Origin: a virus
DNA length: 64,000 bases
Direction: 5' to 3' (one strand)
Virus record (IMG/VR): IMGVR_UViG_3300009155_000038
Positions 1 through 64,000 of the stretch are shown one piece after another. The notes beneath the pieces are model-generated. The model did no database searches, had not been told where the DNA came from, and was given only the letters and a program-made list of their open reading frames with translations. The translations under genes were made by a program, and so were the position numbers. The first letter of the stretch is position 1, and each line of letters begins with the position of its first letter.

Positions 1-291
1 CAGAACGTCGAGACGACCACTGGTAACGTTTACGCCCTCGACGACCTTGAGAAGCTGGCCGTTGATGACGTCCGCGACTGGATGGGCGACGACTTTGCTG
101 ACGCGGTAAGCGCCGGCGGCGTTTACATGGACCGCGAGAAGCTGGCCGAGATCGTCCCCACGCTGGATCGCGGCATGGCGGCTACCCTCGACCGCCTCAT
201 GTCCGAGAAACAGGCAGGCGCGGTTGTTAAGTCAGCCGCGGTTGATACGCTGCTGTCGCTTGAAAAGCTGCACGAACTGGCTAACCGCTAG
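1..291 (+). CDS. 3' end of a hypothetical protein (5'-truncated), K-x-A motif-rich, possible internal head protein
   Basis: Frame is open from base 1 (QNVETTTGNVYALDDLEKLA...) to TAG at 289-291, with high-GC3 codons and EKLA/EKQA/VKSA motifs. Confidence 0.75.
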   Translation, partial: QNVETTTGNVYALDDLEKLAVDDVRDWMGDDFADAVSAGGVYMDREKLAEIVPTLDRGMAATLDRLMSEKQAGAVVKSAAVDTLLSLEKLHELANR

Positions 292-473
292 TCGTCGTCG
301 CTGCTATCGGGGCCCATGTCTTTCAGGTCTTCAATGACCTGCCAGCCTAGCTCTACGCTGCGGTCTTCGACATGGCGTCTGTTGGCGCCGGCTAGTTCTT
401 CCGGCGTCCAGATAATGACTGCAAAGCCGCGGTTACGCAGCTCAGCAATGACTGCTTGTTCTTCTGGGGTCAT
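288..473 (-). CDS. small hypothetical phage protein
   Basis: 61-aa ORF whose start overlaps the stop of 470..721 (ATGA coupling). Confidence 0.65.
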   Translation of the reverse strand: MTPEEQAVIAELRNRGFAVIIWTPEELAGANRRHVEDRSVELGWQVIEDLKDMGPDSSDDD

Positions 474-721
474 TTCTCTTTTCCTATGAACTTGGCCATA
501 AATAGCTCAATTGCCGACCGCGGCAGAGCTTCCGACGCATTAGATTTTGATAACTTAGGCGGCCTCGTATTCACTGTCTGTGAAGTTAGACCGCCAACTT
601 CTGCTTCTGCTTCTATACGGCAGGTTTCAACATATTCCGACCACGCGTCGTAATCGTCTCGGTCCTGCGCTGATTCATACGGGATGTTTGGATCTTCAGG
701 GAGTCTGTCGTTCCAGCCCAT
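470..721 (-). CDS. hypothetical protein
   Basis: 83-aa acidic ORF, overlapping the csrA 3' end and coupled to the downstream ORF. Confidence 0.6.
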   Translation of the reverse strand: MGWNDRLPEDPNIPYESAQDRDDYDAWSEYVETCRIEAEAEVGGLTSQTVNTRPPKLSKSNASEALPRSAIELFMAKFIGKEK

Positions 722-896
722 GATTGTTCTTCTTTTTCTTTTTATCGCCGGTGATTAACTCACCGCGCATGATGGAAACTGCAGAGGGAGCTGTGAGCCC
801 GATCTTTACACGATCACCTTTGATCTCAATGATGCGTACAGTGACGCTATCGCCGATCATGATCGCTTCTTCCATCTTCCGTGATAAAACGAGCAT
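696..896 (-). CDS. csrA: carbon storage regulator CsrA/RsmA family translational regulator
   Basis: MLVLSRKMEEAIMIGDSVTVRIIEIKGDRVKIGLTAPSAVSIMRGEL aligns end to end with the CsrA pattern (E. coli [47 protein letters not shown]). L4, R6 and R44 equivalents are kept. Lys-rich C-terminal tail. Confidence 0.95.
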   Translation of the reverse strand: MLVLSRKMEEAIMIGDSVTVRIIEIKGDRVKIGLTAPSAVSIMRGELITGDKKKKKNNHGLERQTP

Positions 897-911
897 CTTG
901 CGCCTCTTTGA

Positions 912-1583
912 TTATTTAGACAAAGACTGTCGCAACATATCAACGACGTGCTGGGTGTTTCCATTTTTCAGGTGCAAGGCAGCCAGTTGTGCAACGAGCA
1001 ATTCTGTTCTGAACTTGATGGTCTGATTGATGTCTTCGGTCTTCCCAGCCTCGACGTCATAAATTGCACTGAACATCTCTGGATCGTCTGAAAAGTCTTT
1101 GATTGACGTGGACACGTTGGCCACGCGCAGGGCGATCCTCAAGATGTCCGGCGGATTAATGATACCCTCGCCGTCGAGCACAGATCCGATGTAGGCGCGG
1201 ATTTCGTCCGTAAATGGTTCTGGGTCATCATCTTCCGGCGGCGAAATCAGCATGGATTCCGTGATTCCCCACGCCACTTCTTCGGCGTCAGCCGGGTCGA
1301 ACGTGTCGGGTTGGAAGGGGTCGCCGTCGAGGACATTGCAGAAAGCGATGAAGTCCGGCAGCTGTTTGAAGAACCTGTCCGTGGTCAGGAGCTGGATCGC
1401 CACGATGAGTTTGTCGAGCGCCAGCTGCGGCAGATCGACGTCGAATTCTTCTTCGACTTCCATAGCGATGGTAGCCGGCTCCCACGTCAGTGCCTCGGTG
1501 CCGAACCGGTCCAGAAACATCGTCAACAGTACAGTTGCGAATGTTTCCTTACTGCGCCACGCTTCCTGCATTATTTTTGACAT
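912..1583 (-). CDS. hypothetical protein (acidic, helical)
   Basis: 223-aa ORF with strong high-GC3 codon bias like the capsid genes. Confidence 0.8.
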   Translation of the reverse strand: MSKIMQEAWRSKETFATVLLTMFLDRFGTEALTWEPATIAMEVEEEFDVDLPQLALDKLIVAIQLLTTDRFFKQLPDFIAFCNVLDGDPFQPDTFDPADAEEVAWGITESMLISPPEDDDPEPFTDEIRAYIGSVLDGEGIINPPDILRIALRVANVSTSIKDFSDDPEMFSAIYDVEAGKTEDINQTIKFRTELLVAQLAALHLKNGNTQHVVDMLRQSLSK

Positions 1584-1995
1584 GGAACCCTGCTCTGTTT
1601 TCAGCCTTCAGTACGCCCCGGCGGTACAGTTCACTTAAATTGTAGCTAATTGTCTCCATGAACGGGCTGGGTAACTCCATAACAGGCTCGCCCGTTTGGA
1701 GGTCTGTAAAGCAATCTTTACCCGTCCAAGTGCAATATTGGCCGTCCGCGAATACCAGTAGATCCGGGTCGCAGGTTGCGCAGTCTGGCATATCACGGGC
1801 TGCAAGCTCGGTCAAAATAAGTGACCGCTGGGCCGGCTGCAGAAAAGCCAGATTTTCAAGCATGTCGGCGACCAGTAGCGTGTAAATTTCTTGCTTGTCT
1901 AAAACTGTAGCCCCGGGCGGAAATGGTTTATTTAGCGCTGTCGTGAAAACAGTGCGGGCGTGGAGCTTGCTCAATTTGAGCACGGCCATTACCAT
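1549..1995 (-). CDS. hypothetical protein
   Basis: ORF-track ORF 1549..2034. Start moved to ATG 1995 to avoid overlap with the start of the divergent + strand gene; start uncertain. Confidence 0.6.
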   Translation of the reverse strand: MVMAVLKLSKLHARTVFTTALNKPFPPGATVLDKQEIYTLLVADMLENLAFLQPAQRSLILTELAARDMPDCATCDPDLLVFADGQYCTWTGKDCFTDLQTGEPVMELPSPFMETISYNLSELYRRGVLKAENRAGFHVKNNAGSVAQ

Positions 1996-2032
1996 ATCCA
2001 GCTGCAGGTCTTTTTTATCTACGGAGGTTTCC

Positions 2033-2308
2033 ATGATCTCGATTGTCGACTCGCTTTCTCACATTGCGAATGGTCGTGCTGAGTTTGTTGTCAGCGGTAA
2101 TGGTATCGAAGAATTGCTGTCCTCGGCAACGGCGAACACTGTGCTGCAGAAGGCTGCTGAACTAGGCCTCAACCGCCCGGGTGTTTCGAGCGCTAGCGGC
2201 CCGTATCCGGTCGACGCGGAAGGCAAGACCGATGATGAGCTGATGATGGGCAAGCGAGGCCCGGTCGCTGCCTACCGCCGCGATTTTGTTATTTTAGCCT
2301 CGATCTAA
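2033..2308 (+). CDS. hypothetical protein on the opposite strand (MISIVDSLSHIANG...)
   Basis: GGAGG SD 5 nt before ATG 2033, phage-like codon usage, 91 aa, contains QKAA. Confidence 0.7.
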   Translation: MISIVDSLSHIANGRAEFVVSGNGIEELLSSATANTVLQKAAELGLNRPGVSSASGPYPVDAEGKTDDELMMGKRGPVAAYRRDFVILASI

Positions 2309-2690
2309 GCTTTGCTGGTTCAAAGTCGTCTTTGCGTTCAACGCCGACAATGTCTACAGGCTTGCCGTTTTCGAACGCCACGACTGTAAAACAAATCGGC
2401 GTATCGCAGTCGATATGGAGCAGTCGGGTGATTTTTCGCCCGGCAGCGCGGCTCATTGTTTCTGCAACCTTGAACGCTTCGGCACTGGTGGCAAAAAGTC
2501 CAACCGGCACGTCGTCCATCGTGTGCCGCCAAACTACTAGATAGCCTGTCATACCGGAGTTAGAAGCCGCGCTGCGTTTCTTACGCGGCGCGGCTTTTTC
2601 TGGGATAAGTTCTTTCAATTGGCGCGCTTGTTCTCGGAAACCAATAGCCAAGCGCCCCGCTGTAATTTTCTTGATCGCTTTCTTCTTCAT
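2289..2690 (-). CDS. hypothetical protein
   Basis: 133-aa ORF with GAGG SD, coupled to the upstream ORF. Confidence 0.7.
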   Translation of the reverse strand: MKKKAIKKITAGRLAIGFREQARQLKELIPEKAAPRKKRSAASNSGMTGYLVVWRHTMDDVPVGLFATSAEAFKVAETMSRAAGRKITRLLHIDCDTPICFTVVAFENGKPVDIVGVERKDDFEPAKLRSRLK

Positions 2691-2691
2691 G

Positions 2692-3165
2692 TTATTCCTC
2701 TACTCCAAACTTGGTGATGTGGGCTAACCGGGCGGCGTAGAATCCGGCGACATGGCCAGCTACGTTTTTGAACCGCTCAATCATGTCGGGCACGACACGC
2801 TCTTGAAACGCTTTAATAATCGTCTTGCTGTACTCGTCTAAAGCTGTCTGTGTGTATCTCGCCGCTTTGACTTTCTCCGCGCCGGCTCTGACTTCGGGAT
2901 CATTGTCGAGCATGATCTGCACGTACTTTGGCGTCACGAATGTGATATCAAAACCGTACGCTTGCTGCAGCTCTTTGGAAAACGGCAACTCGAACATTGA
3001 CGCTCCGGGCCAGACATCGCCCTTTTTGCTGCTTTCGGACGGATACCGCAGCTTGCCTAGATCCCAGCCAAACGCTGCAATGTCATCATTCGGTTCCGGC
3101 ATGACGTATGCCGGCTTTGGGCGCTCTACTTTGTCGAGCGTCATCTTGCGTTTTGTTTTGCTCAT
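2692..3165 (-). CDS. hypothetical protein
   Basis: 157-aa ORF in a tightly packed minus-strand run. Confidence 0.7.
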   Translation of the reverse strand: MSKTKRKMTLDKVERPKPAYVMPEPNDDIAAFGWDLGKLRYPSESSKKGDVWPGASMFELPFSKELQQAYGFDITFVTPKYVQIMLDNDPEVRAGAEKVKAARYTQTALDEYSKTIIKAFQERVVPDMIERFKNVAGHVAGFYAARLAHITKFGVEE

Positions 3166-3200
3166 GTTGCCAATAGCTAAGGAAAATTGCGCCAGTTTGA

Positions 3201-3283
3201 GCTGGCTGCGTTAACCGGGGCACACTCATTCTCCGCTAAGTAAATAGCAGAGAGATGAAATGTGCCCCGGCTACGCAGCCAGC
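3201..3283. repeat. 83-nt intergenic imperfect inverted repeat (long hairpin)
   Basis: gctggctgcg pairs with cgcagccagc and ccggggcaca pairs with tgtgccccgg; inner tcat/atga, tctc/gaga and gcta/tagc pairings close an agtaaa loop. Confidence 0.85.
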
Positions 3284-3338
3284 AACAACAACGAAGTCTG
3301 CGCCCCAGCTACAAAGCTAGCGGCGCAGACGTGCCAGT

Positions 3339-3734
3339 CTACGAGAGACTGGCTGAGCACGCCATGTAGGCGTGCGCTTGAGCCAAACGCTCAGCGTTTG
3401 GCACGTCGAGCGGCCGGACGTTGCCGTCCTCGTCCGCAAGGAAGCCGCGCATCATGGCGGCCTGCCACACGTGATACAGCACGGCCATGCGGCCGCGCTT
3501 ACTGGCCGCGGTTTTTTTAAGCACCGCAGCCTTTAGGTACGCGACAGCCTCCCAGAAGGGAAGCTTGTCAGCCACGCGGGCCGTGGCTTCCATCGTGTCT
3601 TCGAAGAACCTAATAGCATGCTCCTCGATGATATTCACGCTCGACGGCTTGATTTGGCCGTCGAGACGTCGCGCTACCGCTTTCTTGACGGTGGCAATAT
3701 CTCGCTCAGACACGGAAACAGTGGCAACAGCCAT
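3339..3734 (-). CDS. hypothetical protein
   Basis: ATG 3734 preceded by AGGGAG; about 131 aa. Confidence 0.7.
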   Translation of the reverse strand: MAVATVSVSERDIATVKKAVARRLDGQIKPSSVNIIEEHAIRFFEDTMEATARVADKLPFWEAVAYLKAAVLKKTAASKRGRMAVLYHVWQAAMMRGFLADEDGNVRPLDVPNAERLAQAHAYMACSASLS

Positions 3735-3881
3735 GGCGTTAACTCCCTTGTAACGCGGAAAAACGAACGACAAGGTCGACGGCTCTGCCGACGACAGTCC
3801 ACTGATACAATCATATGGACTATTTAATATGCCGCGTTTTTGCGGGAAATTTAGCAGCGTTCCAGATTCGAAACTGGAAAA

Positions 3882-4181
3882 TTAGAAGGTCAACTGCACA
3901 ACTTTGTTGCTGGCGTTGACGTAAACGATCCGCACCTTCTCGGCGCCGATGAGTTGCTTGAGGTCAGCCTTTTTTTGGCTGCTCATGCCCGCGAGGCATG
4001 ATTTGATCTTGGCCATTTCGGTGCGCTGGCGTTCTTGCTGTTTACGCGCGCAAGTTCCGCAGCCGCCGCGGGCTGTGTTAAAGATATCACGCTTATTCAT
4101 CAGGCACGGTATGTCTGCAAACTTGGCGTCGTGAAGCATCGACAAGATAGTGCTGTCTTCAATAACAACTAGCTCTACCAT
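3882..4181 (-). CDS. small Cys-containing protein (CGTC), possibly fibre-associated
   Basis: 99-aa ORF with AAGGAGG SD; last gene of the tail-fibre run. Confidence 0.8.
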   Translation of the reverse strand: MVELVVIEDSTILSMLHDAKFADIPCLMNKRDIFNTARGGCGTCARKQQERQRTEMAKIKSCLAGMSSQKKADLKQLIGAEKVRIVYVNASNKVVQLTF

Positions 4182-4190
4182 AGTGCCTCC

Positions 4191-4700
4191 TTACGGCGCG
4201 TCGCCAATCCACAGCTCGCCGCCCGGTAACAACGTGTCAGCCAAATCCAATGTGGCTTTCAAGCGCTGCACATCTTCAGCCACGTCTTTGATAAACGCTT
4301 CAACTTCGGCGCGCGAGCGCAGCAAGACGTCAACATAGCTGAGCCTGAACCACTCGGGACGCGCTTCTGGAATGGGATCATCTTCGGGATATTCTTCCAG
4401 ATCAGTCGGTGAGCAGACGTGGTCAAATGCGCCGACTGGTTCAGCCGCGCCCGGCTTGAGCGGTAACAGGAGATACGCGAAGATTTTGTCGGGCATCAAA
4501 TAAGCGTTGCTTGCTGTGATGCGTACACGAATCCCGTCTGTCGCGTGGTAGTTATATCGGCTTACTTGCCACGTCAGTTTGATGCGGCGATCGCTGTTTG
4601 TGAGCGCCATAGGCTCAATCTGCGGCGAATAGAAATCCAGTCCGAGTGTGTCTGGGACTTTGATTTCGTCACTCGGGTTTGGCGTGCAGCAATCTGACAT
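4191..4700 (-). CDS. hypothetical protein in the tail-fibre operon
   Basis: 169-aa ORF with GAGG SD. Confidence 0.75.
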   Translation of the reverse strand: MSDCCTPNPSDEIKVPDTLGLDFYSPQIEPMALTNSDRRIKLTWQVSRYNYHATDGIRVRITASNAYLMPDKIFAYLLLPLKPGAAEPVGAFDHVCSPTDLEEYPEDDPIPEARPEWFRLSYVDVLLRSRAEVEAFIKDVAEDVQRLKATLDLADTLLPGGELWIGDAP

Positions 4701-4723
4701 GACAACCTCTATCTGATGAACGC

Positions 4724-5092
4724 TTACGGGAATGAATACCGGGTGACATCAGTGGAGCCCGGCCGCACGTAATGTATTGTAACACCCGTCGTATCAATCT
4801 GATCTGTCTTTGCTACGTAACGAATGAACTGTTGCACGATTTCTGGATTAGTCTGGCGCGCGTTTTCAAGCAACTCAAGGAAAGCCGATACGCACCCTAC
4901 AAGGAGTTGAGTGTCTGCGCGACAACGGCAGCCGGCTTTTCGCGCGGATACATCAAACGCAGTACGGCAGTCATCAAGTTGCGGCTTAAGTTCTAAAAGC
5001 CCCGGGTTTGTCTCAAAGAACGCCGGTTCTGCCGTCATGTGCAAAATGTTGTCCCGGCTTATTGATATCATGCGCGTAATTTTTTGCGTCAT
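4724..5092 (-). CDS. small Cys-containing protein (GCRC), possible distant paralog of 3882..4181
   Basis: 122-aa ORF. N-terminal pattern I-x-I-x4-IL-x-M...F...P-x-L and a Cys cluster resemble 3882..4181. Confidence 0.7.
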   Translation of the reverse strand: MTQKITRMISISRDNILHMTAEPAFFETNPGLLELKPQLDDCRTAFDVSARKAGCRCRADTQLLVGCVSAFLELLENARQTNPEIVQQFIRYVAKTDQIDTTGVTIHYVRPGSTDVTRYSFP

Positions 5093-5143
5093 GTTTACTC
5101 TGCGCTAGGGGGTAACGGGTGACAGCGATAGTGTAGCGTGCAT

Positions 5144-6448
5144 TCAAGACGTTGCCGCATTTTTTATCGCAGCGCGAAGAGCGGCGTTTGTTTGCACCGC
5201 GGCAATTATGTCATCAATTGTTAGTCCCGGTCCGGTAGCGCCGGTCGCCCCGCGCACGCCGTATGGCCCGGTTGCGCCTGTTGGACCTGTTATGCCCGTA
5301 GCGCCTTTTACGCCAGTTGGCCCCGCCGGTCCTGACAGTCCGGTATGCCCTACACCGGCTGGGCCAGAAGGCCCTGCTACGCCTGTGGCGCCTGTTGGAC
5401 CGACTGGGCCCAAAGGTCCACTGGGACCTGTTGGGCCTGCGGCGCCGTTAACACCCGGCGCGCCATCTGTGCCGCAAGGGCCCGTGGCGCCCGCTACACC
5501 TGTAGCGCCTGTAGCTCCCGCGACGCCCGTAGAGCCTGTAACGCCCGTACTGCCCTTTACTCCGGTTGCTCCTTTGACGCCCGTACTACCTGTATCGCCT
5601 TTAGTCCCCTTTACACCTTTGGGGCCAGATTGCCCTACCGCGCCTTGCGGGCCTTGCGCGCCGGCAGAACCCTGCGGACCGGCGAGTCCCTGCGGACCTA
5701 TTTCGCCGCGTATACCCTGTAAGCCGCGTTGACCCGTAGCTCCGGCGGGGCCAGCGGGACCAGATGCGCCAGTTTTACCTTGGATACCCGTCGCGCCTGT
5801 AACGCCTGTCGGGCCTTTTACACCAGTTGTCCCTGTGGCGCCTTTGATGCCAGACGCCCCTGTAGCGCCTGTAGGGCCCGTTGCGCCGGTTACGCCAATA
5901 CCGGTTGGCCCAGTTGGTCCAGACGGCCCAGTGGGCCCTTTAGCCCCTGTGGGGCCCTTGGGTCCCGTAGCGCCTTTTATCCCGGTGGCGCCGGTAGCGC
6001 CGGTCGCACCTGTAGGGCCTTTTGGTCCGGTTGGGCCGCTAGCGCCTTTTGGTCCGGTTGTTCCCGTAACGCCAGTTGCACCTGTAATACCGCGCGGACC
6101 AGTTAAACCCTGCGCACCCGTTGCACCGGTTACACCTGTCTCGCCCTGCGGCCCGGGATCGCCGGTGTCGCCTTGCGGTCCTTCATTGCCTTGCGGCCCT
6201 GAAGGACCGACTGGGCCCGCGTTACCGGTGTTACCAGTAAGGCCTCTTGTACCCTGCTGTCCTTGCAAGCCTTGCTGGCCGCGTGGGCCGGCTGGTCCAG
6301 CCGGCCCTGCTGGTCCGGGACTACCTTGCGGCCCGGGCGGTCCGGGCGGACTACTGTTGCAGCCGCCAGCCACTTGCATACGTGGGCCGTCGTATGTTTC
6401 ATATACGATGGGCGGCGTGGGCTCAGGCAATTCGTTGTTAGTTTCCAT
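5144..6448 (-). CDS. collagen-like (Gly-X-Y) fibre protein
   Basis: About 375 residues of near-continuous G-X-Y triplets (GPT/GAT/GVT-rich) with a short helical C-terminus ([21 protein letters not shown]). Confidence 0.9.
6081..6124. repeat. 44-nt exact direct repeat, copy 1 (copy 2 at 7210..7253)
   Basis: cctgtaataccgcgcggaccagttaaaccctgcgcacccgttgc is identical in the two collagen genes. Confidence 0.9.
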
Positions 6449-6452
6449 TGTT

Positions 6453-9400
6453 TTATCCTAACATTTCTCGCAGGATGGGCGTTAAGCTGGCTCTGTACGC
6501 CTGCGACTGCGCCGTATTGCGGCCAAGGATCTCAATGAACTTTGTAATAAACGCAGCCTGAAACTCTTCGTTTGTTGCAAGCAACGAGAGATTAACGTTG
6601 ATCGCCGCTGAAAGCGTGTCGTTTGCCGCGTTAATGTTGCCGCTAAGAACAGCCGGCGTTGATGTAATAGCGCCGCCGCTAAGGTTTGCTTTTGGTCCCG
6701 TTGCTCCGGTAGCGCCGTTAACGCCGTTAATGCCATTGAGTCCGCATGGACCAGTTGCGCCGATGAGCCCGGAAGCCCCTGCAACACCCGTTGCTCCCGT
6801 TGCACCCTTGGCACCTGTAGCGCCTGTGCCGCCCGTTAAGCCTATAACGCCAGTCGCGCCGGTTACACCACGTGATCCCTGCAACCCCACCGCGCCCGTG
6901 ACGCCGGTTGCTCCTTGCAGACCTGTTGCACCAGTTGCACCCGTTTGTCCTTGAACACCCGTGCTACCGGTTGGGCCAACTGCGCCGCTAAATCCTGTGG
7001 CGCCAGTTGCGCCTTTATCGCCAACTGGCCCTGATGCGCCACGCGCGCCAGATGGGCCAGCCACACCGGTGGCGCCAGTTGCGCCTGTTATGCCTTGCGG
7101 GCCTGATGGGCCGGCAGGGCCGCTAGCGCCTAGTAGCCCGCTTGCGCCAGTTGCGCCTACAGCGCCAGACGGCCCAGTAACACCAGTCGCGCCCGTGGCG
7201 CCAGTTACGCCTGTAATACCGCGCGGACCAGTTAAACCCTGCGCACCCGTTGCGCCTGTTGCTCCAGTGGGGCCGGTAGCGCCACTTGCGCCAGATGGGC
7301 CGCGCAGACCTGTTACGCCTTTAACTCCTGATATACCTTGAATACCGCTTGCGCCGGTTGGTCCTGTATCGCCTTGTGGTCCTGATGGGCCTAACGGTCC
7401 TGCGACGCCTGACGGCCCCGTAGCACCTGTAGCGCCTGCGGAGCCTGCCGGCCCGGCGTTTCCACGCGGGCCACTTGGGCCACTCGGGCCTGATGCACCC
7501 GTAGCGCCAGCTACGCCTACAGCACCTGTTGCGCCTGTAACTCCGGTTGCGCCAGTTACACCAGACACACCAGACACGCCAGACACGCCCGTCATGCCGG
7601 TGATGCCAATACAACCCGTTGGACCCATTTCGCCTTGTGGTCCTTGTGGCCCTTGCGCGCCCGGTTGTCCTGTGGCGCCTCTATCGCCTTGGCGGCCTTG
7701 AATGCCTTGCTCACCCTGCGGACCTTGCGATCCTTGCGGTCCCGGCCCGCCGTTTTGACCCGGAAAACCTTGAAGGCCCGTTGCGCCAGTTGGTCCGCTT
7801 ACAGTGCTATCTTTACCGTCTTTGCCGTCTTTGCCGTCTTTACCTGCTGGCCCAGACGGCCCGCGGGCACCGTCCGCGCCGGGTGTTCCACCGCCGCCGC
7901 TACCGGAGCTGCTCGGACAATCTGTAACTTTCAGTACGACATCAACATAAATATCGCCGTTTTCAATTTTTGTGTATGTTTTGCCGAGATCTGTTCCACC
8001 AAGTCTCCTGTCGGAGACGCTGCCTTCTGTGCCATACAGCGCGGTTTGTTTAACGTCGAGCGTTAATTTGTATTCGCAGTCATATTGTTGCGACGTAGTT
8101 TGTTTTTCTACTTTTAACGTCGTGTCTTCTGCGTATAGCGGTAAATATGATCCGTCTGCGGCAATGCTACTTGTCCGCGGTTTCGGTACGATATTTACTT
8201 CGGTTTCTTTCCAAACCGGGCATTCTTTTACGGCTTTGACTTTAAAGTCTGGTTGAATACGCCATAAACACTCTGACTCTTGCCAAATTATCAATTCAGC
8301 CGAGTCGGTTTTATTTACGCCAGCTGTAATACTTCCTGTTACTTTTTTGATTTGGAGTTCGCACGGCACCGGAATTGCAATATTCAGATTAGCAACAGTA
8401 ATGCACGAGCCCTGCTCGGCGTTGTAGTATGAGCCGCTTGTATCAAAATAACCGTATGGCACTGAGCCGGTCGGCAGCCTTTGAATGTTCACAGGCCCAA
8501 ACACTGTCGGCGTGCAAACAGGTGGAATAATATTGAGGCGCAAATCAAAATCGACTTCAAAGCGACACTGCGGTTCACCTCCCGTATTTGTGATGTGAAC
8601 GGGTCTAATTTCAAAAATTAAATCGTTATAGCCAGCCCGCGTGTCAAATTGCCTACTAGTAAAATCAATACTAACGCACTCAATGATCGGGATTGGAATA
8701 TCGATAAACAAGTCAAAGAAAAAACCGCACTGCCCGGGGCTTGAACACGTTGGCGTAGCGGGATACGACGTGATATTTATGTAGCTGTTTGTGTTAACGC
8801 TTGAAATCTGATTGGCAGCAACAAAACTATTCTGCGCGTTAAGCTGTCCCGCGATAGACGGACACGGCGGCACCGGGAGCGGCACAACAATTTCGAGTTC
8901 GATATCGAATGAGCATGTTTCTTTTGGCACGTTGCAATCGTGAGAGGTCGCGATTGTTTTCTTGATTTCTAGTTTGTTTGTTTTACCCGTAACGCAACTA
9001 GTGCCTACATAACCGACGCTTGTGGTAAACGATTTCTTATTGATCTCGATACACGGCGGACTCGGGATCGGCACAACGACCTGAAGCTCTACATCAAACG
9101 AACACGTCGGCGGCCCGCAGTCGTTCGGTATAAGCTTTGGCGTGATGGTGAAAACGTTTGAGTTTTGAGTAACGCAGGTTGAATCCTCATACCCGGCAAT
9201 AACACCAAATGTTGTGACATTAATTTCCGGGCACGGCGGTATCGGGATCGGGATTACAAGTTCAAGGTCGATGTTGAAGTTGCAGTTATCCGGCGTAGTG
9301 CAGCCGTCGCGCGGCACTGGATCGCTCTCAATGACAAACGTGCTTTCTGGCAGCGGGCAATCTTCCGCAGCCCATTGCACCTGCTGCGTGAATTTGCGCC

Positions 9401-12026
9401 GACGAATAGTCGGACATGGCGGCTTTGGAATCGGCACAACAATGTCGAGTACAACGTCGAAAGCGCATTGACCGGGATCGTTGCAGTCGACAGGCGGAGT
9501 GTGATCTGGTTTGATTTCAAGTTTGTTACGCTTGCCGGCTACACACGTGCTACCTGCGTAGCCGCTTGAGACGTTAAACTCTTTGACGCGAATGTCGGGA
9601 CAGGGTGTACGCGGGATCGGTATTGCTACCTCTAAGGCAACATCAAATTCGCATTGTCCGGGATCATTGCAGTCGACGGGCAAAGTGTGCTTTGGCTCAA
9701 TACTGAATAGGTTCTTCGCGTTATTGAAACAAGTGTCGTCTGCGAAACCTGTTGTGACGACAAAATTTTTCGTGTTGATTAATGGGCAGGGTGTGCGCGG
9801 AATTGGCACAAGCACAGCCACGTCGAAGTCGTACTGACACGTACTTGGGGTATCACAGTCGCCGGGGATAGTCGTCGGCGTGATATCAAAACGATTGTAT
9901 TTATCATTGAGGCACGTTTCGTCGACAGGGTCGTTTGCAAAACTTGTCGTGACCTCAAACGATCTTGTGTTAATGATCGGGCACGGCGGCACCGGGATCG
10001 GAATGCTCAAGACCATAGCGACGTCAAAATTACACTCGCCCGGGTCATTGCAATCAACCGGGGCTACTGGCGCTGCTGTAATTGTGAACGTGCTCGTATC
10101 GCATTGCACTTCTTCCCAGTACGGCGTGTCATCTGCGATACCATCAGCGAAATTTACAAGCAGTTGCCAGCGCTTTGCTGGATTGAGTGTTTTCACGCGC
10201 ATTCCGACAAACCGCGATATTTGTGGAATTGCGCGCCGCGCTGCTATATCAGCAACTTCTAAATCAAAACGACAACAGTCGGTAGAGGTGATTTCGTCCC
10301 AGAATATTGTGTCGTCAGCTGTGCCGTTAGGAAATTTGCTGCGCAGCCGCCATAACTTTGGCGGCGTAGTCGTTTGTACGATCATACCAACGCTTTGTTG
10401 CGCATTTGAAATCGCAAGCCGATCGGCGATAGCGTTGACTGATATGGTGGGGCTGACGTGGTTGTTTGTGTTATTTGGGTCGAGCAACACCGTTGATACA
10501 TTAAACGCCGAAACGTTTATGGTTGGGCACGGCGGCCGCGGGATCGGGATATCAAGCACCAGATCTACATTAAACTCGCACTGCCCCGGATCATTACAGT
10601 TAGTCGGCGTAGTGTGGTCTGGTGTAATTAAAAAAGTGTTATTTGTCGTGTGGCAAGCGACACCGTCGTATCCTGTATCGTTGTATCCAACGGTGACCGA
10701 AAAATTACGCGCGGTAATAATCGGGCAAGGAGTGCGAGGAATTGGAACGTCAAGTTGTAAATCAAAATTGAACTCGCACTGGCCGGGGTCGTTGCAATTT
10801 GTCGGCAGAACGTGCTTCGTTGTGACTTCAAATTTGGTGTTAGCCGTGTGGCAACTCTGATCGTTATAGCTTTGATCGCTATAGCCCGTGTAGCCGCTTG
10901 TTACGACAAACGGGAAAGTGTTAATGATCGGGCACGGCGGCAATGGGATTGGCACGACAATTGACAAGTCGATATCAAATTCGCACTGATCTGCCGTATT
11001 ACAGTTGCCCGGGATGACTCGCGGCGTAACTTCAAAAAAGTTACTTTTGCTGCTCAAACAATCAAGCGCGCCAGTAAACGCATCACCGGAAAACCCGGAG
11101 TTAACTTCAAACGTTTTACGGTTAATAATTGGACAAGGCGTACGCGGGATCGGGATTGCGATTCCAACCTCTAGATCAAACGAGCAGCTGTCGGGAACGT
11201 TGCAGCCGTCGCTTGAAATAGTCTTTGGCGTGATTAAGAAAAAATTGCTTTTGCCGGCTAAGCACGAGTCGCCCGCGGAGTCAGTATCGAACCCAGTAGC
11301 GACGTCAAATGTTTTGAGGTTGATTTGCGGGCACGGGGGGCGCGGCAGCGGCACGGCAATTTCTACGTCGAGCGCAAATGCGCACTGATCTGCAGTATCA
11401 CAATCGCCTACAACAGTGGCCGGCGTAATTGTGAACGTGTTTCGCTTGCCGACCATGCAGGTATCGTTGTAATACCCAGAGTTCACACTAAACGTATTGA
11501 CATAAATCTGCGGGCATACTGGTTTTGGAATCGGGATACGTAGATCTAGATCTAATACAAACTCGCACTGGTCTGCTGTATTGCAGTCTCCGGGTGTGAG
11601 AATTTTTGTGACAGAAATTGTGTTTGTTGCCGTAATACAATCCTGATATCCAACTTCTAGGTTGAAGTTGCCACCTGTGATTGTTGTGCAGGGCGGCTTC
11701 GGGATTGGAATGGCAAGGTCGAGCGCCAGATCGTATTTACACGGATCGACATCTGTTTTTTCAACGCTGAACTTGATTACTGGCGCGGTGATACAGCCAG
11801 AATCTGTGTCGCCGCCGTAAGCGACGGCAAGAGTCGATACCGTAGAGAACTCTGGGCAGAACGGGCCGACTTCTGTAAACGGCTCACGTGGCACGATCGG
11901 CGCTGTGCAACCATAAATAGGCGGCGGAGCTTTCGGCACTGTGCAGACGTCATTAACAAAATCGAAATCCGCCTTTGGGACGGGCTCAATCGGACACTGC
12001 GAATTTTTAAACAGGTTTTCAGACAT
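6453..12026 (-). CDS. giant tail fibre-like protein: about 14 well-conserved plus about 5 degenerate 4-Cys repeats of 60-70 aa, then a C-terminal collagen domain
   Basis: Repeat consensus CPxINxxxFxVxxG..C...NxFxIxP....DCxxPxxCxFDxxLxIPIPxPP; G-X-Y region at about nt 6690-7890. Confidence 0.85.
7210..7253. repeat. 44-nt exact direct repeat, copy 2
   Basis: Identical to 6081..6124. Confidence 0.9.
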
Positions 12027-12041
12027 AACGGCTATCTCGTG

Positions 12042-12983
12042 CTATGTTGTCGCAGCGCAGTTGGTTTGGGAGTTGGTCCGCTTTGTTATTTTTATCTGCC
12101 CGTCAGCCGTGCTAATGGTAACACCATTTCCGCCGACAAAATTAATGTTTGTTCCGGTTACGCCGTTAATTGTGGCAATCAACTCATCGCAGGCCGGACC
12201 GCCGCTAAAAAACTGACTGCCGCTCGGCAAAACCTCGTTAGGCGACAGCGGTATTTCGCTGCCGTTGGCGCACAGCTCGGCATCAACCGGTGTACCGCCG
12301 CCAACGACAGCTGAAATAGCGATCTGATTGTCCCGGTCTGTTTGAGTAATTTCGCAATTATAGCCAGCTTTAAATCGGATGTCGCCGGCCATGCACGCTG
12401 CAGTTTTAATGACGTTACGGACAGGCATATCGGGTGCTGTACTGTCGCAAGCCGGTATGCGCGTACGGTCATAGTTGCCCAAAGTAATAGAGCGCAAATA
12501 CGACTTTTGCAGATCTTGAATCCGCGTCGGTTCTAACTGATACGCGTTGCGCTCAAACGTGAGCGTGCCGCCTACATCGACTGCAGCGCGCAAATCTGTT
12601 AACGGTCCGGTAACAATAAAACCGGACCACGTGGGCAACGTATTGCACATATTTACGCCAACATTGGTCGGGGAGGCTGAGTCGGCGTATTCGATTGCCC
12701 ACGCGTCATCTGTATCTCGCCTAAAAAAATTAAGCGCTTGGGCGGCCGGAGCGCTATCGTCATAGCCGTACTTGAATGTAAACGTAAACCCGGACGCGAC
12801 GCGCTGAACAGTAGCGAGCCACACCGAGTAGTTTACGTCGCGGCCGTCAAGCGCTGTTAGACCTAGCGTGATACCAGCGTCTACTATTGCGCTATTTGGC
12901 AGGATTGGATCGCGCTGCAGTTTCAAGTAAATAAACGGATACGCACGATATTCGTTGTCGTTATAAAATCCGGGCTCAGGCAT
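12042..12983 (-). CDS. putative tail/fibre structural protein (paralog family member 1)
   Basis: N-terminal FYNDNEYRAYPF, GDIRFKAGYN and ATINGV motifs shared with the four upstream genes. Confidence 0.75.
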   Translation of the reverse strand: MPEPGFYNDNEYRAYPFIYLKLQRDPILPNSAIVDAGITLGLTALDGRDVNYSVWLATVQRVASGFTFTFKYGYDDSAPAAQALNFFRRDTDDAWAIEYADSASPTNVGVNMCNTLPTWSGFIVTGPLTDLRAAVDVGGTLTFERNAYQLEPTRIQDLQKSYLRSITLGNYDRTRIPACDSTAPDMPVRNVIKTAACMAGDIRFKAGYNCEITQTDRDNQIAISAVVGGGTPVDAELCANGSEIPLSPNEVLPSGSQFFSGGPACDELIATINGVTGTNINFVGGNGVTISTADGQIKITKRTNSQTNCAATT

Positions 12984-13756
12984 TACTTGATACTCCTGCC
13001 AATTGTATCGACGACAATTGTCCCGTTCTGCGGGTAAACGCGCAACACCGCATTATCAACGTTTTGATCGGTCGCGGTAATTGTAAAATTGCCGTATTCG
13101 TCGGGGCCGCAGCCGTTGATTGTTTTCAAGAATTTTTTTGGCTTGAAACTGCCGAGCGGCTCGCACACAAACCGTTTAAATAGCGGTTCGCCAATAATAT
13201 CAATACGAATTACGCCGGGTTCACTATCCGGGCGCACGACAATGCCTTGGTCGCCGACAAGCCAGATGTCGCCGGTAAGCAGCTCGCCTGTGTCGGCTGT
13301 CAAACCACGCACACCCGGTTCATTAGCCGGCAGCACAACGCTGGCGACGAACTCGGTGGCGGTAGAACTGAACACGTACGTGCCTATAGGCAGCGCAGAA
13401 AACGTGGCCAGCTTAAGTGGCGTTGATAACAGCGATCCGGCTGGTCGCCCATAACTATCAAAAAAAGACACAAGTCCGTTGACTGGTGGGCTGAGTAGGT
13501 CAAAGCTGCCTGTTAGCAAAATCAACGTATTTTGATCGCCCACCTTGAACGTTACAGTCCACGCTGTAATTTCAATAGCCGATATATACACGCAACCAAC
13601 AGCGCCGATCGGATAAAACACGGCGTCAATAAAAGTATCATTACCAATATTGAATGAACCACCGGCGGTACTTAAAGACGCGCTGTCAGAAAACGGATAT
13701 CTAGAGTTCGATTGTTCGTCGCGGAACTGCGGATAAAGAATGCGCGCGTCAGTCAT
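12983..13756 (-). CDS. putative tail/fibre structural protein (paralog family member 2)
   Basis: EQSNSRYPF, GDIWLVGDQG and KTINGCGPDEYGN motifs. Confidence 0.75.
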   Translation of the reverse strand: MTDARILYPQFRDEQSNSRYPFSDSASLSTAGGSFNIGNDTFIDAVFYPIGAVGCVYISAIEITAWTVTFKVGDQNTLILLTGSFDLLSPPVNGLVSFFDSYGRPAGSLLSTPLKLATFSALPIGTYVFSSTATEFVASVVLPANEPGVRGLTADTGELLTGDIWLVGDQGIVVRPDSEPGVIRIDIIGEPLFKRFVCEPLGSFKPKKFLKTINGCGPDEYGNFTITATDQNVDNAVLRVYPQNGTIVVDTIGRSIK

Positions 13757-13757
13757 G

Positions 13758-15464
13758 TTATGTCACAGTAAATTTGTTGAAGTAAGTGTAAGATCGCTGC
13801 GCAAACAAACCAGCGAAACCGACGGGATCGCCATAGTTGGCGATCTCTGCCGTTCCCGTTACGGCGTGCGTGCCAGACAGTTCAGCCACGGCAAAACTTA
13901 GGCTTACGCCAACAGTATTCAATGCCGGCGAGACACTCACGCGATACCACTTATCAAGCGCGGCCGCGTAGGCTACAGATGCTTCTTCTACAAATTGACT
14001 GCCGTTGTATCGCAATACACGGACACGGGCGCGAGTGACGTCTAGCATCACGGCAACGTATGTTGTAATGATGCGCCCGTTTATTTTTTCTTGGCGGTAA
14101 TTCAAAACAATGCCGCCGTTTCGTTCAATACCCTCCACGCCGATTTTAAATTCGACAGTCATTGTCCGCCCGGTGGCCCAGTCTGTAGCGCAGTTTTTTA
14201 ATGTGCAGATATTTGTACCGCCAATACCGGCAGACGCATACACATTGTGCTGCGTCAGCGCTGTTAATGTGCTGACGCAGCAGCCTACGGGGGCGGACGT
14301 AGCAGTCACAATAAACCGACCTAGCCGTGTTTCAAATAACGGCGATGCGTCGCAGTGCGTGAAATCATGACATAGCGGCAACGTGAGGCAGGCATAGTTT
14401 TGCGCGTTAAGTGTCTCGTCGACAATGATATCAATTTGTGTCGTTGGGTCTGACAAGCAATACGCGTCAATCACGTTTCCCGTCGTGACATAAGTTGTCC
14501 CGACCCAGTTATATGTCTGATTTGTGTCTAGCGCGCCGTAAATTTTTGTGCTGTCTCCCGGCGACGGAAACGCGCCAAGACTGCTAAAAATTAAAAGCTC
14601 GCCGCCGGTGCCGCAGCATTCGTCTTTGAACTCTTGCGGTTTCTTTTGTTTATTGCTTGCGCACACAGCGGGAAGGCCGACGTCTGTAAGAACGTCCATG
14701 CCGCCGCATTCGGCAAAATTACGTGCGTCAAAACCGTCGAACACAATGTTGATGTTCCCGTCGCAGTCGGGTTCAATCCCGTTGATCGATTCAATAGGTT
14801 GTTTGGGACATGTGCCGCTTTCTGGTCGTTGCCCGCATGGACCGAGAAACTCCGATAGCGGATTTATTGTGTTCGTAATTTGTTTTGTGTCTAGCCGGAA
14901 GACTATCGCAGGAAAATCAGTATCGGCGTAACTAATATTTTCGTGCGTTGCCGTCACAGGTGTTGAACCAATAATCGACACGACGCCTTGTAGCGATGTT
15001 GCCAGATTTAATTTGCCAATTGTCGGAATAGGCAGCGGTCTATACGGTTTCGCGTTTCTAGGTTGTACGAGTGTCTGCGCCGGATACGTGTACCGCCCGC
15101 TGAACTCAGTTTCAATTCCGGGTCCAAATACCACCCAGCCCGAAACACCCGGCACAAGTCCTGTCACGCTGTAATTGAGATACGGCGTGACAGGTTTTGG
15201 CAGTGAGATCGCCGCTATTGTTGGCCCTGACGGCGCGTTTCTGTCATTTACTGCGCCGAATACGACAGTGACGATACCCGCCGAAACGCTTAGACCCTGT
15301 ACGTATAAATACTGCCCGGCTGTTTTCGGAAATTGAATGTTGCAGTCAACGATAATGTCGTCGCGAATAAAGTTACCAGCATCGTCTATACCGGTACACG
15401 ACTCGTCGAGCGGGTATCGACGCGTTGACTGGAGGTTGTACCAATTTTTATTGCGTATAGACAT
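13758..15464 (-). CDS. putative fibre/receptor-binding protein (paralog 3) with a C-terminal concanavalin A/lectin-like beta-sandwich
   Basis: WYNLQSTRRYPL and ESINGIEPDCDGN motifs; beta-rich C-terminus (GGIVLNYR...DKWYRVSV...VGFAGL...YFNKFTV). Start reassigned to ATG 15464. Confidence 0.7.
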   Translation of the reverse strand: MSIRNKNWYNLQSTRRYPLDESCTGIDDAGNFIRDDIIVDCNIQFPKTAGQYLYVQGLSVSAGIVTVVFGAVNDRNAPSGPTIAAISLPKPVTPYLNYSVTGLVPGVSGWVVFGPGIETEFSGRYTYPAQTLVQPRNAKPYRPLPIPTIGKLNLATSLQGVVSIIGSTPVTATHENISYADTDFPAIVFRLDTKQITNTINPLSEFLGPCGQRPESGTCPKQPIESINGIEPDCDGNINIVFDGFDARNFAECGGMDVLTDVGLPAVCASNKQKKPQEFKDECCGTGGELLIFSSLGAFPSPGDSTKIYGALDTNQTYNWVGTTYVTTGNVIDAYCLSDPTTQIDIIVDETLNAQNYACLTLPLCHDFTHCDASPLFETRLGRFIVTATSAPVGCCVSTLTALTQHNVYASAGIGGTNICTLKNCATDWATGRTMTVEFKIGVEGIERNGGIVLNYRQEKINGRIITTYVAVMLDVTRARVRVLRYNGSQFVEEASVAYAAALDKWYRVSVSPALNTVGVSLSFAVAELSGTHAVTGTAEIANYGDPVGFAGLFAQRSYTYFNKFTVT

Positions 15465-15468
15465 GTTA

Positions 15469-16995
15469 TTAGCACGGTAGTTCAGTGTAACCAGTAGCGC
15501 TACAGTAAAGCGCTTGTGTTGTTTCAGCCGTGACCGGTACACCGTCTACAGGATCGGCGCAATTATTCAATAGCGGCCCACCTGTGTCGAGCATGACGCC
15601 TGTTAACGCGCCAGAGATAGCATACGGTCCAAATGGTTTATGCTTGATATGCGTAATCGGATCTGTTTCTGTAAATTTCAACCGAAACTTGATATACGCA
15701 GACTCGCCCGGCGGTAACTGCGGAAAAAACGCGGAATACGTGAGTCCGTCTGCGCTCGCGGTAACGCTTGTAGCTTTGCCGCTAATATTCGGCGCAAACA
15801 TAGCAGTGTACCCACACTCCAACGACGGCGTTATAGTTGGCGCGGCGGTAATGGCGACTTGCAATTTACTCGCGCCAAGGCACGTGCTGCACGAATTACA
15901 TACCATCATTACAACGTCCATATACGGGCAGCGCTGCGGCACAAGAATTAAACGCAGCGGTCTTTGCACGCTGCACGCCCGTTGGTCGTTCCAGCGTAAA
16001 ATGTTGCTCTCAAATTGATTCCGTACGTTCTCAGCACGTACGCCAATTAGCTTGTACTGGTCTACGGTTTCGTTTAGATATTTTGCTGTGTCAACATAGT
16101 CGCCGCAGCTGCAACACGGCGCGCAGTCTGCGCCAAATTTTAATTGCCCCGGCGGCGACACAATGCTTGTACCAGTATGCGTTGTTGGTCGTCGAGCCCA
16201 GATACAGTCTGCTGCGGACAATAAAAAGTCGCCGTTAACACCAGCAGTACCGTTGATACGTGTAATAGGTTTTGTTGCTTCAGTATCCAGACAATCAATG
16301 TACTTGCCCAGTCCTGAACCGGCCTCAGCATTGATAACCACATCTGTGGCCGCTCTAAACGTTTGATTCGTTTGCGCTGTAGCCGTAATCTCGGTGTTGT
16401 AACCGTTGTGCAGCTTAATTTGCCCGCTGTATGGCCCTGAAACAATATTGTTATTTTTGACGCGTAGCGATAACAGCCGTTTCGGCATTTTGTACACTGC
16501 GCGCTCGTCAAGCACCGCATTCACCGGCGTTAAATAGCGCGGGTAGTTTCTGCGCGCCAAATTGTCTGGCGCCCACGTGCTGTAAACAACAAGCCGACAA
16601 ATGCTGCTCGTTTTTTTCCACGTGTAAATTTTGTAGTCGCGGCTCCAGTCGGCAACCGCAAACGTGACGTCACCGCTAAACGTACTAAATACAACTTTGT
16701 TTGCCGAGTCGACTACAGTTATATCGGCGCCGTGCACGAGCGCCGGAAACCCGGTTGGCGGTGAGTTTTCGATGCAGCCAACGCCTGCTAAGTAAGTGAT
16801 GCGGAGCGGATGCCGCATGGCAGGCTGAGCATGCGTGTAATCACCCGGATCGTCATACGCCAAGTAGAAGTCTGCGATGAGGCTATCAATATCATCAGAC
16901 GGCGCGACAAGCGGGTAATCTAAACCGCTCTGCGGCTGAATGACGCCGATGCCGGCGCGGCCGTGCTGAGATGTGACAAAATCGGGGCAGGCCAT
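15469..16995 (-). CDS. putative tail/fibre structural protein (paralog 4), Cys-rich
   Basis: QPQSGLDYPL, GQIKLHNGYN and TRINGTAG motifs, plus CAPCCSC followed by a coiled-coil-like segment. Confidence 0.75.
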   Translation of the reverse strand: MACPDFVTSQHGRAGIGVIQPQSGLDYPLVAPSDDIDSLIADFYLAYDDPGDYTHAQPAMRHPLRITYLAGVGCIENSPPTGFPALVHGADITVVDSANKVVFSTFSGDVTFAVADWSRDYKIYTWKKTSSICRLVVYSTWAPDNLARRNYPRYLTPVNAVLDERAVYKMPKRLLSLRVKNNNIVSGPYSGQIKLHNGYNTEITATAQTNQTFRAATDVVINAEAGSGLGKYIDCLDTEATKPITRINGTAGVNGDFLLSAADCIWARRPTTHTGTSIVSPPGQLKFGADCAPCCSCGDYVDTAKYLNETVDQYKLIGVRAENVRNQFESNILRWNDQRACSVQRPLRLILVPQRCPYMDVVMMVCNSCSTCLGASKLQVAITAAPTITPSLECGYTAMFAPNISGKATSVTASADGLTYSAFFPQLPPGESAYIKFRLKFTETDPITHIKHKPFGPYAISGALTGVMLDTGGPLLNNCADPVDGVPVTAETTQALYCSATGYTELPC

Positions 16996-16998
16996 ATG

Positions 16999-17943
16999 TC
17001 ACCCCGTCGCGCAGCCGGAATCACCCAACTGGCTTCCAAGCACGACAAGATTCATTTGCGTCACTTCAGACCCGAGTCGCGTTACAAAGTTTTGCAGCGT
17101 GGCTACACCAGTACCAAAACTATTGATTTGTTGCGTAATAGCGTCCAACTCTGTGCAGCCGCAGCACGGTGACGCACACGTGTCGGCGAACGACAGACCA
17201 CCCAGAATCGGCGCAATCTCAACGCACGCGTCCTGCGCGAATGTGAAATTACCATCTGGGCTGCAGACGCCGTTGATGCAACGAATGCACTCTGCTGTGT
17301 CGGGAATGTTACAAGCGCAATCTTGATTTAGCCCCGTACCAGCAATAGCATCGAGAGTAATTTCTGTTTCGCCTGACGGGAGCGAAGCAACATTGATACG
17401 CATGTTTGTCCCGGCAACTAACACTACGTCGCCGTAAATTGGCGTACTAGTTTCGTTATTATTAACCACTACTAGCCGAGAGACGGCGCGAATCATTGGC
17501 CTGATAGCGTCTGACTCTAAGTTACCGCCGGCTATGTCAAACGTGTACTGCCCGGGCGGCAGGGTGTCGACCTCAGAAACGTCGCCTAAAACGATACGGC
17601 CGACGATATCGTCAAATGAGCCGATGCCGCCAAGTGCGTACGACTGGTTTTGTGTGTAGCTCCCGCGTGAAATATTGGCGGTTGCGACTTCAACTGATTG
17701 ATCGTCGGCCTGATAGCTAACTGTAATATTGAAACCAGCCGGCGACAGAAGTACGCCGCTGATAAAAAAATTATTGGGCGTGAACGCCAGCCCAGAATGA
17801 ATTGGCAGGTAAAGCCCAACGATGAAGCTATCCGGCAGTCTGATCGTGCCTGTGATATCAGTTTTTGTGGCGCTCTCTGTCAGCGGGTATGACCGCTGAG
17901 AATTGTGGTTAAGCCACTGTAGATTCCAGTTTCCGATTGGCAT
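16999..17943 (-). CDS. putative tail/fibre structural protein (paralog 5), Cys-rich
   Basis: WLNHNSQRSYPL, GDVVLVAGTN and RCINGVCSPDGN motifs, plus CASPCCGC followed by a coiled coil. Confidence 0.75.
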   Translation of the reverse strand: MPIGNWNLQWLNHNSQRSYPLTESATKTDITGTIRLPDSFIVGLYLPIHSGLAFTPNNFFISGVLLSPAGFNITVSYQADDQSVEVATANISRGSYTQNQSYALGGIGSFDDIVGRIVLGDVSEVDTLPPGQYTFDIAGGNLESDAIRPMIRAVSRLVVVNNNETSTPIYGDVVLVAGTNMRINVASLPSGETEITLDAIAGTGLNQDCACNIPDTAECIRCINGVCSPDGNFTFAQDACVEIAPILGGLSFADTCASPCCGCTELDAITQQINSFGTGVATLQNFVTRLGSEVTQMNLVVLGSQLGDSGCATG

Positions 17944-17961
17944 AACAATTCACGCGACAAG

Positions 17962-19836
17962 TTATGTGGCACTGTAAACAATTCCGCTAATTCTTAACAC
18001 GCCGACTTCGGCGTATACGTCGGCTGTGTTTTCTGCGCGGCCAAGCGTTACGAGCACAGTATCGCCAGCTTCGATTTGGAATTCAGCGCTGTCTACTTGC
18101 GCAACCGTGTCAAGTCGCAACGCCAAGGCGGAATTAAAACTAAGCGATGTGTCAGTAGTCGGCAGCGGCGAACCGCCCGCGGCGGGCTTTGGCAGCCGGC
18201 GATAGCTCATGTATAGCGCAGGCAGAGTCGCCGCCTGTGTCGGTGTGCCGCCGCGGCCGAAGAAACGCACACGAATTTTCATCCGCAGATTATCGCCAAG
18301 ATTGCTGTCGGCAACGTTGAGCCGCACGCGCAGCAACGAACCCTGCCCAGCTGGGAAACCAAGATACGGAATGTCCATATACAGACGCTCGACCGTGTCG
18401 CTCAGCCGAATGATTTGCGGCGCTACTTCTCGTTCAACCAGCGCGTCTGTGTAGTCGATTTTCAATATGCCTTGTTGCAGCGGCACTACCGCCGTCGTGG
18501 GCATGTTTAGGTCTTCAAGCTCCGCTACGGTCAGATTGCGCTTTACACCGCGCGTGCCAGTAATGCTGATCTGGCCGGATGTTGTAAACGCGCCCTCGGT
18601 TACCCAGCCAGCTTTAAGCTTTTTACCCGCAACAATTTCTTTGATTGCTTCGCCGCCGATGGCTTCTTCGGCAACACGTTGCAGATTCAAATTAAGCGCT
18701 AAGTCACCCGTAGATCCCGGCTGATCATTGCAATTCAAGATGGTGATTGGGCTATCGGGGCCGGGCACAAGGCTGGTTACGGCGTTACGATCATTGCCCA
18801 GCAGCATACGCAAGAACACCACCGAGATGCGCATGCGCTCATCGAGCGGGCAGGCAGTAGGGTCAAACGGTGTAACAGGCGCGCTAGGATTGATATTTTC
18901 CGGCCACGGTGTTTCACCTAAGCAACTGGACATCCACCAAATACCGTTGGTGTCACAAATCACAAGACCTGTCGGGCCGAGCGGCACTTCACCAGCGCCG
19001 TGTTGGTACTCAGCCCTATCCCATAGCACGGCAACGGACTGGATTGGCAACGGCGGCCACACGTTGGCAAGCGCCTGATGCTTTTTGATGTTGTATCCAA
19101 ATGCTGCGCCGGCAGGAGCTTTGCCGTTAAAAATAGCGTTACTTGCGGGCAACCAGCCGGGCAGGTTTGGATTTTCGGATACGATTTGTGCGTGCGTTTT
19201 ACCAAAACGCTGCGTTGTCGATAAGCCAGCGCCAGCCGGGCGTGCTACAAGTTCAAATCGGTAATGTGTGTGCTCAGCAATAAAATCTCGCGGTGTCGGC
19301 ATCACAATGACACGCGGGACGTCAGAGCAGTTGTCTTTTGGGCCCTGAACGTAGCACACGCCTACGCTAACGCCGGGGCGCTGTTTGACGAGTTTACCGG
19401 GCTCCACACCAGACAGGTAATACCGGCCGGGCGAGATGGGCGCGACAATAGCGTTAGTCAGTTCTGGGATGCTGACGATGCCGCGCAGCACAATGTCGCC
19501 GAGCGTCTCAGACTTTTTATGCAGGCAGATGCCAACGCAGTCTGATGACGGCTGTACAACGAGCGCCTGCGTTGTCTGATCGACCGCAACAGCCGCCAGC
19601 GCGGATTCGTACCGGTGTGTTGTGTAATTCCAAAAAACGGGCTGCCCGGGTAGTACGGACGGTGCAATTGTGGCGTCGGAATCGAACAGTGCCTGCCCGA
19701 CAGCGGCGGCGTCCAGACGATCCTTCAAATAGTCGGTACGCGCGGCCAGCGTTTGATCTGGGCGGTTAACAACCCCTGCCTGCACAGGCTCGCCGGGGTT
19801 GACGTACTTTATGTTATTAAGCCAGTTCCCGGACAT
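17962..19836 (-). CDS. putative tail-fibre/baseplate attachment protein
   Basis: N-terminal AGVVNRPDQTLAARTDYLKDRLD resembles the fibre N-terminal anchor motif (NR...LA.RT.YLK) of myophage fibres; GGAGG SD. Confidence 0.6.
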   Translation of the reverse strand: MSGNWLNNIKYVNPGEPVQAGVVNRPDQTLAARTDYLKDRLDAAAVGQALFDSDATIAPSVLPGQPVFWNYTTHRYESALAAVAVDQTTQALVVQPSSDCVGICLHKKSETLGDIVLRGIVSIPELTNAIVAPISPGRYYLSGVEPGKLVKQRPGVSVGVCYVQGPKDNCSDVPRVIVMPTPRDFIAEHTHYRFELVARPAGAGLSTTQRFGKTHAQIVSENPNLPGWLPASNAIFNGKAPAGAAFGYNIKKHQALANVWPPLPIQSVAVLWDRAEYQHGAGEVPLGPTGLVICDTNGIWWMSSCLGETPWPENINPSAPVTPFDPTACPLDERMRISVVFLRMLLGNDRNAVTSLVPGPDSPITILNCNDQPGSTGDLALNLNLQRVAEEAIGGEAIKEIVAGKKLKAGWVTEGAFTTSGQISITGTRGVKRNLTVAELEDLNMPTTAVVPLQQGILKIDYTDALVEREVAPQIIRLSDTVERLYMDIPYLGFPAGQGSLLRVRLNVADSNLGDNLRMKIRVRFFGRGGTPTQAATLPALYMSYRRLPKPAAGGSPLPTTDTSLSFNSALALRLDTVAQVDSAEFQIEAGDTVLVTLGRAENTADVYAEVGVLRISGIVYSAT

Positions 19837-19844
19837 CCTTGTCC
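19831..19844 (-). promoter_or_regulatory. CsrA-type binding hairpin GGAC-AAGGAU-GUCC overlapping the start codon of 17962..19836
   Basis: Contains ACAAGGAUGU, the core of the CsrA SELEX consensus RUACARGGAUGU, in a 4-bp stem with a hexaloop, 3' of the GGAGG SD. Confidence 0.75.
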
Positions 19845-19860
19845 TCCGGCGATTAGATGA

Positions 19861-20487
19861 CTACTCGAATGCGATATCCCAAGTGATACCGATCTGAGAC
19901 GACGCTTCTTTGGTAACTTGGTTTTCTGCCGAGAACGTAGTCCGCGCAAACACAACATCTTTGGAGCGGTCGCTAAACACAGGCGCGGCGACGAGAGCGG
20001 CTGAAAACACTTTGCTGTTGTTCAAATAACTAAACGGCTGCCCGTTGACGCCGACCGTGCCGGACGTTTGAACAAAAAACGTAAGCTGATTTCCTTGCTG
20101 GTTCACGGGCAGGTTTGCTTCATAGCCCGGCGAAACACTCAACGCTGGCTCAATACTCAGCGGGATGCGTAAAAAGTCGCTGCCGCTGGTGTGGCTTAGG
20201 CTGTGGTAGTAATTGATATCTGTATCGCGGCCGAAAGTGCCGGTAGAAATCGGTACGGCGGGATCTTCTTGGTTAGCGAACTCGATGTACATGGCCGAGA
20301 TGCTGTAATCTGGCCGATCCGCTTGCCGTTTGAAGCCGATTTGCTTGGCCGCGATATAACCCCACGAATACTGGATCTGGTTGTGTTGGTCGATAACCGG
20401 TGTGCGCAACCCGGTTTTTTCGTCTACGCGCCACACCGTAACGTGCCCGCGAACACCAAAAACGGGGTTAATTTTGTCGACAGCCAT
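19861..20487 (-). CDS. putative baseplate/tail structural protein
   Basis: 208-aa beta-rich ORF between the baseplate and fibre genes. Confidence 0.65.
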   Translation of the reverse strand: MAVDKINPVFGVRGHVTVWRVDEKTGLRTPVIDQHNQIQYSWGYIAAKQIGFKRQADRPDYSISAMYIEFANQEDPAVPISTGTFGRDTDINYYHSLSHTSGSDFLRIPLSIEPALSVSPGYEANLPVNQQGNQLTFFVQTSGTVGVNGQPFSYLNNSKVFSAALVAAPVFSDRSKDVVFARTTFSAENQVTKEASSQIGITWDIAFE

Positions 20488-20496
20488 GGTTTTTCC

Positions 20497-22224
20497 TTAC
20501 TGGCACGTACCTGATACAAGTCTGGCAGTAGCGCCCATATCGTTTACAAACGATTCGGGCACTGTATCACTTTCTGGCTGCATGCCGGTAAATGTCGTTA
20601 TCGTCTCGGCAACGCGGTTCTCGGGATCTATCGTGTCAGTACCGGCCGACAGCTCAAATACGACGATCATTCCCGTCTGGGGCGGTAATAATCGACGCAG
20701 GTGTCTAACATTGTACAGTCCCAAGCTATTTTGCCCCAATGTCGAAACCAGAATTCTTACGACAAAAACGTTGTTACGTAAGACGTTCTCAACCAGAAAT
20801 TGCAGGGGATTAATAGTCCTAGGCAGGTTTTCCTCTGTTGGCTCGGCTGCGGGGTTGACGCGCTTATCAAGTAATTGAGCCAGTGTGCCGCGGCGGCGCT
20901 TGCCGACGCACGGCTGCGCTGCCGCCTGCGCTGCGGCGATTCCACGCATGTGAATTTCGTCAAAAAACCGCTCGGCATCGGCTGGGAAACCGCCCAGTTT
21001 AAAGCTTAGATATGTGTAGCCGCTGGGGTGGTCTGTTACTACCTTTAGCGGCACCTGTTTGTTTTCAAAAATTAGGTCGCCGTAAAAGCACGCCGACAAA
21101 TAGCCGTCGTCCAGCGCTAGCGCAGTTATGTCACGGCGGGCAGGCTGACACACATATGAATTCGGGTCAATCAGGATGACGTCGTCTGATTCTGTAACTA
21201 ACGGCTCAAACAGGTTATCGACAAGGATGTTATTTGGCGGTGGGCAGCACAATAAGCTGACGTCTTCCGCAAAACTAGTGGCGTAGGTGTTGCCTACGAA
21301 GAATTCTTTGATATCAATACCCCTGATCAACTGCGTGCCGGCTGAAATCACCTGTCCGACACGTACTACCGCTGTTGCGTTGTTGCTGAACCGATAAACA
21401 GTCTTATCGGTAATGACGAGTAAACCGTGCGAGTCGTAATCAACGACTTCGACTGTTTCTGACAGTTCTGTGCTTACGGGCACGCCACAAATAACGGCGA
21501 GCGCCAGATCTAGCGTGGCCGCCGTGGCACCACCCTCGACCAGACTAGTGATTACGGCGTTCGTCAGGTCTTTATAACCCTGACTCGTTCTGAGTTTAAT
21601 GCCGACAGCGTAAGCAAACTGATGGAACACAAAATCGTAGTCAAACTTGCCACAAAATCCCCACAGGGTAAGTTCTTCGTCGTGAACACTGCCAGACACC
21701 ACCGGCCGGCGTAAAAACGCGGGGTTGTCAAACGGGTTTGCTTTAAAAATAATCGACCCGCGTTGCTGGTCAATAACGAAATCAACGTCGCTGAGCAGGG
21801 CAGCTGTTGGAAACGTGATACGGTTAAAAAACTGGCCTACAGCGGCCAACTTTTCAGGTAAAGGAAACGAGAAAAATGACACGTTGGTTGGCGCAGTATC
21901 AAAAACGGGAGGGCCGTTAAATAATTGCGTGCCGTCATCAAACAACGTCGAGGTTGTCTGCACAGAATTCAAATCTGACCGTTTAATAACAACCGGCACA
22001 ATTGTTTCTTCGTGAAACAACGGTACGTCATAGCGACTCAGCGCCGCGACAACTTCAAGCAGATTTCTATAGGTCTGATTGATGGTGTGCGCCGTGCTAA
22101 TTACGTACGACTCAACCTGATCACGACCAGTGAATGTGCGCGCCCAGAAACTACCGAGCAGCCCCAGCAGCGTGCGGCTTTTGTCGAAGTCTGTGCCCGG
22201 ATAGCTAAAAGCTTGTTTTTGCAT
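20497..22224 (-). CDS. putative baseplate wedge protein (gpI/gp7-like position)
   Basis: 575 aa, directly downstream of the baseplate J-like gene; call is mainly positional. Confidence 0.5.
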   Translation of the reverse strand: MQKQAFSYPGTDFDKSRTLLGLLGSFWARTFTGRDQVESYVISTAHTINQTYRNLLEVVAALSRYDVPLFHEETIVPVVIKRSDLNSVQTTSTLFDDGTQLFNGPPVFDTAPTNVSFFSFPLPEKLAAVGQFFNRITFPTAALLSDVDFVIDQQRGSIIFKANPFDNPAFLRRPVVSGSVHDEELTLWGFCGKFDYDFVFHQFAYAVGIKLRTSQGYKDLTNAVITSLVEGGATAATLDLALAVICGVPVSTELSETVEVVDYDSHGLLVITDKTVYRFSNNATAVVRVGQVISAGTQLIRGIDIKEFFVGNTYATSFAEDVSLLCCPPPNNILVDNLFEPLVTESDDVILIDPNSYVCQPARRDITALALDDGYLSACFYGDLIFENKQVPLKVVTDHPSGYTYLSFKLGGFPADAERFFDEIHMRGIAAAQAAAQPCVGKRRRGTLAQLLDKRVNPAAEPTEENLPRTINPLQFLVENVLRNNVFVVRILVSTLGQNSLGLYNVRHLRRLLPPQTGMIVVFELSAGTDTIDPENRVAETITTFTGMQPESDTVPESFVNDMGATARLVSGTCQ

Positions 22225-22231
22225 AAGTCAC

Positions 22232-23881
22232 TCAGCTTAAAAACCCTGCGGCTACAACAGACACAGCGACGTCTTCCGGGCGCGTCAGGAACGCTGTGGT
22301 GCGCCCAGAAACACCGCGAGCGTAGTCGGTTGGGATTACCAGCGTTGCGTTATCGCGTAAATACGTGACGGTACCATCTGGTCGGCGAATCCGGCCAAAC
22401 ATATCAATACTACTGAGCGCTTGGCGCCCCGTGAGATACTTGTGCGCTGCTGTGCTAATAACCGACGCGTTAAGCTGCCCAGAAAAACCGATTTTATTAA
22501 TGGCTTCGCTGACAGCTTGCTGAATTGCGGCAACATCAGGTGTTGCATCAGCTGCCTCTTTACGAATATCAAAAGCGATTTTTGTAAAGCACGGAACGGG
22601 CGCTTTTACAAGCACGTCTGATCCTCGCGCCCTTATGTCACGCGAACTTAAAAAGTCTTGCAGCTCAGCAATCAGCGGCATACCGATTGTGCGCACCGAA
22701 TAGATCTTTTTGTCTTTGTTGGCAACGAGTGTTCCCGGCGGTGTGTCCGTATCTTCGAACTGAATTACGGCTGTCTGATATCGCGTGTACGCGCCTTCTG
22801 GTACATAGAGCAAGTCGGGTACAAAACTCAGGTTTGTCAAATCAACGTTGCGGACATCAAGCGTAATTCCGTAGCCAGTCACATTCTTGCTTGTTGGCTG
22901 AGCAATACGTGTGACCTCATAAAATCCGGGTGCCGTGTTCCGCGATAGGATAATTTGCCACTTTGTGCCGGCCGTTGTTTGTCCCATATACGTCGCAGGT
23001 AACAGTTGCTCTGTTTCTTGCGCGTAGCCGTTTGTCTGCGCGTAGATGTCGACTTTTCCGCCGCCGGAGATTGGAAATAAACCGTGCTGATCCCGCTGCT
23101 GCTCTGGGTCGCCGCAGCCGACGAACGACAAGCTGACCGTATTCGCAAATTCAGGCTGATTTAAGATAGCAGCAGTAAAATTTTGCCTGCCGCCGATTGT
23201 TTTTGCCGACAGCCCCGCGGTCAGCTTAGCCAAGTATTCTTCGTTTGAGCTGGCGTTTTTGCCGTGAATAAAGTCCGCAGTTGCATAAGCCGCGCTGGTG
23301 TTGTTCAGTACGCTATTGGGCTGCAAAGGCGTGCCACGATTAATATTTCCGATAGCGCCAACAGTAGTAGCCTTTAAAACAATTGTCGCGGCGTATGTTC
23401 CGTCGCCTACCGGAATCATAGTGCGCTCATTAGCGGCGGTTGCAACCACATTCGGCGGCAAAATTGTAAATGTTGCCGTCGGTACAAATACGGCGCCTGT
23501 TGTGTCAGCTGTAAATCTCACAGCCTGAGATACAGTCGTGAGTACAGGTAAATTGAACACGAGGGTGGCTGTACCGGTCGCCGGGGTGCCCGCGTCACGA
23601 GTTACGTTGAAATTAGAGAGCACCTGATCTACTAGATCGGTGTCGGCAAGCGTCGGATCTTTTGTGATCTGCAGCAGGCTTTTACTGCGCAGTACCCGGT
23701 CGATATTTTCTTGAATCGCCGCGTTGAGCACGCCGTCAAAATACAGCACAAGATCGTGAAACACGCCGCGCGTCAGCTCGACTTCTGGGTGCCGTTCCGC
23801 CATAAGTTGCGACATTGTCGCAATCATGCTTTCGACTTTGGCCGTGTCTAGTTGTGTAAGGCTTGTGATCTGTAATGACAT
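22232..23881 (-). CDS. baseplate J-like (gpJ/gp6) wedge protein
   Basis: Pattern TRDAGTPATGTATLVF...ATTVGAIGNI...ADFIHGKNASSNEEYLAKL is typical of Baseplate_J proteins; follows a gp25-like gene. Confidence 0.75.
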   Translation of the reverse strand: MSLQITSLTQLDTAKVESMIATMSQLMAERHPEVELTRGVFHDLVLYFDGVLNAAIQENIDRVLRSKSLLQITKDPTLADTDLVDQVLSNFNVTRDAGTPATGTATLVFNLPVLTTVSQAVRFTADTTGAVFVPTATFTILPPNVVATAANERTMIPVGDGTYAATIVLKATTVGAIGNINRGTPLQPNSVLNNTSAAYATADFIHGKNASSNEEYLAKLTAGLSAKTIGGRQNFTAAILNQPEFANTVSLSFVGCGDPEQQRDQHGLFPISGGGKVDIYAQTNGYAQETEQLLPATYMGQTTAGTKWQIILSRNTAPGFYEVTRIAQPTSKNVTGYGITLDVRNVDLTNLSFVPDLLYVPEGAYTRYQTAVIQFEDTDTPPGTLVANKDKKIYSVRTIGMPLIAELQDFLSSRDIRARGSDVLVKAPVPCFTKIAFDIRKEAADATPDVAAIQQAVSEAINKIGFSGQLNASVISTAAHKYLTGRQALSSIDMFGRIRRPDGTVTYLRDNATLVIPTDYARGVSGRTTAFLTRPEDVAVSVVAAGFLS

Positions 23882-23888
23882 GTAACAC

Positions 23889-24356
23889 CTACGGCAAAGT
23901 TTCTATCGGTAAAATAAGCGGGCGGGCGGTGCCGGCGCGGCTCAACACATTAACTTTTAAATTGAGATATCCGGGTAGAAATGAGATATCAACTAACGTT
24001 ACGTCGTCTAGTCTTTCGTCATTCGGCATGCCGCTATATTCTTCAGCCTGTAACGTCGTGCGTATACGAATAGCAGCGGCGTAAAAACTTTGAATCGCAT
24101 CTAACCGTGTTCGTGTGCGCCCTTGCCGAACAAGTGTCAAAAAATTACATCCGCGAGTCGGACGCCCCGGCATCGACCCAATTTCTGTTAGAAACTCAAG
24201 CGTCCACCGCTGCGCTAGTTTTTGCGCGCCCACACAGATCTGCCCGCCGGCGCCAGCCGAAAACAGCTGCATATCGAGCTTGCGTTCCCTTAGCGGGTCT
24301 GGGTTTTGAAACGCCAGAAAGTCGTATTTTCTTGTTGCGTAGTCAGCGAGACTCAT
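23889..24356 (-). CDS. baseplate wedge/sheath initiator gp25 (gpW)-like protein
   Basis: KLAQRWTLEFLTEIGSMPGRPTRGCNF...DERLDDVTLVDISF matches the gp25 layout; 155 aa. Confidence 0.7.
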   Translation of the reverse strand: MSLADYATRKYDFLAFQNPDPLRERKLDMQLFSAGAGGQICVGAQKLAQRWTLEFLTEIGSMPGRPTRGCNFLTLVRQGRTRTRLDAIQSFYAAAIRIRTTLQAEEYSGMPNDERLDDVTLVDISFLPGYLNLKVNVLSRAGTARPLILPIETLP

Positions 24357-24401
24357 ATTATGTCAGCCCTGCTATAGCGCCGGCAAAACCGGCAAAAATT
24401 A

Positions 24402-24890
24402 CTAGCCGCCGCTATTGACACTCAACGCGGATTTACCAGATTTGATAAACGTGTTTACGCCACCTTTAAGGCAACTGAAAACGCTTTTATCCGCCTGACT
24501 GTGCCCATCAAGTCGTCCATGCATAAATGAAGCACAGCGGGCATAACTAGCGTGACGTGTACGAAACGCGCGCTCTTCTGACGCCATAAAGTCAGCCTGC
24601 CACTTCATCGCAATAAGGTCGCCCGTGGTGCCGCCCCCGATGCCGGCGCCACTAAGCACGTCAGCCGAATACACGCGGTTAATGTCATTCCTATCCCACG
24701 CTGGATCGTGCATTGTTGGCACGTCAAGCAGTTCTTTTTTCTTTAATTCAGTCGGCGTATGCCATGGGCGCGCGTCACCAGAAAATCTAAATGTCGTCGC
24801 CATTTGACCGGCGATATCTTCAAGTTGATTAATGCGCGCAACAAATTTTGAGTCGAGCTGTCCTTTGCTTTTGCCGCGACCTGTTTTCAT
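24402..24890 (-). CDS. hypothetical protein
   Basis: 162-aa ORF with AGGGG SD. Confidence 0.7.
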   Translation of the reverse strand: MKTGRGKSKGQLDSKFVARINQLEDIAGQMATTFRFSGDARPWHTPTELKKKELLDVPTMHDPAWDRNDINRVYSADVLSGAGIGGGTTGDLIAMKWQADFMASEERAFRTRHASYARCASFMHGRLDGHSQADKSVFSCLKGGVNTFIKSGKSALSVNSGG

Positions 24891-24901
24891 GTTATATCCC
24901 C

Positions 24902-25717
24902 TTAAAACCCGCCGTGAGTGTATTGTTTGTCGAGCATGCTTTGAATCTTTGCTGCGCGCTGACTAACCGCGCCCGGCGTGATGTTAAGACGATGTGCAAT
25001 ATCTTGCGTGCTGGCTTTGCGTCGACCGTTACGCCCTAGTGTCATATCGGCAATGAGCTTGTCTGTTGGGCTCAGATCGTCATATACAAAGTTAAACCAA
25101 GCGTCGGCAGCCCGTGTTGATCCCGGCACTACGCTTGCCACATCGCCACCGTAGTTTTCTTCTGAGGTTACGTCGCGTGTAGTTGTGCCCTCAGATACAG
25201 GCTGATTAAACGCACGAATCTTTTGAATGCGCCGTTTGGATAGACTTGTTGAATCCGCCAGCTCATCGTCTGTCGGGTCGCGGCCAAGTTCGTCGCGCAT
25301 TTGGTTTTCGTGTTCGTTTAGGCGCGAAAAATCCAGCCCGACCTGCTCTGGAATGGAAATGATATTTTGAGACTGCGCTGACAGTCGGCGTATGCCCTGC
25401 AGCTGCGACAGTAGGTGTGTCCGCACATTGCCGCGGTTGGCGTCATAGCTGTCCAGCGCCTTGAGGGCCATCATTCTGGCTTTTGACTTAATGGTCGGAT
25501 GCGCGTTCTGTCCGGCGTAACTTGTGACAGCCGTGTCGATAACCGGCTGAATCGTCTTCAAAATAGCTGTATTGCTTTCAGGCGTACGGTCGTTTTGCCA
25601 CTGGGTGTAGGCAGTATCAAAAGCGTCGGCAACGCCCGCCGGCTTTTTCTCTGAGAACGGCCCCGGAATGTCGCCAAGAATAGACGGCATGCCAGCAGGT
25701 TTTTTGTTGTTGGTCAT
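24902..25717 (-). CDS. sigma70-family RNA polymerase sigma factor (regions 2, 3 and 4)
   Basis: ALKALDSYDANRG (region 2.2/2.3), ELGRDPTDDELAD (region 3.0/3.1) and LSPTDKLIADMTLG...STQDIAHRLNITPGAVSQ (region 4 HTH). Confidence 0.85.
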   Translation of the reverse strand: MTNNKKPAGMPSILGDIPGPFSEKKPAGVADAFDTAYTQWQNDRTPESNTAILKTIQPVIDTAVTSYAGQNAHPTIKSKARMMALKALDSYDANRGNVRTHLLSQLQGIRRLSAQSQNIISIPEQVGLDFSRLNEHENQMRDELGRDPTDDELADSTSLSKRRIQKIRAFNQPVSEGTTTRDVTSEENYGGDVASVVPGSTRAADAWFNFVYDDLSPTDKLIADMTLGRNGRRKASTQDIAHRLNITPGAVSQRAAKIQSMLDKQYTHGGF

Positions 25718-25721
25718 GTTA

Positions 25722-27386
25722 CTAGCCCGCTGAAGTCTTTAATGCGCCGCCAAACCACGCAATCCCGTCGTTATAAAGTGGCGCTGACGCCGCTGAAATA
25801 TTTTCGTCGCCGTCTTCTTCGATTGTGCGAATATACGCAAGCGCAAAAGATGTACCGGCTAATGCGCGTTCGGCGTTAATCGAGTATGACACCTGTGTAA
25901 CAGCCGCGACCATGTAGCCGTCCGAGCCAATCTCCGCAATTGGCATCTCAATTCTAACAATACTGCCGGGGGCAATATCAAAACGCAATTTGCCAGACAA
26001 TTCGCCGTAACGTTGCCCCAGTAACTCTGTTTTGTACCAGTGATGCGCAAATCTATTCGCTACGGCGCTGTCTGTCATAGCCTGCGCCGCTTCCGCTTGT
26101 GTAAACCAATCCGGCGATGGATTTGAGTCGCCAGTGCCGGGCGCCATGCAATCTCCCGGCGTTTGAGCTTTAACGCCCGTCGTGGCACCTGCCGCACCGC
26201 CCCACGAGGCAATATTTGCAATCCATGTCGGCGGTTCTTTGAATAGCTTTAATCCGGGCCGATCTTCATTTTCGTTGCCTGTCGCCGATATTGGATAAAA
26301 ACCAAGTGGCTGCGCAAACGAATCGACGTTGTTTATTTCCAAGCCCAACTCGGGGCCCACAGCGGCATTGAACGGCCAAAATACTGTCACAGTTTCTAGG
26401 AGCTGTGTCATGTGGGCATTGAAATTAGCGTAGCTGTACTCGTCGGCTGCTATTTCTTTGCCCTGTCCGGCTTTCCAGCGCAGACCGCCAAAGAAAGGAA
26501 TGGCGAGCGCGTGTTCAACTCCCGGCGATATCGCGAAGAAAAACTGCGGCGCATAATGCCCGATTAGTTTCCCCCAAAACGATGTATACGCAAATGACTC
26601 TAGAGCGTCGACTTCCAAAGCTTTACGTAACGCCTCATCCATATTGTGTGAGGCTAACCCGTCTAGATTGAGCCCTAATAGCGGCGCTGAACCTTGAGCG
26701 CCGCCGGGGATACGCGATAGCGCGTCAAGAGCAGCAGTATTTTTCCCATCGTTCGGCAAATCAAAATTTGCCACCGATTCAAACACAGGTTTGATAACCG
26801 CGCCCCACAGATCAGTTGACGCGTTTTCGTGATTAATTATTTGCCCGTCTGGATCAAACGCCGGCACGGGTAAAGCATCGGAGGGCTGCCCAATACCCGC
26901 GTCAGACGCCTGCGCCGCGGCAGCATAGCATCCCGCATTAAATGCCAAGTCATACGGCGCGTTCGGGAACCAGTTCCCGTTCAGCATTGATGAGTTATTC
27001 AGCTCGTCAAGCCAGTGAACAAGGTGCATCGTATAGTTGGCGCTGTTGCTGGACCGCTGATACCCGGTGCCGGCAAGCATACCCTCGAAAATTACAAACT
27101 CGCCCGACTCCATTTTTTCTCTGTTGCCTTCTTCGGGCGTAATAGTCAGCGTAACGATGACTTTATCGCGCGGCCTGAATTTTGCCTTGGCATCGTGAAT
27201 AGTAGCTTTTTTCGTCTGATTGCTGCGTGCGTCATAACCTACGGCCACAACCATCGTGGCAGTGGGAATGCTATTTAAACCAAACGTGGCCGATATCGAC
27301 ACAATATCTTCAAACGTCACGTCTCCGCTTTTGGTGGTGACGACGGCTTTTAGCGCAAACTTGGAATAGACGTACGGCTCAGCCAT
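25722..27386 (-). CDS. putative baseplate hub protein (gpD/gp27-like)
   Basis: N-terminal ISATFGLNSIPTATM and C-terminal LRFDIAPGSIVRIE...VTQVSYSI fit the hub layout; two genes downstream of the tape measure region. Confidence 0.6.
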   Translation of the reverse strand: MAEPYVYSKFALKAVVTTKSGDVTFEDIVSISATFGLNSIPTATMVVAVGYDARSNQTKKATIHDAKAKFRPRDKVIVTLTITPEEGNREKMESGEFVIFEGMLAGTGYQRSSNSANYTMHLVHWLDELNNSSMLNGNWFPNAPYDLAFNAGCYAAAAQASDAGIGQPSDALPVPAFDPDGQIINHENASTDLWGAVIKPVFESVANFDLPNDGKNTAALDALSRIPGGAQGSAPLLGLNLDGLASHNMDEALRKALEVDALESFAYTSFWGKLIGHYAPQFFFAISPGVEHALAIPFFGGLRWKAGQGKEIAADEYSYANFNAHMTQLLETVTVFWPFNAAVGPELGLEINNVDSFAQPLGFYPISATGNENEDRPGLKLFKEPPTWIANIASWGGAAGATTGVKAQTPGDCMAPGTGDSNPSPDWFTQAEAAQAMTDSAVANRFAHHWYKTELLGQRYGELSGKLRFDIAPGSIVRIEMPIAEIGSDGYMVAAVTQVSYSINAERALAGTSFALAYIRTIEEDGDENISAASAPLYNDGIAWFGGALKTSAG

Positions 27387-28302
27387 TTTTATTACTTCTG
27401 CGTTCGTTTACTCGGTATATATGGGCCAATACAAAACCACTCAAGCGATATGCGGGCAGCGGATGATCAAACCACAGATTTTTAAATGTCTTGTATGGTT
27501 CTGACGGTGCCACGCCAAACAACTCAAGCGCGGCAGGTTCGCCGAGCAATTCTAACGCCGGTAAAATAGTTGCGATAGCCGCCGGAGGATTTGTTGCGAG
27601 ATCGACTAACCAGTTTGCCGGGCTGGTTGCGTGCTCGGCTGGCAACATAGACGGCGTTACTTTAACGCTTGTGTCCGGCAACGTAATGGTCGGTAGACTA
27701 GTTAAATCTGGCACAGGCACAATAAGCGGGGCAGCCAACGAGTTGATCTGCTTGACATAAAGCGCGTTTGTACCCGATGTTCCTTGTCCAACAGCCGATT
27801 CCTGTAAAAAAATATCTCCGGCTGTTTCCGCGGTTAAAAAATCGGTGGCTTCCGTAAGTAGCGCTTCTGTCAGCGTTGTAGCTTGGTCGTCCGTAGTCAG
27901 CGATACAAAATATTGCCGCTGCGCTATCGGCGTTGCGTTTGTCGCACTAAAAGAACCAGCCGCAGAGAGTTGGCGATGCCTACCGGTTACCTGCGTGACG
28001 GCAATTGGTGGCGCAATTTGGAAATTCGCTTTGGCTCGCGGCCAGTATGTTACGCGAGGATCCAAAGCGTAAATATACTCTGCTAGCTCTGTTTGATGTA
28101 TGTAAGACAGCAACTCTAGCGCGCGAAAGTTTAGAAACCGCTGATCTGGGTTTGCGCCAAATAACAAAGTTTGAATTGTTTTCAGTACGCTTGATAACTC
28201 GACGCGCTTGTAGTCCGGCGAGATGTACTCGTAACCGGCGTCTCTGGCGTGCGCGCGTTTTGCGGGCGTGTTCAACAGTAATGTGCGTGCGTGATTGATC
28301 AT
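27379..28302 (-). CDS. hypothetical tail/baseplate protein
   Basis: 307-aa ORF coupled to its neighbours. Confidence 0.65.
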   Translation of the reverse strand: MINHARTLLLNTPAKRAHARDAGYEYISPDYKRVELSSVLKTIQTLLFGANPDQRFLNFRALELLSYIHQTELAEYIYALDPRVTYWPRAKANFQIAPPIAVTQVTGRHRQLSAAGSFSATNATPIAQRQYFVSLTTDDQATTLTEALLTEATDFLTAETAGDIFLQESAVGQGTSGTNALYVKQINSLAAPLIVPVPDLTSLPTITLPDTSVKVTPSMLPAEHATSPANWLVDLATNPPAAIATILPALELLGEPAALELFGVAPSEPYKTFKNLWFDHPLPAYRLSGFVLAHIYRVNERRSNKNG

Positions 28303-28309
28303 ACTGCTG

Positions 28310-28780
28310 CTACTTCTTTTTTGGGACTACATTAAAGCGCAAAGACCATTGCGCAATCATTGTTTGCGCGTCCTGTAGCTCTAAGCGCATGCCGGTTAAA
28401 AACGCGTAAAAAGTTGCGTTCTCTGAATCACCAAGAGTAACTGACAGTTTTCCATTTTTAAACAGTCTGTTCTCGGCGTAGAAATCGAGCAGCGCTCCGG
28501 GCTTAGACGACCCAACGACGTTGCAAGAGTCTGTTGCAAAACCAAGCCCGGATACTACTAGTTCGCTAACGCGGTCGCCAAAACTGTAGACATAAATGAA
28601 GTCGTTTAATGTGTGCAGAAATTGGTAGTTTCCATTTTGCTCTAGCGCAAAACCAGACATGGGTATATTGAAATTTATGTCTCCGCCGCCGCCGTTGCTA
28701 AAGCGGACAGCGAACACTTTATTGTTGTCGCTGCGTATTTTTACAATAGCGCCGCTAACTGGACTAAAAACAGTTGGCAT
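28310..28780 (-). CDS. putative tube-initiator/tube-like baseplate protein
   Basis: 156 aa, beta-rich, tube-fold-like, immediately after the tape measure gene. Confidence 0.5.
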   Translation of the reverse strand: MPTVFSPVSGAIVKIRSDNNKVFAVRFSNGGGGDINFNIPMSGFALEQNGNYQFLHTLNDFIYVYSFGDRVSELVVSGLGFATDSCNVVGSSKPGALLDFYAENRLFKNGKLSVTLGDSENATFYAFLTGMRLELQDAQTMIAQWSLRFNVVPKKK

Positions 28781-28794
28781 AGGTCACCTGTAAT

Positions 28795-31700
28795 TTACTG
28801 CCCTGTGGGCGGGCCAAGGGCAACCGGCGCGCCGCCGTCTGGTGTTTCTTCCATGCGCTGCCCTGTTGCAGCCAGTATGGCTTCACGAAGACCATTTAAT
28901 GTCAGCGTGCCGTTAACCTTCATTGACTCTGCCTGTGGTCGGCTACGATCGTTGCCGGGCTGACTGGTGTTAGTTGTACTTTGCGCAGCACTTACACCAG
29001 ACGGAGATTGCTGCTGCTGTACGACGGCGCCGCCATCTTTCACGATCGCCTTTTCTCGTTTTTCGAGTTCTTTGTATCGCGTGTTATCCTCATAAGACGC
29101 AAACACCTTATTACCCCAAAAACTGGTGGCTTTTCTATCATTGATTTCACCCATTTCTTTGCGAACAAAGCTTAATGGGTCGCCGGAATCAAGTTCATTT
29201 TTGCGCTGCGTGAGGTCTTTGTGTTTCTGTGAGTCCGCATCTGTTCGAAACGTGCGGCCGTAACGATTTGTCGTTGACCGGCTTTCGATCTCTGATAACT
29301 GTTCTTGAACAAGTGCCGATTCTGTAGCGGGCTGCACAGCACGCGGTAACTGCTGTGTCCCCCCGTTCGCAGCATCACGATTTGCAGCTTGCTGTTGCTG
29401 CTCGGGCGTCATGACGTTGTTAGACGACACGCCCTGCTGCTTAGATAACGCCGTGTGTAACCGATCAAAGTTCTGTTGGTCTTGCTGCGTGAAGTTGTAA
29501 CCGGGTCCGCCATACTCGGCTGGGAAGTTTGTAATCCCGCGCGACGTGGTCGCGGCCTGTTTCATTTTTTGCAGGCCAGCAGCCCGTTCTTCTGGGCTAA
29601 ACTGATTGAACAATTCAACTGCTGCGGCGTCGGGCAGTGACAGCAATAATTGTTTACTGGTGTCGTCGCGTACTAACGAATCTATGTAGGCAGCAGACGG
29701 GTTTTTCTTAATGTTATCAATGAGTTGTTGCTGCTCAGGCGTAACTTTTTCAGTTACGCCAAGCTTTTTGTAGTCGTAGACTGCCGCAGCGCCGTCAGAC
29801 GCCGGGACCAGCGTTGCGTCGGAAGCTTTTTCTTCGGCCGTCATCGCGGCGCGCTTTGCTTCACGTCTGGCCGCTACTGATTCGGGATCGAAGCCCTGTC
29901 GTTTTGCTTCTTCTTGTGTCGTGAGGAAAATCTTGTCTAGTATTTCGTGTCGCTTGTCCTTGTCAGAGCTGGTCAACGCGTTGAAATGCTGTTCAGCTAA
30001 TTGCTCGGCTCTCGCGGGGGATGCTTCATCATTTTCGACGAAGTACGCAGCAAGACGTTCTTTTGACTTTGACTCCATGACCTTTGTGCGCTGTTCAGGC
30101 GTAAGGTTCTCTACACCGCCCATATCTTCTACGACAACGTCGGTCAGAATCTTGCTGAGCTTGTCGACAACAGCTTCGCCTTTGATCTTGCCCGTTTCGG
30201 TATCGTCACCGAAACTCTCTTTGCGCAGTTGTTTGTATTCGCGGCTGTTTATTTCAGGCAGCATGCGATCTTTAATACCGCGGCTGACCTCTGACTTAAA
30301 TGCGGCTTCACGTGCCGTAGGTCTGTTAGCAGCTTCAGCTACTGATTGCCCGTTCTGTGCCAGCCCGGGGCTTTCAAGCCCGCCAATTTGACGCGACACG
30401 CGCAGGAACGACGCGCTGCTTCGGGCAGCTTCTTGCTGCTCCTGCGGTAAGTGGCGGATGCTGCGTTCAAACGCGCGCGGATCTTCTTCAAGCGCCGCGA
30501 CAGCAAACGCCTGCACGTCTTTTTCACTAGCGCGGTCACCGAGCATTTCTTGCGCTAGTGCTTTTGCGCCAGCTTGTACGTCGTCCGCCGTGCCAGTGTT
30601 ATACGCCTTAAACAAGATATCTGCGCGCTGTTTCCGCGCAGCGTTAATTTTACGCTCTTGATCAGTGGTGCCGTCAGCTTCTCCGACAGATCGCATTCGC
30701 GCCTTATCGACCAGCGACGCTTTTTCTTCCTCTGTCAGCTTATGATTTTTGTCGTACCCAGCCAGCTCCATGAGTCGTTTTTGTTCCGGGCCGTCTGGAT
30801 TTTCTGCCGCCGCCTCGGCAAGCTTTTTAACTTTTTCTTCGGTGATCGTAGACGCGTTGTACATCGCGCCAGCGTGTACAAGTGCGTCCTGCGCTTCAGG
30901 CGCGTACTTTTTCAGCATCTCGTCTGTTGAGATAACGTGCGTAATTTTCTTTAAAGCTTCAGAGCGAACCATAGGGTCAGACGACGACAAACCTTCTAGG
31001 TTATCGCTGAGGCGCTGTATCCCGTTCGACTCCGTACCGGACGACATAGCTTTTACACGGTCGGCGTGTTTTTCTTGTACGGCCAGATCTGCGTTTTTTT
31101 GCTGTCGGGCTCTGCTGTTGTACTCTTGTTGCACCGTCTCTATGGTCATGCCCGTACGTTGTTTGGCAACGATATCAAACTCAGCGTACGCGGTATTCAT
31201 AGCTTCTCTACGGTCTTCTGGCGTATCGCCGTAGAGTTCGGACATTATTTCCGACGCGCGCTTTTCCGCGGCAGCTTCGCTCAGCCCGCCGCCTTTGTCG
31301 CTTCGAAAATGCGCGGCGTATTCTTCTGTCAGCCGGCGCTCCATTGTTTCAGCCCGCTCTTCTGGCGTCATGTCTGCCGTTTCATTCACGACAATGTCGC
31401 CGAGCTTGTTACTGATCCCCGCCATAAGCGCAACCTTATGTTTGCGCCATTGCTCGTCCGTCATCCCAGCGGGGCGGAACTTATCGTTAAATTCTTTCGT
31501 GTTAGCTTTCGACATTAATTTTTGCCGATGCGCGGTGCCTAAGCGCTGCGTTATTTGATACACGCCCGCGTCTTTCGCGTAGCCCGCTTTCTCGTAGCGT
31601 AAAGTGCCGTCTGTATCGCGAAACGCGGCATTAACAACGTCACGGTCCGCACCAGAGCGCCGGGCGATGTCGAGCACGCCTGAAACGCCCTGCTGTCCGG

Positions 31701-33318
31701 CAATTTGCGCGAGGTTAACTGTTTTGCCGTCGTAGGTGTACGTTTCCTCACCCTTTCGATACGCTTCAGCCGCGGCAGCTAACTCCGTGCCTTTGTATTT
31801 CTTTTCGTTCTCAGTAGCCAACCGGTTTAACGCCGCCAGAGATAAGCCCGTATATGACCGGTCGCCGCGCTGGATAAGCTCTTGATTTTTTCGTTCCGCA
31901 TCTGCTTTTGATAACTTACCCCAGCCCGGTTTGTGCACACCCTGATCGTCCATAGCGTTAGAAGCAGCTATAGCGGTGTTTAATTGATTCATTACAGTTT
32001 CAGCCGGCAGGCCAAGCATCGTTCCGCGCCGTTGCATTTCGTTGCTTACGGCTAACACCTGCTCGTCACTCATGCCGGCTTCGCGCGCGTTTAACCGAAT
32101 CTGCCGAACCATGTTTTCCATCTTGGCCGGCGTCATAGTGGCATTAGCGCCGTTTGTAAGTCCGTTTAAGGCTGTAATTAGCTCCGAAATGGGCGCGTTT
32201 GATTTGCCGTTGTCGCCAAAAAGCTCGCGAATAGCATTAACAGCGCCAGCGTAGTCTTTTACAACTTTACTTGTGCGCTGCGCGTCGATACCGTTGGCGG
32301 CACTGGAGAACCCGCTAAGCTGTTCAATCTCAGCCGCTGATTTTGCGCGCGGGTCGTTCTCTCTAAACTTATCGGCTTCTTTGAATACGCCCTCTAGTTT
32401 AGTTTTATAGCCGTCTCGCTTGTCGGCGAGCATGACTTTGCGCTCTTCGGCCGTGGCGTTAGCGTAGTCATAATCATGTTGTAGCAAGTCGTTATGCGCG
32501 AAATCGTCTACCATCGACTGCATCGTGGCGTCGTCACGTTTTGCAGAACTAATAGCACGTACACGATCTGCCGCTGACAAAGAACCAATACTGCGCGGAA
32601 GCTGTCCCTGCTGAAACAGCTCCTGCATCATGGCGCCGGTAGCGTGACCGCCAAAACCGTGCATATCTTCAACTTTGGCGTTGTCGCCATACAGCTGATC
32701 GTACAATTGTGTTGAAAACGACCGCATGCTTTCGCCAGACATTTGACGCCCGCCCATAGCGTCAGGGCGATAAAAACCCATATGACCGACAGCGCTAGCG
32801 ATTGCTGTTGGGTCACCTTTGGTCCCGTACATAACGTCTTCGACAGTTTCGTGCGGGCGCGGGCCGCCAATCATTGAGGCGGCAAAACCTTTAAACAGCG
32901 GGTTGTTGTATACGCCGGCGCCAGTTTGAGCTTGCTCGCGGTCAAGTTGGGTTGGCGGTAACCCGCCATTTTTAATGGCTTCTATAGCCAGCAATTTCTG
33001 CGCTACGATATCATTACCGTGCTGCGTGAGCGCAGATGTCGCGTGTACAACCGACCGCTGATAAATCGACGACTGATGCTGGTCAGCAAGCGCCTGTCCG
33101 GGCGCTTGATGGGCCAGAAAAGCATCAGGACCGGCCATTGCCTGCACAAGCGCCGGGCCGTACATGTTAGCAAGATAGCTAAAGCTGTCGTCGATATTAT
33201 GCCGGTTCTGGAATGGCGAATAGACTGGCGTGCGGCTGTACTGACTTGGGGTTTGCGGGTTGCCGTAGGTGGACTGGTACGCCAGCGCCCTGTCGAGGTC
33301 GTTGTAATAGTCCGGCAT
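28795..33318 (-). CDS. tape measure protein
   Basis: About 1507 aa, Ala/Glu/Lys/Gln-rich helical composition, downstream of tube and chaperone genes; start moved to ATG 33318 (GAGG SD). Confidence 0.8.
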   Translation of the reverse strand: MPDYYNDLDRALAYQSTYGNPQTPSQYSRTPVYSPFQNRHNIDDSFSYLANMYGPALVQAMAGPDAFLAHQAPGQALADQHQSSIYQRSVVHATSALTQHGNDIVAQKLLAIEAIKNGGLPPTQLDREQAQTGAGVYNNPLFKGFAASMIGGPRPHETVEDVMYGTKGDPTAIASAVGHMGFYRPDAMGGRQMSGESMRSFSTQLYDQLYGDNAKVEDMHGFGGHATGAMMQELFQQGQLPRSIGSLSAADRVRAISSAKRDDATMQSMVDDFAHNDLLQHDYDYANATAEERKVMLADKRDGYKTKLEGVFKEADKFRENDPRAKSAAEIEQLSGFSSAANGIDAQRTSKVVKDYAGAVNAIRELFGDNGKSNAPISELITALNGLTNGANATMTPAKMENMVRQIRLNAREAGMSDEQVLAVSNEMQRRGTMLGLPAETVMNQLNTAIAASNAMDDQGVHKPGWGKLSKADAERKNQELIQRGDRSYTGLSLAALNRLATENEKKYKGTELAAAAEAYRKGEETYTYDGKTVNLAQIAGQQGVSGVLDIARRSGADRDVVNAAFRDTDGTLRYEKAGYAKDAGVYQITQRLGTAHRQKLMSKANTKEFNDKFRPAGMTDEQWRKHKVALMAGISNKLGDIVVNETADMTPEERAETMERRLTEEYAAHFRSDKGGGLSEAAAEKRASEIMSELYGDTPEDRREAMNTAYAEFDIVAKQRTGMTIETVQQEYNSRARQQKNADLAVQEKHADRVKAMSSGTESNGIQRLSDNLEGLSSSDPMVRSEALKKITHVISTDEMLKKYAPEAQDALVHAGAMYNASTITEEKVKKLAEAAAENPDGPEQKRLMELAGYDKNHKLTEEEKASLVDKARMRSVGEADGTTDQERKINAARKQRADILFKAYNTGTADDVQAGAKALAQEMLGDRASEKDVQAFAVAALEEDPRAFERSIRHLPQEQQEAARSSASFLRVSRQIGGLESPGLAQNGQSVAEAANRPTAREAAFKSEVSRGIKDRMLPEINSREYKQLRKESFGDDTETGKIKGEAVVDKLSKILTDVVVEDMGGVENLTPEQRTKVMESKSKERLAAYFVENDEASPARAEQLAEQHFNALTSSDKDKRHEILDKIFLTTQEEAKRQGFDPESVAARREAKRAAMTAEEKASDATLVPASDGAAAVYDYKKLGVTEKVTPEQQQLIDNIKKNPSAAYIDSLVRDDTSKQLLLSLPDAAAVELFNQFSPEERAAGLQKMKQAATTSRGITNFPAEYGGPGYNFTQQDQQNFDRLHTALSKQQGVSSNNVMTPEQQQQAANRDAANGGTQQLPRAVQPATESALVQEQLSEIESRSTTNRYGRTFRTDADSQKHKDLTQRKNELDSGDPLSFVRKEMGEINDRKATSFWGNKVFASYEDNTRYKELEKREKAIVKDGGAVVQQQQSPSGVSAAQSTTNTSQPGNDRSRPQAESMKVNGTLTLNGLREAILAATGQRMEETPDGGAPVALGPPTGQ

Positions 33319-33326
33319 AGTCAACC

Positions 33327-33683
33327 TCAATCCGCTTTATTTTGCAGCTGTTTGTAGCGCTCAATAAGTGCCTGCGTGCTTGTGTCTAGTGTAACATTTT
33401 TGGGTGTTTCTTCGGACGCGTCTGCTTTCAACCACGGAAAACCGGCGTCTTTAATATCCGTCAACAGCGCGTGTGCTTTGTCTTGGACGTTTTTAAAGCT
33501 TTCCGGGGTCAGATTGCCATGGGACAAAAAGGCCAGCCAGTGCTGATGTGCCGCGATTAAAACGTTGTAATCTTCGCGACGCTCTACCTCTCTTATCAGT
33601 AACCGGTGCCTAATTCGCCATTGTCGGTTTCGGGGATCGGCGCCGGTGTAATCAATTGCACCGGACACGGCAGCGCGCACCAT
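33327..33683 (-). CDS. putative tail assembly chaperone (gpT-like part)
   Basis: Directly upstream of the tape measure gene and in the -1 frame relative to 33692..34672. Confidence 0.55.
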   Translation of the reverse strand: MVRAAVSGAIDYTGADPRNRQWRIRHRLLIREVERREDYNVLIAAHQHWLAFLSHGNLTPESFKNVQDKAHALLTDIKDAGFPWLKADASEETPKNVTLDTSTQALIERYKQLQNKAD

Positions 33684-33691
33684 TAACGCTG

Positions 33692-34672
33692 CTACTCGAT
33701 CCCGTTCCAAAAACTTGGTTCAAGCGCCATGGCTTCAAGAGCCTCGACCAACCGCTGGAACTTTCGCAAATGAGCAGCTACGAGCCGGCGCGTTGTTTCG
33801 TGCGCTAATGCTTTGCTGTTGACTTGCTTACGCGCCAGCACAAGCGCTGTTTGCGTTGGCTGGTCCGCTGACGGTGTAAATTGCAGGTCGCCAAGCTCCG
33901 GGTTAGCAACAATTACTTTGCCATCGCCGTCGAGTACAGCCTCAAGCGAGCATGCCATCCTGTATTCAGCCGCCCGCAGAAACCACTCGGCTTCTGACAT
34001 AATCTCGCCGGCATTTTGATCAAGCAGTAACTGCCGCTGCACAAGGAAGTTCTCGTCGCCCAATAGGCTGCGTAAGCGCAGCACCATTTTCCCGCCCAGC
34101 AGCTGGTAGTCTCTGCGGAATCGTGCGCCGCCAAGCATCGTTGCCACGAAGTCAACCTTGTCGTCTTCTGTCACGTCGACGTCAAACTTCTGCATCATGT
34201 CCCAGCCGCATCGCGGGCAAAAAGGCATGATCAACATTGGCCCGAGCCCGACTGACGCTTCGGGTGCCGGGGTTACCGCTGTTTCTTCTTCTGCCTTTTC
34301 AGTTGCGGGTTCTGGCGCTGTTTCTCGGTCATCGACGATTTGCGGCGCATCGTCGCCAACAAACTTCTCGTACGCCGCGCGCACGCTGTCAGACATGTTT
34401 TCCGTGATTTTTGCTTTTTCAGCAGCTTGCGCCTGATCGCGCGCGTAGGCCTTGGCCGCTGCCAATGACTCTTTGACAGTTTTGATATCTTCCTCGCTCA
34501 TGGCGGCGATATCGACCATCACGTCAGTGCGTGGCGACGGCGGCAGTGTTTCTTTTAGCGCTAGCAGCTTGCCGCCAAGATCTGCCGGGATTGGGTCGTT
34601 AACCTTCCACCCAAATTGCTCTAACGTTTTCTTTGTGAAATCAGAAACGTATGGCGTCTCGACCAGTTCCAT
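33692..34672 (-). CDS. putative tail assembly chaperone (gpG-like) with CPRC motif
   Basis: 326 aa, positioned before the tape measure gene; helical C-terminal domain. Confidence 0.55.
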   Translation of the reverse strand: MELVETPYVSDFTKKTLEQFGWKVNDPIPADLGGKLLALKETLPPSPRTDVMVDIAAMSEEDIKTVKESLAAAKAYARDQAQAAEKAKITENMSDSVRAAYEKFVGDDAPQIVDDRETAPEPATEKAEEETAVTPAPEASVGLGPMLIMPFCPRCGWDMMQKFDVDVTEDDKVDFVATMLGGARFRRDYQLLGGKMVLRLRSLLGDENFLVQRQLLLDQNAGEIMSEAEWFLRAAEYRMACSLEAVLDGDGKVIVANPELGDLQFTPSADQPTQTALVLARKQVNSKALAHETTRRLVAAHLRKFQRLVEALEAMALEPSFWNGIE

Positions 34673-34688
34673 AAGTAATCCTTTACTT
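34673..34688 (-). promoter_or_regulatory. CsrA-type hairpin AAGUA-AAGGAU-UACUU over the RBS of 33692..34672
   Basis: 5-bp stem with an ANGGAN hexaloop directly before the ATG. Confidence 0.6.
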
Positions 34689-37562
34689 TCTTGGCATAAT
34701 CGGATAGTTACCGTTCAGGGTCTGCGGCTCGTTTGGCTTTTTGAATTCAGGCGCCTTGTAGACGTTTTCCAGATCCGGCGCAGTACCGCGGTCTTTATCG
34801 CGCAGGCCACCGTTTTGCTTCTCAACGATGTTTAAGTCTTGTGAGACATAGGCTTTTTCGTCGCTTAGCCACTTCTTGCCGGGATACGGCCATGTCTCGC
34901 CAACCGCTTTGTTTGTCGACGGTTTCTCTGTCCACATCTCTGGCTCCGCGCCGGCAAGTCTGGCCATTTGCTGCCAGCGATCTTCGTACAGCTTGAAATC
35001 CTCAATGTTGTACTGCTCGTCAGTGCGGAACGAGAATTCCATGATGTCCATAACGCGCGGATTGCCGGGCTTTTTCTCGCCATACCACTGCTGCGTGAGC
35101 TGGCTTTCATTTATCTTTGTGCCAATTTCTGGCAGTTCTTTAGAGATAAATTGCGTAAGTTTGTCGATGGCGGCGTTGACATCTTTGGCGCATTTCTCGT
35201 CGCAAGGGATTACAAACATGCTGCCCTTCTTACCGATATGGTTTCCCTTTGTCGCCATGAAACCAATCTGCCCGTCGCACAACACGTTGCCCTTGAGAAT
35301 AATATCTTTATCCAGCCCCAGCGGGCCGCACATCAGTGTGAAGTTTTTACGGAACATGTTTGTCTTCTCCACAGGCGCGTCAGCGTTGTTCTGGAAGAAG
35401 TGCAGGATCTCACCACCCTCGTCGACATAGTGGTAAATATGCTTCGACTTAGTCACGATCTCGGCTGAACCACGGCCGGCATCTAACGTGATAACGCCGG
35501 GTTCAATCGAGCTGTCTTTCGACCCTGTACCGAGATACAGCTGATGCGATAGCCCCACGATGTTCGAGTTCGGCGCGCGCAATACAACGCCGCCAAACTT
35601 GACGTCGTCTCCAGCCTGCTCGAAGTCGTACTCCTGTGACTTCGACCGGCTTTCGATAAGTACACCGCCGGGGGTGTCGTCATTGCCGGCCAGCACCAAT
35701 ACGTGATTGCCGCTTTTGATTCTGATATTTTTATCAGTAGTTGTAATATCAGCACTATTTTTAGCCTTGATAATTACGTCGCTGCCGGCCCACGCATGTA
35801 CGTCGCGCCCGCCCTTGAGCCATACGTCACCGGGCGCAGACAAGAACATACAACCGCCGGACATGCGAATCTCAGCGCCATAACCGTCGCCAATCACAAT
35901 GCTGCCGTCTTCCAGCAACGACATGAATGACTCTGTCTCGTAGAAATTCTGTTTGCCGTATCGGTGGTCAATTGTGAACTGCTTGGGCTCTGGCTGCGAC
36001 AAATACATCGAACCCTTCAGATCAGAGAATGTCGGCAGCTTTTGATTAAACTGCGCGTATTCCAGCTCTGACTGTTCCCATGTTTTATAGTCTTTGGCGT
36101 GCCAGTAAAACGGGTGTAGGCCGGCGTAGTTAAACAAGTAGCCGTGTAGATCTAGCACGGCGGCTGCGCGCTGTAGATTTGGCCACTTTTCGTCTGTCGT
36201 GGCAATATCGCCGGTAATCGTGTGCTCTGGGCCATTGCCAAACTTACTCGCCGACTTGTATTCCTGCTCCGCGTCGTCGCCCTCACCAGATTCAGGGCGC
36301 TTAAGGCGCTGCGGCATTGGCAGCAAAATACGTTTAGATATCACTATGCCCTTGGCAGACGTAATAAAATGCCGGCCGTCGAGTGCCGTATTTTGCTCGC
36401 ACAGGCCGAAGACCGGCTTTTCTTCATGCGTCTTGAGCTTGTCTGCCCCGCCGCCACCCGTGTCCGGGGCAGACCCGTCTGAGCTTTTAATATCAGAATC
36501 GTAAACCTGCGCGGGCGAGCCTGAGCCTTCCGACGGCTTATACGTCCAGCGATCTAATCCCTGCGGCGGAGCATGTACGACTGACCGCGCGCCCTGCCCT
36601 AAATACCCGAAGAACTTTTGCGTGCGGTGATAGGGCTGCTGATACTCGTGCTTGTTTTCCCAGTGCGAGTAGTACGGCTTACCCTTGGTTGTCTGGTAGT
36701 CTTTCGGCTGGTACTCCTCAATCATGTCTACGCCGGATTTCAACAAACCAAGCGCTTCCCACGGATACGGCGCATAGCCCGTAGTGTCGTTGCACTCAGC
36801 CTGATCCATGTAAGCGTCACGCTCACTGCCGGCGGTCCAAACCTGCATGTTGTAGCCGGCCAAGCGCAGCAGCGAATCGTGGTAAAACCCGTATACGCCG
36901 CAAAACTCGTTTACGGCGGCCTTAAACATGAAATCGTCGACAACTACGCCAATGCCGGTAGTTGTGATCGCGCCCCACTCGCTGGCTAACGTAGCGTCCC
37001 ACGGCCTCCAAGCGCTCCAGTCGACCATTTGGCCGTTCATGGGCATCTTAATGTACTTTTTGTGGCAGTCGTCTACGCGCTTCCGTGAGGCCTGAGAAAT
37101 GTAGTCGTGATAAGCCCGGGATCCCACATCCAGCACGCTCGGGACAGAACCAAGAATAAAAGCCTGCCCCATTTTGTCATGCAGCATCAACATAACAGGC
37201 GTACCGGGCGCGTACGTGTTAATCGCGCTGGCGCCAACGCATGATTGGCTTGTGTTAGACAGCGCCGCGGCAATTACAGGCGCGTGGCCCTTTTCCACGA
37301 AAACCTTGTAGCAATTAGCGATAGCTGTGCCGTCTACGACATAGCCCATGCACAAGCGACCGGTATCCTGAAAACCGGTCTTAAACCCGACAAGCTTGCT
37401 GTTCGGATCGGCAACGGCCTGTACCTGCGAACCGTACGCAGCCGTAGCCGCTCGGCTGGCAAATTGCGTAGCGTTTTGGAGTCGGCGTACGGCCTGTGTA
37501 TGGTCGTAGCTAGCCGACTGGCCCGAAGCCGAAGTCGGCTTCTGCGGAGGGGTCGCACTCAT
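34683..37562 (-). CDS. putative central tail spike (gp5/gpV/VgrG-like)
   Basis: N-terminal OB-fold-like segment (GYVVDG...PGTPVMLM...AFILGSVP) and a beta-helix-like stretch (DGSIVIGDGYGAEIRMSGG...DVIIKAKNSADIT). Confidence 0.6.
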   Translation of the reverse strand: MSATPPQKPTSASGQSASYDHTQAVRRLQNATQFASRAATAAYGSQVQAVADPNSKLVGFKTGFQDTGRLCMGYVVDGTAIANCYKVFVEKGHAPVIAAALSNTSQSCVGASAINTYAPGTPVMLMLHDKMGQAFILGSVPSVLDVGSRAYHDYISQASRKRVDDCHKKYIKMPMNGQMVDWSAWRPWDATLASEWGAITTTGIGVVVDDFMFKAAVNEFCGVYGFYHDSLLRLAGYNMQVWTAGSERDAYMDQAECNDTTGYAPYPWEALGLLKSGVDMIEEYQPKDYQTTKGKPYYSHWENKHEYQQPYHRTQKFFGYLGQGARSVVHAPPQGLDRWTYKPSEGSGSPAQVYDSDIKSSDGSAPDTGGGGADKLKTHEEKPVFGLCEQNTALDGRHFITSAKGIVISKRILLPMPQRLKRPESGEGDDAEQEYKSASKFGNGPEHTITGDIATTDEKWPNLQRAAAVLDLHGYLFNYAGLHPFYWHAKDYKTWEQSELEYAQFNQKLPTFSDLKGSMYLSQPEPKQFTIDHRYGKQNFYETESFMSLLEDGSIVIGDGYGAEIRMSGGCMFLSAPGDVWLKGGRDVHAWAGSDVIIKAKNSADITTTDKNIRIKSGNHVLVLAGNDDTPGGVLIESRSKSQEYDFEQAGDDVKFGGVVLRAPNSNIVGLSHQLYLGTGSKDSSIEPGVITLDAGRGSAEIVTKSKHIYHYVDEGGEILHFFQNNADAPVEKTNMFRKNFTLMCGPLGLDKDIILKGNVLCDGQIGFMATKGNHIGKKGSMFVIPCDEKCAKDVNAAIDKLTQFISKELPEIGTKINESQLTQQWYGEKKPGNPRVMDIMEFSFRTDEQYNIEDFKLYEDRWQQMARLAGAEPEMWTEKPSTNKAVGETWPYPGKKWLSDEKAYVSQDLNIVEKQNGGLRDKDRGTAPDLENVYKAPEFKKPNEPQTLNGNYPIMPRK

Positions 37563-37626
37563 TGCTTGTCCACCAAAAAGGTGTGGTTACGGGCTTCATG
37601 CCCCGGGCTCTGCAGCCCAATACCAT

Positions 37627-37659
37627 AAACGGCGGTTGCGTTTAACGCAACCGCCGTTT
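37627..37659 (-). terminator. intrinsic terminator after the tail tube gene
   Basis: Perfect 14-bp inverted repeat aaacggcggttgcg/cgcaaccgccgttt; the minus-strand stem ends in a short U run (UUUAUGG). Confidence 0.75.
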
Positions 37660-37687
37660 GGTTTCATTTTACTTTAATCGCTTACGA

Positions 37688-38137
37688 TCAAGTGACGTCA
37701 ATATCGCTGCAGATAAAGGCCAGCTGCTCTGTGATCACGATGTCTTGCGCTGTAACCGACCCGCCGATGCTGGTCAGTGTGGCGTTCGCCAAATCGTACG
37801 TCACGCTGCTGCCGGACTGATTACCGCAACCACCGCCGGCTGTAAGTGTCAGCGTATCGGGCTTACACATGTCACCGAACTTCGACAGCAGCTGCTTGAA
37901 AGCACCGCTGCTGCCGACGATTCGGCTCAGGTTTGCGGTCCCTTGACGACGATTACCGACGTAATACACGTTGTTAGAGCCCAACTCATAGAGCATGTTT
38001 ACAGCGCGCTGCACTGTAAACTGCGCTTGCTGTACAAGCGCTCCGACACCCGACTGACCGCCAAAGAAAACGGTCAGGTCGTCTGCACGGAATGATCCAT
38101 TGTGTGTCTGCGCCTTACCGAAAATGCTATTAGCCAT
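37688..38137 (-). CDS. tail tube protein
   Basis: 149 aa, directly after the sheath gene; QFTVQRAVNMLYELGSNNVYYVG...GTANLSRIVG tube-like pattern. Confidence 0.8.
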   Translation of the reverse strand: MANSIFGKAQTHNGSFRADDLTVFFGGQSGVGALVQQAQFTVQRAVNMLYELGSNNVYYVGNRRQGTANLSRIVGSSGAFKQLLSKFGDMCKPDTLTLTAGGGCGNQSGSSVTYDLANATLTSIGGSVTAQDIVITEQLAFICSDIDVT

Positions 38138-38168
38138 AAGTTCACCTGTTTAATTAATGTGTGACGGA

Positions 38169-40976
38169 TCAGACCACCAAGTGCAGCTCAATGTTGTTGA
38201 GCGGCGCCGGGACAACAAGATCAAGAACAATTTCGATCCGATCTTTCAACAGCGGATGAATCTGCAGCGTACGGATCGTACCGGAAATGAGCTGCGAGCC
38301 CAGTTCGTCGGTGAAACCGTTCGTAGACAGGAAATTAATCACGGCGTTAACTTCGTACTTCAGCCGGCGCACCATGCCGTCTTGCGCGTTGGTGCGGCCG
38401 ATGAACGGACGCAGGCGACGCAGGAACAGGTAGGACATGCTGTCCACGTTGCGGCGGATCATTTCTTCACGACGATTCAGGTCGAGATTGTCCGTCGTCA
38501 AGGCGTGCCGTGTGTACGGCGTGCCGTCCTTGTCTTCAGTCACGATCCAGACACCCGACTCGGCCAAGTTGTTCAACTGTGTTTCGATGAAATACTTGTA
38601 CGACCGGCTGTAATCATCGAAACCAGCGACTTCCACGTTGGTCAGCGGCTGGTGGGGCACAACACCCGACACCAAACCGGCCAGCGCGGCCGACAGGTAG
38701 TAACCGGGCTGCAGCGTGCCAGCCTCGCCAACCTGATCGGGCCACACGCCGCACACGCGTCGATTCGACAGCGATCCGCCCTGATGGGCGATATCGGTAG
38801 CCACTTCGTTGCGGTTACGGTTGTGGTAGATCTCAACGCGCTGCGCAACTGTCACAGCCACGTCGCTGCCGGTATACAGCAGCAATGTCGACTCAGACAG
38901 CACCTTGTCGACGACGTACTCTTCGTACTGCGCGTCGCCAAAAGAATCGACCGTGAAGTTGTACCGGACGAGGTCGCCGGGCTGCACGTTGTTGGTGATA
39001 AAGTAGCCGTTACCGCTTGTAACCTGCAGCTTTGTGAACTGCGTGCCGGAAGCGGTCGGATCGTCGCTCAGCGTGGCAACAACGTCGTCTTCCACCACGT
39101 TGCCAAGCACGCCGCCGATTTCAACACCCATACCAACGAGCTTGACAACCGGGTGCGCCTTGAGCGAGAAGAAACCGGCCTTCCAGTTATTCTGAATCTC
39201 GTTCGATTCGGCACCGATGTGCGCAGCCCACAGGTTTTGAACCATGCGGTCAAACGTCAGCGGAACAAGGTTGTACAAGTCATCGCGACCCTTGATTCGC
39301 TCAAGCACCTGCACCCAGCTGTCGAGATTGCCGGGATCGGCGACCGCGGTGTACTTCACAACCGTGCCGTTGCTGTTGGAAAGCGCCTTGTAAACGCCCC
39401 ACTTCAACGGGTTATCGGGATCGAGCTGACCAGCGATTTGGTCAAGATCAGCCACGTCGCTGATCGACTCAACCGTGTCGGTCAGCGTCGACAGCCACTC
39501 ACGGTACTCGACGTAAACTTCGCCGGCGTAAACGTCGAGCGGCTGCTCGACTCCACCGTCGGTCCACTCGGGGTGATACGCGATCACGCCTTCGTTGACG
39601 ATGATCTGCGTAGCTTCAACTTCGTAATTCTTCATCGGCGCAAAGCCAATGCGGTTCTTGGATACTTCGATGTTGTCCTTGATGAACAACTTCATCTCAA
39701 GGTTACAATTACGGCCACGCATGGCAACCGGAAGATCGTCACGCAGGTGGATTTCGTGAACCTCGCCAGCCTTGCTCGAAACGCAAGTGATGTACCACTT
39801 GTCGCCCTTACGCAGCCCGCCGTCATTCGTGAACTTAACCTTAACACCGTTGGTGCCGATGGCAACGCTGGTGTTCTTCGCCGAGATTTCAGTCGGACCT
39901 GAGAAATCGAGGCCCTTAGATGTGTACACCGTAATTTCCGGCAGGTCGGCATAAAGGCCGCCCTTCGTGCACTCAACGATATAGATATCATTCTTATCGC
40001 CGGTGTACGCGCCGAGAAGATCGGGCGAAACCTCGTCTGTGGTGTAATTAGCCGCGTCAGCAACGGCAACACCTGCCACGAACGTTTGCTGCACAACGAT
40101 TCGCCACTTCTGGCCAACCTTCAGCAGGTTAACGTCGCTGAACGTAATGACAAGGTCACGCGTGCCAACGTCAGCATTGTTGCCGTAAGGCGTAACTTCC
40201 GCTACGTCATCGGTGCCGCTGGCGGACACAACACGCAGGCGGGCAGCGTCACAACCCACAACGGAGCTGCGCACTACTTCAACTGTGTACTCTTCCTTCA
40301 CGTGGCCCGACACCAAACCGTCATAGGAAGTGCTAAGCGTCGCTGTCGGCGCGTCAGACACGAGCCCCGCAATAAGCTCAACGCTCTGCGCCGCTGTGAT
40401 TGAGGGCTGATTGTGCCCTTCAGCGCTCGCAGGAGCAATGCGCGACTTAACGTTGTCGCTGGAGAAGCCGGTCACAGTCGACCACAGCTCAGTAGCAGTG
40501 CAGTCGCCCGGAGAAACGTAGGTCATGTGAACCACGTCGCCGAGCTGCACGTCACGGTCAGCGAACACGCCGCTGCGGGGGTAAGCCGCGCCGTTCGACT
40601 TGAACGCAAGATTGTGCGAACGCACGATGTTGTTTTCAGGCCGATCGTTCGGGCTGTACACATGAAGGCTGCCGCAGCTGTACGGAGTTGCGTCAACAGC
40701 GGTGTTGTAATAGAGGAGCAGCGCGTCGTCGATATACACCTTGGTGTACTTGTCATCGATGCGGGAGCCCGGATTCCGCTGCGGCCACGAGTACGTCGTG
40801 TCGTGCAGGCGGTCATAGGCGCCGAGACGCGTGTAGGGCTTCTCGTCAACATTGCTGTGACGGTGAAGAACAGCGTGAGGGCCGGCGATGTGAGCGCGCA
40901 GCGGCTCCGTGATCTCCGTGGGGACGATCTTGAATTCTTGGAAAACGAGAACTTGTGGTTTTACGTAGCTCGACAT
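38169..40976 (-). CDS. contractile tail sheath protein
   Basis: 935 aa; C-terminal QLNNLAESGVWIV...RHALTT...RNVDSMS...DRIEIVLDLVVPAPLNNIELHLVV is typical of sheath proteins. Confidence 0.9.
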   Translation of the reverse strand: MSSYVKPQVLVFQEFKIVPTEITEPLRAHIAGPHAVLHRHSNVDEKPYTRLGAYDRLHDTTYSWPQRNPGSRIDDKYTKVYIDDALLLYYNTAVDATPYSCGSLHVYSPNDRPENNIVRSHNLAFKSNGAAYPRSGVFADRDVQLGDVVHMTYVSPGDCTATELWSTVTGFSSDNVKSRIAPASAEGHNQPSITAAQSVELIAGLVSDAPTATLSTSYDGLVSGHVKEEYTVEVVRSSVVGCDAARLRVVSASGTDDVAEVTPYGNNADVGTRDLVITFSDVNLLKVGQKWRIVVQQTFVAGVAVADAANYTTDEVSPDLLGAYTGDKNDIYIVECTKGGLYADLPEITVYTSKGLDFSGPTEISAKNTSVAIGTNGVKVKFTNDGGLRKGDKWYITCVSSKAGEVHEIHLRDDLPVAMRGRNCNLEMKLFIKDNIEVSKNRIGFAPMKNYEVEATQIIVNEGVIAYHPEWTDGGVEQPLDVYAGEVYVEYREWLSTLTDTVESISDVADLDQIAGQLDPDNPLKWGVYKALSNSNGTVVKYTAVADPGNLDSWVQVLERIKGRDDLYNLVPLTFDRMVQNLWAAHIGAESNEIQNNWKAGFFSLKAHPVVKLVGMGVEIGGVLGNVVEDDVVATLSDDPTASGTQFTKLQVTSGNGYFITNNVQPGDLVRYNFTVDSFGDAQYEEYVVDKVLSESTLLLYTGSDVAVTVAQRVEIYHNRNRNEVATDIAHQGGSLSNRRVCGVWPDQVGEAGTLQPGYYLSAALAGLVSGVVPHQPLTNVEVAGFDDYSRSYKYFIETQLNNLAESGVWIVTEDKDGTPYTRHALTTDNLDLNRREEMIRRNVDSMSYLFLRRLRPFIGRTNAQDGMVRRLKYEVNAVINFLSTNGFTDELGSQLISGTIRTLQIHPLLKDRIEIVLDLVVPAPLNNIELHLVV

Positions 40977-40981
40977 GCGTC

Positions 40982-40993
40982 AGCCTCCGTGCC
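40982..40993 (-). promoter_or_regulatory. CsrA-type hairpin GGC-ACGGAG-GCU over the sheath RBS
   Basis: CANGGANG core with a C-G closing pair and a 3-bp stem. Confidence 0.5.
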
Positions 40994-41023
40994 TAATTTG
41001 GTGTGCGGTCAGTGCGTAACGAG

Positions 41024-41032
41024 TAGTATACA
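41024..41032 (-). promoter_or_regulatory. candidate late promoter element TGTATACTA
   Basis: Identical 9-mer also at 44202..44210; both are intergenic, upstream of structural operons, and contain a TATACT -10-like hexamer. Confidence 0.4.
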
Positions 41033-41073
41033 CAACCACTCGATTAAGAAAAAAACACCCCCGCAAAAATTTA

Positions 41074-41787
41074 CTAACAAGACAGTAGATCCGATGCCTT
41101 GAAGACAATCCGCTTTAGGCGCGGCGCGTATGGCTGGAGCGACCAAGCTTCCTCGGCTACATACGCCACGGTAACAGGTACGGCATATCCCTGCACCACT
41201 TCTTGAACTTCTCCTATGCCGCCCACCTCGTTAACATAGAACTTGTGTAAGTCCATTTGTTCGCGGATAAGCGGCGAAAAATTGATCAGAAATTTAACGA
41301 CTTCTGTCGTTAAAAACTCGGTTTCAGCGCCACTCGGCGCTAAACAGTATAGCGTATGGCTACCTTGCCACAGACCAGCATACTGCACATTTCCAGTATA
41401 GTCGTTTTGGCCAGCCTTGTCGCCGATACCCTGTTTTAACCATGTCCAACTGTTACGTTTAATTAACACAGCTGGTCGTTTGTCGGTTGTGTTGGGCAGC
41501 CATCGCGTAATACTTTCGATTAAAATTCCGCCGGCGTTAAGCCCGTTATCTACAGGCTGCCACGCGCCTAACGTCTGTACGTGTTTGCGGATTCGCGGTT
41601 CTTCGATGTTGTCAGGGTCAGAGAAATGCCCGATGAGTAACTGTCGAATCAGCCCGGTCATGACGTGCGGCCGCATGCCGTACGAACAAAGCGAGCTTAC
41701 CTTTGGTATCCGGTTCTCTGGCGCACTACCTTCGGGGAACTGCGCTTCAATTTCCGGCGGGTTTATTGGATCGGGACAGTCGCTCAC
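41074..41787 (-). CDS. putative tail terminator/neck protein
   Basis: 237 aa, GTG start with AAGGA SD, between head-closure and sheath genes. Confidence 0.6.
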   Translation of the reverse strand: MSDCPDPINPPEIEAQFPEGSAPENRIPKVSSLCSYGMRPHVMTGLIRQLLIGHFSDPDNIEEPRIRKHVQTLGAWQPVDNGLNAGGILIESITRWLPNTTDKRPAVLIKRNSWTWLKQGIGDKAGQNDYTGNVQYAGLWQGSHTLYCLAPSGAETEFLTTEVVKFLINFSPLIREQMDLHKFYVNEVGGIGEVQEVVQGYAVPVTVAYVAEEAWSLQPYAPRLKRIVFKASDLLSC

Positions 41788-41896
41788 GTAAATAATCCTT
41801 TTTGGGCAGCTCTGATTTTAGGCTTATTTTTGGCAGCGCACAAAGTAGTTTCTGCGCGAGTTTAATCTTTGGAAGTTTGATTTCTTGCTTCTTCAT
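41747..41896 (-). CDS. small basic ORF (49 aa, MKKQEIKLPKIKL...) not in the ORF track
   Basis: ATG follows the upstream stop (TGA-C-ATG) and the ORF fills the intergenic gap. Confidence 0.4.
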   Translation of the reverse strand: MKKQEIKLPKIKLAQKLLCALPKISLKSELPKKDYLRERLSRSNKPAGN

Positions 41897-41897
41897 G

Positions 41898-43139
41898 TCA
41901 CACGTTCCAGAAATCTTCTTTCGGCCCCGGCTTCTCGGGTTTAGGAGAATATTTACTGATAACTACAGGCGGCGCGGTCGGCGTCGCTCTAAGTGCTGGC
42001 GGCGGCGTTACCGTGATGAAGTGAATATCCGGGCCGTAATCACCGGGTTTTTCAAATAACAAAGCGTAATCACCCGGGTCGAGCCTTAGCGCTTTTGTCC
42101 AGCGCCCGTTAGCAGCTGTAGTTGTATTAGCGATAGAAAGCGCGGTATTGGGCGTGGAAGGTTGCGCAGCGATGTAATCAGCCAGCCGAAAAACATAGAT
42201 ATAGGCGCCTTCAATAGCGCAGTTTGTGCCGTCACGGTAGGCGAGGTTATCAGGCCCGCCATAGTTGTGATCTACAGCAAAAATACCGCAACCATCAACC
42301 GGCAAGGGGGGTACACGTCGGTCGGGAGCTTCGCCGCCCACTTCGATTGAATAAGCATTGTTGTTAAACGGCAGCAAGCCAAGTTGAACTTGATACACCA
42401 AAGGAACGTTACGCAAAGCCGCAACGATTTGAATCGACTCTACCAACCAGCGCTCGTCGCTCGTGCCGTTTACCCAGATATCGTATTTATTTAACGCCGG
42501 AAACCCGATAACGCGCGCACTAACATAGGGGTTGTCGCGCGTGGTGCCTTTTAGGTTCACGTCGACGTCTTCAGCAATTGTTTGGGGCGACAGATCCCAG
42601 CACTGCATTTCCAGTGGCGGATGATAGCCGACTTCAAAGCCAGTGCCGTTACATACCGGGCAATCAGAGTCAGTTATTTCTTGCGTGAGCGGATCTCGAC
42701 AGCGCGGGCACGGTTTGCCAAAACGCATGGGCTTAATAAGGTAGCCCGGCACGCTAACTAGCTGATGGCGTACCTTTTCTTTCCGTACGACTTCGCGCGC
42801 TAGCAGCCAGTCATGCTCATTCAGCTCGCCGAAACAGCTGGCGGCCTGTGAAACATACGTGTTAGTCGGTGTAGTTAACGTAACGCGGTAATGGCTCAGA
42901 AGCTCATACCCGGACTCGTGCCAAGCATCGTCGTAGGCCAAGTAACCATTTGTGATTGGCGCGCCGATGTTCACCCAGTCGGTAGCATCGCGTAGGCCTG
43001 TTTTGCCTAGCTGCAGCTGAAATACATACGGCCCGGGCTCATTAAACGTCGGCTCAAGCTGCCACCATACGCGCGATGGGCCGCGGACCATATGATCCAC
43101 GGATACACGGCGGAACGGAAACACACGGGATTGCGGCAT
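41898..43139 (-). CDS. putative head-closure/neck protein with CxxC...CxxC zinc finger and a C-terminal beta-sandwich extension
   Basis: CPRCRDPLTQEITDSDCPVCNGTG; follows the adaptor gene. Confidence 0.6.
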   Translation of the reverse strand: MPQSRVFPFRRVSVDHMVRGPSRVWWQLEPTFNEPGPYVFQLQLGKTGLRDATDWVNIGAPITNGYLAYDDAWHESGYELLSHYRVTLTTPTNTYVSQAASCFGELNEHDWLLAREVVRKEKVRHQLVSVPGYLIKPMRFGKPCPRCRDPLTQEITDSDCPVCNGTGFEVGYHPPLEMQCWDLSPQTIAEDVDVNLKGTTRDNPYVSARVIGFPALNKYDIWVNGTSDERWLVESIQIVAALRNVPLVYQVQLGLLPFNNNAYSIEVGGEAPDRRVPPLPVDGCGIFAVDHNYGGPDNLAYRDGTNCAIEGAYIYVFRLADYIAAQPSTPNTALSIANTTTAANGRWTKALRLDPGDYALLFEKPGDYGPDIHFITVTPPPALRATPTAPPVVISKYSPKPEKPGPKEDFWNV

Positions 43140-43150
43140 AAATCAGAACC

Positions 43151-44173
43151 TTAGTACCGGATACGCAGGGCGTCCGTATACGCAGCATACTTGTAGGTAG
43201 AAGATACTTCGCCGTAGCAGCTCTCTAGGTTGATGCTGGCCTTGGTGGCGCGAACCCAGTCTCTGTATGCCTGCCAGCGCATTTGGCCGGCACGCTCGTA
43301 GTTAGACTCTTTGTTTTGATCGTTAACCGACATACCGGCGGCAGAATAATCAAGCTGGTTACGCCGAAACTGCTCCGCCACCATCATGAAAAGGTTCGCG
43401 CAGATGCCTTCCAACCAATGATATCTAAACGGGAAATTCTGCGTGTTGTACGTCTGATCCAGCGGCGGCGGGATTTCGTTCCAGTACATCACAGGCCGCG
43501 AGATAGCCAGCGCAATCTCAGCGTCGTCGAACATTAGATTGTCCAGCAAGAAACTCTCGCCGGGCGCCGAGTCACGAAGATGCAGTCGGATCTCAGCAAT
43601 GCTGGGCGGACCGCCTATACGGTTACTACCGGTGTCCAGCGGGCCAAATGTACTGCGATTGATAATGATCGAGAACGTGTTCGAGAAAATAACGCACGGC
43701 TGCTGCGCTGCTTCGGCCGGCACGCTAATCAGAGCCATTTCGCCATAGTAGATGCCGGCTAAACCCACCATTTGCGCTGTCAGCGCTGCGGTAACTTCGC
43801 CCTTAGAGGCGTCGGTGACGACGGCATCGACCTGCAGCGGCTCAAGCCCGTAGCCTAAAGCGATCTGCTCTTTCAGGCGCAAAACGATCTTATAGTCGGG
43901 CGGCGGTGTTTGACCGCCGAACCCCGCGGGTGTCAGATCTACGGGGTTGCCGTCCTTATCGTGCAGCTGCCACGAGATAGTGGCGCACTGACCTTGCGTC
44001 AGCGTCACAGCCCGCGATCGGGTCAGGACTTTCGTGCCGTTAACAGTCGAAATTGGCGCGCTAATAACGTTCTGCCCGGCAACCGAGATCGGCGTCAATA
44101 CGCCTGTATCCGGCGTGTCGTTTGTGCAGCAGCTGACGATAGGGTGCGGCGCGGGCGTAGCAATGACAACCAT
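43151..44173 (-). CDS. putative head-tail adaptor (neck) protein with an N-terminal beta-sandwich domain
   Basis: Helical C-terminal adaptor-like part (IAEIRLHLRD...FDDAEIALAISRPVMYWNEIPP); GGAGG SD before ATG 44173. Confidence 0.6.
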   Translation of the reverse strand: MVVIATPAPHPIVSCCTNDTPDTGVLTPISVAGQNVISAPISTVNGTKVLTRSRAVTLTQGQCATISWQLHDKDGNPVDLTPAGFGGQTPPPDYKIVLRLKEQIALGYGLEPLQVDAVVTDASKGEVTAALTAQMVGLAGIYYGEMALISVPAEAAQQPCVIFSNTFSIIINRSTFGPLDTGSNRIGGPPSIAEIRLHLRDSAPGESFLLDNLMFDDAEIALAISRPVMYWNEIPPPLDQTYNTQNFPFRYHWLEGICANLFMMVAEQFRRNQLDYSAAGMSVNDQNKESNYERAGQMRWQAYRDWVRATKASINLESCYGEVSSTYKYAAYTDALRIRY

Positions 44174-44201
44174 GGCAACCCTCCAGAGTGAAGTACACAC
44201 T

Positions 44202-44210
44202 TAGTATACA
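44202..44210 (-). promoter_or_regulatory. candidate late promoter element TGTATACTA
   Basis: Lies just downstream of the capsid-operon terminator and 29 nt before the adaptor start; same 9-mer as 41024..41032. Confidence 0.4.
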
Positions 44211-44216
44211 AATAGA

Positions 44217-44244
44217 AAGGGCTGGCCAGTAACGGCCAGCCCTT
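44217..44244 (-). terminator. intrinsic terminator ending the capsid operon
   Basis: 11-bp GC-rich stem aagggctggcc/ggccagccctt, followed on the minus strand by UUUCUAUUUG. Confidence 0.8.
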
Positions 44245-44271
44245 CCGTAAAACTGTTAAACGTTTGCACGT

Positions 44272-44634
44272 TTATTCGTTGGCGTTGAGGTCGCCTTCAA
44301 TGAAGTCACCACCGCCGTCATACGACGGAACTGTAGTGCCAAGTTCCTTGGTCGACGCCATGCCGAGTTCGCGGGTGACGCCACCCGTTTCGCTGAGCAG
44401 GTACACCGACGGGGACTTCACAATTTCCAAATCACCGGCGAGCAAAGCGCGCTCAAGCGCCTTGAACTGTCGCTGGCTCCGCTGGGCACCCAGCGCACCA
44501 ACAAGGTCACCGGGGACCGTGTAAGTCGCGTTGTTGTCCAGCCGGCGGCCGTGCTTGCTAAGAAAACCGAACACCATGGCAGCGCCAGATGTGTTCTTCA
44601 CTGTTGTATAAAGGTCAGCTGTCGTATTGGGCAT
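44272..44634 (-). CDS. small head-associated protein
   Basis: 120 aa, high-GC3 codons, GGAG SD, last gene of the capsid operon. Confidence 0.75.
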   Translation of the reverse strand: MPNTTADLYTTVKNTSGAAMVFGFLSKHGRRLDNNATYTVPGDLVGALGAQRSQRQFKALERALLAGDLEIVKSPSVYLLSETGGVTRELGMASTKELGTTVPSYDGGGDFIEGDLNANE

Positions 44635-44652
44635 TAGTCACTCCATGTTTCT

Positions 44653-45036
44653 TTAGGCGTTCTGCATTGCTGCAGCAGTGGCAGCCTGCAGCATTAAAAC
44701 AGCCTGAGCGATCTCAGGCTTGGCCGCTGCGGCGCTGGCGGTGCCAGCGAAAGCAGACGACTTTTCAACTGTGCCGCCAAGGCCCGCGGCCGCAAGCATC
44801 TCGTCAAGCTGCTGGTTAGCAACGTTGAGCGAGGATACTTGCGCGGCCGCGGCCTTTTCTTGCTCTGCCGTATAGAGCACATGGAGCTTGGAAGCAGCTG
44901 TCCACATTTCTGCAGCTTCACTCTCAGAGCGCGGAGCAAGTCCGTGCGCTGCGAGCTTCTCAAAAAAATGCGGGGCGGCAAGTTCCGTCACGATTGTGGC
45001 GTATGCTTGCTCCGCCGCTTCCTTAACATTGTCCAT
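44653..45036 (-). CDS. small Ala-rich head-associated protein with K-x-A motifs
   Basis: 127 aa, AAGGAG SD. Confidence 0.75.
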   Translation of the reverse strand: MDNVKEAAEQAYATIVTELAAPHFFEKLAAHGLAPRSESEAAEMWTAASKLHVLYTAEQEKAAAAQVSSLNVANQQLDEMLAAAGLGGTVEKSSAFAGTASAAAAKPEIAQAVLMLQAATAAAMQNA

Positions 45037-45069
45037 GACTGTGCTCCTTTAGGTTAGTGCTTAAACGGC

Positions 45070-46041
45070 TTACTTGAAGTCAACGCGAGCCAGACCGTTC
45101 GTGTGACCGAACGAGCCGCCTTGCGTGTTGTAGGCGAAATACTCAAGCATGTAAGCTTCACGACGGATGTACATCGTGGTGGGCTCAAGCTCGTAGTTCT
45201 TGCCAATGAACTTGGGGCTGGCAAACATAAACAAGCTATCATCGGGGATAAGACCCGTATTAGCTGGCTGCGTGGTGTCGCTGATACCTTCCGCGGCCCG
45301 ACGCTTGATCGTGACGATCCAGCGGCAGTTGAGGAAGTTAGTCTCAGCCCAGCCGTTCTTGATGATGTCCTGCGAGAAGTCACCGCCCATTTCGTCGCGA
45401 CCGAACTTGAGGATTTCCTTGATCGTGATGTTATTCACGAGGCAAGTTTCAACCTCAAAGTGCGAAGGCGTACGGGGCATGACCTTCAGGGCGTCAACAA
45501 GCGTCTCACGCGTGATGCCACCGCTGATCTCTTCATACTGCACCGAACCGGAAGCAACGTTCGCCACGCCCGGGGTCGGGAGGACGGCGTTGAAAGCGGC
45601 GATGAACTTCGAGTCTTCCTCGGCGAGCATGTCCTTGATCATGTTGTCGCTGAGAACCTGACGAATGTCGATGACATACGTACGCAGTTCGTCGACGTCC
45701 TTCACAGCGCGGGGCGACACGATCCGGTCAAACATGACGCGGTAGCGCGGGCCACGGATGTAGAAGTTGATCGGGAGTGTCGCAAACGGGAGCGACACAG
45801 CCGCCGGGGAATCGGGCTCCTTGTCCACAACCTTGACGGGCTTGTCAGTGTCAACCTGACGGTCCAGCTCGTCGTTGGTGATGGTCAGCGGGGGCATAAT
45901 CCGACGATAGAAACCGTCTTCACGCATCTTGGTGCGCGTGAAATCGTTAACCGCGTCGATGGCCTGCTTCTGCATGCCGGGGGTATCGAGCTGCTCAAAC
46001 AGTGTCTCGTTGAGCAGTTGTACTTCTTGCTGTGTGGGCAT
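45070..46041 (-). CDS. major capsid protein (HK97-fold-like)
   Basis: 323 aa, strongest codon bias in the window, downstream of protease, scaffold and decoration genes; true start ATG 46041 with GGAGG SD. Confidence 0.8.
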   Translation of the reverse strand: MPTQQEVQLLNETLFEQLDTPGMQKQAIDAVNDFTRTKMREDGFYRRIMPPLTITNDELDRQVDTDKPVKVVDKEPDSPAAVSLPFATLPINFYIRGPRYRVMFDRIVSPRAVKDVDELRTYVIDIRQVLSDNMIKDMLAEEDSKFIAAFNAVLPTPGVANVASGSVQYEEISGGITRETLVDALKVMPRTPSHFEVETCLVNNITIKEILKFGRDEMGGDFSQDIIKNGWAETNFLNCRWIVTIKRRAAEGISDTTQPANTGLIPDDSLFMFASPKFIGKNYELEPTTMYIRREAYMLEYFAYNTQGGSFGHTNGLARVDFK

Positions 46042-46045
46042 TGTT

Positions 46046-46061
46046 GGAACCTCCATGTTCC
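46046..46061 (-). promoter_or_regulatory. CsrA-type hairpin GGAAC-AUGGAG-GUUCC over the major capsid RBS
   Basis: ACAUGGAGGU matches the (A/U)CANGGANG(U/A) consensus; 5-bp stem with hexaloop. Confidence 0.75.
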
Positions 46062-46083
46062 TAGTAGTTAGTTAGTGTTTAGG

Positions 46084-46650
46084 TCAGTCGATGGTGGCAG
46101 CAGTGCCGGCGGGCAGGTAAACGCTCCAGAACGAAAGCGTCTGCACACCGTTGTGATTCTTCGACGCGCCGCTGGAAACAACACCGCAGACAGCGTTGAC
46201 GTACTGAACAGCGCTCTGGTTTGTCAGAACACCGCCAGTGGACAGCGCGCTGGTCGAGGTGCCAGCTGTGAGCAGGTCGCCCGGAGCATAAGTCTGCGTC
46301 GCATCAAATTCAGTCGACGCAATCTCGTAACCACCGGTGGCAACAAGACCCGACAGCTTGCCGGTCGGCGAAACTGCCTGATGCATGAAGTTGCCGCCAG
46401 CTGTCGTGCCGGGGTTGCTGACGTCGGCATCGGACGAGCCGTTCAGCAGGAAGATGCCCATGTGCGAGCCGCTGACGCCGGGAAGAAATACTTCCTTGCC
46501 GCTAGCCAGCTCAAGATGCACAACGCGACCGCGCGGCACAGTGAACGAAACCGAACTCGACAGCTTGGCCGAGTAGTCGAGAGAAGCCATATCGAACCAG
46601 CCCTTTTTGACGTCAAGGCCGTGTTCGAACATAAGATCGGGAGCAGGCAT
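46084..46650 (-). CDS. putative capsid decoration/cement protein
   Basis: 188 aa, Gly/Ser-rich beta protein immediately upstream of the major capsid gene. Confidence 0.6.
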   Translation of the reverse strand: MPAPDLMFEHGLDVKKGWFDMASLDYSAKLSSSVSFTVPRGRVVHLELASGKEVFLPGVSGSHMGIFLLNGSSDADVSNPGTTAGGNFMHQAVSPTGKLSGLVATGGYEIASTEFDATQTYAPGDLLTAGTSTSALSTGGVLTNQSAVQYVNAVCGVVSSGASKNHNGVQTLSFWSVYLPAGTAATID

Positions 46651-46654
46651 TGGT

Positions 46655-46668
46655 AGACCTCCATGTCT
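46655..46668 (-). promoter_or_regulatory. CsrA-type hairpin AGAC-AUGGAG-GUCU over the decoration gene RBS
   Basis: ACAUGGAGGU consensus match; 4-bp stem. Confidence 0.7.
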
Positions 46669-46712
46669 TTCTTGCTTTTGGAAGCGTCATGCTTCCGGGT
46701 AAACGAACGAAT

Positions 46713-47138
46713 TCAGTTAGTGGGGGGATTAAGTCCAAGACCGGTGAACAACTTCACGTCGGAGGCCTTGAGGCGACCGTCGCGAGCGCCGACATAGCTG
46801 TTGGTCAGGCTGTTCGACGGGTCGTAGCCGGCTGTCTTTACAGACGAGACGGGTGTACCCAGTCGGGCCATCTCAGCAGCGTTCTTGTGCGACGCCAGCT
46901 TGATAACAAGTTCCATAGCGCGCACCGGATCTTGAAGAGCTGCAGCGAGCGCTTCCTTCTGGTGAGCTTCAATCCGCTCGTTCTCAACACACGCCTTAAC
47001 GGCTTCAGGAATCAGTCGGGCGACCTTCTCCTGAGCAGCCTCTTGCGCGGTCAGAACCGAAGCAGCCTTGGTCATCGCGGCATCGGAGAATCCGATGTAG
47101 TCGATAACCTTTTGTACGAGCGCGTTGTTGCTAGACAT
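46713..47138 (-). CDS. head-associated helical protein with K-x-A motifs
   Basis: 141 aa, GGAGG SD before ATG 47138. Confidence 0.75.
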   Translation of the reverse strand: MSSNNALVQKVIDYIGFSDAAMTKAASVLTAQEAAQEKVARLIPEAVKACVENERIEAHQKEALAAALQDPVRAMELVIKLASHKNAAEMARLGTPVSSVKTAGYDPSNSLTNSYVGARDGRLKASDVKLFTGLGLNPPTN

Positions 47139-47155
47139 TAAAACCTCCGAGAATA

Positions 47156-48505
47156 TCAACGGTTAAGGAGTTCGATGACGTGCTGCTTCATGCTGTCGCG
47201 CAGTTCGCGCGACCGCTTGGTGCGAGCTTCTTTAACTTGGAACTTGCCAGCGCGCTTGAAGCTAACGACCTCGCGGCCAATGGCATCAAGAGCAGCCGAC
47301 GCTGTCTTGGGCGCTTCTGCCATCGCGGCTTCTTCCATCGGAGCAGCTTCGGGAGCCATGCCACCCTCAGCACCGCCACCTTGGGAAAGAGCCTGAATCA
47401 GTGCCTCGGGCGGAATGCCGAGTTCTTCAAGCGCCATGGCCAGCTCTTGAACAGCCTCGTCACCACCGCCAGCTTCTGGGCCAGCAGCTTCCATCGGCAT
47501 TTCTTCGCCCATGCCGCCGCCTTCGCCGCCCATCATGGCCTCAAGACCAGCCGGAGCTGCGTCGTCAGCCGGGGCGTCGCTTGCGCCGGAACCAGCGTCA
47601 GACGGAGCCGAATGATCTTCGCCTTCAGCAGCGTCGGCTGTCGGGTCAGCAGCAGCCATCTTCGATGTTACAAAGCCGATGAACAGGTCAGCCATCTCGT
47701 CAGCTTCACGAATTGTGTTTGCACACACCTCGCGAACCGACGCCTCAGCCGCTTCCTTGCTCAGGCCAAGCGCAGCAGCAAGCTCGTAGCCGGCAGCAAA
47801 AGAAGCGGACTTACCCGAACGCAGAGCGCTCAGATCCGAGCCTTCAATCTTGCCGTCGTTATCAACGTCCAGCTTGGACTGGTTGCCCTTCAGGCCGCTG
47901 TGTTCAGCCTTTTCAGTTGCCGGCGACTCAGCGGCTTCCTCTTTTTTTCCTTCCATCTTCTCCTTCAGGAAAGCCGGCATTTCCGACTGCTTAGTCAGGT
48001 TGCTGGTACCGAAGTTGATGATGTTGGCGAGGATATCATTACCGAGAGCGCCAGCGCGATCGCGAGCTTCCTTGAACGTGACCGAGCTGTACTTCTCGCC
48101 GTCGTTGGTCTTGGCGGGATGCGATGTGCCCGGATCGTCCTTCGTGCCCTTGTAATCCTTCTCAGCGGAGGGATCTTCGCCAGTCGCGGCGGCGTTGGTA
48201 CCGATGTTCAGCTGCACGTCGTCTTGACGACCTTCTTGCGGCAGTTCCGGGGTGCTATCAACACCGATTGGGCCCTGCTGCTTCTTGAGGTCAGCTTCGT
48301 ACTCACTGGAGCGCGCGCCTTCCGTGGCAGCCTGTCCGTCGTTATCGACGTTGGCGCTGGGGTGCGAAGAAGCGCCAGCGTAACCACCCGGGTCAGACGG
48401 TGTGGGGCCAGCAGCCTTCTCGGCGGCGGTCTTAACAGGGCTCTTGCTAATCTCGTCAGCAAGGGCGTTGAGTTGCGCGAACAGTGAACGTTGCATCCGT
48501 GCCAT
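47156..48505 (-). CDS. putative capsid scaffold/internal protein (acidic, low complexity)
   Basis: Ala/Glu/Gly-rich and disordered, between protease and capsid genes; start ATG 48505 (GGAG SD). Confidence 0.65.
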   Translation of the reverse strand: MARMQRSLFAQLNALADEISKSPVKTAAEKAAGPTPSDPGGYAGASSHPSANVDNDGQAATEGARSSEYEADLKKQQGPIGVDSTPELPQEGRQDDVQLNIGTNAAATGEDPSAEKDYKGTKDDPGTSHPAKTNDGEKYSSVTFKEARDRAGALGNDILANIINFGTSNLTKQSEMPAFLKEKMEGKKEEAAESPATEKAEHSGLKGNQSKLDVDNDGKIEGSDLSALRSGKSASFAAGYELAAALGLSKEAAEASVREVCANTIREADEMADLFIGFVTSKMAAADPTADAAEGEDHSAPSDAGSGASDAPADDAAPAGLEAMMGGEGGGMGEEMPMEAAGPEAGGGDEAVQELAMALEELGIPPEALIQALSQGGGAEGGMAPEAAPMEEAAMAEAPKTASAALDAIGREVVSFKRAGKFQVKEARTKRSRELRDSMKQHVIELLNR

Positions 48506-48549
48506 GATCATCTCCTTTGGTGTCTAATCGTTAACCGATTAGCTTCCGT

Positions 48550-50010
48550 TCATGTGATATAATTTTGCAGTACACAGTGGTTTGCTGTCAACCAATTATT
48601 TCCGTGTTTCTCGCAGACTGTCGCCAAGGCGGCAATCTTATACAGGGCGTAATGCTGAGCCAGAGCTTGTTCTGCTTTACCACTCGCCTGTTTTTCACGC
48701 GGAAACTCAATCGACCGGGCATCACGAAGCACGGCTAAGTAAGCCCGTTTTTCGACGCTGACCGGTAATACGCTATGTGTATGTGCTACCTTTTCTGCCC
48801 ATACGCGTGTAGCGTGTGAAGCAGCGTTAGCAGGATAATACACGTTGTTTTCAAGCAGGCTGACGACGTCTTGATCATTAGCCAACTTAGAAAAAACATT
48901 GGGCAGCGCATAAGCCACCGCACCAATAAGTTTCTCGTCAGCTGATTTAACTGTCAAGGCTAAGAAATCCCGCACAGGCAGAATTACACCAGCCTCAGCC
49001 AACCCGCATAACACTTCGGCCATTTTAACAGCCGGGCAGCCATTTACATCAATCGGCGGTTGTACGGCCGATGACGAAGATAGCGCAACTTGTGTCCAGT
49101 TCGCAGCATTCGCGCCAGCAAGCTTCTCAGCCTGTACAAGTTGCTGCAGCGCTTCAAGCTGTAACTGCGCCCGAACAGACGCGTTTTTATCGTAATCAAA
49201 GCCAATAGGCGCTGTTACACCCAGCTGCTCAGCTAGTTCAGCGCCAGACAGAATGCAAGCGCCGGCGGCTTTTTCAAGCTTGCCCGACACATAAGCAATT
49301 CTGTCAGCGGGCCGGAATACGTGAGAAATATCAAAAAAGCTAGGGTTGGGGTTATCGGCGTGCAGCACATGCCCGTCTGACATAACCCGACCAATGTTGT
49401 GCTTCAGACCGCCTGCTTTACAGTGGCCACCGTTTTCAATTGAGTCGCAATACTCAGCGCGGGTCTTAGCCGTGTTACCGCAAGACGAACACTTATCAAA
49501 CGGGATCTTGCAGGCCATTGAGACAGCGATGTCTTTTTCGTTGGCCAGCTTTTCCATTTCCTTGTCGGCAATTAAACCGCCGTTGCGCTCTGCGGCTTCT
49601 TTCGAGCCGTTCAGTGCACAGACGAGTTCAATACGTCGCATCGGCTCGTGATAAGCGCTAGCTTTAACAATACCGAAGCTCTTGGCTGGATTCTTGTTGG
49701 CGTGGTCCCGATAGAAACGAGCAAACTTTTCGAACGTCGGGTGATACTTCTGGCAGCACTCGCGGGTGAATCCGTCGCCGTTACGGTTCGGGCCGTAATC
49801 TTCCGTGGCGCCGATAGCGATCATGTGTACCGGAATTTCGTCTTTAGCGAACTTGATGTTGTCCAGCTTGTGAACAAACTCAGCGCCGGCGCGCTTGATA
49901 AGATCAGCCTTATCGCTGCCAATAATACCGCGGCTAGATATCTTAATCAGGCTGGCCACGGGCTCGCTGAAGTCTTGCGAATGCGGCTGGATAACTTTGA
50001 TCATGCTCAT
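48550..50010 (-). CDS. prohead (capsid maturation) protease with a C-terminal extension
   Basis: PNRNGDGF, FYRDHANK (His) and AVSMACKIPFDKCSSCGN (Ser plus Cys cluster) match phage prohead protease motifs. Confidence 0.75.
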   Translation of the reverse strand: MSMIKVIQPHSQDFSEPVASLIKISSRGIIGSDKADLIKRAGAEFVHKLDNIKFAKDEIPVHMIAIGATEDYGPNRNGDGFTRECCQKYHPTFEKFARFYRDHANKNPAKSFGIVKASAYHEPMRRIELVCALNGSKEAAERNGGLIADKEMEKLANEKDIAVSMACKIPFDKCSSCGNTAKTRAEYCDSIENGGHCKAGGLKHNIGRVMSDGHVLHADNPNPSFFDISHVFRPADRIAYVSGKLEKAAGACILSGAELAEQLGVTAPIGFDYDKNASVRAQLQLEALQQLVQAEKLAGANAANWTQVALSSSSAVQPPIDVNGCPAVKMAEVLCGLAEAGVILPVRDFLALTVKSADEKLIGAVAYALPNVFSKLANDQDVVSLLENNVYYPANAASHATRVWAEKVAHTHSVLPVSVEKRAYLAVLRDARSIEFPREKQASGKAEQALAQHYALYKIAALATVCEKHGNNWLTANHCVLQNYIT

Positions 50011-50013
50011 GGT

Positions 50014-50721
50014 TTACTCGCTTGCGGCGCTGCCGCGTAAAGAACTAAGAAGCGTCGGCAGGGCAAGCGCGCCAGCGCCGATCATCGCGTATCGGCCCCT
50101 GACCGGCGGCAACTTTTTAAGCGTAGCGCGGAAGGCCGCAGCCGGTGCTTTTTTTCCCGCCCCGCGGCGCGACAACGCCGCAATAATGTCGGCGTCAGCC
50201 TTGCCCGCACTGCGCATCTTTTCGACAGCGGGCGCTAGGTGTTTTGCCAGATCAGGATTCGCATCGACTGCGCGGTCTAATTTACCCCACTGATCGAGCA
50301 TGCCGTGCGCTTTATGTCCGCCGTAACCGCCAACTCCAGCACTACCTAATCCAACAGCTGTATTCAAAACGCTGTTATCGTGGCCCGCTTGCGCTACGGC
50401 TGGCGGGGGAGTTGTCGGCGAAGAGAACTCACGCGCGGCTGTTACTCCAAGACCGCCAAGGCCGCCCATCAACGCGTAATTCAGCGCAGAGCGTCGTTTG
50501 TTCTTAGGCTGCAGCATGCCGACTAACCCGCCGGCGCCTGCGCCAAGCAACGCATTTTGTAGGTACGGGCTCGACGCAATCTGCGCGAGATCAATGTTAG
50601 CCTGCTTCTTCGTCTGCAGTGTTGCAACGACGGTTGCAACCTTTTCAGTCTCAGCGGACGCTTTACGCAACGCCAAGCCGGCTAAACCGCGCGCTAACTG
50701 CTGTTGTTCTGTGTTGTTCAT
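50014..50721 (-). CDS. glycine-zipper protein, putative internal/ejection protein
   Basis: Several GxxxG-type hydrophobic segments (LLGAGAGGLVG, LMGGLGGLG, VGLGSAGVGG, MIGAGALAL). Confidence 0.55.
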   Translation of the reverse strand: MNNTEQQQLARGLAGLALRKASAETEKVATVVATLQTKKQANIDLAQIASSPYLQNALLGAGAGGLVGMLQPKNKRRSALNYALMGGLGGLGVTAAREFSSPTTPPPAVAQAGHDNSVLNTAVGLGSAGVGGYGGHKAHGMLDQWGKLDRAVDANPDLAKHLAPAVEKMRSAGKADADIIAALSRRGAGKKAPAAAFRATLKKLPPVRGRYAMIGAGALALPTLLSSLRGSAASE

Positions 50722-50730
50722 GATTATGGC

Positions 50731-52110
50731 TCAGATAAGTGTGCGGGCAGCTTGCTGTGCTTGATTAGTCGCCTTTTCAGTTTCAGCTTTCGCCTTTTCC
50801 AGCTCAACGAGTTGCTGTACGTCAAAGTCGGCCATCCCGCCAGACTCAAGACGCTTGCGCAGTAAAGCCTGCATGGCGGCGCTTGAGCCAGTAAAGTTTG
50901 GCGCCATCTCGGCGATTTGGTTATACGCGCTCGCTACTTCATTCGGGTCATAGCCGGAGATAACTGGGTCGTTAAGAATTAAATCGTTCAGCACGCCGCG
51001 GGACTTAATTTGCTGCAGCCGGTTTTCATGATCTGGGCTAGCAAGGCGCGCGAACGCTTTTTGTTTCTGCTGCATGGGATCTGTGGCGGCGTCGGCACGC
51101 GCGGCTTGATCGGCAATAGCGCCGCTACCCATAAGCTTGCCAAGGTTTGCCATAGTGCCACCGAACGATGTTAACGGCGCGGGAGCACTATCTTTTTTTT
51201 TGCCGTCGTCAGACGCTGCCTTGAGCGTCAGCGGTTCTTCAAGCGGGTTATACAGAATCGAGCCTGTAGTAAAAGTTGGCGCTGCTTTCTTATTGATTAC
51301 AGACGCCTGCTTTACCGTATCAAGATTGCTTTTAGCCGTGTTGTAAGCGTCAACGGCGTCAAGCACGTTTGTTACAAGCGAATAAGGACCGGTAAGGCCC
51401 AGATGTGTTTCACCGGTGGCGGCCTGCTTTTCAAGGTGCGGATAAACAGCGGCGAGCTTGTTCAGCACGGCCACGCCTTCGGCACCCAGACGCAGGTCAA
51501 CTTCTCGCAGCGCGTCGCCAAATGACATATGGCCGGGCTTGCGGAAATAGTCGTGCAGCATATCCATTGCGTCCGCAGCCTTCTGATAAGCCATGGTCGA
51601 AATGCGGCGCGTCTCTTCAGCAGCGCGTTTTTCAGCCGCTTTCTGGCTGTAAGCACGCTCAGCAGCAAACTTCTCGTCGCGCGGGGGCGGGACGAACGTC
51701 TTGGCCGGAAGCTGATATTGCGCGGCGGCTGCTTTTTCAAGCGACGCGTTACGGCGAGCTAAGAACCCGGCCGGCGAAACAGCGTACTCGGTCGACACGA
51801 TTGATTCTGATAACAATTCGCTCGATGTCTTGACCTGTTTGGGATACAGCGCCTCAAGAACAGAGTCAGCGTCGGCAAGCTGGAAGTCAGCGGACTTCTC
51901 AGTGGCGTCATCGCCCTGCTCGCGCTGCTTGGTGGTGCGGCCCGTGTTATAGGCGTGCACCATAAGATTAATGTGGCCCGCCGGTACATTCGCTTCCGAC
52001 GCGCTCTTTACGATTGCGTCGTTTGGCGAAGAGCCGGCATTTACGAGAGTAGCCGCGCGCTCAATGGCGCTGATAAGTTTCTGTTCGGCTTCTTTGCTGA
52101 GTGAACGCAT
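50731..52110 (-). CDS. putative internal head protein, K-x-A motif-rich
   Basis: 459 aa, helical, about 13 K-x-A sites. Confidence 0.65.
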   Translation of the reverse strand: MRSLSKEAEQKLISAIERAATLVNAGSSPNDAIVKSASEANVPAGHINLMVHAYNTGRTTKQREQGDDATEKSADFQLADADSVLEALYPKQVKTSSELLSESIVSTEYAVSPAGFLARRNASLEKAAAAQYQLPAKTFVPPPRDEKFAAERAYSQKAAEKRAAEETRRISTMAYQKAADAMDMLHDYFRKPGHMSFGDALREVDLRLGAEGVAVLNKLAAVYPHLEKQAATGETHLGLTGPYSLVTNVLDAVDAYNTAKSNLDTVKQASVINKKAAPTFTTGSILYNPLEEPLTLKAASDDGKKKDSAPAPLTSFGGTMANLGKLMGSGAIADQAARADAATDPMQQKQKAFARLASPDHENRLQQIKSRGVLNDLILNDPVISGYDPNEVASAYNQIAEMAPNFTGSSAAMQALLRKRLESGGMADFDVQQLVELEKAKAETEKATNQAQQAARTLI

Positions 52111-52112
52111 CG

Positions 52113-53048
52113 CTACTCTCCGGGGAAGTGCAGATTCTCAATATTTTGCTGATTTCGCAGAGAACCACCAGTCGCCAAAACCATTAACTCGTCGTTTCTT
52201 AATTCGGCTGCGCCATTATCAAAAGGTAACATTTTTACTGTGTCGGAATCCAGTTTTGTCCCAACTTTGAACGGAAGCGACGACAGCATAGCCCCGATGT
52301 TTTCGACAATAGTAGAGTGGGCTTTGGTCGCGTTTTCAGTTGTACGTTCGATTTCTACGTATTTTACAAAACTGTCGATAAGCGCTAACTGCGTATGGGT
52401 ATTGATCTGCACCGTCAAAGTTGCGATAGCCGCCTTGTATTTCATCGAACTAATAGCAAAATCTTGGAAAAAGCCTGATACATCTTCTGGCGTTTCAGGG
52501 CGAGTAATTTCACTGGATTTGCTAAGTACCGCGTTCAAAACATGTGTGCCGCCCTTATAGCCAAGCATTTTCCAGAGTAAGTCGTATTGGCGCTCTTGCA
52601 GCCCACGCGTGACGGCATCAGCCATTATGACATTAGTAATATAGTCAGTGTTGTATAATTTTTCGCGCACATCAAAAAATACTTGCGCGTATGCCGCGAT
52701 AACAGCCGGCGTTGTACCGACCCGGTCAGCGATTTCCTCATCTGATTCGCCTGCAAGGATCCGAGCTTCAATACCCCAGCGAGTCGGGGCTTTATCCTCG
52801 GCCCATAGAGAATGGGCCCAAAACATGTCGCTATCGCGCGCTAATAACGAATAAATGGCGTCCGGTCTATTGCTAGCCTGCTCAAATCTGCGCTTTAACC
52901 TAACGGCGCGGCGGATCCACTCAAAGCCGCCGGGACCGTCAAACGTCCGCGCTGGTTTGCGGCCGCCTGCGTCTATCTGTATAGCGCGCAACCAACGCCA
53001 ATTAGGCGCTCGCCGTGGACTAGCGTGAAGGTAATTTGGGATTTCCAT
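52113..53048 (-). CDS. hypothetical protein
   Basis: 311-aa ORF coupled to its neighbours. Confidence 0.8.
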   Translation of the reverse strand: MEIPNYLHASPRRAPNWRWLRAIQIDAGGRKPARTFDGPGGFEWIRRAVRLKRRFEQASNRPDAIYSLLARDSDMFWAHSLWAEDKAPTRWGIEARILAGESDEEIADRVGTTPAVIAAYAQVFFDVREKLYNTDYITNVIMADAVTRGLQERQYDLLWKMLGYKGGTHVLNAVLSKSSEITRPETPEDVSGFFQDFAISSMKYKAAIATLTVQINTHTQLALIDSFVKYVEIERTTENATKAHSTIVENIGAMLSSLPFKVGTKLDSDTVKMLPFDNGAAELRNDELMVLATGGSLRNQQNIENLHFPGE

Positions 53049-53063
53049 AAGCTGCTGCTGGCA

Positions 53064-53720
53064 CTAGACGTTTTGATCAACAAACCCAAAACAAATTGTG
53101 CAGTAATACTCAGGAACGGTGTAGTGGAACTGCACACTACTCATTGTTCCGTCAATGCGAATGATGTTAAAACCTTCTGCCCCAGTAAATTGCGCGTATT
53201 GCGTGGGGCTTACTTGATTTAGATATGTTGTTTGCGACCACGACTCGCTGGTTAACGCCCAAATAGGCGTAAACGGTTTTGGCGCGCCGTTTTCATCAAA
53301 CACAAGCACTGGCACAGTAGTACTGGGATTACCAACGCTGGCAAACGCAACCAAGGCGTCTGTGACGGGCGAACTAAACACCGCAGTAAATACCCCAGCC
53401 TGCGTGTTTCCAATTTGTTTGCCGCCGGGTGGTATGCCGTATTCTGGCGGAAAAATCTGCGGTTGGTACATGCCGCTGTGCTCAAACATTCCACCGCCGC
53501 TCTGGCTAATCGCGACTGTGATATTGTTTTGCCCAATTCCAGATGCTGTGGATCCCGTAACAGAATTCATTGTCATCCACTGAAACCCGGAGCTGCCAAA
53601 AACAGCCGGGCCGAATACCAGATCATTGCCTACAAACACGCGCTCAACAGCATCATCGCCTATTTTGATAGACGTAATGTTAGCGCTGTTTATGTATATA
53701 TCGCTATCTGTTGGGGGCAT
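53064..53720 (-). CDS. putative head/tail appendage protein (fibre-associated N-terminal module plus beta-sandwich)
   Basis: N-terminal IYINSANITSIKIGDDAVERVFVGNDLVFGP resembles a common phage fibre-associated module; beta-rich C-terminus. Confidence 0.5.
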   Translation of the reverse strand: MPPTDSDIYINSANITSIKIGDDAVERVFVGNDLVFGPAVFGSSGFQWMTMNSVTGSTASGIGQNNITVAISQSGGGMFEHSGMYQPQIFPPEYGIPPGGKQIGNTQAGVFTAVFSSPVTDALVAFASVGNPSTTVPVLVFDENGAPKPFTPIWALTSESWSQTTYLNQVSPTQYAQFTGAEGFNIIRIDGTMSSVQFHYTVPEYYCTICFGFVDQNV

Positions 53721-53725
53721 AACAA

Positions 53726-54049
53726 CTACTCGGCGATAATGTAGTACACCGTTGCGGGATCTCTAGGCGACAACGCGTCATAACCAGCTTGGGTGATTTT
53801 GACGATGTTTGTAAGAACTGTCGCGCCTGTAATGCCGGTAGCGTCACTCTCAACGTAGTTGTTCGCGCCATTATCGCCACTGATCTGTACAGCTGTTGTG
53901 TCGTCAAGGCCGGCGTACAGTTTGTTTGCTGCCTCGTCGTACAGCATCTCGCCCGGTTGCACGTTGATCGGCGTCGGGTCTAACGCGCTAACAACCTCTC
54001 GGCGTCGGTTCGGAAAATGCAGTGCGCGGAATACACGTGTGTCAGGCAT
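53726..54049 (-). CDS. small fibre-module protein
   Basis: GEMLYDEAANKLYAG and ITQAGYDALSPRDPATVYYI are short motifs typical of phage fibre shafts; start ATG 54049. Confidence 0.55.
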   Translation of the reverse strand: MPDTRVFRALHFPNRRREVVSALDPTPINVQPGEMLYDEAANKLYAGLDDTTAVQISGDNGANNYVESDATGITGATVLTNIVKITQAGYDALSPRDPATVYYIIAE

Positions 54050-54050
54050 G

Positions 54051-54068
54051 ATATCGCTCCGTAGATAT
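54051..54068 (-). promoter_or_regulatory. GGA-loop hairpin AUAUC-UACGGAGC-GAUAU over the RBS of 53726..54049 (possible CsrA site)
   Basis: 5-bp stem; 8-nt loop containing ACGGAG. Confidence 0.4.
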
Positions 54069-54488
54069 TTAGCGCAGCATCGGGGTTTCAACGGTGACGG
54101 TCAGCACGAAATTCTTTGAACCGCTACCGTTCGGCGTGATTCGCAAATACAGAAACCGCTGCGGGTTCGATGGCGAGCCGTCGCGATTAAGATACGCAAC
54201 GTTTACGTTGCTGTTCTCGGCAATCGCTACGACGTCTTGATCGGACACAACGTCAGCAAAGTCCGCCAGACTGAGAACGTGAAAAGCTTCCGCTGGCAGA
54301 GCGCTATTCGGCGTTGTTGCCTGATTGCTGGAATAAAGGTCGGCCTCAAACTTATTGTCGGCACCAGTTAGCTGAACGAGTGCGTATCCGCGCAGAATTG
54401 CCCGGTGCGGCATCTTTACCGGCACAACTGTTTCAGAGCCGCTTGCCGCTGTAAATGTGGTAGTGCCCGACCAAATCGTGCTAGCCAT
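54069..54488 (-). CDS. hypothetical beta-rich protein
   Basis: 139-aa ORF. Confidence 0.7.
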   Translation of the reverse strand: MASTIWSGTTTFTAASGSETVVPVKMPHRAILRGYALVQLTGADNKFEADLYSSNQATTPNSALPAEAFHVLSLADFADVVSDQDVVAIAENSNVNVAYLNRDGSPSNPQRFLYLRITPNGSGSKNFVLTVTVETPMLR

Positions 54489-54498
54489 TTTTCACCTA

Positions 54499-56886
54499 TT
54501 AGGAGTTTGCAACAGCGCCAAGATCAACGTCCGCACCAGACTCTTCAGGATACGGCTCAATAGTCTTCTGCTTGAGGAACAGAATCACGTCGCCGAGCAT
54601 CTCAAAGGCGTTGCGCAGCGAATCTTCCAGCTCCGGCATATCAGCCTTGCCGTACCGCTCAGCGAACCGGTCGCCGTGCCAGTAGAACATGAACAGAATG
54701 CGGCCCAACTTATCGAGTCCCTTGGTCAGGTCGCCCATGTAGCGGTCAACGAGCCCGTCGTCACGCACAGCGCGCAGCATGCTGCCGATCATCGCCGTGT
54801 CGAACACTTCCTTCTGGCCCGACTGCGCAGCGTCGATAACAGACCGAACGTCTTTGTTATCAAACATCGGGTTCGGGTTATAGATCTGGCGATCTGTCTG
54901 GCTGGCGCTCATGCCAGTTACCGGCACGCCAACGTCGATACCCAGCTGCGTCGGAACGCTGGAACCCATGATTGTCTCGCCGCCCATAACCGGACCCGGA
55001 TCACTCGGGGCGTTAGGAGCGCTATTAATCATCATCGGGCCGCCGTACGGGTCGGCATACTTGATACGCCCTTCGTACTTGCGCTTGGCCGATGCAGTCT
55101 TGAGGATCTCGCGGGCCTCGGCTTCGCGTAGACCGTGATGCTCAACGAGCGTGACCAGCGCCTTAATCGGGCTGACGGCAGCTTCTTTGTTAATGCTGAC
55201 TTCCGTGCCGCTGTGATACACAGTCAGGCTGGCTGTCTTCTGCATGATGGCCATCTGTGCGTCGGCGATATTGCCGGGCATCAGCGGCGGATCTTCGCTA
55301 CCGCCGCAGCCGCAGTTTGGCTTATCTTCCGACAGCTCGCTGGCCGGCACGTCGTCTTCGCCAAGCTTGCACTTGAGAAGCTTGTAACCCTCTGGCACAA
55401 AGATGTCGCCCATGCTCGCGCGGAGCTTGGAGCCCTTGCTGGTGCCAAGATGGACGCGCACGCCGTCACGATACTTGCTGTAGTTCAGCGGATCGTTGTA
55501 GCAGCAGTCGCCGATATGGCCCTTGGGCGGGTGCTTCGAGTGGTCTTCAAGATCGACTTCGTAAGATTTCACGCCGAATTCGCTCTCGCCGTACTCACGA
55601 ATCATGCGAACCGGCACCGTAGCGTCGCCGTTCTTGTTGATCAGCATGTACCGGGAACTGTTGCTCGGTAGGCTGCTTGCTTCCGGCAGACCGTCAAACC
55701 ACTTGGTGAACTCTTCGTCTTCGATCTTGAACAGCGCAAACACTTGGTCAGCGCGGGTGTTGACCCAATCAGGGCTGCCTTCGGTGCGCACCACGGTGAC
55801 AAAGTCAGCGCGCTTGGCAGCAGCTTGCGGAAACACGGCCACGTAGCAGCGCTCAATGTTGCCGCCCTTGACCAGAATCTCGTACAGGCCGCTTTCGCTG
55901 GGCGTAAACAGCTTTTGCTCAAATTGAATGTTGTACGGCACCGAGACGTTATCATCGCCGCGCTCATCCTTGATCAGCACGCCGTCACGAAGCAACTTCT
56001 CTTGGTCTTCTTCGCTGTAACCGGCCGGGAGCTTTGTCTGCACCGTAGTGTCATACGAAATAACTTTCAGGCCAGACTGCGCTTTCGGCTTCTCGGGCGC
56101 CTCGGACAGCACACTGGCAATCTTGGTCTGATTCTCGCGCGTCTTGGCGATGGCAATAGCTTCTTTAATGATATCTAAGCCGTGGAACTCCTCGATGGCG
56201 CTGGCAATCTGCGGGGCGTGCTGGCATGTCTTAACCAGCATTTCCAGCGTTGTCAGGCGGGCTTCCTTGAGGAATGTTGCCAAATTCAGCGTCTTGCCCA
56301 TATCAGCAAAAGCCGACACGGTGTTCATCGTGGCGGCCTTAGCAAACGCCGGCATGGCCTCGTCGACCATTTCCTTGAGCGTGGGCTTGGCCGACCCGAA
56401 CTTAGCCGGACTGCGCGACAGCTGTGTAAAGTCAGGCTGGCGCTGGCCGAACTGAGACAGATTCTTGTCAATGCCGCTGCCCATGATGTTGGGCTTTCGG
56501 TTAACGAGATAGTTAATCCAGTTTTCCTTGAGCGGCACAAAGATATCTTGGTTCTTGATGTACAGCAGCTCGTGGCCCTTCAAGTCGCCGTTCAGGAAGA
56601 ACACCGGCGCGTACAGCCACAGCGAACCGACCTTGAACGCGAACACGGCTACTGCCTTGGTGTTTTCGCGATTCCGGTCGAGAAGCTGGAAACCGATTTC
56701 GTGATCCAGCAGCTTCGGAGCCGAGTCGCGCAGATAGGCGTGAGCCAGATTGCTAAACGACTGCTCAAACGAGGTGTCGTCGCCCTTACCGCCAAGGTCA
56801 GCCTGCTTTGTCTGGCTCCGATCATGTGACCGGACGACAGTCAGCCAATGCTTATACGACGATTCTTTGGTCTTTTTGTTGTACAC
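54499..56886 (-). CDS. large putative virion (internal head) protein
   Basis: About 795 aa, high-GC3 codons, K-x-A motifs; GTG start 5 nt after GGAGG. Confidence 0.65.
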   Translation of the reverse strand: MYNKKTKESSYKHWLTVVRSHDRSQTKQADLGGKGDDTSFEQSFSNLAHAYLRDSAPKLLDHEIGFQLLDRNRENTKAVAVFAFKVGSLWLYAPVFFLNGDLKGHELLYIKNQDIFVPLKENWINYLVNRKPNIMGSGIDKNLSQFGQRQPDFTQLSRSPAKFGSAKPTLKEMVDEAMPAFAKAATMNTVSAFADMGKTLNLATFLKEARLTTLEMLVKTCQHAPQIASAIEEFHGLDIIKEAIAIAKTRENQTKIASVLSEAPEKPKAQSGLKVISYDTTVQTKLPAGYSEEDQEKLLRDGVLIKDERGDDNVSVPYNIQFEQKLFTPSESGLYEILVKGGNIERCYVAVFPQAAAKRADFVTVVRTEGSPDWVNTRADQVFALFKIEDEEFTKWFDGLPEASSLPSNSSRYMLINKNGDATVPVRMIREYGESEFGVKSYEVDLEDHSKHPPKGHIGDCCYNDPLNYSKYRDGVRVHLGTSKGSKLRASMGDIFVPEGYKLLKCKLGEDDVPASELSEDKPNCGCGGSEDPPLMPGNIADAQMAIMQKTASLTVYHSGTEVSINKEAAVSPIKALVTLVEHHGLREAEAREILKTASAKRKYEGRIKYADPYGGPMMINSAPNAPSDPGPVMGGETIMGSSVPTQLGIDVGVPVTGMSASQTDRQIYNPNPMFDNKDVRSVIDAAQSGQKEVFDTAMIGSMLRAVRDDGLVDRYMGDLTKGLDKLGRILFMFYWHGDRFAERYGKADMPELEDSLRNAFEMLGDVILFLKQKTIEPYPEESGADVDLGAVANS

Positions 56887-56887
56887 G

Positions 56888-56903
56888 GCCACCTCCATGC
56901 GGC
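56888..56903 (-). promoter_or_regulatory. CsrA-type hairpin GCCGC-AUGGAG-GUGGC over the RBS of 54499..56886
   Basis: CAUGGAGG core; 5-bp stem including one G-U pair. Confidence 0.7.
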
Positions 56904-56969
56904 GCAGCTGCGAAATATCACTCTGTATAATTTACAGGGTTTCGGCCTCTATATCCTACCCGAATGTAG

Positions 56970-58844
56970 TTAAGGCTTCCACCCACTCGTCGTGCCCGTT
57001 ACGCCGAACTGCTCTCCGCGAGCCAATGCCGGCACGTAACTGCTGCTCGCTGTGTCCGAGCTTAAGCCACGGTGCACGCTATTCATCAGGCCTTTTTCTT
57101 GATACGACCCCAGCATACGGGTCATCCAATCAGTGTCGTTAGAGATGTTCGACATACCGCGCACCATCTCCGGCTCAAACGGCGGCGGCTCTTTGTGCGC
57201 TTGAATATTGTGAACGCCGTACTTATTTAGATTAGCTGCGACGTTTTTGCCAATTTTTGTGCCGATAGAATAATGCAAGACGGGCTGTTCTAAGTAGTGC
57301 CCGACCATAGCCTGCGGCGCGCCAGATACTGCGCCCGCGCGCGGCTGCCAGTTTCGTTCCAGCGCAGAATATGGCACGATATCGTCTGGCACGTAATCGC
57401 CGTGCTCGTCGGTCAGCCGCACATGGTTAATGAGCCCACGCGCGAGCAGCTCTACATTACGACGGTGCGACGAAATACCGCTGTTTTTCATGACCTGCTG
57501 CATCGCCTGCACGAAATAGCGCCGGCCTTCGCCGATACCTTTGTGCTTCACGACTTCAGCCGGACTGGGCATGCCGCTCGAAATAACATCGCCGGCTTCT
57601 AGTTCGTCGCCCTTTTTAACGCTAACTTCTCGGTCAGCCGAGACGTAATGGTCTTGGCCGTTGACCTGTACGTAAAACCCGCCTTGCGGCGCCGGCCTTA
57701 CTTCTTGCACACGGCCGTCGACTTGCGTGTGCGTCGCACCATTTGGGTATTTCTTCGGTACCTGAACCAGAGCGTTGAGCGCTTTGAACCCCGAAATAGC
57801 TCCTGCGCCACCCACACCGCCAGAGTGCTTCGAGCTAATCTGGCTTTGCGTTACCGGCTCAGAAAGCGCCTGCGCAGCGGCAATACCGACATAGTCACCA
57901 ATCGGCGGTAATCGATGCTTTTCCCGATATCCCACGTCCTTGGCAAAAACACCGCCATCTGCCGGGCCGCCCACTAATGGGCTGCGGACTAAGATATCTT
58001 TAACCCCCATCTGTTTCATATCTCGCAGGATTTTGGGGGTTAGCAGTGTGTCGCGCTTGTACGGCCCCACAGGTCGCGACAAAAACGCGCCCTCGTTATC
58101 TACGTCGTCTACATCGGTCGGCATCCCGCGGTCGTGAGCTGTGGCATTGCGCTCTGCATCATCCTCATCGTCTTGAGTCACAAGAAGCCGATGCGTCATT
58201 TGCGTTAGCTGCTTGCCGAAAAATCCAGCGTCAGCCGTAGCGGTCTTTAAATCCATAACGCCCTTGCGGGTGCCGAATGCGCCGGCAAAATACTCTACCG
58301 GGCGCAAACCTTGTCCGTAGCCATGCGTTACCGGAATTGGAATCGGCTCGCCGCGGTGATCGAGATACTGCATATCAGCGCCGATAAGGCTATTCAGCGA
58401 GAATTTATTACCTCTGCCCACGCCATGCACTTGTTGGGCAAGCGGGTTATCCTCCCCGTGCGACTCGGCAAATACTTTCTCCACAAGATCGCGCTGCGCG
58501 TTTGACGCCAGTTCCAACAGGCGCAGATCTCGCTCTTTGTCGTCGATACCGCGGTCGGCAAATAGTTTCTGCAGATCGCCGTGCATCTTGAGCTGGGCGT
58601 TGCGTACGGCCAGTGTCGGCTTAATGTGCTTTAGCCCGAACGACAGACCATTTGTTGTGTAACTGGCGTCCTTGCCGATGTCATGCAGCTTTTTCATAAC
58701 CGGCCGGTACTGATCCGGGTACTTCTCGGCTAGCTGCGTCGCAAGTTCTGCCATCTTTTTCTTGGTCAGAACCCGCTCGTGGTCGCGCATGTCGGGCGGC
58801 AAGGCCTCGTTAATCAGAACTTGTCCGAGCGTTGTTTTGAGCAT
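56970..58844 (-). CDS. phage multisubunit RNA polymerase, beta' C-terminal portion
   Basis: TTLGQVLIN, bridge helix YFAGAFGTRKGVMDLKTATADAGFFGKQL, trigger loop GIAAAQALSEPVTQSQISSKHSGG, and RRNVELLARG; start ATG 58844 coupled to the upstream TAA. Confidence 0.92.
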   Translation of the reverse strand: MLKTTLGQVLINEALPPDMRDHERVLTKKKMAELATQLAEKYPDQYRPVMKKLHDIGKDASYTTNGLSFGLKHIKPTLAVRNAQLKMHGDLQKLFADRGIDDKERDLRLLELASNAQRDLVEKVFAESHGEDNPLAQQVHGVGRGNKFSLNSLIGADMQYLDHRGEPIPIPVTHGYGQGLRPVEYFAGAFGTRKGVMDLKTATADAGFFGKQLTQMTHRLLVTQDDEDDAERNATAHDRGMPTDVDDVDNEGAFLSRPVGPYKRDTLLTPKILRDMKQMGVKDILVRSPLVGGPADGGVFAKDVGYREKHRLPPIGDYVGIAAAQALSEPVTQSQISSKHSGGVGGAGAISGFKALNALVQVPKKYPNGATHTQVDGRVQEVRPAPQGGFYVQVNGQDHYVSADREVSVKKGDELEAGDVISSGMPSPAEVVKHKGIGEGRRYFVQAMQQVMKNSGISSHRRNVELLARGLINHVRLTDEHGDYVPDDIVPYSALERNWQPRAGAVSGAPQAMVGHYLEQPVLHYSIGTKIGKNVAANLNKYGVHNIQAHKEPPPFEPEMVRGMSNISNDTDWMTRMLGSYQEKGLMNSVHRGLSSDTASSSYVPALARGEQFGVTGTTSGWKP

Positions 58845-58845
58845 A

Positions 58846-59085
58846 TTACGGCGCCCAGACAATGTTTTCGATCGGCTTTGGTTTAAATTCTGAAACTGCG
58901 ACTGTCTTATTAATGCCTAACGCCTGCAAAATTGAGTGAAAGTCTTTTTCGCCGGGCGTTGAATACACAATCGCCTCATCAAGCTGAAGCGCTACAAAAA
59001 TAGGGTTGCCCAGATCGTCTTCAACAACGATGCTGTGCGCTTTTTGTTCTGTAGGCTGCAGCTTGTACTGCGTCTTAATGTGCAT
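58846..59085 (-). CDS. small hypothetical protein between the RNAP fragments
   Basis: 79 aa (MHIKTQ...), ATG overlaps the upstream ORF end. Confidence 0.65.
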   Translation of the reverse strand: MHIKTQYKLQPTEQKAHSIVVEDDLGNPIFVALQLDEAIVYSTPGEKDFHSILQALGINKTVAVSEFKPKPIENIVWAP

Positions 59086-59800
59086 TCCCGGACAAGCTCC
59101 GCAACATGGCCGCAGCGGCACTCGCCTTGGTTTGCAGATCAACCGCCGGCGACTCCACAGTGCTGGTTACACTGCGATCAACCGGGTGCCCGATGTAAGA
59201 CGCTGACTTGTTGTATTCATTAGCCAGATCCCACCAGCTAGCTACCTTACCCGCATTGGGGTCTTGCGGCGGGGCGCTGGGATCCATGGGACCGCCCGGA
59301 GGCAGCGGACCACCCGGAGCTTGCGGGCCTTGCGGCGCGCTGGGGTCTTGCTGCGGGGGTGGCGGCGCCATCGGACCACCGGGAAGTGCCGACTCAGCCG
59401 GCGGTGCGCCCGGCGAACCCGGAGGCAGAACCAGCGATTCTGGCGGAACTTGCACGCCCAGCGCGTTCATAATCGCCGTTAACTGCTGCTGCATGTTGTA
59501 CAGCCGGTAATCCAACATGTTCATCATCTGCTCAGGCTTGAGCTTCTGTACGGCAGCGGCGCCGGGAGCAGCACCGGGCGCCGCGGGAGCAGCTGGAGCC
59601 GCGGGTGCAACAGGGGCTGCGGGAGCAACAGCACCCATAGCTGCCGGGTCAACAGGCGGAGCGGCGGCAGCCGGATCGGCGGGAGGAGCCGCGCCCATTG
59701 CTGCGGGGTCCACGGGGGCGGCTGCGGGCGGCGGGAAATCAGCCTCTTTTACGAGGCGCGCTGCCGCTAAGGCAATAAGTTCTGGGTTAACTGTGTACAT
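59075..59800 (-). CDS. Pro/Ala-rich low-complexity protein between the RNAP fragments
   Basis: 241 aa, AAGGAGG SD, PAAAP/DPAA repeats bounded by VKEA, GKVA and NKSA. Confidence 0.75.
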   Translation of the reverse strand: MYTVNPELIALAAARLVKEADFPPPAAAPVDPAAMGAAPPADPAAAAPPVDPAAMGAVAPAAPVAPAAPAAPAAPGAAPGAAAVQKLKPEQMMNMLDYRLYNMQQQLTAIMNALGVQVPPESLVLPPGSPGAPPAESALPGGPMAPPPPQQDPSAPQGPQAPGGPLPPGGPMDPSAPPQDPNAGKVASWWDLANEYNKSASYIGHPVDRSVTSTVESPAVDLQTKASAAAAMLRSLSGNAH

Positions 59801-59801
59801 G

Positions 59802-59815
59802 ACTCCTCCTTGAGT
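59802..59815 (-). promoter_or_regulatory. CsrA-type hairpin ACUC-AAGGAG-GAGU over the RBS of 59075..59800
   Basis: UCAAGGAGGA matches (A/U)CANGGANG(U/A); 4-bp stem. Confidence 0.7.
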
Positions 59816-59823
59816 ACGGCCGA

Positions 59824-62800
59824 TTACGTATTATCTTCCACAATATGCACTGGGGTGTCTACATCTATTTCCCCACGCCGGTATGCGCTAATAGCATCTT
59901 GCTTGTTGCGAAACACACGGGGCTTAGCTTTATTGTTGATCCGGCTGGACGCCAGATACATGCCGGTCTGGTAATCCGCCTGCGGCACATAATGAGCTTT
60001 AAACGACGCCGCGGCAAATAAATTTTTACTCGGCAGCATCTTGGCCACAGCTTCAGCCGCCGCATCGTCGGTGCTCGGGACGTGGTACTGCATCGCATCG
60101 CCGTCAAAGTCCGCGTTAAAACCCTTGGTAATCACAGGGTTTACTTCCATGACCTTGTTCTTCGTTAATTTGGGATAGAACGCCATCATGCCGTAGCGAT
60201 GCAGTACGGGCGCACGATTAATAACAATCGGGCGCTTGCTCATTTGAGTCTGCAGCTCGTCCATCGCGGCTTTGTTCTTATCTTCGACAAACTGGAGCGC
60301 CTGCATTCTGGGCAATCCGCGGCGAACAAGCCCGCGCACGACGAACGGCTTGTAAACATCCCACGCTTTTTCTTCGGGCAGCGCGACTTCGTCCATGTCT
60401 AAGTCTGGGTTCGGCGTAATCACAGCGCGGCCCACAAGATCGACCGTAGAACTCAGCAACTTGCGCTGAACCGTGCCGTACTTGGGGGAATTACCAAAGA
60501 TGTGCGACAAGAAGCCGCGAACATTGCGCTCGACGTTCTTGGGGTGCTGCGGATCACCCAAACCAGTTACGCCCTTCATAGCGTCGTACACATTCAAGCG
60601 CTCGTCGCCGTACTCTGTGACTTGCTGCGCTGCGTCTTTCAATGCGCCGTTCGCGTCGAGTAACTCTTTGTAGAGATAATTCGCGTCAGCCACGAGCGGG
60701 AGCTTCTTCGCGCCCATTGTCGATACGGGGCGGAATAGCGGCGGAATGACTGGTATCTTGGTCAGCATCCAGTCTTTGGGATGCACGCCAATACGCTCAG
60801 CGCTCTTTAAATATCCCAGCTTACGCACAGCGGCATCGCGCTGAACGGCACGGCCCGATTTGATGTCTTCGCGCGCCTGCTCAATAGCTTTGGGAAGATT
60901 GATCTTCGCCAGCGCGTCTGAAATAGCTTGCGGGCCAGTAGCGTCGTACAGCTTTTCTTGGCCAGCAAGAACACCGCGAAACTGTTTCTCTGTCAGCCCC
61001 AAAACCCGACGAATAGGATCTTCCATGATCGGGTTAGGCATCGGCTCGTGTAATGTTATCTTTGACCAGCGATTGCCGCCGTGGCCACCCGTAAGCGTCT
61101 CGTCAAAAAGGCCGCCGGCGACTGGCTTCATCCGGCCTTTCCAATCCACCGTTTCGGCATTCTGGATCTCGCGGTTACCGGCTAGCTGATCGACGTCTTT
61201 GTCGTGCAGGGCCATGATATTCGTCTTCGTACCAGTGCGCGTGACGTTAATCCCAGAGCCCTTGAGCTGGTTGACGAACTTTTCATAAACGTGCGGGATC
61301 TTGGGCAGCGGGGCGTCATAACCGGCCATGAACTGCGACCAATACTCTGGGTTCGCTTGACCGCGCACCATTTTGGCGTCGCGAATGACTTTGCCGGCGC
61401 CGTGAGACAACAGCGCGCCCAGATCAAGCATGCCCACGCGCTTCGCGCCTTCTGAACCGCCCTTGGCCGGCGTGCCTTCCGCTGTGTAACCGCCGGTAGA
61501 GCGCCCCTGCCCTTTGGACTCAGCTGTGTGGTGCAGCTTCATAAAGAATCTATTACCAGTGAGCACGTTGCCAATCTTGCGGCCAGTCTCAGGGTCAAAT
61601 AAATCCTCGGTGTCATTCAGCCCGTGCTTGGCGAGTTCTTTCTGCGCAAACTCGACCATATCTGTGTCGTTATCGAAATCTTTAACCTTGTACGGCTGGC
61701 CAGTTTTGGCGGCTACTTTGCCTAGTGCGGTTTCGATAACTTGAGACGGATTCACGCGCGAGATCAGGCCCAGCGGACTGACCAGCACTTCCATGGGGTT
61801 GCCGTCTTTGTCGTGCGGCATCTGATGATCTGGGACAATATCAGAAATTACACCCTTGTCGCCAAATCGACCTGTGAGCTTGTCGCCAACTTCCATCGGT
61901 GCTTGATTCTTGACGACAACGCTGACGCCCTTGGATGTGTGCTCAACGTCGGTCACAATACCGGGCGCATGATGATCCCATGTCACTGTTTCGTTGGTAA
62001 AGCTGCCGGCACGACCACGATGCACTTTGCCGTACACCGTGTCTTTTTTCTTAGCCACGAGCACAAGCGGGTCACCGAAGTTGACGGTCATGCCCTTCTT
62101 GATCGCGCCTTGGTCATCAAAGTTATCTAAAAGCTTCTTCTCGTACTGGCCGGGAAACAAACTCACGAATGCGCGCTTGCCGACGTGCGTGTTGTCGTCC
62201 CACTCGGCTTCATGCTGATACATGTGCTCAGACGTTAAACGCTTGGCCGCAGACTCGGAGATCACCGTAGCGTCTTCGTAGTTCTTGCCCCTGAATGGCA
62301 GATAACCCACGCGCATATTTAAACCTAGCGCGGCCGAGCCATTGCTGTCTGTAAAATTAGAGCGCGCCAGCAGTTGCCCGGGCTTAATGACATCGCCCGG
62401 CTGTACCATTGGCGTCTGATGTAAAAACGTCTTCCGGTTGTACGGCATGTCGTTGTACAGTTCGACGGTTTTCTTGTTGCCGTCGCGATCACGTACCACA
62501 ATACCGTCTGGCGACACGGAAACTACTTGGCCGTGAATATCAGACCGCGTAGCGCCAAGCCGCTCACCCATTTCGTCTTCATGTGATGTGCCCGGTTTAT
62601 CGGCCACGGCAGACTGCACAAACGGCGCTTCGGCACCAACGAGCGGTAACGCCTGCGTAAACATGCGCGAACCCATGATGACGCGATGGCCCTTCATCAT
62701 GAACTTGAGCGGCACCATGTTAGACAGCGACGAGAACGCCGAGTCCATATGCGGCAAGCTGTACTGCACTTCTTTGCGCGGCACATACTTAATCTTGCCG

Positions 62801-63999
62801 CCAACAAGCGCGGCGACTACTGGCAGCTTGTTGTTTTCTTCGCCCGGAAAGGCCAACGGTGTATCAGCTAGTTCTTGCGGTGTCTTATGCGTTGTTTCTC
62901 CGGTCTTCATGTCGATAACCGGCGTATAAATTCTGCCGTCAGCGCCCTTCATTGCGCCACGGGCAAACCGCATGTCCACGCCGACTTTGCCAGATTCGGG
63001 AGTGCGCAGGTAGTCGATGTAACCTAGATGGCTGGGTTGTACGCTGCGCGACTCAGCCGGCACGGCGTCGAGCGATGAAATACCGCCTTCGCCCATGCGC
63101 GTCACGCGGGTCTGATGGTCAAAAATTTCAGCCGGGTTGATTTCTTCCAAGCTTGAACCAAGACCAGAACCAATGAGCGCGCTCGAAATAGCCTTGTCAA
63201 ATACGCCGCTCGGGATGTGGTCGATGGATTTCTTTGCAGTGGCGCGCCAGAGAAGCTTGTTCAAACCTTGCCTATCTTTGCCAAACCGTTCTGCAATAAG
63301 ATCTTCCGGCCCCGCAATTGACTGGAACACCATGTTGTCTCGGTCGTCCGGGTCAGCTTCGCGACGATTTACAGCCAAGAGTTTCTTGGTGATCGCCAGC
63401 ATCGTTTCAGCATTGATATTTTTATGCCCGGCACCCAGAGTGCGATGCGTGACTTCAGGATCTAACTCAACCTTGGCAAACGCTTCTTGAATAGCCTGTT
63501 GTTTTGCAATGTTGTCGGCGTTCAGGTCAATCTTGTTAGCTATTCTTTGATACAGCTTATCCAGTGTGCCGGCGTCGCCCTTCGCCATGTTTACGGCGGT
63601 GATGTCGTTGCCCCAATGTTCGCGGAGCTGTTGGTCCGTGACGCCCATGCTCTTGAGCACCGGCATCAGCGGAATCTGTGCCTGCCCGATATTGATCTTG
63701 AACACGCCGGTCTTGGGGTCGAGAAAATACCGGTGCGAGCGGCCCTTGCCGGGAAGCGTATTCACGTGCGCTTCGATTTCGCCGTTGTCTTTCTCGCGAG
63801 TAAACACGCCCGGCCGCAAACGCATTTGGTGGGCGAGCGTGTATTCAACGCCTTTGTTTACAAACGTGCCGGAGTCGGTGAGATACGGCACATGCGCAAT
63901 CGTCGCATTCTTCTGCCCGACAACTTGGCCGGTTTTGTTATCTACCAATGACCATGTGCCCTGCAACTTACGCGAGAGCGAGCCGCGGGTGAGAACAGC
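59824..63999 (-). CDS. phage multisubunit RNA polymerase, beta + beta' N-terminal fusion with catalytic NADFDGD (5'-truncated by the window edge)
   Basis: beta motifs SVQPSHLG..RTPESGKVG, MGSRMFTQA, NYEDATVISES, GDKLTGRFGDKGV, FMKLHH, GGSEGAKRVGMLD; beta' motifs GGLFDE, WMLTKIPVIPPLFRP, VDLVGRAVITP, NRAPVLHR, NADFDGD (nt 60097-60117). The frame stays open to the window end. Confidence 0.95.
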   Translation of the reverse strand, partial: AVLTRGSLSRKLQGTWSLVDNKTGQVVGQKNATIAHVPYLTDSGTFVNKGVEYTLAHQMRLRPGVFTREKDNGEIEAHVNTLPGKGRSHRYFLDPKTGVFKINIGQAQIPLMPVLKSMGVTDQQLREHWGNDITAVNMAKGDAGTLDKLYQRIANKIDLNADNIAKQQAIQEAFAKVELDPEVTHRTLGAGHKNINAETMLAITKKLLAVNRREADPDDRDNMVFQSIAGPEDLIAERFGKDRQGLNKLLWRATAKKSIDHIPSGVFDKAISSALIGSGLGSSLEEINPAEIFDHQTRVTRMGEGGISSLDAVPAESRSVQPSHLGYIDYLRTPESGKVGVDMRFARGAMKGADGRIYTPVIDMKTGETTHKTPQELADTPLAFPGEENNKLPVVAALVGGKIKYVPRKEVQYSLPHMDSAFSSLSNMVPLKFMMKGHRVIMGSRMFTQALPLVGAEAPFVQSAVADKPGTSHEDEMGERLGATRSDIHGQVVSVSPDGIVVRDRDGNKKTVELYNDMPYNRKTFLHQTPMVQPGDVIKPGQLLARSNFTDSNGSAALGLNMRVGYLPFRGKNYEDATVISESAAKRLTSEHMYQHEAEWDDNTHVGKRAFVSLFPGQYEKKLLDNFDDQGAIKKGMTVNFGDPLVLVAKKKDTVYGKVHRGRAGSFTNETVTWDHHAPGIVTDVEHTSKGVSVVVKNQAPMEVGDKLTGRFGDKGVISDIVPDHQMPHDKDGNPMEVLVSPLGLISRVNPSQVIETALGKVAAKTGQPYKVKDFDNDTDMVEFAQKELAKHGLNDTEDLFDPETGRKIGNVLTGNRFFMKLHHTAESKGQGRSTGGYTAEGTPAKGGSEGAKRVGMLDLGALLSHGAGKVIRDAKMVRGQANPEYWSQFMAGYDAPLPKIPHVYEKFVNQLKGSGINVTRTGTKTNIMALHDKDVDQLAGNREIQNAETVDWKGRMKPVAGGLFDETLTGGHGGNRWSKITLHEPMPNPIMEDPIRRVLGLTEKQFRGVLAGQEKLYDATGPQAISDALAKINLPKAIEQAREDIKSGRAVQRDAAVRKLGYLKSAERIGVHPKDWMLTKIPVIPPLFRPVSTMGAKKLPLVADANYLYKELLDANGALKDAAQQVTEYGDERLNVYDAMKGVTGLGDPQHPKNVERNVRGFLSHIFGNSPKYGTVQRKLLSSTVDLVGRAVITPNPDLDMDEVALPEEKAWDVYKPFVVRGLVRRGLPRMQALQFVEDKNKAAMDELQTQMSKRPIVINRAPVLHRYGMMAFYPKLTKNKVMEVNPVITKGFNADFDGDAMQYHVPSTDDAAAEAVAKMLPSKNLFAAASFKAHYVPQADYQTGMYLASSRINNKAKPRVFRNKQDAISAYRRGEIDVDTPVHIVEDNT

Positions 64000-64000
64000 G

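Follow-up and report, generated by a model that had tools for sequence, protein, structure and literature searches.

What a phage gains from carrying csrA, and whether the encoded regulator acts on the phage's own mRNAs, are the questions raised by the 64,000-nt stretch of viral DNA analyzed here in its entirety (IMG/VR record IMGVR_UViG_3300009155_000038; hereafter the window). The window represents the structural-gene arm of a jumbo myovirus of ~200 kb that has not been cultured. A megablast search of the window against GenBank phages returned nothing, and the only capsid relatives found among those phages are distant ones from Salmonella phage Arash and Vibrio phages (28% identity). The relatives used to assess hairpin conservation were taken from IMG/VR. 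Related phage contigs have been binned into metagenome-assembled genomes labelled as Aquaspirillum, Nannocystaceae and a third bacterium, all three of which contain CsrA matches that may lie on either host or phage contigs.

The csrA gene (positions 696–896, minus strand) encodes a 66-residue protein of the CsrA/RsmA family of RNA-binding proteins. Its match to Pfam PF02599 (1.4e-19; 70.2 bits, cut-off 27) covers residues 1–48 of the 53 profile positions, and the protein also matches phrog_9500, annotated as 'CsrA-like regulator' (2.3e-15). In a full-length alignment with E. coli CsrA (1y00), we inspected the RNA-binding residues of β1 and β5, which in E. coli numbering are L2, L4, R6, V40, V42, R44 and I47. 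Residues L2, L4, R6, V40, R44 and E46 are identical between the two proteins, and the phage protein differs by conservative changes at K7, I42 and L47. The alignment and the Pfam match bear out a preliminary description of this DNA, in which equivalents of L4, R6 and R44 had been recognized, and by sequence criteria the gene product is a true CsrA that has kept its RNA-binding residues. Using Pfam searches of whole records, we located csrA in the relatives (a search with back-translated csrA peptide patterns had recovered only one unrelated contig). Orthologues are intact in 10 related phage genomes and retain both the N-terminal MLVLSR and the equivalent of R44, in a protein that otherwise diverges rapidly (33–62% identity among relatives). 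One relative, designated G006, encodes a tandem-fused two-domain CsrA, an arrangement consistent with a dimeric CsrA unit. The conserved C-terminal HGLER motif shares its DNA with the conserved beginning (MGWND) that the next gene encodes in a different reading frame; it was not taken for a partner-docking motif.

The preliminary description had also listed ten minus-strand hairpins displaying GGA in a loop, three of them as weaker sites, and had proposed that their number be compared with a null preserving the Shine-Dalgarno (SD) sequence. All ten are present, and the C-G closing pair ascribed to six of the seven main hairpins is there. For the comparison, the ribosome-binding regions of 54 curated starts, which contain 32 GGA sites, were scanned for NNGGAN hexaloops closed by at least 4 bp. 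Such hairpins occur at 6 of the 32 sites (P ~1e-4 or lower), as against 0.92 expected when 5′ arms are swapped between sites, 0.73 when the 5′ arm is shuffled with the loop and SD side held fixed, and 0.74 from the rate at 564 other minus-strand GGAs. The excess is found in one register only, that in which GGA occupies loop positions 3–5. The strict consensus WCANGGANGW is likewise overrepresented in the window, with 11 occurrences against 4.5 expected, a number that none of 100 shuffles reached.

The hairpins had been likened to CsrA and RsmE targets, and the covarying sites uphold this resemblance at the level of sequence: their core C-A-N-G-G-A-G-G (CANGGAGG) is invariant in relatives, is flanked by an A-U or U-A pair, and equals the RsmE/CsrA consensus (A/U)CANGGANG(U/A) (as quoted in PMC6849547). 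The capsid, decoration, Pro-rich and fibre-anchor sites match this consensus exactly; those of the 795-aa protein and the sheath fit CANGGANG, but have a G at the 5′ flank.

The hairpin of the major capsid gene, GGAAC-AUGGAG-GUUCC (46046–46061; like the others, on the minus strand), lies at the ribosome site of a gene that starts at 46041 and was identified by a tblastn match to the major capsid protein of phage Arash. Among 36 distinct relatives, 89% of cells are paired, compared with 24–64% when the partner is slid; the covariation score is 0.45 versus 0.06–0.21, and compensatory changes occur at four of the five pairs. The 188-aa gene immediately upstream of the capsid gene, termed 'decoration' (start 46650), carries AGAC-AUGGAG-GUCU (46655–46668), which is paired in 86% of cells across 37 relatives (26–54% when slid), again with compensatory changes at four of five pairs. 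At the ribosome site of the gene for a 795-aa head-module protein (GUG start at 56886), GCCGC-AUGGAG-GUGGC (56888–56903) is 96% paired in 25 distinct relatives (25–49% when slid). A switch from CCGC/GUGG to CAGC/GCUG at this site preserves the stem by compensatory change, and the conservation of a G-U pair speaks for pairing in the RNA. The ribosome site of a Pro-rich 241-aa gene (start 59800) has ACUC-AAGGAG-GAGU (59802–59815), for which pairing in relatives is 73% (29–58% when slid); orthologous stems read AAAC/GUUU, CGAC/GUCG, UUAC/GUAA or UAAAC/GUUUA and enclose ACGGAG or AUGGAG loops. A second GGA-loop hairpin in this leader, UAUU-GUGGAA-GAUA (59832–59845), lies 30 nt farther upstream; it is identical in relative G002, and a GGAAGAUAA stretch is conserved in relatives. 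Finally, the tail sheath gene (start 40976; identified by phrog_2839 and phrog_279) has the 3-bp hairpin GGC-ACGGAG-GCU (40982–40993) at its ribosome site, for which relatives show the variant GGC/GCC and the 4–5-bp stems AGGC/GCCU, GAGGC/GCCUU and UCAGC/GCUGA.

Stems that differ in sequence yet stay paired had been claimed for all seven main hairpins. Covariation sustains the claim for these five and fails to do so for the fibre-anchor and tail-chaperone sites. The comparisons support the view that these hairpins are genuine RNA structures under selection, although by prediction they are thermodynamically weak: in 48-nt contexts, z-scores are near 0 and only two hairpins fold as proposed in the lowest-energy structure, that of the capsid gene (75% of the ensemble) and that of the 795-aa gene (also in the centroid fold). 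The decoration and sheath hairpins are not the lowest-energy folds of their sequences in the window. The G-U pairs and the gene-to-gene differences among stems rule out a shared DNA operator. Separately, TGTATACT was rejected as a shared promoter: it shows no overall excess, and just two exact copies exist, one upstream of the sheath gene and one upstream of the gene starting at 44173.

The remaining sites are less well supported. GGAC-AAGGAU-GUCC (19831–19844) covers the start codon (19836) of a 624-aa 'fibre anchor' gene and matches WCANGGANGW; it is conserved in 11 relatives with an invariant stem, the lack of variation being attributable to the coding function of the 3′ arm. In the predicted fold of lowest energy, a CCGGA/UCCGG stem competes with this hairpin and encloses an 11-nt loop that contains two GGAs. 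The hairpin AAGUA-AAGGAU-UACUU (34673–34688) of the 326-aa 'tail chaperone' gene (start 34672) is present in the window, lacks conservation across 26 relatives, and may be lineage-specific or due to chance. The three sites that had been called weaker stay so, with 3-bp stems or loops other than hexaloops. AUAUC-UACGGAGC-GAUAU (54051–54068; start 54049) has an 8-nt loop and UGUU-AGGAUAA-AACA (6449–6463; start 6448) a 7-nt loop, and both are absent from the predicted folds. The third, ACU-CUGGAG-GGU (44178–44189; start 44173), has a 3-bp stem, and many relatives have ACACGGAGGU there with 3-bp AAC/GUU or UAC/GUA stems.

Across whole genomes, the hairpins co-occur with csrA within this phage group. 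All four csrA-bearing genomes tested are enriched (hairpins versus expected: G002, 11/2.4; G006, 8/1.8; G007, 14/3.6; G005, 8/3.7), whereas three csrA-less sister genomes are not (G012, 5/2.9; G011, 2/3.7; G013, 2/2.1), although these three form one sister clade and the co-distribution thus amounts to a single phylogenetic contrast. Only loops that begin with A contribute to the excess (Fisher P = 4e-9). In the csrA-bearing genomes, hairpins form at 32 of 218 sites with A, 7 of 138 with G and 2 of 193 with C or U at loop position 1 (9 of 331 for all non-A loops), and in the csrA-less genomes at 0 of 170 sites with A; non-A loops show the same background of ~2.6% in both groups. The expected co-occurrence does not extend to the unrelated Xanthomonas jumbo phage PhiXhv-12, which has csrA and no enrichment (1 hairpin versus 3.2 expected), so that a circuit of this kind is not a general property of csrA-bearing phages. 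The csrA-less phage Arash has 6 against 2.9 expected, a non-significant difference involving U-run/A-run stems, and contigs of the L042/L045 lineage (46–78% complete) have many hairpins and no csrA that we found. Most hairpins of G007 are missing from the orthologous genes of its sister G009 (84% complete, no csrA found), a comparison that is uninformative because hairpins also turn over quickly between distant csrA-bearing genomes. In keeping with the proposed virion-gene regulon, capsid, decoration, sheath and other virion genes carry the sites; the complete genome of a close relative has similar hairpins on thioredoxin-like, HNH and acetyltransferase-like genes and several unknowns as well, and the candidate set is therefore not purely a virion regulon.

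Several other accounts of the hairpins can be weighed against these observations. That GGAG-type SD sequences simply happen to have complementary flanks is plausible for single sites such as the unconserved tail-chaperone hairpin and the three weak sites with their short stems or irregular loops. As an account of the whole it is scarcely credible, set against 6 hairpins observed for ~0.8 expected under SD-preserving nulls, covariation at five loci and an excess replicated in four other genomes; chance is refuted for the five covarying sites, and its remaining scope is 34673–34688, 54051–54068, 44178–44189 and 6449–6463. A possible, if doubtful, alternative is that no protein is involved and the hairpins by themselves tune translation or mRNA stability, whether by displaying GGAG in the loop, modestly restraining 30S loading or protecting the 5′ leaders of abundant mRNAs, with the likeness to CsrA sites arising as a by-product of a GGAGG SD within a stem. 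Two positions, the closing G and the sixth of the loop, are indeed SD bases already set by GGAGG, and loops beginning with C or U would become smaller through pairing of that base with G6, which makes the A bias partly structural. CsrA dimers usually bridge two GGA sites, and most leaders here have one: a clear second GGA hairpin occurs only in the Pro-rich leader, and those of the capsid, 795-aa and sheath genes have no second GGA in a loop. The weak stems, the lack of such hairpins in PhiXhv-12 and the reliance of the csrA association on one clade split point the same way. Yet a G in the first loop position would leave the hexaloop intact and is accompanied by hairpins threefold less often than A, and the csrA-less sister clade lacks A-loop hairpins despite having the same orthologous genes with strong SD sites. 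Some loops, moreover, contain GGAU, GGAA or GGAC, which are poor SD sequences, and some hairpins lie upstream of the SD, as at 59832–59845 and near 87.7 kb in G002.

Another RNA-binding factor, encoded by phage or host and for example RegA-like or RegB-like, might instead use the sites as operators or cleave them, with csrA serving only to reprogram the host. T4 RegB is a GGAG-specific endoribonuclease that cuts SD sequences and T4 RegA a repressor acting at ribosome sites, and most genes of the present phage are without known function. We nonetheless consider such a factor quite improbable: Pfam searches for RegA (PF01818) and RegB (PF10715) gave no match in four csrA-bearing relatives (in searches run without a positive control), the conserved core coincides exactly with the CsrA consensus, and csrA is the one recognizable RNA-binding regulator that co-occurs with it.

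The first codons of csrA itself contain a 7-bp hairpin with an ACGGAA hexaloop (870–889, minus strand; WCANGGANGW match at 875–884), a possible autoregulatory site that has no counterpart at the equivalent place in G002. In relatives G006 and G008, an AAGGAG hexaloop hairpin holds the ribosome site of csrA, as would be expected if the gene were autoregulated.

We assign a probability of about 0.58 to the reading in which the hairpins are CsrA operators, CsrA clamping the GGA loop, blocking the 30S subunit and holding down translation until relieved; on the sequence comparisons, the phage probably uses these CsrA-type hairpins to adjust how its own proteins are translated. Within this explanation, binding, repression as its direction, its timing and the identity of the acting CsrA are, as we infer them, the following. 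A subset of mRNAs presents the GGAG of the SD in a 6-nt A-N-G-G-A-G loop with a C-G closing pair on a stem of 3–6 bp, the clearest candidate operators being those of the capsid, decoration, 795-aa head protein, Pro-rich and sheath genes. The loop would be clamped by a dimer of CsrA, most probably that of the phage itself and perhaps that of the host as well, with the result that 30S binding would be blocked and translation of these abundant proteins held down. The spacing of the two hairpins in the Pro-rich leader would suit a dimer bridging both. Release may follow once late mRNA outnumbers CsrA, or through some other form of relief.

The proposed arrangement closely resembles repression by RsmE of hcnA in Pseudomonas and by CsrA of glgC and cstA in E. 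coli (PDB 2jpp family), in which a GGA in a short hairpin loop likewise overlies the SD, the core (A/U)CANGGANG(U/A) is shared, and the regulator is a CsrA of ~60–70 aa with L4 and R44. It differs in that regulator and candidate operators, on virion and other phage genes, reside together on a lytic-type jumbo phage, and in that leaders usually have one site each. A further difference is that no CsrB/RsmZ-type sponge RNA was found in the window, where no Rfam family reached threshold; a hairpin scan of G002 likewise revealed no multi-hairpin cluster. In the B. subtilis CsrA-hag-FliW system, CsrA acts through a hairpin that includes the SD to restrain translation of flagellin, a highly abundant, self-assembling structural protein, and the present case may be likened to it. 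The phage yielded neither a FliW homologue nor another antagonist, and a partner switch is pure analogy. On such an analogy, phage CsrA and the hairpins might constitute a self-contained post-transcriptional switch for virion proteins, tied either to assembly or to the load of late mRNA and possibly functional in CsrA-less hosts, an extension that we consider unlikely. Among phage regulators, T4 RegA represses several early phage mRNAs at their ribosome-binding sites; unlike CsrA it belongs to an unrelated family, acts on early genes and has no hairpin-loop GGA operator.

A previous catalogue found csrA in 30 of 2517 phage genomes, ascribed no function to the phage-borne alleles and described no phage targets (Sobrero and Valverde, 2020; PMC7366521). 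We count 33 GenBank phage records with a csrA match, and our literature search found no paper describing a phage csrA self-regulon. Beyond the catalogue, a set of candidate cis sites on the phage's own mRNAs is defined here. CsrA/Rsm proteins are among the best-understood translational regulators of bacteria, and with conserved candidate cis targets on the most abundant phage mRNAs, together with a sister clade that has neither gene nor sites, the question of why phages carry csrA becomes directly testable. If the CsrA reading is true, it would add a post-transcriptional layer to the expression programmes of jumbo phages and would provide compact, orthogonal translational operators; should even the self-contained switch prove true, this would be the first virus to place the synthesis of its own structural proteins under the control of CsrA.

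All ten hairpin sequences quoted in the preliminary description are present in the window, and their placement over gene start regions, as reported there, is borne out by an excess over null expectations and by covariation at five loci. Curation of 54 minus-strand starts gave 32 GGA triplets in ribosome-binding regions, six of which occupy positions 3-5 of a hexaloop on a stem of at least 4 bp. By comparison, 0.92 such hairpins were expected when 5′ arms were exchanged between sites, 0.73 when the 5′ arm was shuffled with the loop and SD side held, and 0.74 from the rate at 564 other minus-strand GGA triplets (P about 1e-4 or lower). Other loop sizes and registers gave no signal in the window, except for the same hairpins recounted at plus or minus one base pair, and there are 11 matches to the strict consensus WCANGGANGW versus 4.5 expected. 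The hairpins are predicted to be thermodynamically modest: among lowest-energy folds of 48-nt contexts, the proposed structure appears only for the capsid gene and the gene for the 795-aa head protein, the predicted tail-chaperone fold adds one A-U stem pair to leave a 4-nt AGGA loop, and all ten contexts fold no better than shuffled versions of themselves. A second GGA hairpin is convincing only in the leader of the Pro-rich gene (59832-59845), and the complete relative G002 has the same. The longest capsid reading frame begins at 46056 (minus strand) with the AUG of the AUGGAG hairpin loop; the properly SD-spaced start is an in-frame AUG five codons downstream, at 46041, and the upstream AUG is missing in relatives with ACGGAG loops.

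At five loci the hairpins are selected RNA structures, as seen in anchored alignments of orthologous ribosome sites with slid pairing partners as the control. For the capsid hairpin, 89% of cells are paired, compared with 24-64% for slid partners; four of five pairs show compensatory changes (GGAAC/GUUCC, AGAAC/GUUCU, AAGAC/GUCUU, GCAC/GUGC, CGAUC/GAUCG), and the closing C-G and the loop residues A, G, G, A and G are invariant. The corresponding values are 86% versus 26-54% for the decoration gene, 96% versus 25-49% for the 795-aa head protein, where CCGC/GUGG switches doubly to CAGC/GCUG and one G-U pair is conserved, and 73% versus 29-58% for the Pro-rich gene, which has five different stems. 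The sheath hairpin, 3 bp in the window, has covarying stems of 4-5 bp in relatives. Stem covariation did not extend to the other two loci: the fibre-anchor hairpin is conserved without any variation, since its 3′ arm lies in coding sequence, and a CCGGA/UCCGG stem competes with it, while the tail-chaperone hairpin was not found in 26 relatives. A shared DNA operator is excluded by the G-U pairs and by the gene-specific stem sequences; the pairing therefore works in RNA.

The csrA gene (696-896, minus strand) encodes 66 aa and matches Pfam CsrA at 70 bits (cut-off 27). Alignment with E. coli CsrA (1y00) spans residues 1 to 51 and retains L2, V40 and E46 along with the previously described L4, R6 and R44 equivalents. 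csrA is flanked by a conserved 223-aa gene and, overlapping its 3′ end, an 83-aa gene, an order common to four close relatives. The overlap measures 26 nt (696-721, minus strand), such that the clade-conserved C-terminal HGLER motif of CsrA is, in another reading frame, the conserved MGWND start of the 83-aa protein. Ten related genomes (G001-G008, G010 and G016) carry csrA, and a further, divergent copy is present in G014; identities fall to 33-62%, and the MLVLSR N-terminus and R44 equivalent occur in all. csrA was not found in G011, G012 or G013, each at least 90% complete. In the window, the first csrA codons contain a 7-bp ACGGAA hairpin, and in relatives G006 and G008 the csrA ribosome site itself sits in an AAGGAG hexaloop hairpin. 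G006 (L075/L078, ~11.3-11.7 kb) encodes a 163-aa protein with two tandem CsrA domains, which would be a single-chain 'dimer'; an AUCGA-AAGGAG-UCGAU hairpin holds its ribosome site. No sponge RNA families were detected in the window.

Nearly all window genes are on the minus strand, including the major capsid gene (45070-46041; 28% identity to that of Salmonella phage Arash) and a 935-aa tail sheath gene matching tail-sheath PHROGs (38169-40976). Sixty-six related IMG/VR loci lie on contigs of ~155-235 kb, several with terminal repeats; the window thus belongs to an uncultured jumbo myovirus of ~200 kb. The Pro-rich gene is flanked by two minus-strand genes (59824-63966 and 56970-58844) that match phrog_3295 and phrog_2987, annotated as RNA polymerase beta subunit, and share phrog_25354; from these matches, the phage seems to have its own multisubunit RNA polymerase, as phiKZ-like jumbo phages do. 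An exact TGTATACT, resembling an extended -10 promoter element, occurs on the minus strand upstream of the sheath gene (41025-41032) and of gene 44173 (44203-44210); a GGGCUGGCC/GGCCAGCCC hairpin, strong and terminator-like, precedes the latter copy, which relatives keep as UUUGUAUACU. MAGs that bin related contigs (L288-L291) are labeled uncultured Aquaspirillum sp., Nannocystaceae bacterium and 'bacterium WB9_2_064'; these labels are only weak evidence of the host, and all three MAGs contain CsrA matches.

The invariant hairpin core, together with its flanking A-U (sometimes U-A) pair, matches the RsmE/CsrA consensus (A/U)CANGGANG(U/A) (PMC6849547). Hairpins of at least 4 bp were counted in nine whole relatives with one automatic gene and start caller. 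All four csrA-bearing genomes are enriched: G002 (11 versus 2.4 expected), G006 (8 versus 1.8) and G007 (14 versus 3.6), each at P < 0.001, and G005 (8 versus 3.7, P = 0.03). None of the three csrA-less genomes shows a significant excess (G012, 5 versus 2.9; G011, 2 versus 3.7; G013, 2 versus 2.1), nor do the incomplete G009 (4 versus 1.9) and G015 (5 versus 3.3), in which csrA was not found. The proposed co-occurrence with csrA thus holds among these relatives, but as a single contrast, since G011, G012 and G013 form one sister clade in the capsid tree, and it does not reach the unrelated csrA-bearing Xanthomonas jumbo phage PhiXhv-12 (1 hairpin versus 3.2 expected). Nor is there a significant excess in Arash, a distant relative without csrA. 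Several intermediate lineages in which csrA was not found are represented by contigs just 46-84% complete, and of these L042 and L045 carry many hairpins all the same.

We consider the main rival explanation, that the hairpins tune ribosome sites independently of any protein, rather unlikely. The excess is confined to loops beginning with A: in csrA-bearing genomes hairpins form at 32/218 sites with A at position 1, 7/138 with G and 2/193 with C or U, compared with 0/170 A-loops in csrA-less genomes (Fisher P = 4e-9), and in both groups non-A loops stay at the background rate, about 2.6%. This preference exceeds the hairpin's own needs, because G at position 1 would keep the same hexaloop, and it fits A-N-GGA-N recognition by CsrA.

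The preliminary description placed the hairpins over the start regions of virion genes. In G002, thioredoxin-like, HNH and acetyltransferase-like genes and several unknowns carry them too, and the set is therefore not virion-only. The G002 leader of an HNH-endonuclease-like gene (L084, ~87,735-87,830, minus strand), outside the window-homologous part, carries two successive 7-8 bp hairpins 27 nt apart, the second over the ribosome site; both have an ACGGAU loop, as in the RsmE-bound hcnA site.

Carriage of csrA by phages is already catalogued (PMC7366521); our literature search turned up no description of a CsrA regulon composed of a phage's own genes. We favor, with a probability of roughly 0.58, the reading that these hairpins are CsrA operators: CsrA of the phage itself, and possibly that of the host, would act there to restrain translation of abundant phage proteins.

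Follow-up and report, generated by a model that had tools for sequence, protein, structure and literature searches.

The question raised by this locus is whether a single long frame at the end of a 64,000-nucleotide stretch of viral DNA (the window) truly joins the beta subunit of RNA polymerase to the N-terminal, catalytic part of beta', and what kind of enzyme such a chain would belong to. The frame (59824..63999, minus strand) is free of stops over 1391 codons and open at its 5' end, where the window edge cuts it; the stop codon occupies 59824-59826, and about 76 N-terminal codons lie past the edge, full-length homologues in relatives measuring ~1465-1467 aa (1467 aa in the relative L007). 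Pfam profiles recognized, in order along the frame, Rpb2_3 (residues 284-341), the beta-type double-psi barrel with its flap (Rpb2_6, PF00562; residues 490-839, E 5.5e-52), Rpb1_1 (1071-1126) and the beta'-type barrel (Rpb1_2, PF00623; 1249-1319, E 8.7e-26). The beta portion (61237..63999, minus strand; residues 1-921 of the window frame) is compact and complete, being collinear with residues 83-1075 of the 1100-residue cyanobacterial beta. The beta'N portion (59827..61227, minus strand; residues 925-1391) begins at beta' position ~12 and ends near E. coli residue 568, takes in the catalytic barrel as well as the region of the clamp helices, and matches B. subtilis beta' 142-539 with an E value of 6.8e-52, in addition to its alignment with Salmonella RpoC. 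Within it, the NADFDGD catalytic loop (60097..60117, minus strand; residues 1295-1301) holds the metal-binding DFDGD loop, for which relatives carry GADFDGD or AADYDGD at the same site.

The stop codon follows ~90 residues past NADFDGD, and the fusion chain therefore takes only the N-terminal ~40% of beta', the other ~60% being encoded by a separate gene. Compared with bacterial beta and beta', the phage subunits are collinear at 25-30% identity. A sequence-only reading of this DNA had proposed that both double-psi barrels and NADFDGD reside on one polypeptide and that the layout is beta-beta'N plus a separate beta'C, and the Pfam domains and the alignments to bacterial subunits agree with it on both points; the strings it quoted were all located in frame, with YEKFVNQLKGSGINVTR at residue 905, TKTNIMAL at 924, KPVAGGLFDE at 958 and NADFDGD at 1295. 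An uncultured tailed phage of ~200 kb genuinely carries this fusion gene, which together with the beta'C gene specifies a two-barrel polymerase of the beta/beta' type.

At the joint itself (61210..61251, minus strand), the strand INVTRT that ends beta leads through a turn of two residues into KTNIMA, the strand that opens beta'. Expected to be almost linkerless and to lie around nt 61220-61250, the joint was found at nt ~61225-61240 with a linker of 0-5 residues. On the beta side, residue 919 aligns to position 1337 of the 1342-residue E. coli/Salmonella beta, and on the beta' side residues ~922-971 align to beta' ~12-65, so that the fusion costs only about 5 + 11 terminal residues. In the AlphaFold2 model the joint is a beta-hairpin, in which the C-terminal beta strand (917-922) pairs with the N-terminal beta' strand (925-930) at pLDDT values of 70-90. 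A Foldseek search with the junction model returned ordinary beta chains only, at E 1e-33.

Conservation of this joint decides whether the frame could be a sequencing or assembly error, as the sequence-only reading had allowed, or a pseudogene in which a stop between two genes was lost. A single alignment spans the junction in 265 of 270 homologues (45-94% identity), and an insertion occupies the site in the remaining five, that in the one inspected being an intein-like LAGLIDADG element. Residues 870-1020 around the joint align without gaps in 179 of the 270, and the joint can be viewed directly in four aligned sequences (the window, L007, Salmonella phage Arash, and Vibrio phage D69). Uninterrupted matches to the fusion frame were found in 29 of 34 IMG/VR loci. 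A query covering the junction matched 857 protein clusters (90% identity), with both domains present in all 120 of the matches listed, and a longer query across it matched no fewer than 150 representatives (50% identity). Four cultured phages, Arash and the Vibrio phages D69, D148, and D181, carry the layout, and both the joint and the split point are unchanged in Arash and D69 at 33% identity. Conservation of the joint across homologues rules out an assembly error there, and an artefact of any of these kinds has a vanishingly small probability, since four isolate genomes and hundreds of assemblies made independently from several sources share the same continuous frame.

The beta'C region was found within none of the 270 homologues, and no unfused, free-standing beta'N of the fused clade was found, the short hits being contig-end fragments or pieces broken by intein-like elements. 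The 14 fused sequences sampled all lie together on the same side of a branch with an SH-aLRT of 99, which points to a single origin of the fused layout; in this small tree of 21 sequences, two of them bacterial, the fused clade groups weakly with bacterial beta'. One lineage, of 235 kb, has the gene interrupted inside beta by sequences resembling split-intein halves, with the beta-beta' joint intact. If these putative halves splice, they would restore a single chain, which suggests that the single chain is the functional form.

The second chain, beta'C, is encoded ~1 kb downstream of the fusion gene (56970..58844, minus strand; 624 aa) and comprises the bridge helix, the trigger loop, and the C-terminal modules. 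Its Rpb1_5 match (PF04998, E 6.9e-24) covers the bridge helix/trigger loop module, and its alignments reach Streptomyces beta' 658-1171 and C. thermocellum beta' 575-1083. From the alignment of its N-terminus with those of Arash gp216 and the L007 homologue, its start is most likely the ATG at 58844, as originally assigned, over the upstream TTG at 58862. Two small genes separate the halves. The first (59075..59800, minus strand) encodes a Pro/Ala-rich protein of 241 aa and occupies the same place in L007. The second (58846..59085, minus strand) encodes a conserved protein of 79 aa; its start overlaps the end of the 241-aa gene, its stop abuts the beta'C ATG (TAATATG), and all 31 related loci carry it immediately before beta'C. 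This gene may be translationally coupled to beta'C. The 79-aa protein has no match in Pfam, in solved-structure profiles or in the Atlas, and Pfam and PHROGs returned no family for most neighbor genes, the 241-aa protein and a 799-aa protein included. An unusually long beta'C of 1343 aa in the relative L041 was considered as a fusion with the window's 799-aa protein and rejected, the 799-aa homologue being a separate downstream gene there.

Aside from these two chains, the usual small subunits of the core appear to be missing. The sequence-only reading had seen neither alpha nor omega in the window, and the Pfam search extended this statement: neither alpha (PF01000, PF01193) nor omega (PF01192) was matched at E<=1 when four complete ~204-kb relatives and Arash were searched, with 14 of 14 control genomes positive for each family. 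Genome-wide statements of this kind are drawn from relatives at ~83-85% identity, and, being based on Pfam profiles, they would let a very divergent or unrelated scaffold escape, for example the 79-aa protein. The four complete relatives and Arash each encode one polymerase set, with one Rpb2_6 per complete genome. At the beta' N-terminal zinc-ribbon site (61060..61098, minus strand), a short Cys-free loop (…TGGHGGNRW…) stands where ~32 RpoC residues, including C70, C72, C85, and C88, are missing in the alignment, and the second beta' Cys4 zinc site is replaced as well. Neither the fusion chain nor beta'C contains a single cysteine, and hence both beta' zinc sites are gone. The same Cys-free condition was observed in 99 of 102 close homologues and 15 of 20 distant ones.

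A sigma factor is retained. A sigma-70-family protein of 271 aa (24902..25717, minus strand; Pfam Sigma70_r3, E 5.5e-9) is encoded inside the baseplate/tail gene block, is homologous and syntenic to Arash gp10, and yields an AlphaFold2 model that aligns over 225-260 columns with the sigma A/B/S chains of holoenzyme structures. The complete ~204-kb relatives also encode a sigma-70-type factor, and the 271-aa protein is presumed to be the initiation factor of the phage polymerase. The polymerase genes share their strand with the capsid, tail, and baseplate genes, are collinear with those of Arash, and lie within the structural block, not among early or replication genes.

The closest known relatives of this system are the cultured phages themselves. 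Arash gp206 (1525 aa) and gp216 (606 aa), like the proteins of Vibrio phages D69, D148, and D181, share the joint, the split point, and the gene order, and in Arash the sigma gene likewise sits in the tail/baseplate block of a collinear structural module. However, the Arash and Vibrio fusions are only ~33% identical to that of the window, nine genes separate the halves in Arash as opposed to two here, its catalytic loop reads AADYDGD instead of NADFDGD, and its chains contain one and four cysteines compared with none. No counterpart of the Arash portal, gp205, gp207, gp213, or helicase gp217 was detectable in the window, L007, L013, or L041. The Arash paper annotates gp206 as "subunit beta" with no mention of a fusion (PMC10585845). 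The sequence-only reading had allowed that the layout might prove both common and already characterized; common it is, but our literature search found no paper that recognizes or characterizes beta::beta'N plus beta'C. The layout is real and widespread in metagenomes, and not described in any paper found.

Among cellular polymerases, the rpoB-rpoC fusions of Helicobacteraceae and Wolbachia likewise join the beta C-terminus to the beta' N-terminus (Zakharova 1999 and Lane & Darst 2010, as cited in PMC7483510), but there the chain includes beta' in full and functions alongside alpha and omega, with the zinc sites present, whereas the phage chain ends ~90 residues past NADFDGD. The division of beta' past its catalytic double-psi barrel is reminiscent of cyanobacterial and plastid rpoC1 (gamma) and rpoC2; the phage cut nevertheless falls ~60 residues earlier, opposite gamma ~563 of 625 or about E. 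coli 568, and cyanobacteria keep beta separate and retain alpha, omega, and the zinc sites. Introduced subunit splits are tolerated by E. coli polymerase (Severinov 1996, cited in PMC7483510). The phiKZ/AR9-type enzymes are also phage-encoded, lack alpha and omega, split beta' past the barrel, and have one set packaged in the virion (PMC7598289, PMC7824862). They differ in being assembled from 4-5 pieces with beta split too, in having two paralogous sets, and in having no sigma-70-family factor, whereas the window phage has two chains, an unsplit beta, one set (in its relatives), and a sigma-70-family factor. The mReC phages (Weinheimer & Aylward 2020) are also environmental tailed phages with bacterial-like beta/beta' branching apart from the cellular clades. 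In the published table their beta (~1150 aa) and beta' (~1415 aa) come from different genes that frequently lie far apart, and no fusion within the group is mentioned in the text. The "moraphage" lineage (PMC12619734) is unrelated and without polymerase genes.

The locus likely encodes a two-chain, sigma-dependent polymerase that is probably packaged in the virion. The fusion chain and beta'C would together form the whole catalytic core, with the covalent beta-beta' tether taking over the assembly role of the alpha dimer and the phage's own sigma-70-type factor providing promoter recognition. Polymerase and sigma would be produced together with the structural proteins, enclosed in the capsid, and brought in along with the DNA, so that early genes could be transcribed without the host enzyme. 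As a whole, this is the best explanation of the data and, in our judgment, a fairly probable one. Of all proteins in the particle preparations of Arash, gp206 yielded the most spectra, at 100% coverage, and gp216 and the sigma factor gp10 were detected as well (PMC10585845), which, like the place of the genes within the structural block, indirectly suggests that the polymerase is packaged. This proteome was a shotgun digest, in which the 116 "particle" proteins include ribonucleotide reductases, a kinase, and RNA ligases, and its authors raise the possibility that abundant infection-phase proteins were carried over (PMC10585845); packaging is suggested rather than shown because the list includes such possible carry-over.

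The same caveat feeds the main alternative, which accepts the architecture but has the enzyme made during infection and not packaged, taking over middle or late transcription while the host polymerase reads the early genes. The clearly non-structural enzymes in the Arash list would suit it, and many phages with their own sigma factors depend on the host core (PMC7824862). Genes inside the same-strand structural block, however, are a poor fit for an enzyme required before the late genes, the complete relatives encode only this polymerase set, and gp206 yielded more spectra than any other Arash protein. We regard this alternative as unlikely, though deserving serious consideration.

Departing instead from assembly, host alpha could be recruited to the phage chains, giving a hybrid enzyme that assembles around the host's alpha dimer, possibly with omega as well. 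Bacterial cores require alpha for assembly, and these subunits, by their identity, collinearity, and weak tree grouping, stand nearer bacterial beta and beta' than the phiKZ type does. Against such a hybrid, which we consider decidedly unlikely, the covalent tether would remove the main need for a scaffold, and the same enzyme, occurring in phages as different in isolation host or source as those of Salmonella, of Vibrio, and from freshwater metagenomes, would need to fit many different host alphas; the phiKZ and AR9 polymerases function without alpha or omega (PMC7598289). It is highly improbable that the fusion is a precursor which head maturation would cut at the joint, or close to it, to give separate mature beta and beta'N. 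Prohead proteases do often process internal head proteins of large phages, as is established for phiKZ-like ones, but the joint is a short, conserved, and confidently modelled hairpin instead of an exposed linker, the full peptide coverage of gp206 was obtained in Arash, and the fractured 235-kb lineage breaks inside beta and seems to retain the means of re-joining there.

Fusions and splits of the large subunits inform reasoning on polymerase assembly and evolution, and here a fusion occurs together with a new cut site, the loss of alpha, omega, and both zinc sites, and the retention of sigma. If the two chains and sigma prove active alone, they would provide a compact, cysteine-free polymerase of the bacterial type for structural work and orthogonal transcription, and would show that a covalent tether is able to replace the alpha scaffold. 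A more far-reaching claim, possible but still doubtful, is that the tether-for-alpha polymerase is the smallest self-sufficient, sigma-dependent RNA polymerase of the cellular type known, consisting of two chains (~1467 + 624 aa) plus sigma, with neither alpha nor omega and free of zinc and cysteine, travelling inside the capsid and leaving it through the tail, with the 79-aa protein as a possible new small accessory subunit. Metagenomes contain the fused clade in abundance, as hundreds of protein clusters from contigs of ~200 kb, and because it has a cultured member in Arash, grown on a laboratory strain of Salmonella, it is directly testable.

The minus-strand gene at 59824-63999 translates as a single frame of 1391 codons that stays open past the window end, and by comparison with the complete 1467-aa protein of the related locus L007, the window misses the first ~76 codons. 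Within this frame, Pfam places Rpb2 domains 3 and 6 at residues 284-341 and 490-839, and Rpb1 domains 1 and 2 at residues 1071-1126 and 1249-1319, the latter with NADFDGD at 1295-1301. This upholds the sequence-only reading that beta and the catalytic N-terminal half of beta' share one polypeptide, and all the peptide strings quoted there are found in the translation. PHROGs likewise assigns the frame to a single phage beta family and, farther along, to the front half of a single phage beta' family; the back half of that family is matched by the next large gene, 56970-58862 (beta'C; 56970-58844 from its likely ATG start). The catalytic loop differs across the clade in the homologue alignment: against the window's NADFDGD, most lake relatives read GADFDGD, while AADYDGD is shared by Salmonella phage Arash and Vibrio phage D69.

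The beta part is collinear with entire compact beta subunits in solved structures, e.g., residues 13-941 with 83-1075 of the 1100-residue cyanobacterial beta, and residue 919 lies opposite residue 1337 in E. coli/Salmonella beta, which is 1342 residues long. The beta' alignment begins at about residue 922 of the chain, at beta' residue ~12, where …ETVDW…KP.AGGLF… faces …ETINY…KPERDGLF… in each of three beta' references; this stretch is collinear with the significant beta' match farther along the chain. Only ~5 C-terminal beta residues and ~11 N-terminal beta' residues are lost at the joint, and no linker is added. When residues 480-1391 are modelled with AlphaFold2 (mean pLDDT 82.9, from a 47-sequence alignment), the last beta strand (917-922) passes through a two-residue turn into the first beta' strand (925-930) with pLDDT 70-90, so that "seamless", the term used for this fusion beforehand, is a fair one.

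A search with residues 840-1110 matched 857 protein clusters (90% identity clustering); the best 120 of these, at 79-94% identity, span the whole junction and carry both Pfam domains without exception; their lengths are mostly 1446-1488 aa, and several lie on ~200 kb contigs. When residues 600-1391 were searched exhaustively without a profile, matches came from at least 150 of the 50%-identity representatives. The gene was found at 34 IMG/VR loci, uninterrupted in 29, and residues 870-1020 are spanned by a single alignment in 265 of 270 retrieved homologues (gap-free in 179). The remaining five have an insertion at ~residue 975-991, the one looked at being an intein-like LAGLIDADG element, and none of the 270 includes beta'C in the fusion protein. 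Among 50,697 GenBank phage records, the junction occurs only in Arash and Vibrio phages D69, D148, and D181, whose proteins are ~33% identical to the window protein, with the joint and the cut both identical in position. Retention of the junction across the 265 homologues, the 29 uninterrupted loci, and the four GenBank phages rules out an assembly error as the source of the fusion. The layout, which the same reading called an unusual architecture, is not rare, with hundreds of clusters at 90% identity.

A small, thinly sampled tree of the beta'N region places the 14 fused sequences together to one side of a branch (SH-aLRT 99), Arash and D69 being the deepest split among them. This group is separate from unfused phage beta' (Va2, 1.031.O, Carin-5) and from the free-standing beta'N of ~110-kb phages. 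Such beta'N-like proteins of 522 and 438 aa are encoded by E. coli phage EP_H11 (111 kb; L045:3431-4999) and Acinetobacter phage Ab1-TPeters (110 kb; L046:3410-4726), respectively; they end somewhat before the window's cut and cluster outside the fused clade.

The fusion chain stops ~90 residues past NADFDGD, its final residues lying opposite Salmonella RpoC ~554-568, and the next polymerase gene starts MLKTTLGQ… opposite RpoC 569-576; numbered by C. thermocellum beta', the first piece stops near 567 and the second begins near 570. Judging from these alignments, no beta' sequence is missing at the cut. The cyanobacterial gamma chain aligns only up to its residue ~558-563 of 625, so that the phage cut falls ~60 residues before the rpoC1/rpoC2 boundary. 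Published reviews place the phiKZ-type beta' split at the cyanobacterial position (PMC7598289), and on that footing the phage cut appears to have arisen independently.

Genome-wide tests covered Arash and four relatives of ~204 kb that CheckV scores as 100% complete, two of them with terminal repeats. A single Rpb2_6 match per genome shows that each has one polymerase set. Neither alpha (PF01000, PF01193) nor omega (PF01192) gave a match at E<=1 in these five genomes, with 14 of 14 control genomes positive, and the absence of both subunits claimed for the window thus extends to complete relatives. A Sigma70_r3 protein is present in all five, and the AlphaFold2 model of the window sigma (24902-25717; 38 homologues, pLDDT 72.8) aligns with sigma A, B, and S of holoenzymes over 225-260 columns, identifying it as a three-domain sigma-70-family factor. 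Both polymerase chains (56970-63999) are devoid of cysteine over 2015 residues: the first beta' zinc ribbon (RpoC C70, C72, C85, C88) is replaced by a loop ~32 residues shorter and the second site (C814, C888, C895, C898), by alignment to RpoC, by cysteine-free sequence. Of the close homologues, 99 of 102 likewise lack cysteine, as do 15 of 20 distant ones free of inteins; the Arash chains have 1 and 4, and in the intein-bearing homologues aligned, the inserted elements contain cysteines.

Nearly all window genes are on the minus strand, and several have homologues in Arash that follow one another in the same sequence, including the major capsid protein (45070-46056; gp226), the sigma factor (gp10), two baseplate proteins (22232-23881, Baseplate_J, gp13; 20497-22224, gp14), and homologues of gp222, gp233, and gp236; a tail-fibre protein is encoded at 6453-12026. 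The polymerase thus lies within the structural gene block. Directly after the fusion gene, 59075-59800 (minus strand) encodes a 241-aa Pro/Ala-rich, largely low-complexity protein, preceded by a strong AGGAGG ribosome-binding site and conserved in L007. Between it and beta'C lies a 79-aa protein gene (58846-59085, minus strand), which begins (ATG) inside the end of the 241-aa gene and stops (TAA) directly against the beta'C ATG. This gene occupies the same place in 31 of 31 related loci; its product has no matching family, solved structure, or Atlas cluster and, by position alone, could serve as a small accessory subunit. The polymerase halves keep their order and orientation, but the genes between them vary, with two in the window, two different small ones in D69, nine in Arash, and four in L041, a distant 235-kb contig. 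After beta'C, 54499-56898 (minus strand) encodes a 799-aa protein of no Pfam or PHROG family, which has a homologue likewise downstream of beta'C in L041; Arash has helicase gp217 there.

Taken together, the enzyme consists of two chains encoded as a single set; alpha and omega were not detected, the zinc sites are missing, and the late block that holds the polymerase genes also carries a cognate sigma-family gene. In bacteria, the alpha dimer brings beta and beta' together. Here the two chains probably form the entire core, with the beta-beta' tether taking over that role, and the phage sigma probably directs this core. The position of the polymerase genes and the Arash proteome tip the balance slightly towards core and sigma being packaged and delivered with the DNA. 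In that proteome, the fusion-chain counterpart gp206 was highest in spectra (3516, 100% coverage), and the beta'C counterpart gp216 and sigma gp10 were also detected (PMC10585845); it was a shotgun digest that listed 116 proteins, some of them obvious metabolic enzymes, and its authors allow for carry-over (PMC10585845).

The layout is not new as a category, since fused, split, and alpha-less phage enzymes were each known before. A split beta' is found in cyanobacteria and plastids. Full beta-beta' fusions occur in Helicobacteraceae and Wolbachia (PMC7483510), and phiKZ/AR9-type phages split both subunits and carry two sets without alpha, omega, and sigma (PMC7598289, PMC7824862). The mReC phages have beta and beta' as separate subunits, and among cultured phages, Cobetia phage Carin-5 and Vibrio phage Va2, for example, keep each subunit whole and unfused. 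Beta::beta'N plus beta'C is absent from all of these systems, as well as from reviews up to 2026 and literature phrase searches. The closest real match is Arash gp206/gp216, and the Arash paper names gp206 "subunit beta" with the fusion unmentioned (PMC10585845). This is a real, conserved, and abundant multisubunit RNA polymerase variant, undescribed as far as the literature was searched, whose combined fusion and split, retained sigma, and cultured representative offer a clean experimental system.

Insertions, from one to five or more per protein, extend many homologues (e.g., P0020, P0125, P0128, P0139, P0158, P0165) to 1800-3350 aa; they occupy conserved sites after window residues ~335, 523, 708, 748, 827, 975, 1169, and 1301. 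Most insertions are intein-like, beginning with Cys and ending HN, GN, or SN ahead of Ser or Thr; LAGLIDADG domains were found in three of the four scanned, with an intein splicing domain too in two. The window's own gene has no insertion. In L041 (3941-10761), the fusion gene is interrupted within beta at window residue ~852-856, giving 1048-aa and 586-aa pieces that flank a 637-aa gene of no family. The first piece is extended by ~94 residues at its C-terminus and the second by ~41 at its N-terminus; by position and sequence look, not family match, these extensions resemble split-intein halves. The beta-beta' joint is unbroken in the second piece, and splicing of the putative halves would restore a single fusion chain. 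The L041 beta'C is 1343 aa long, including ~720 extra C-terminal residues.
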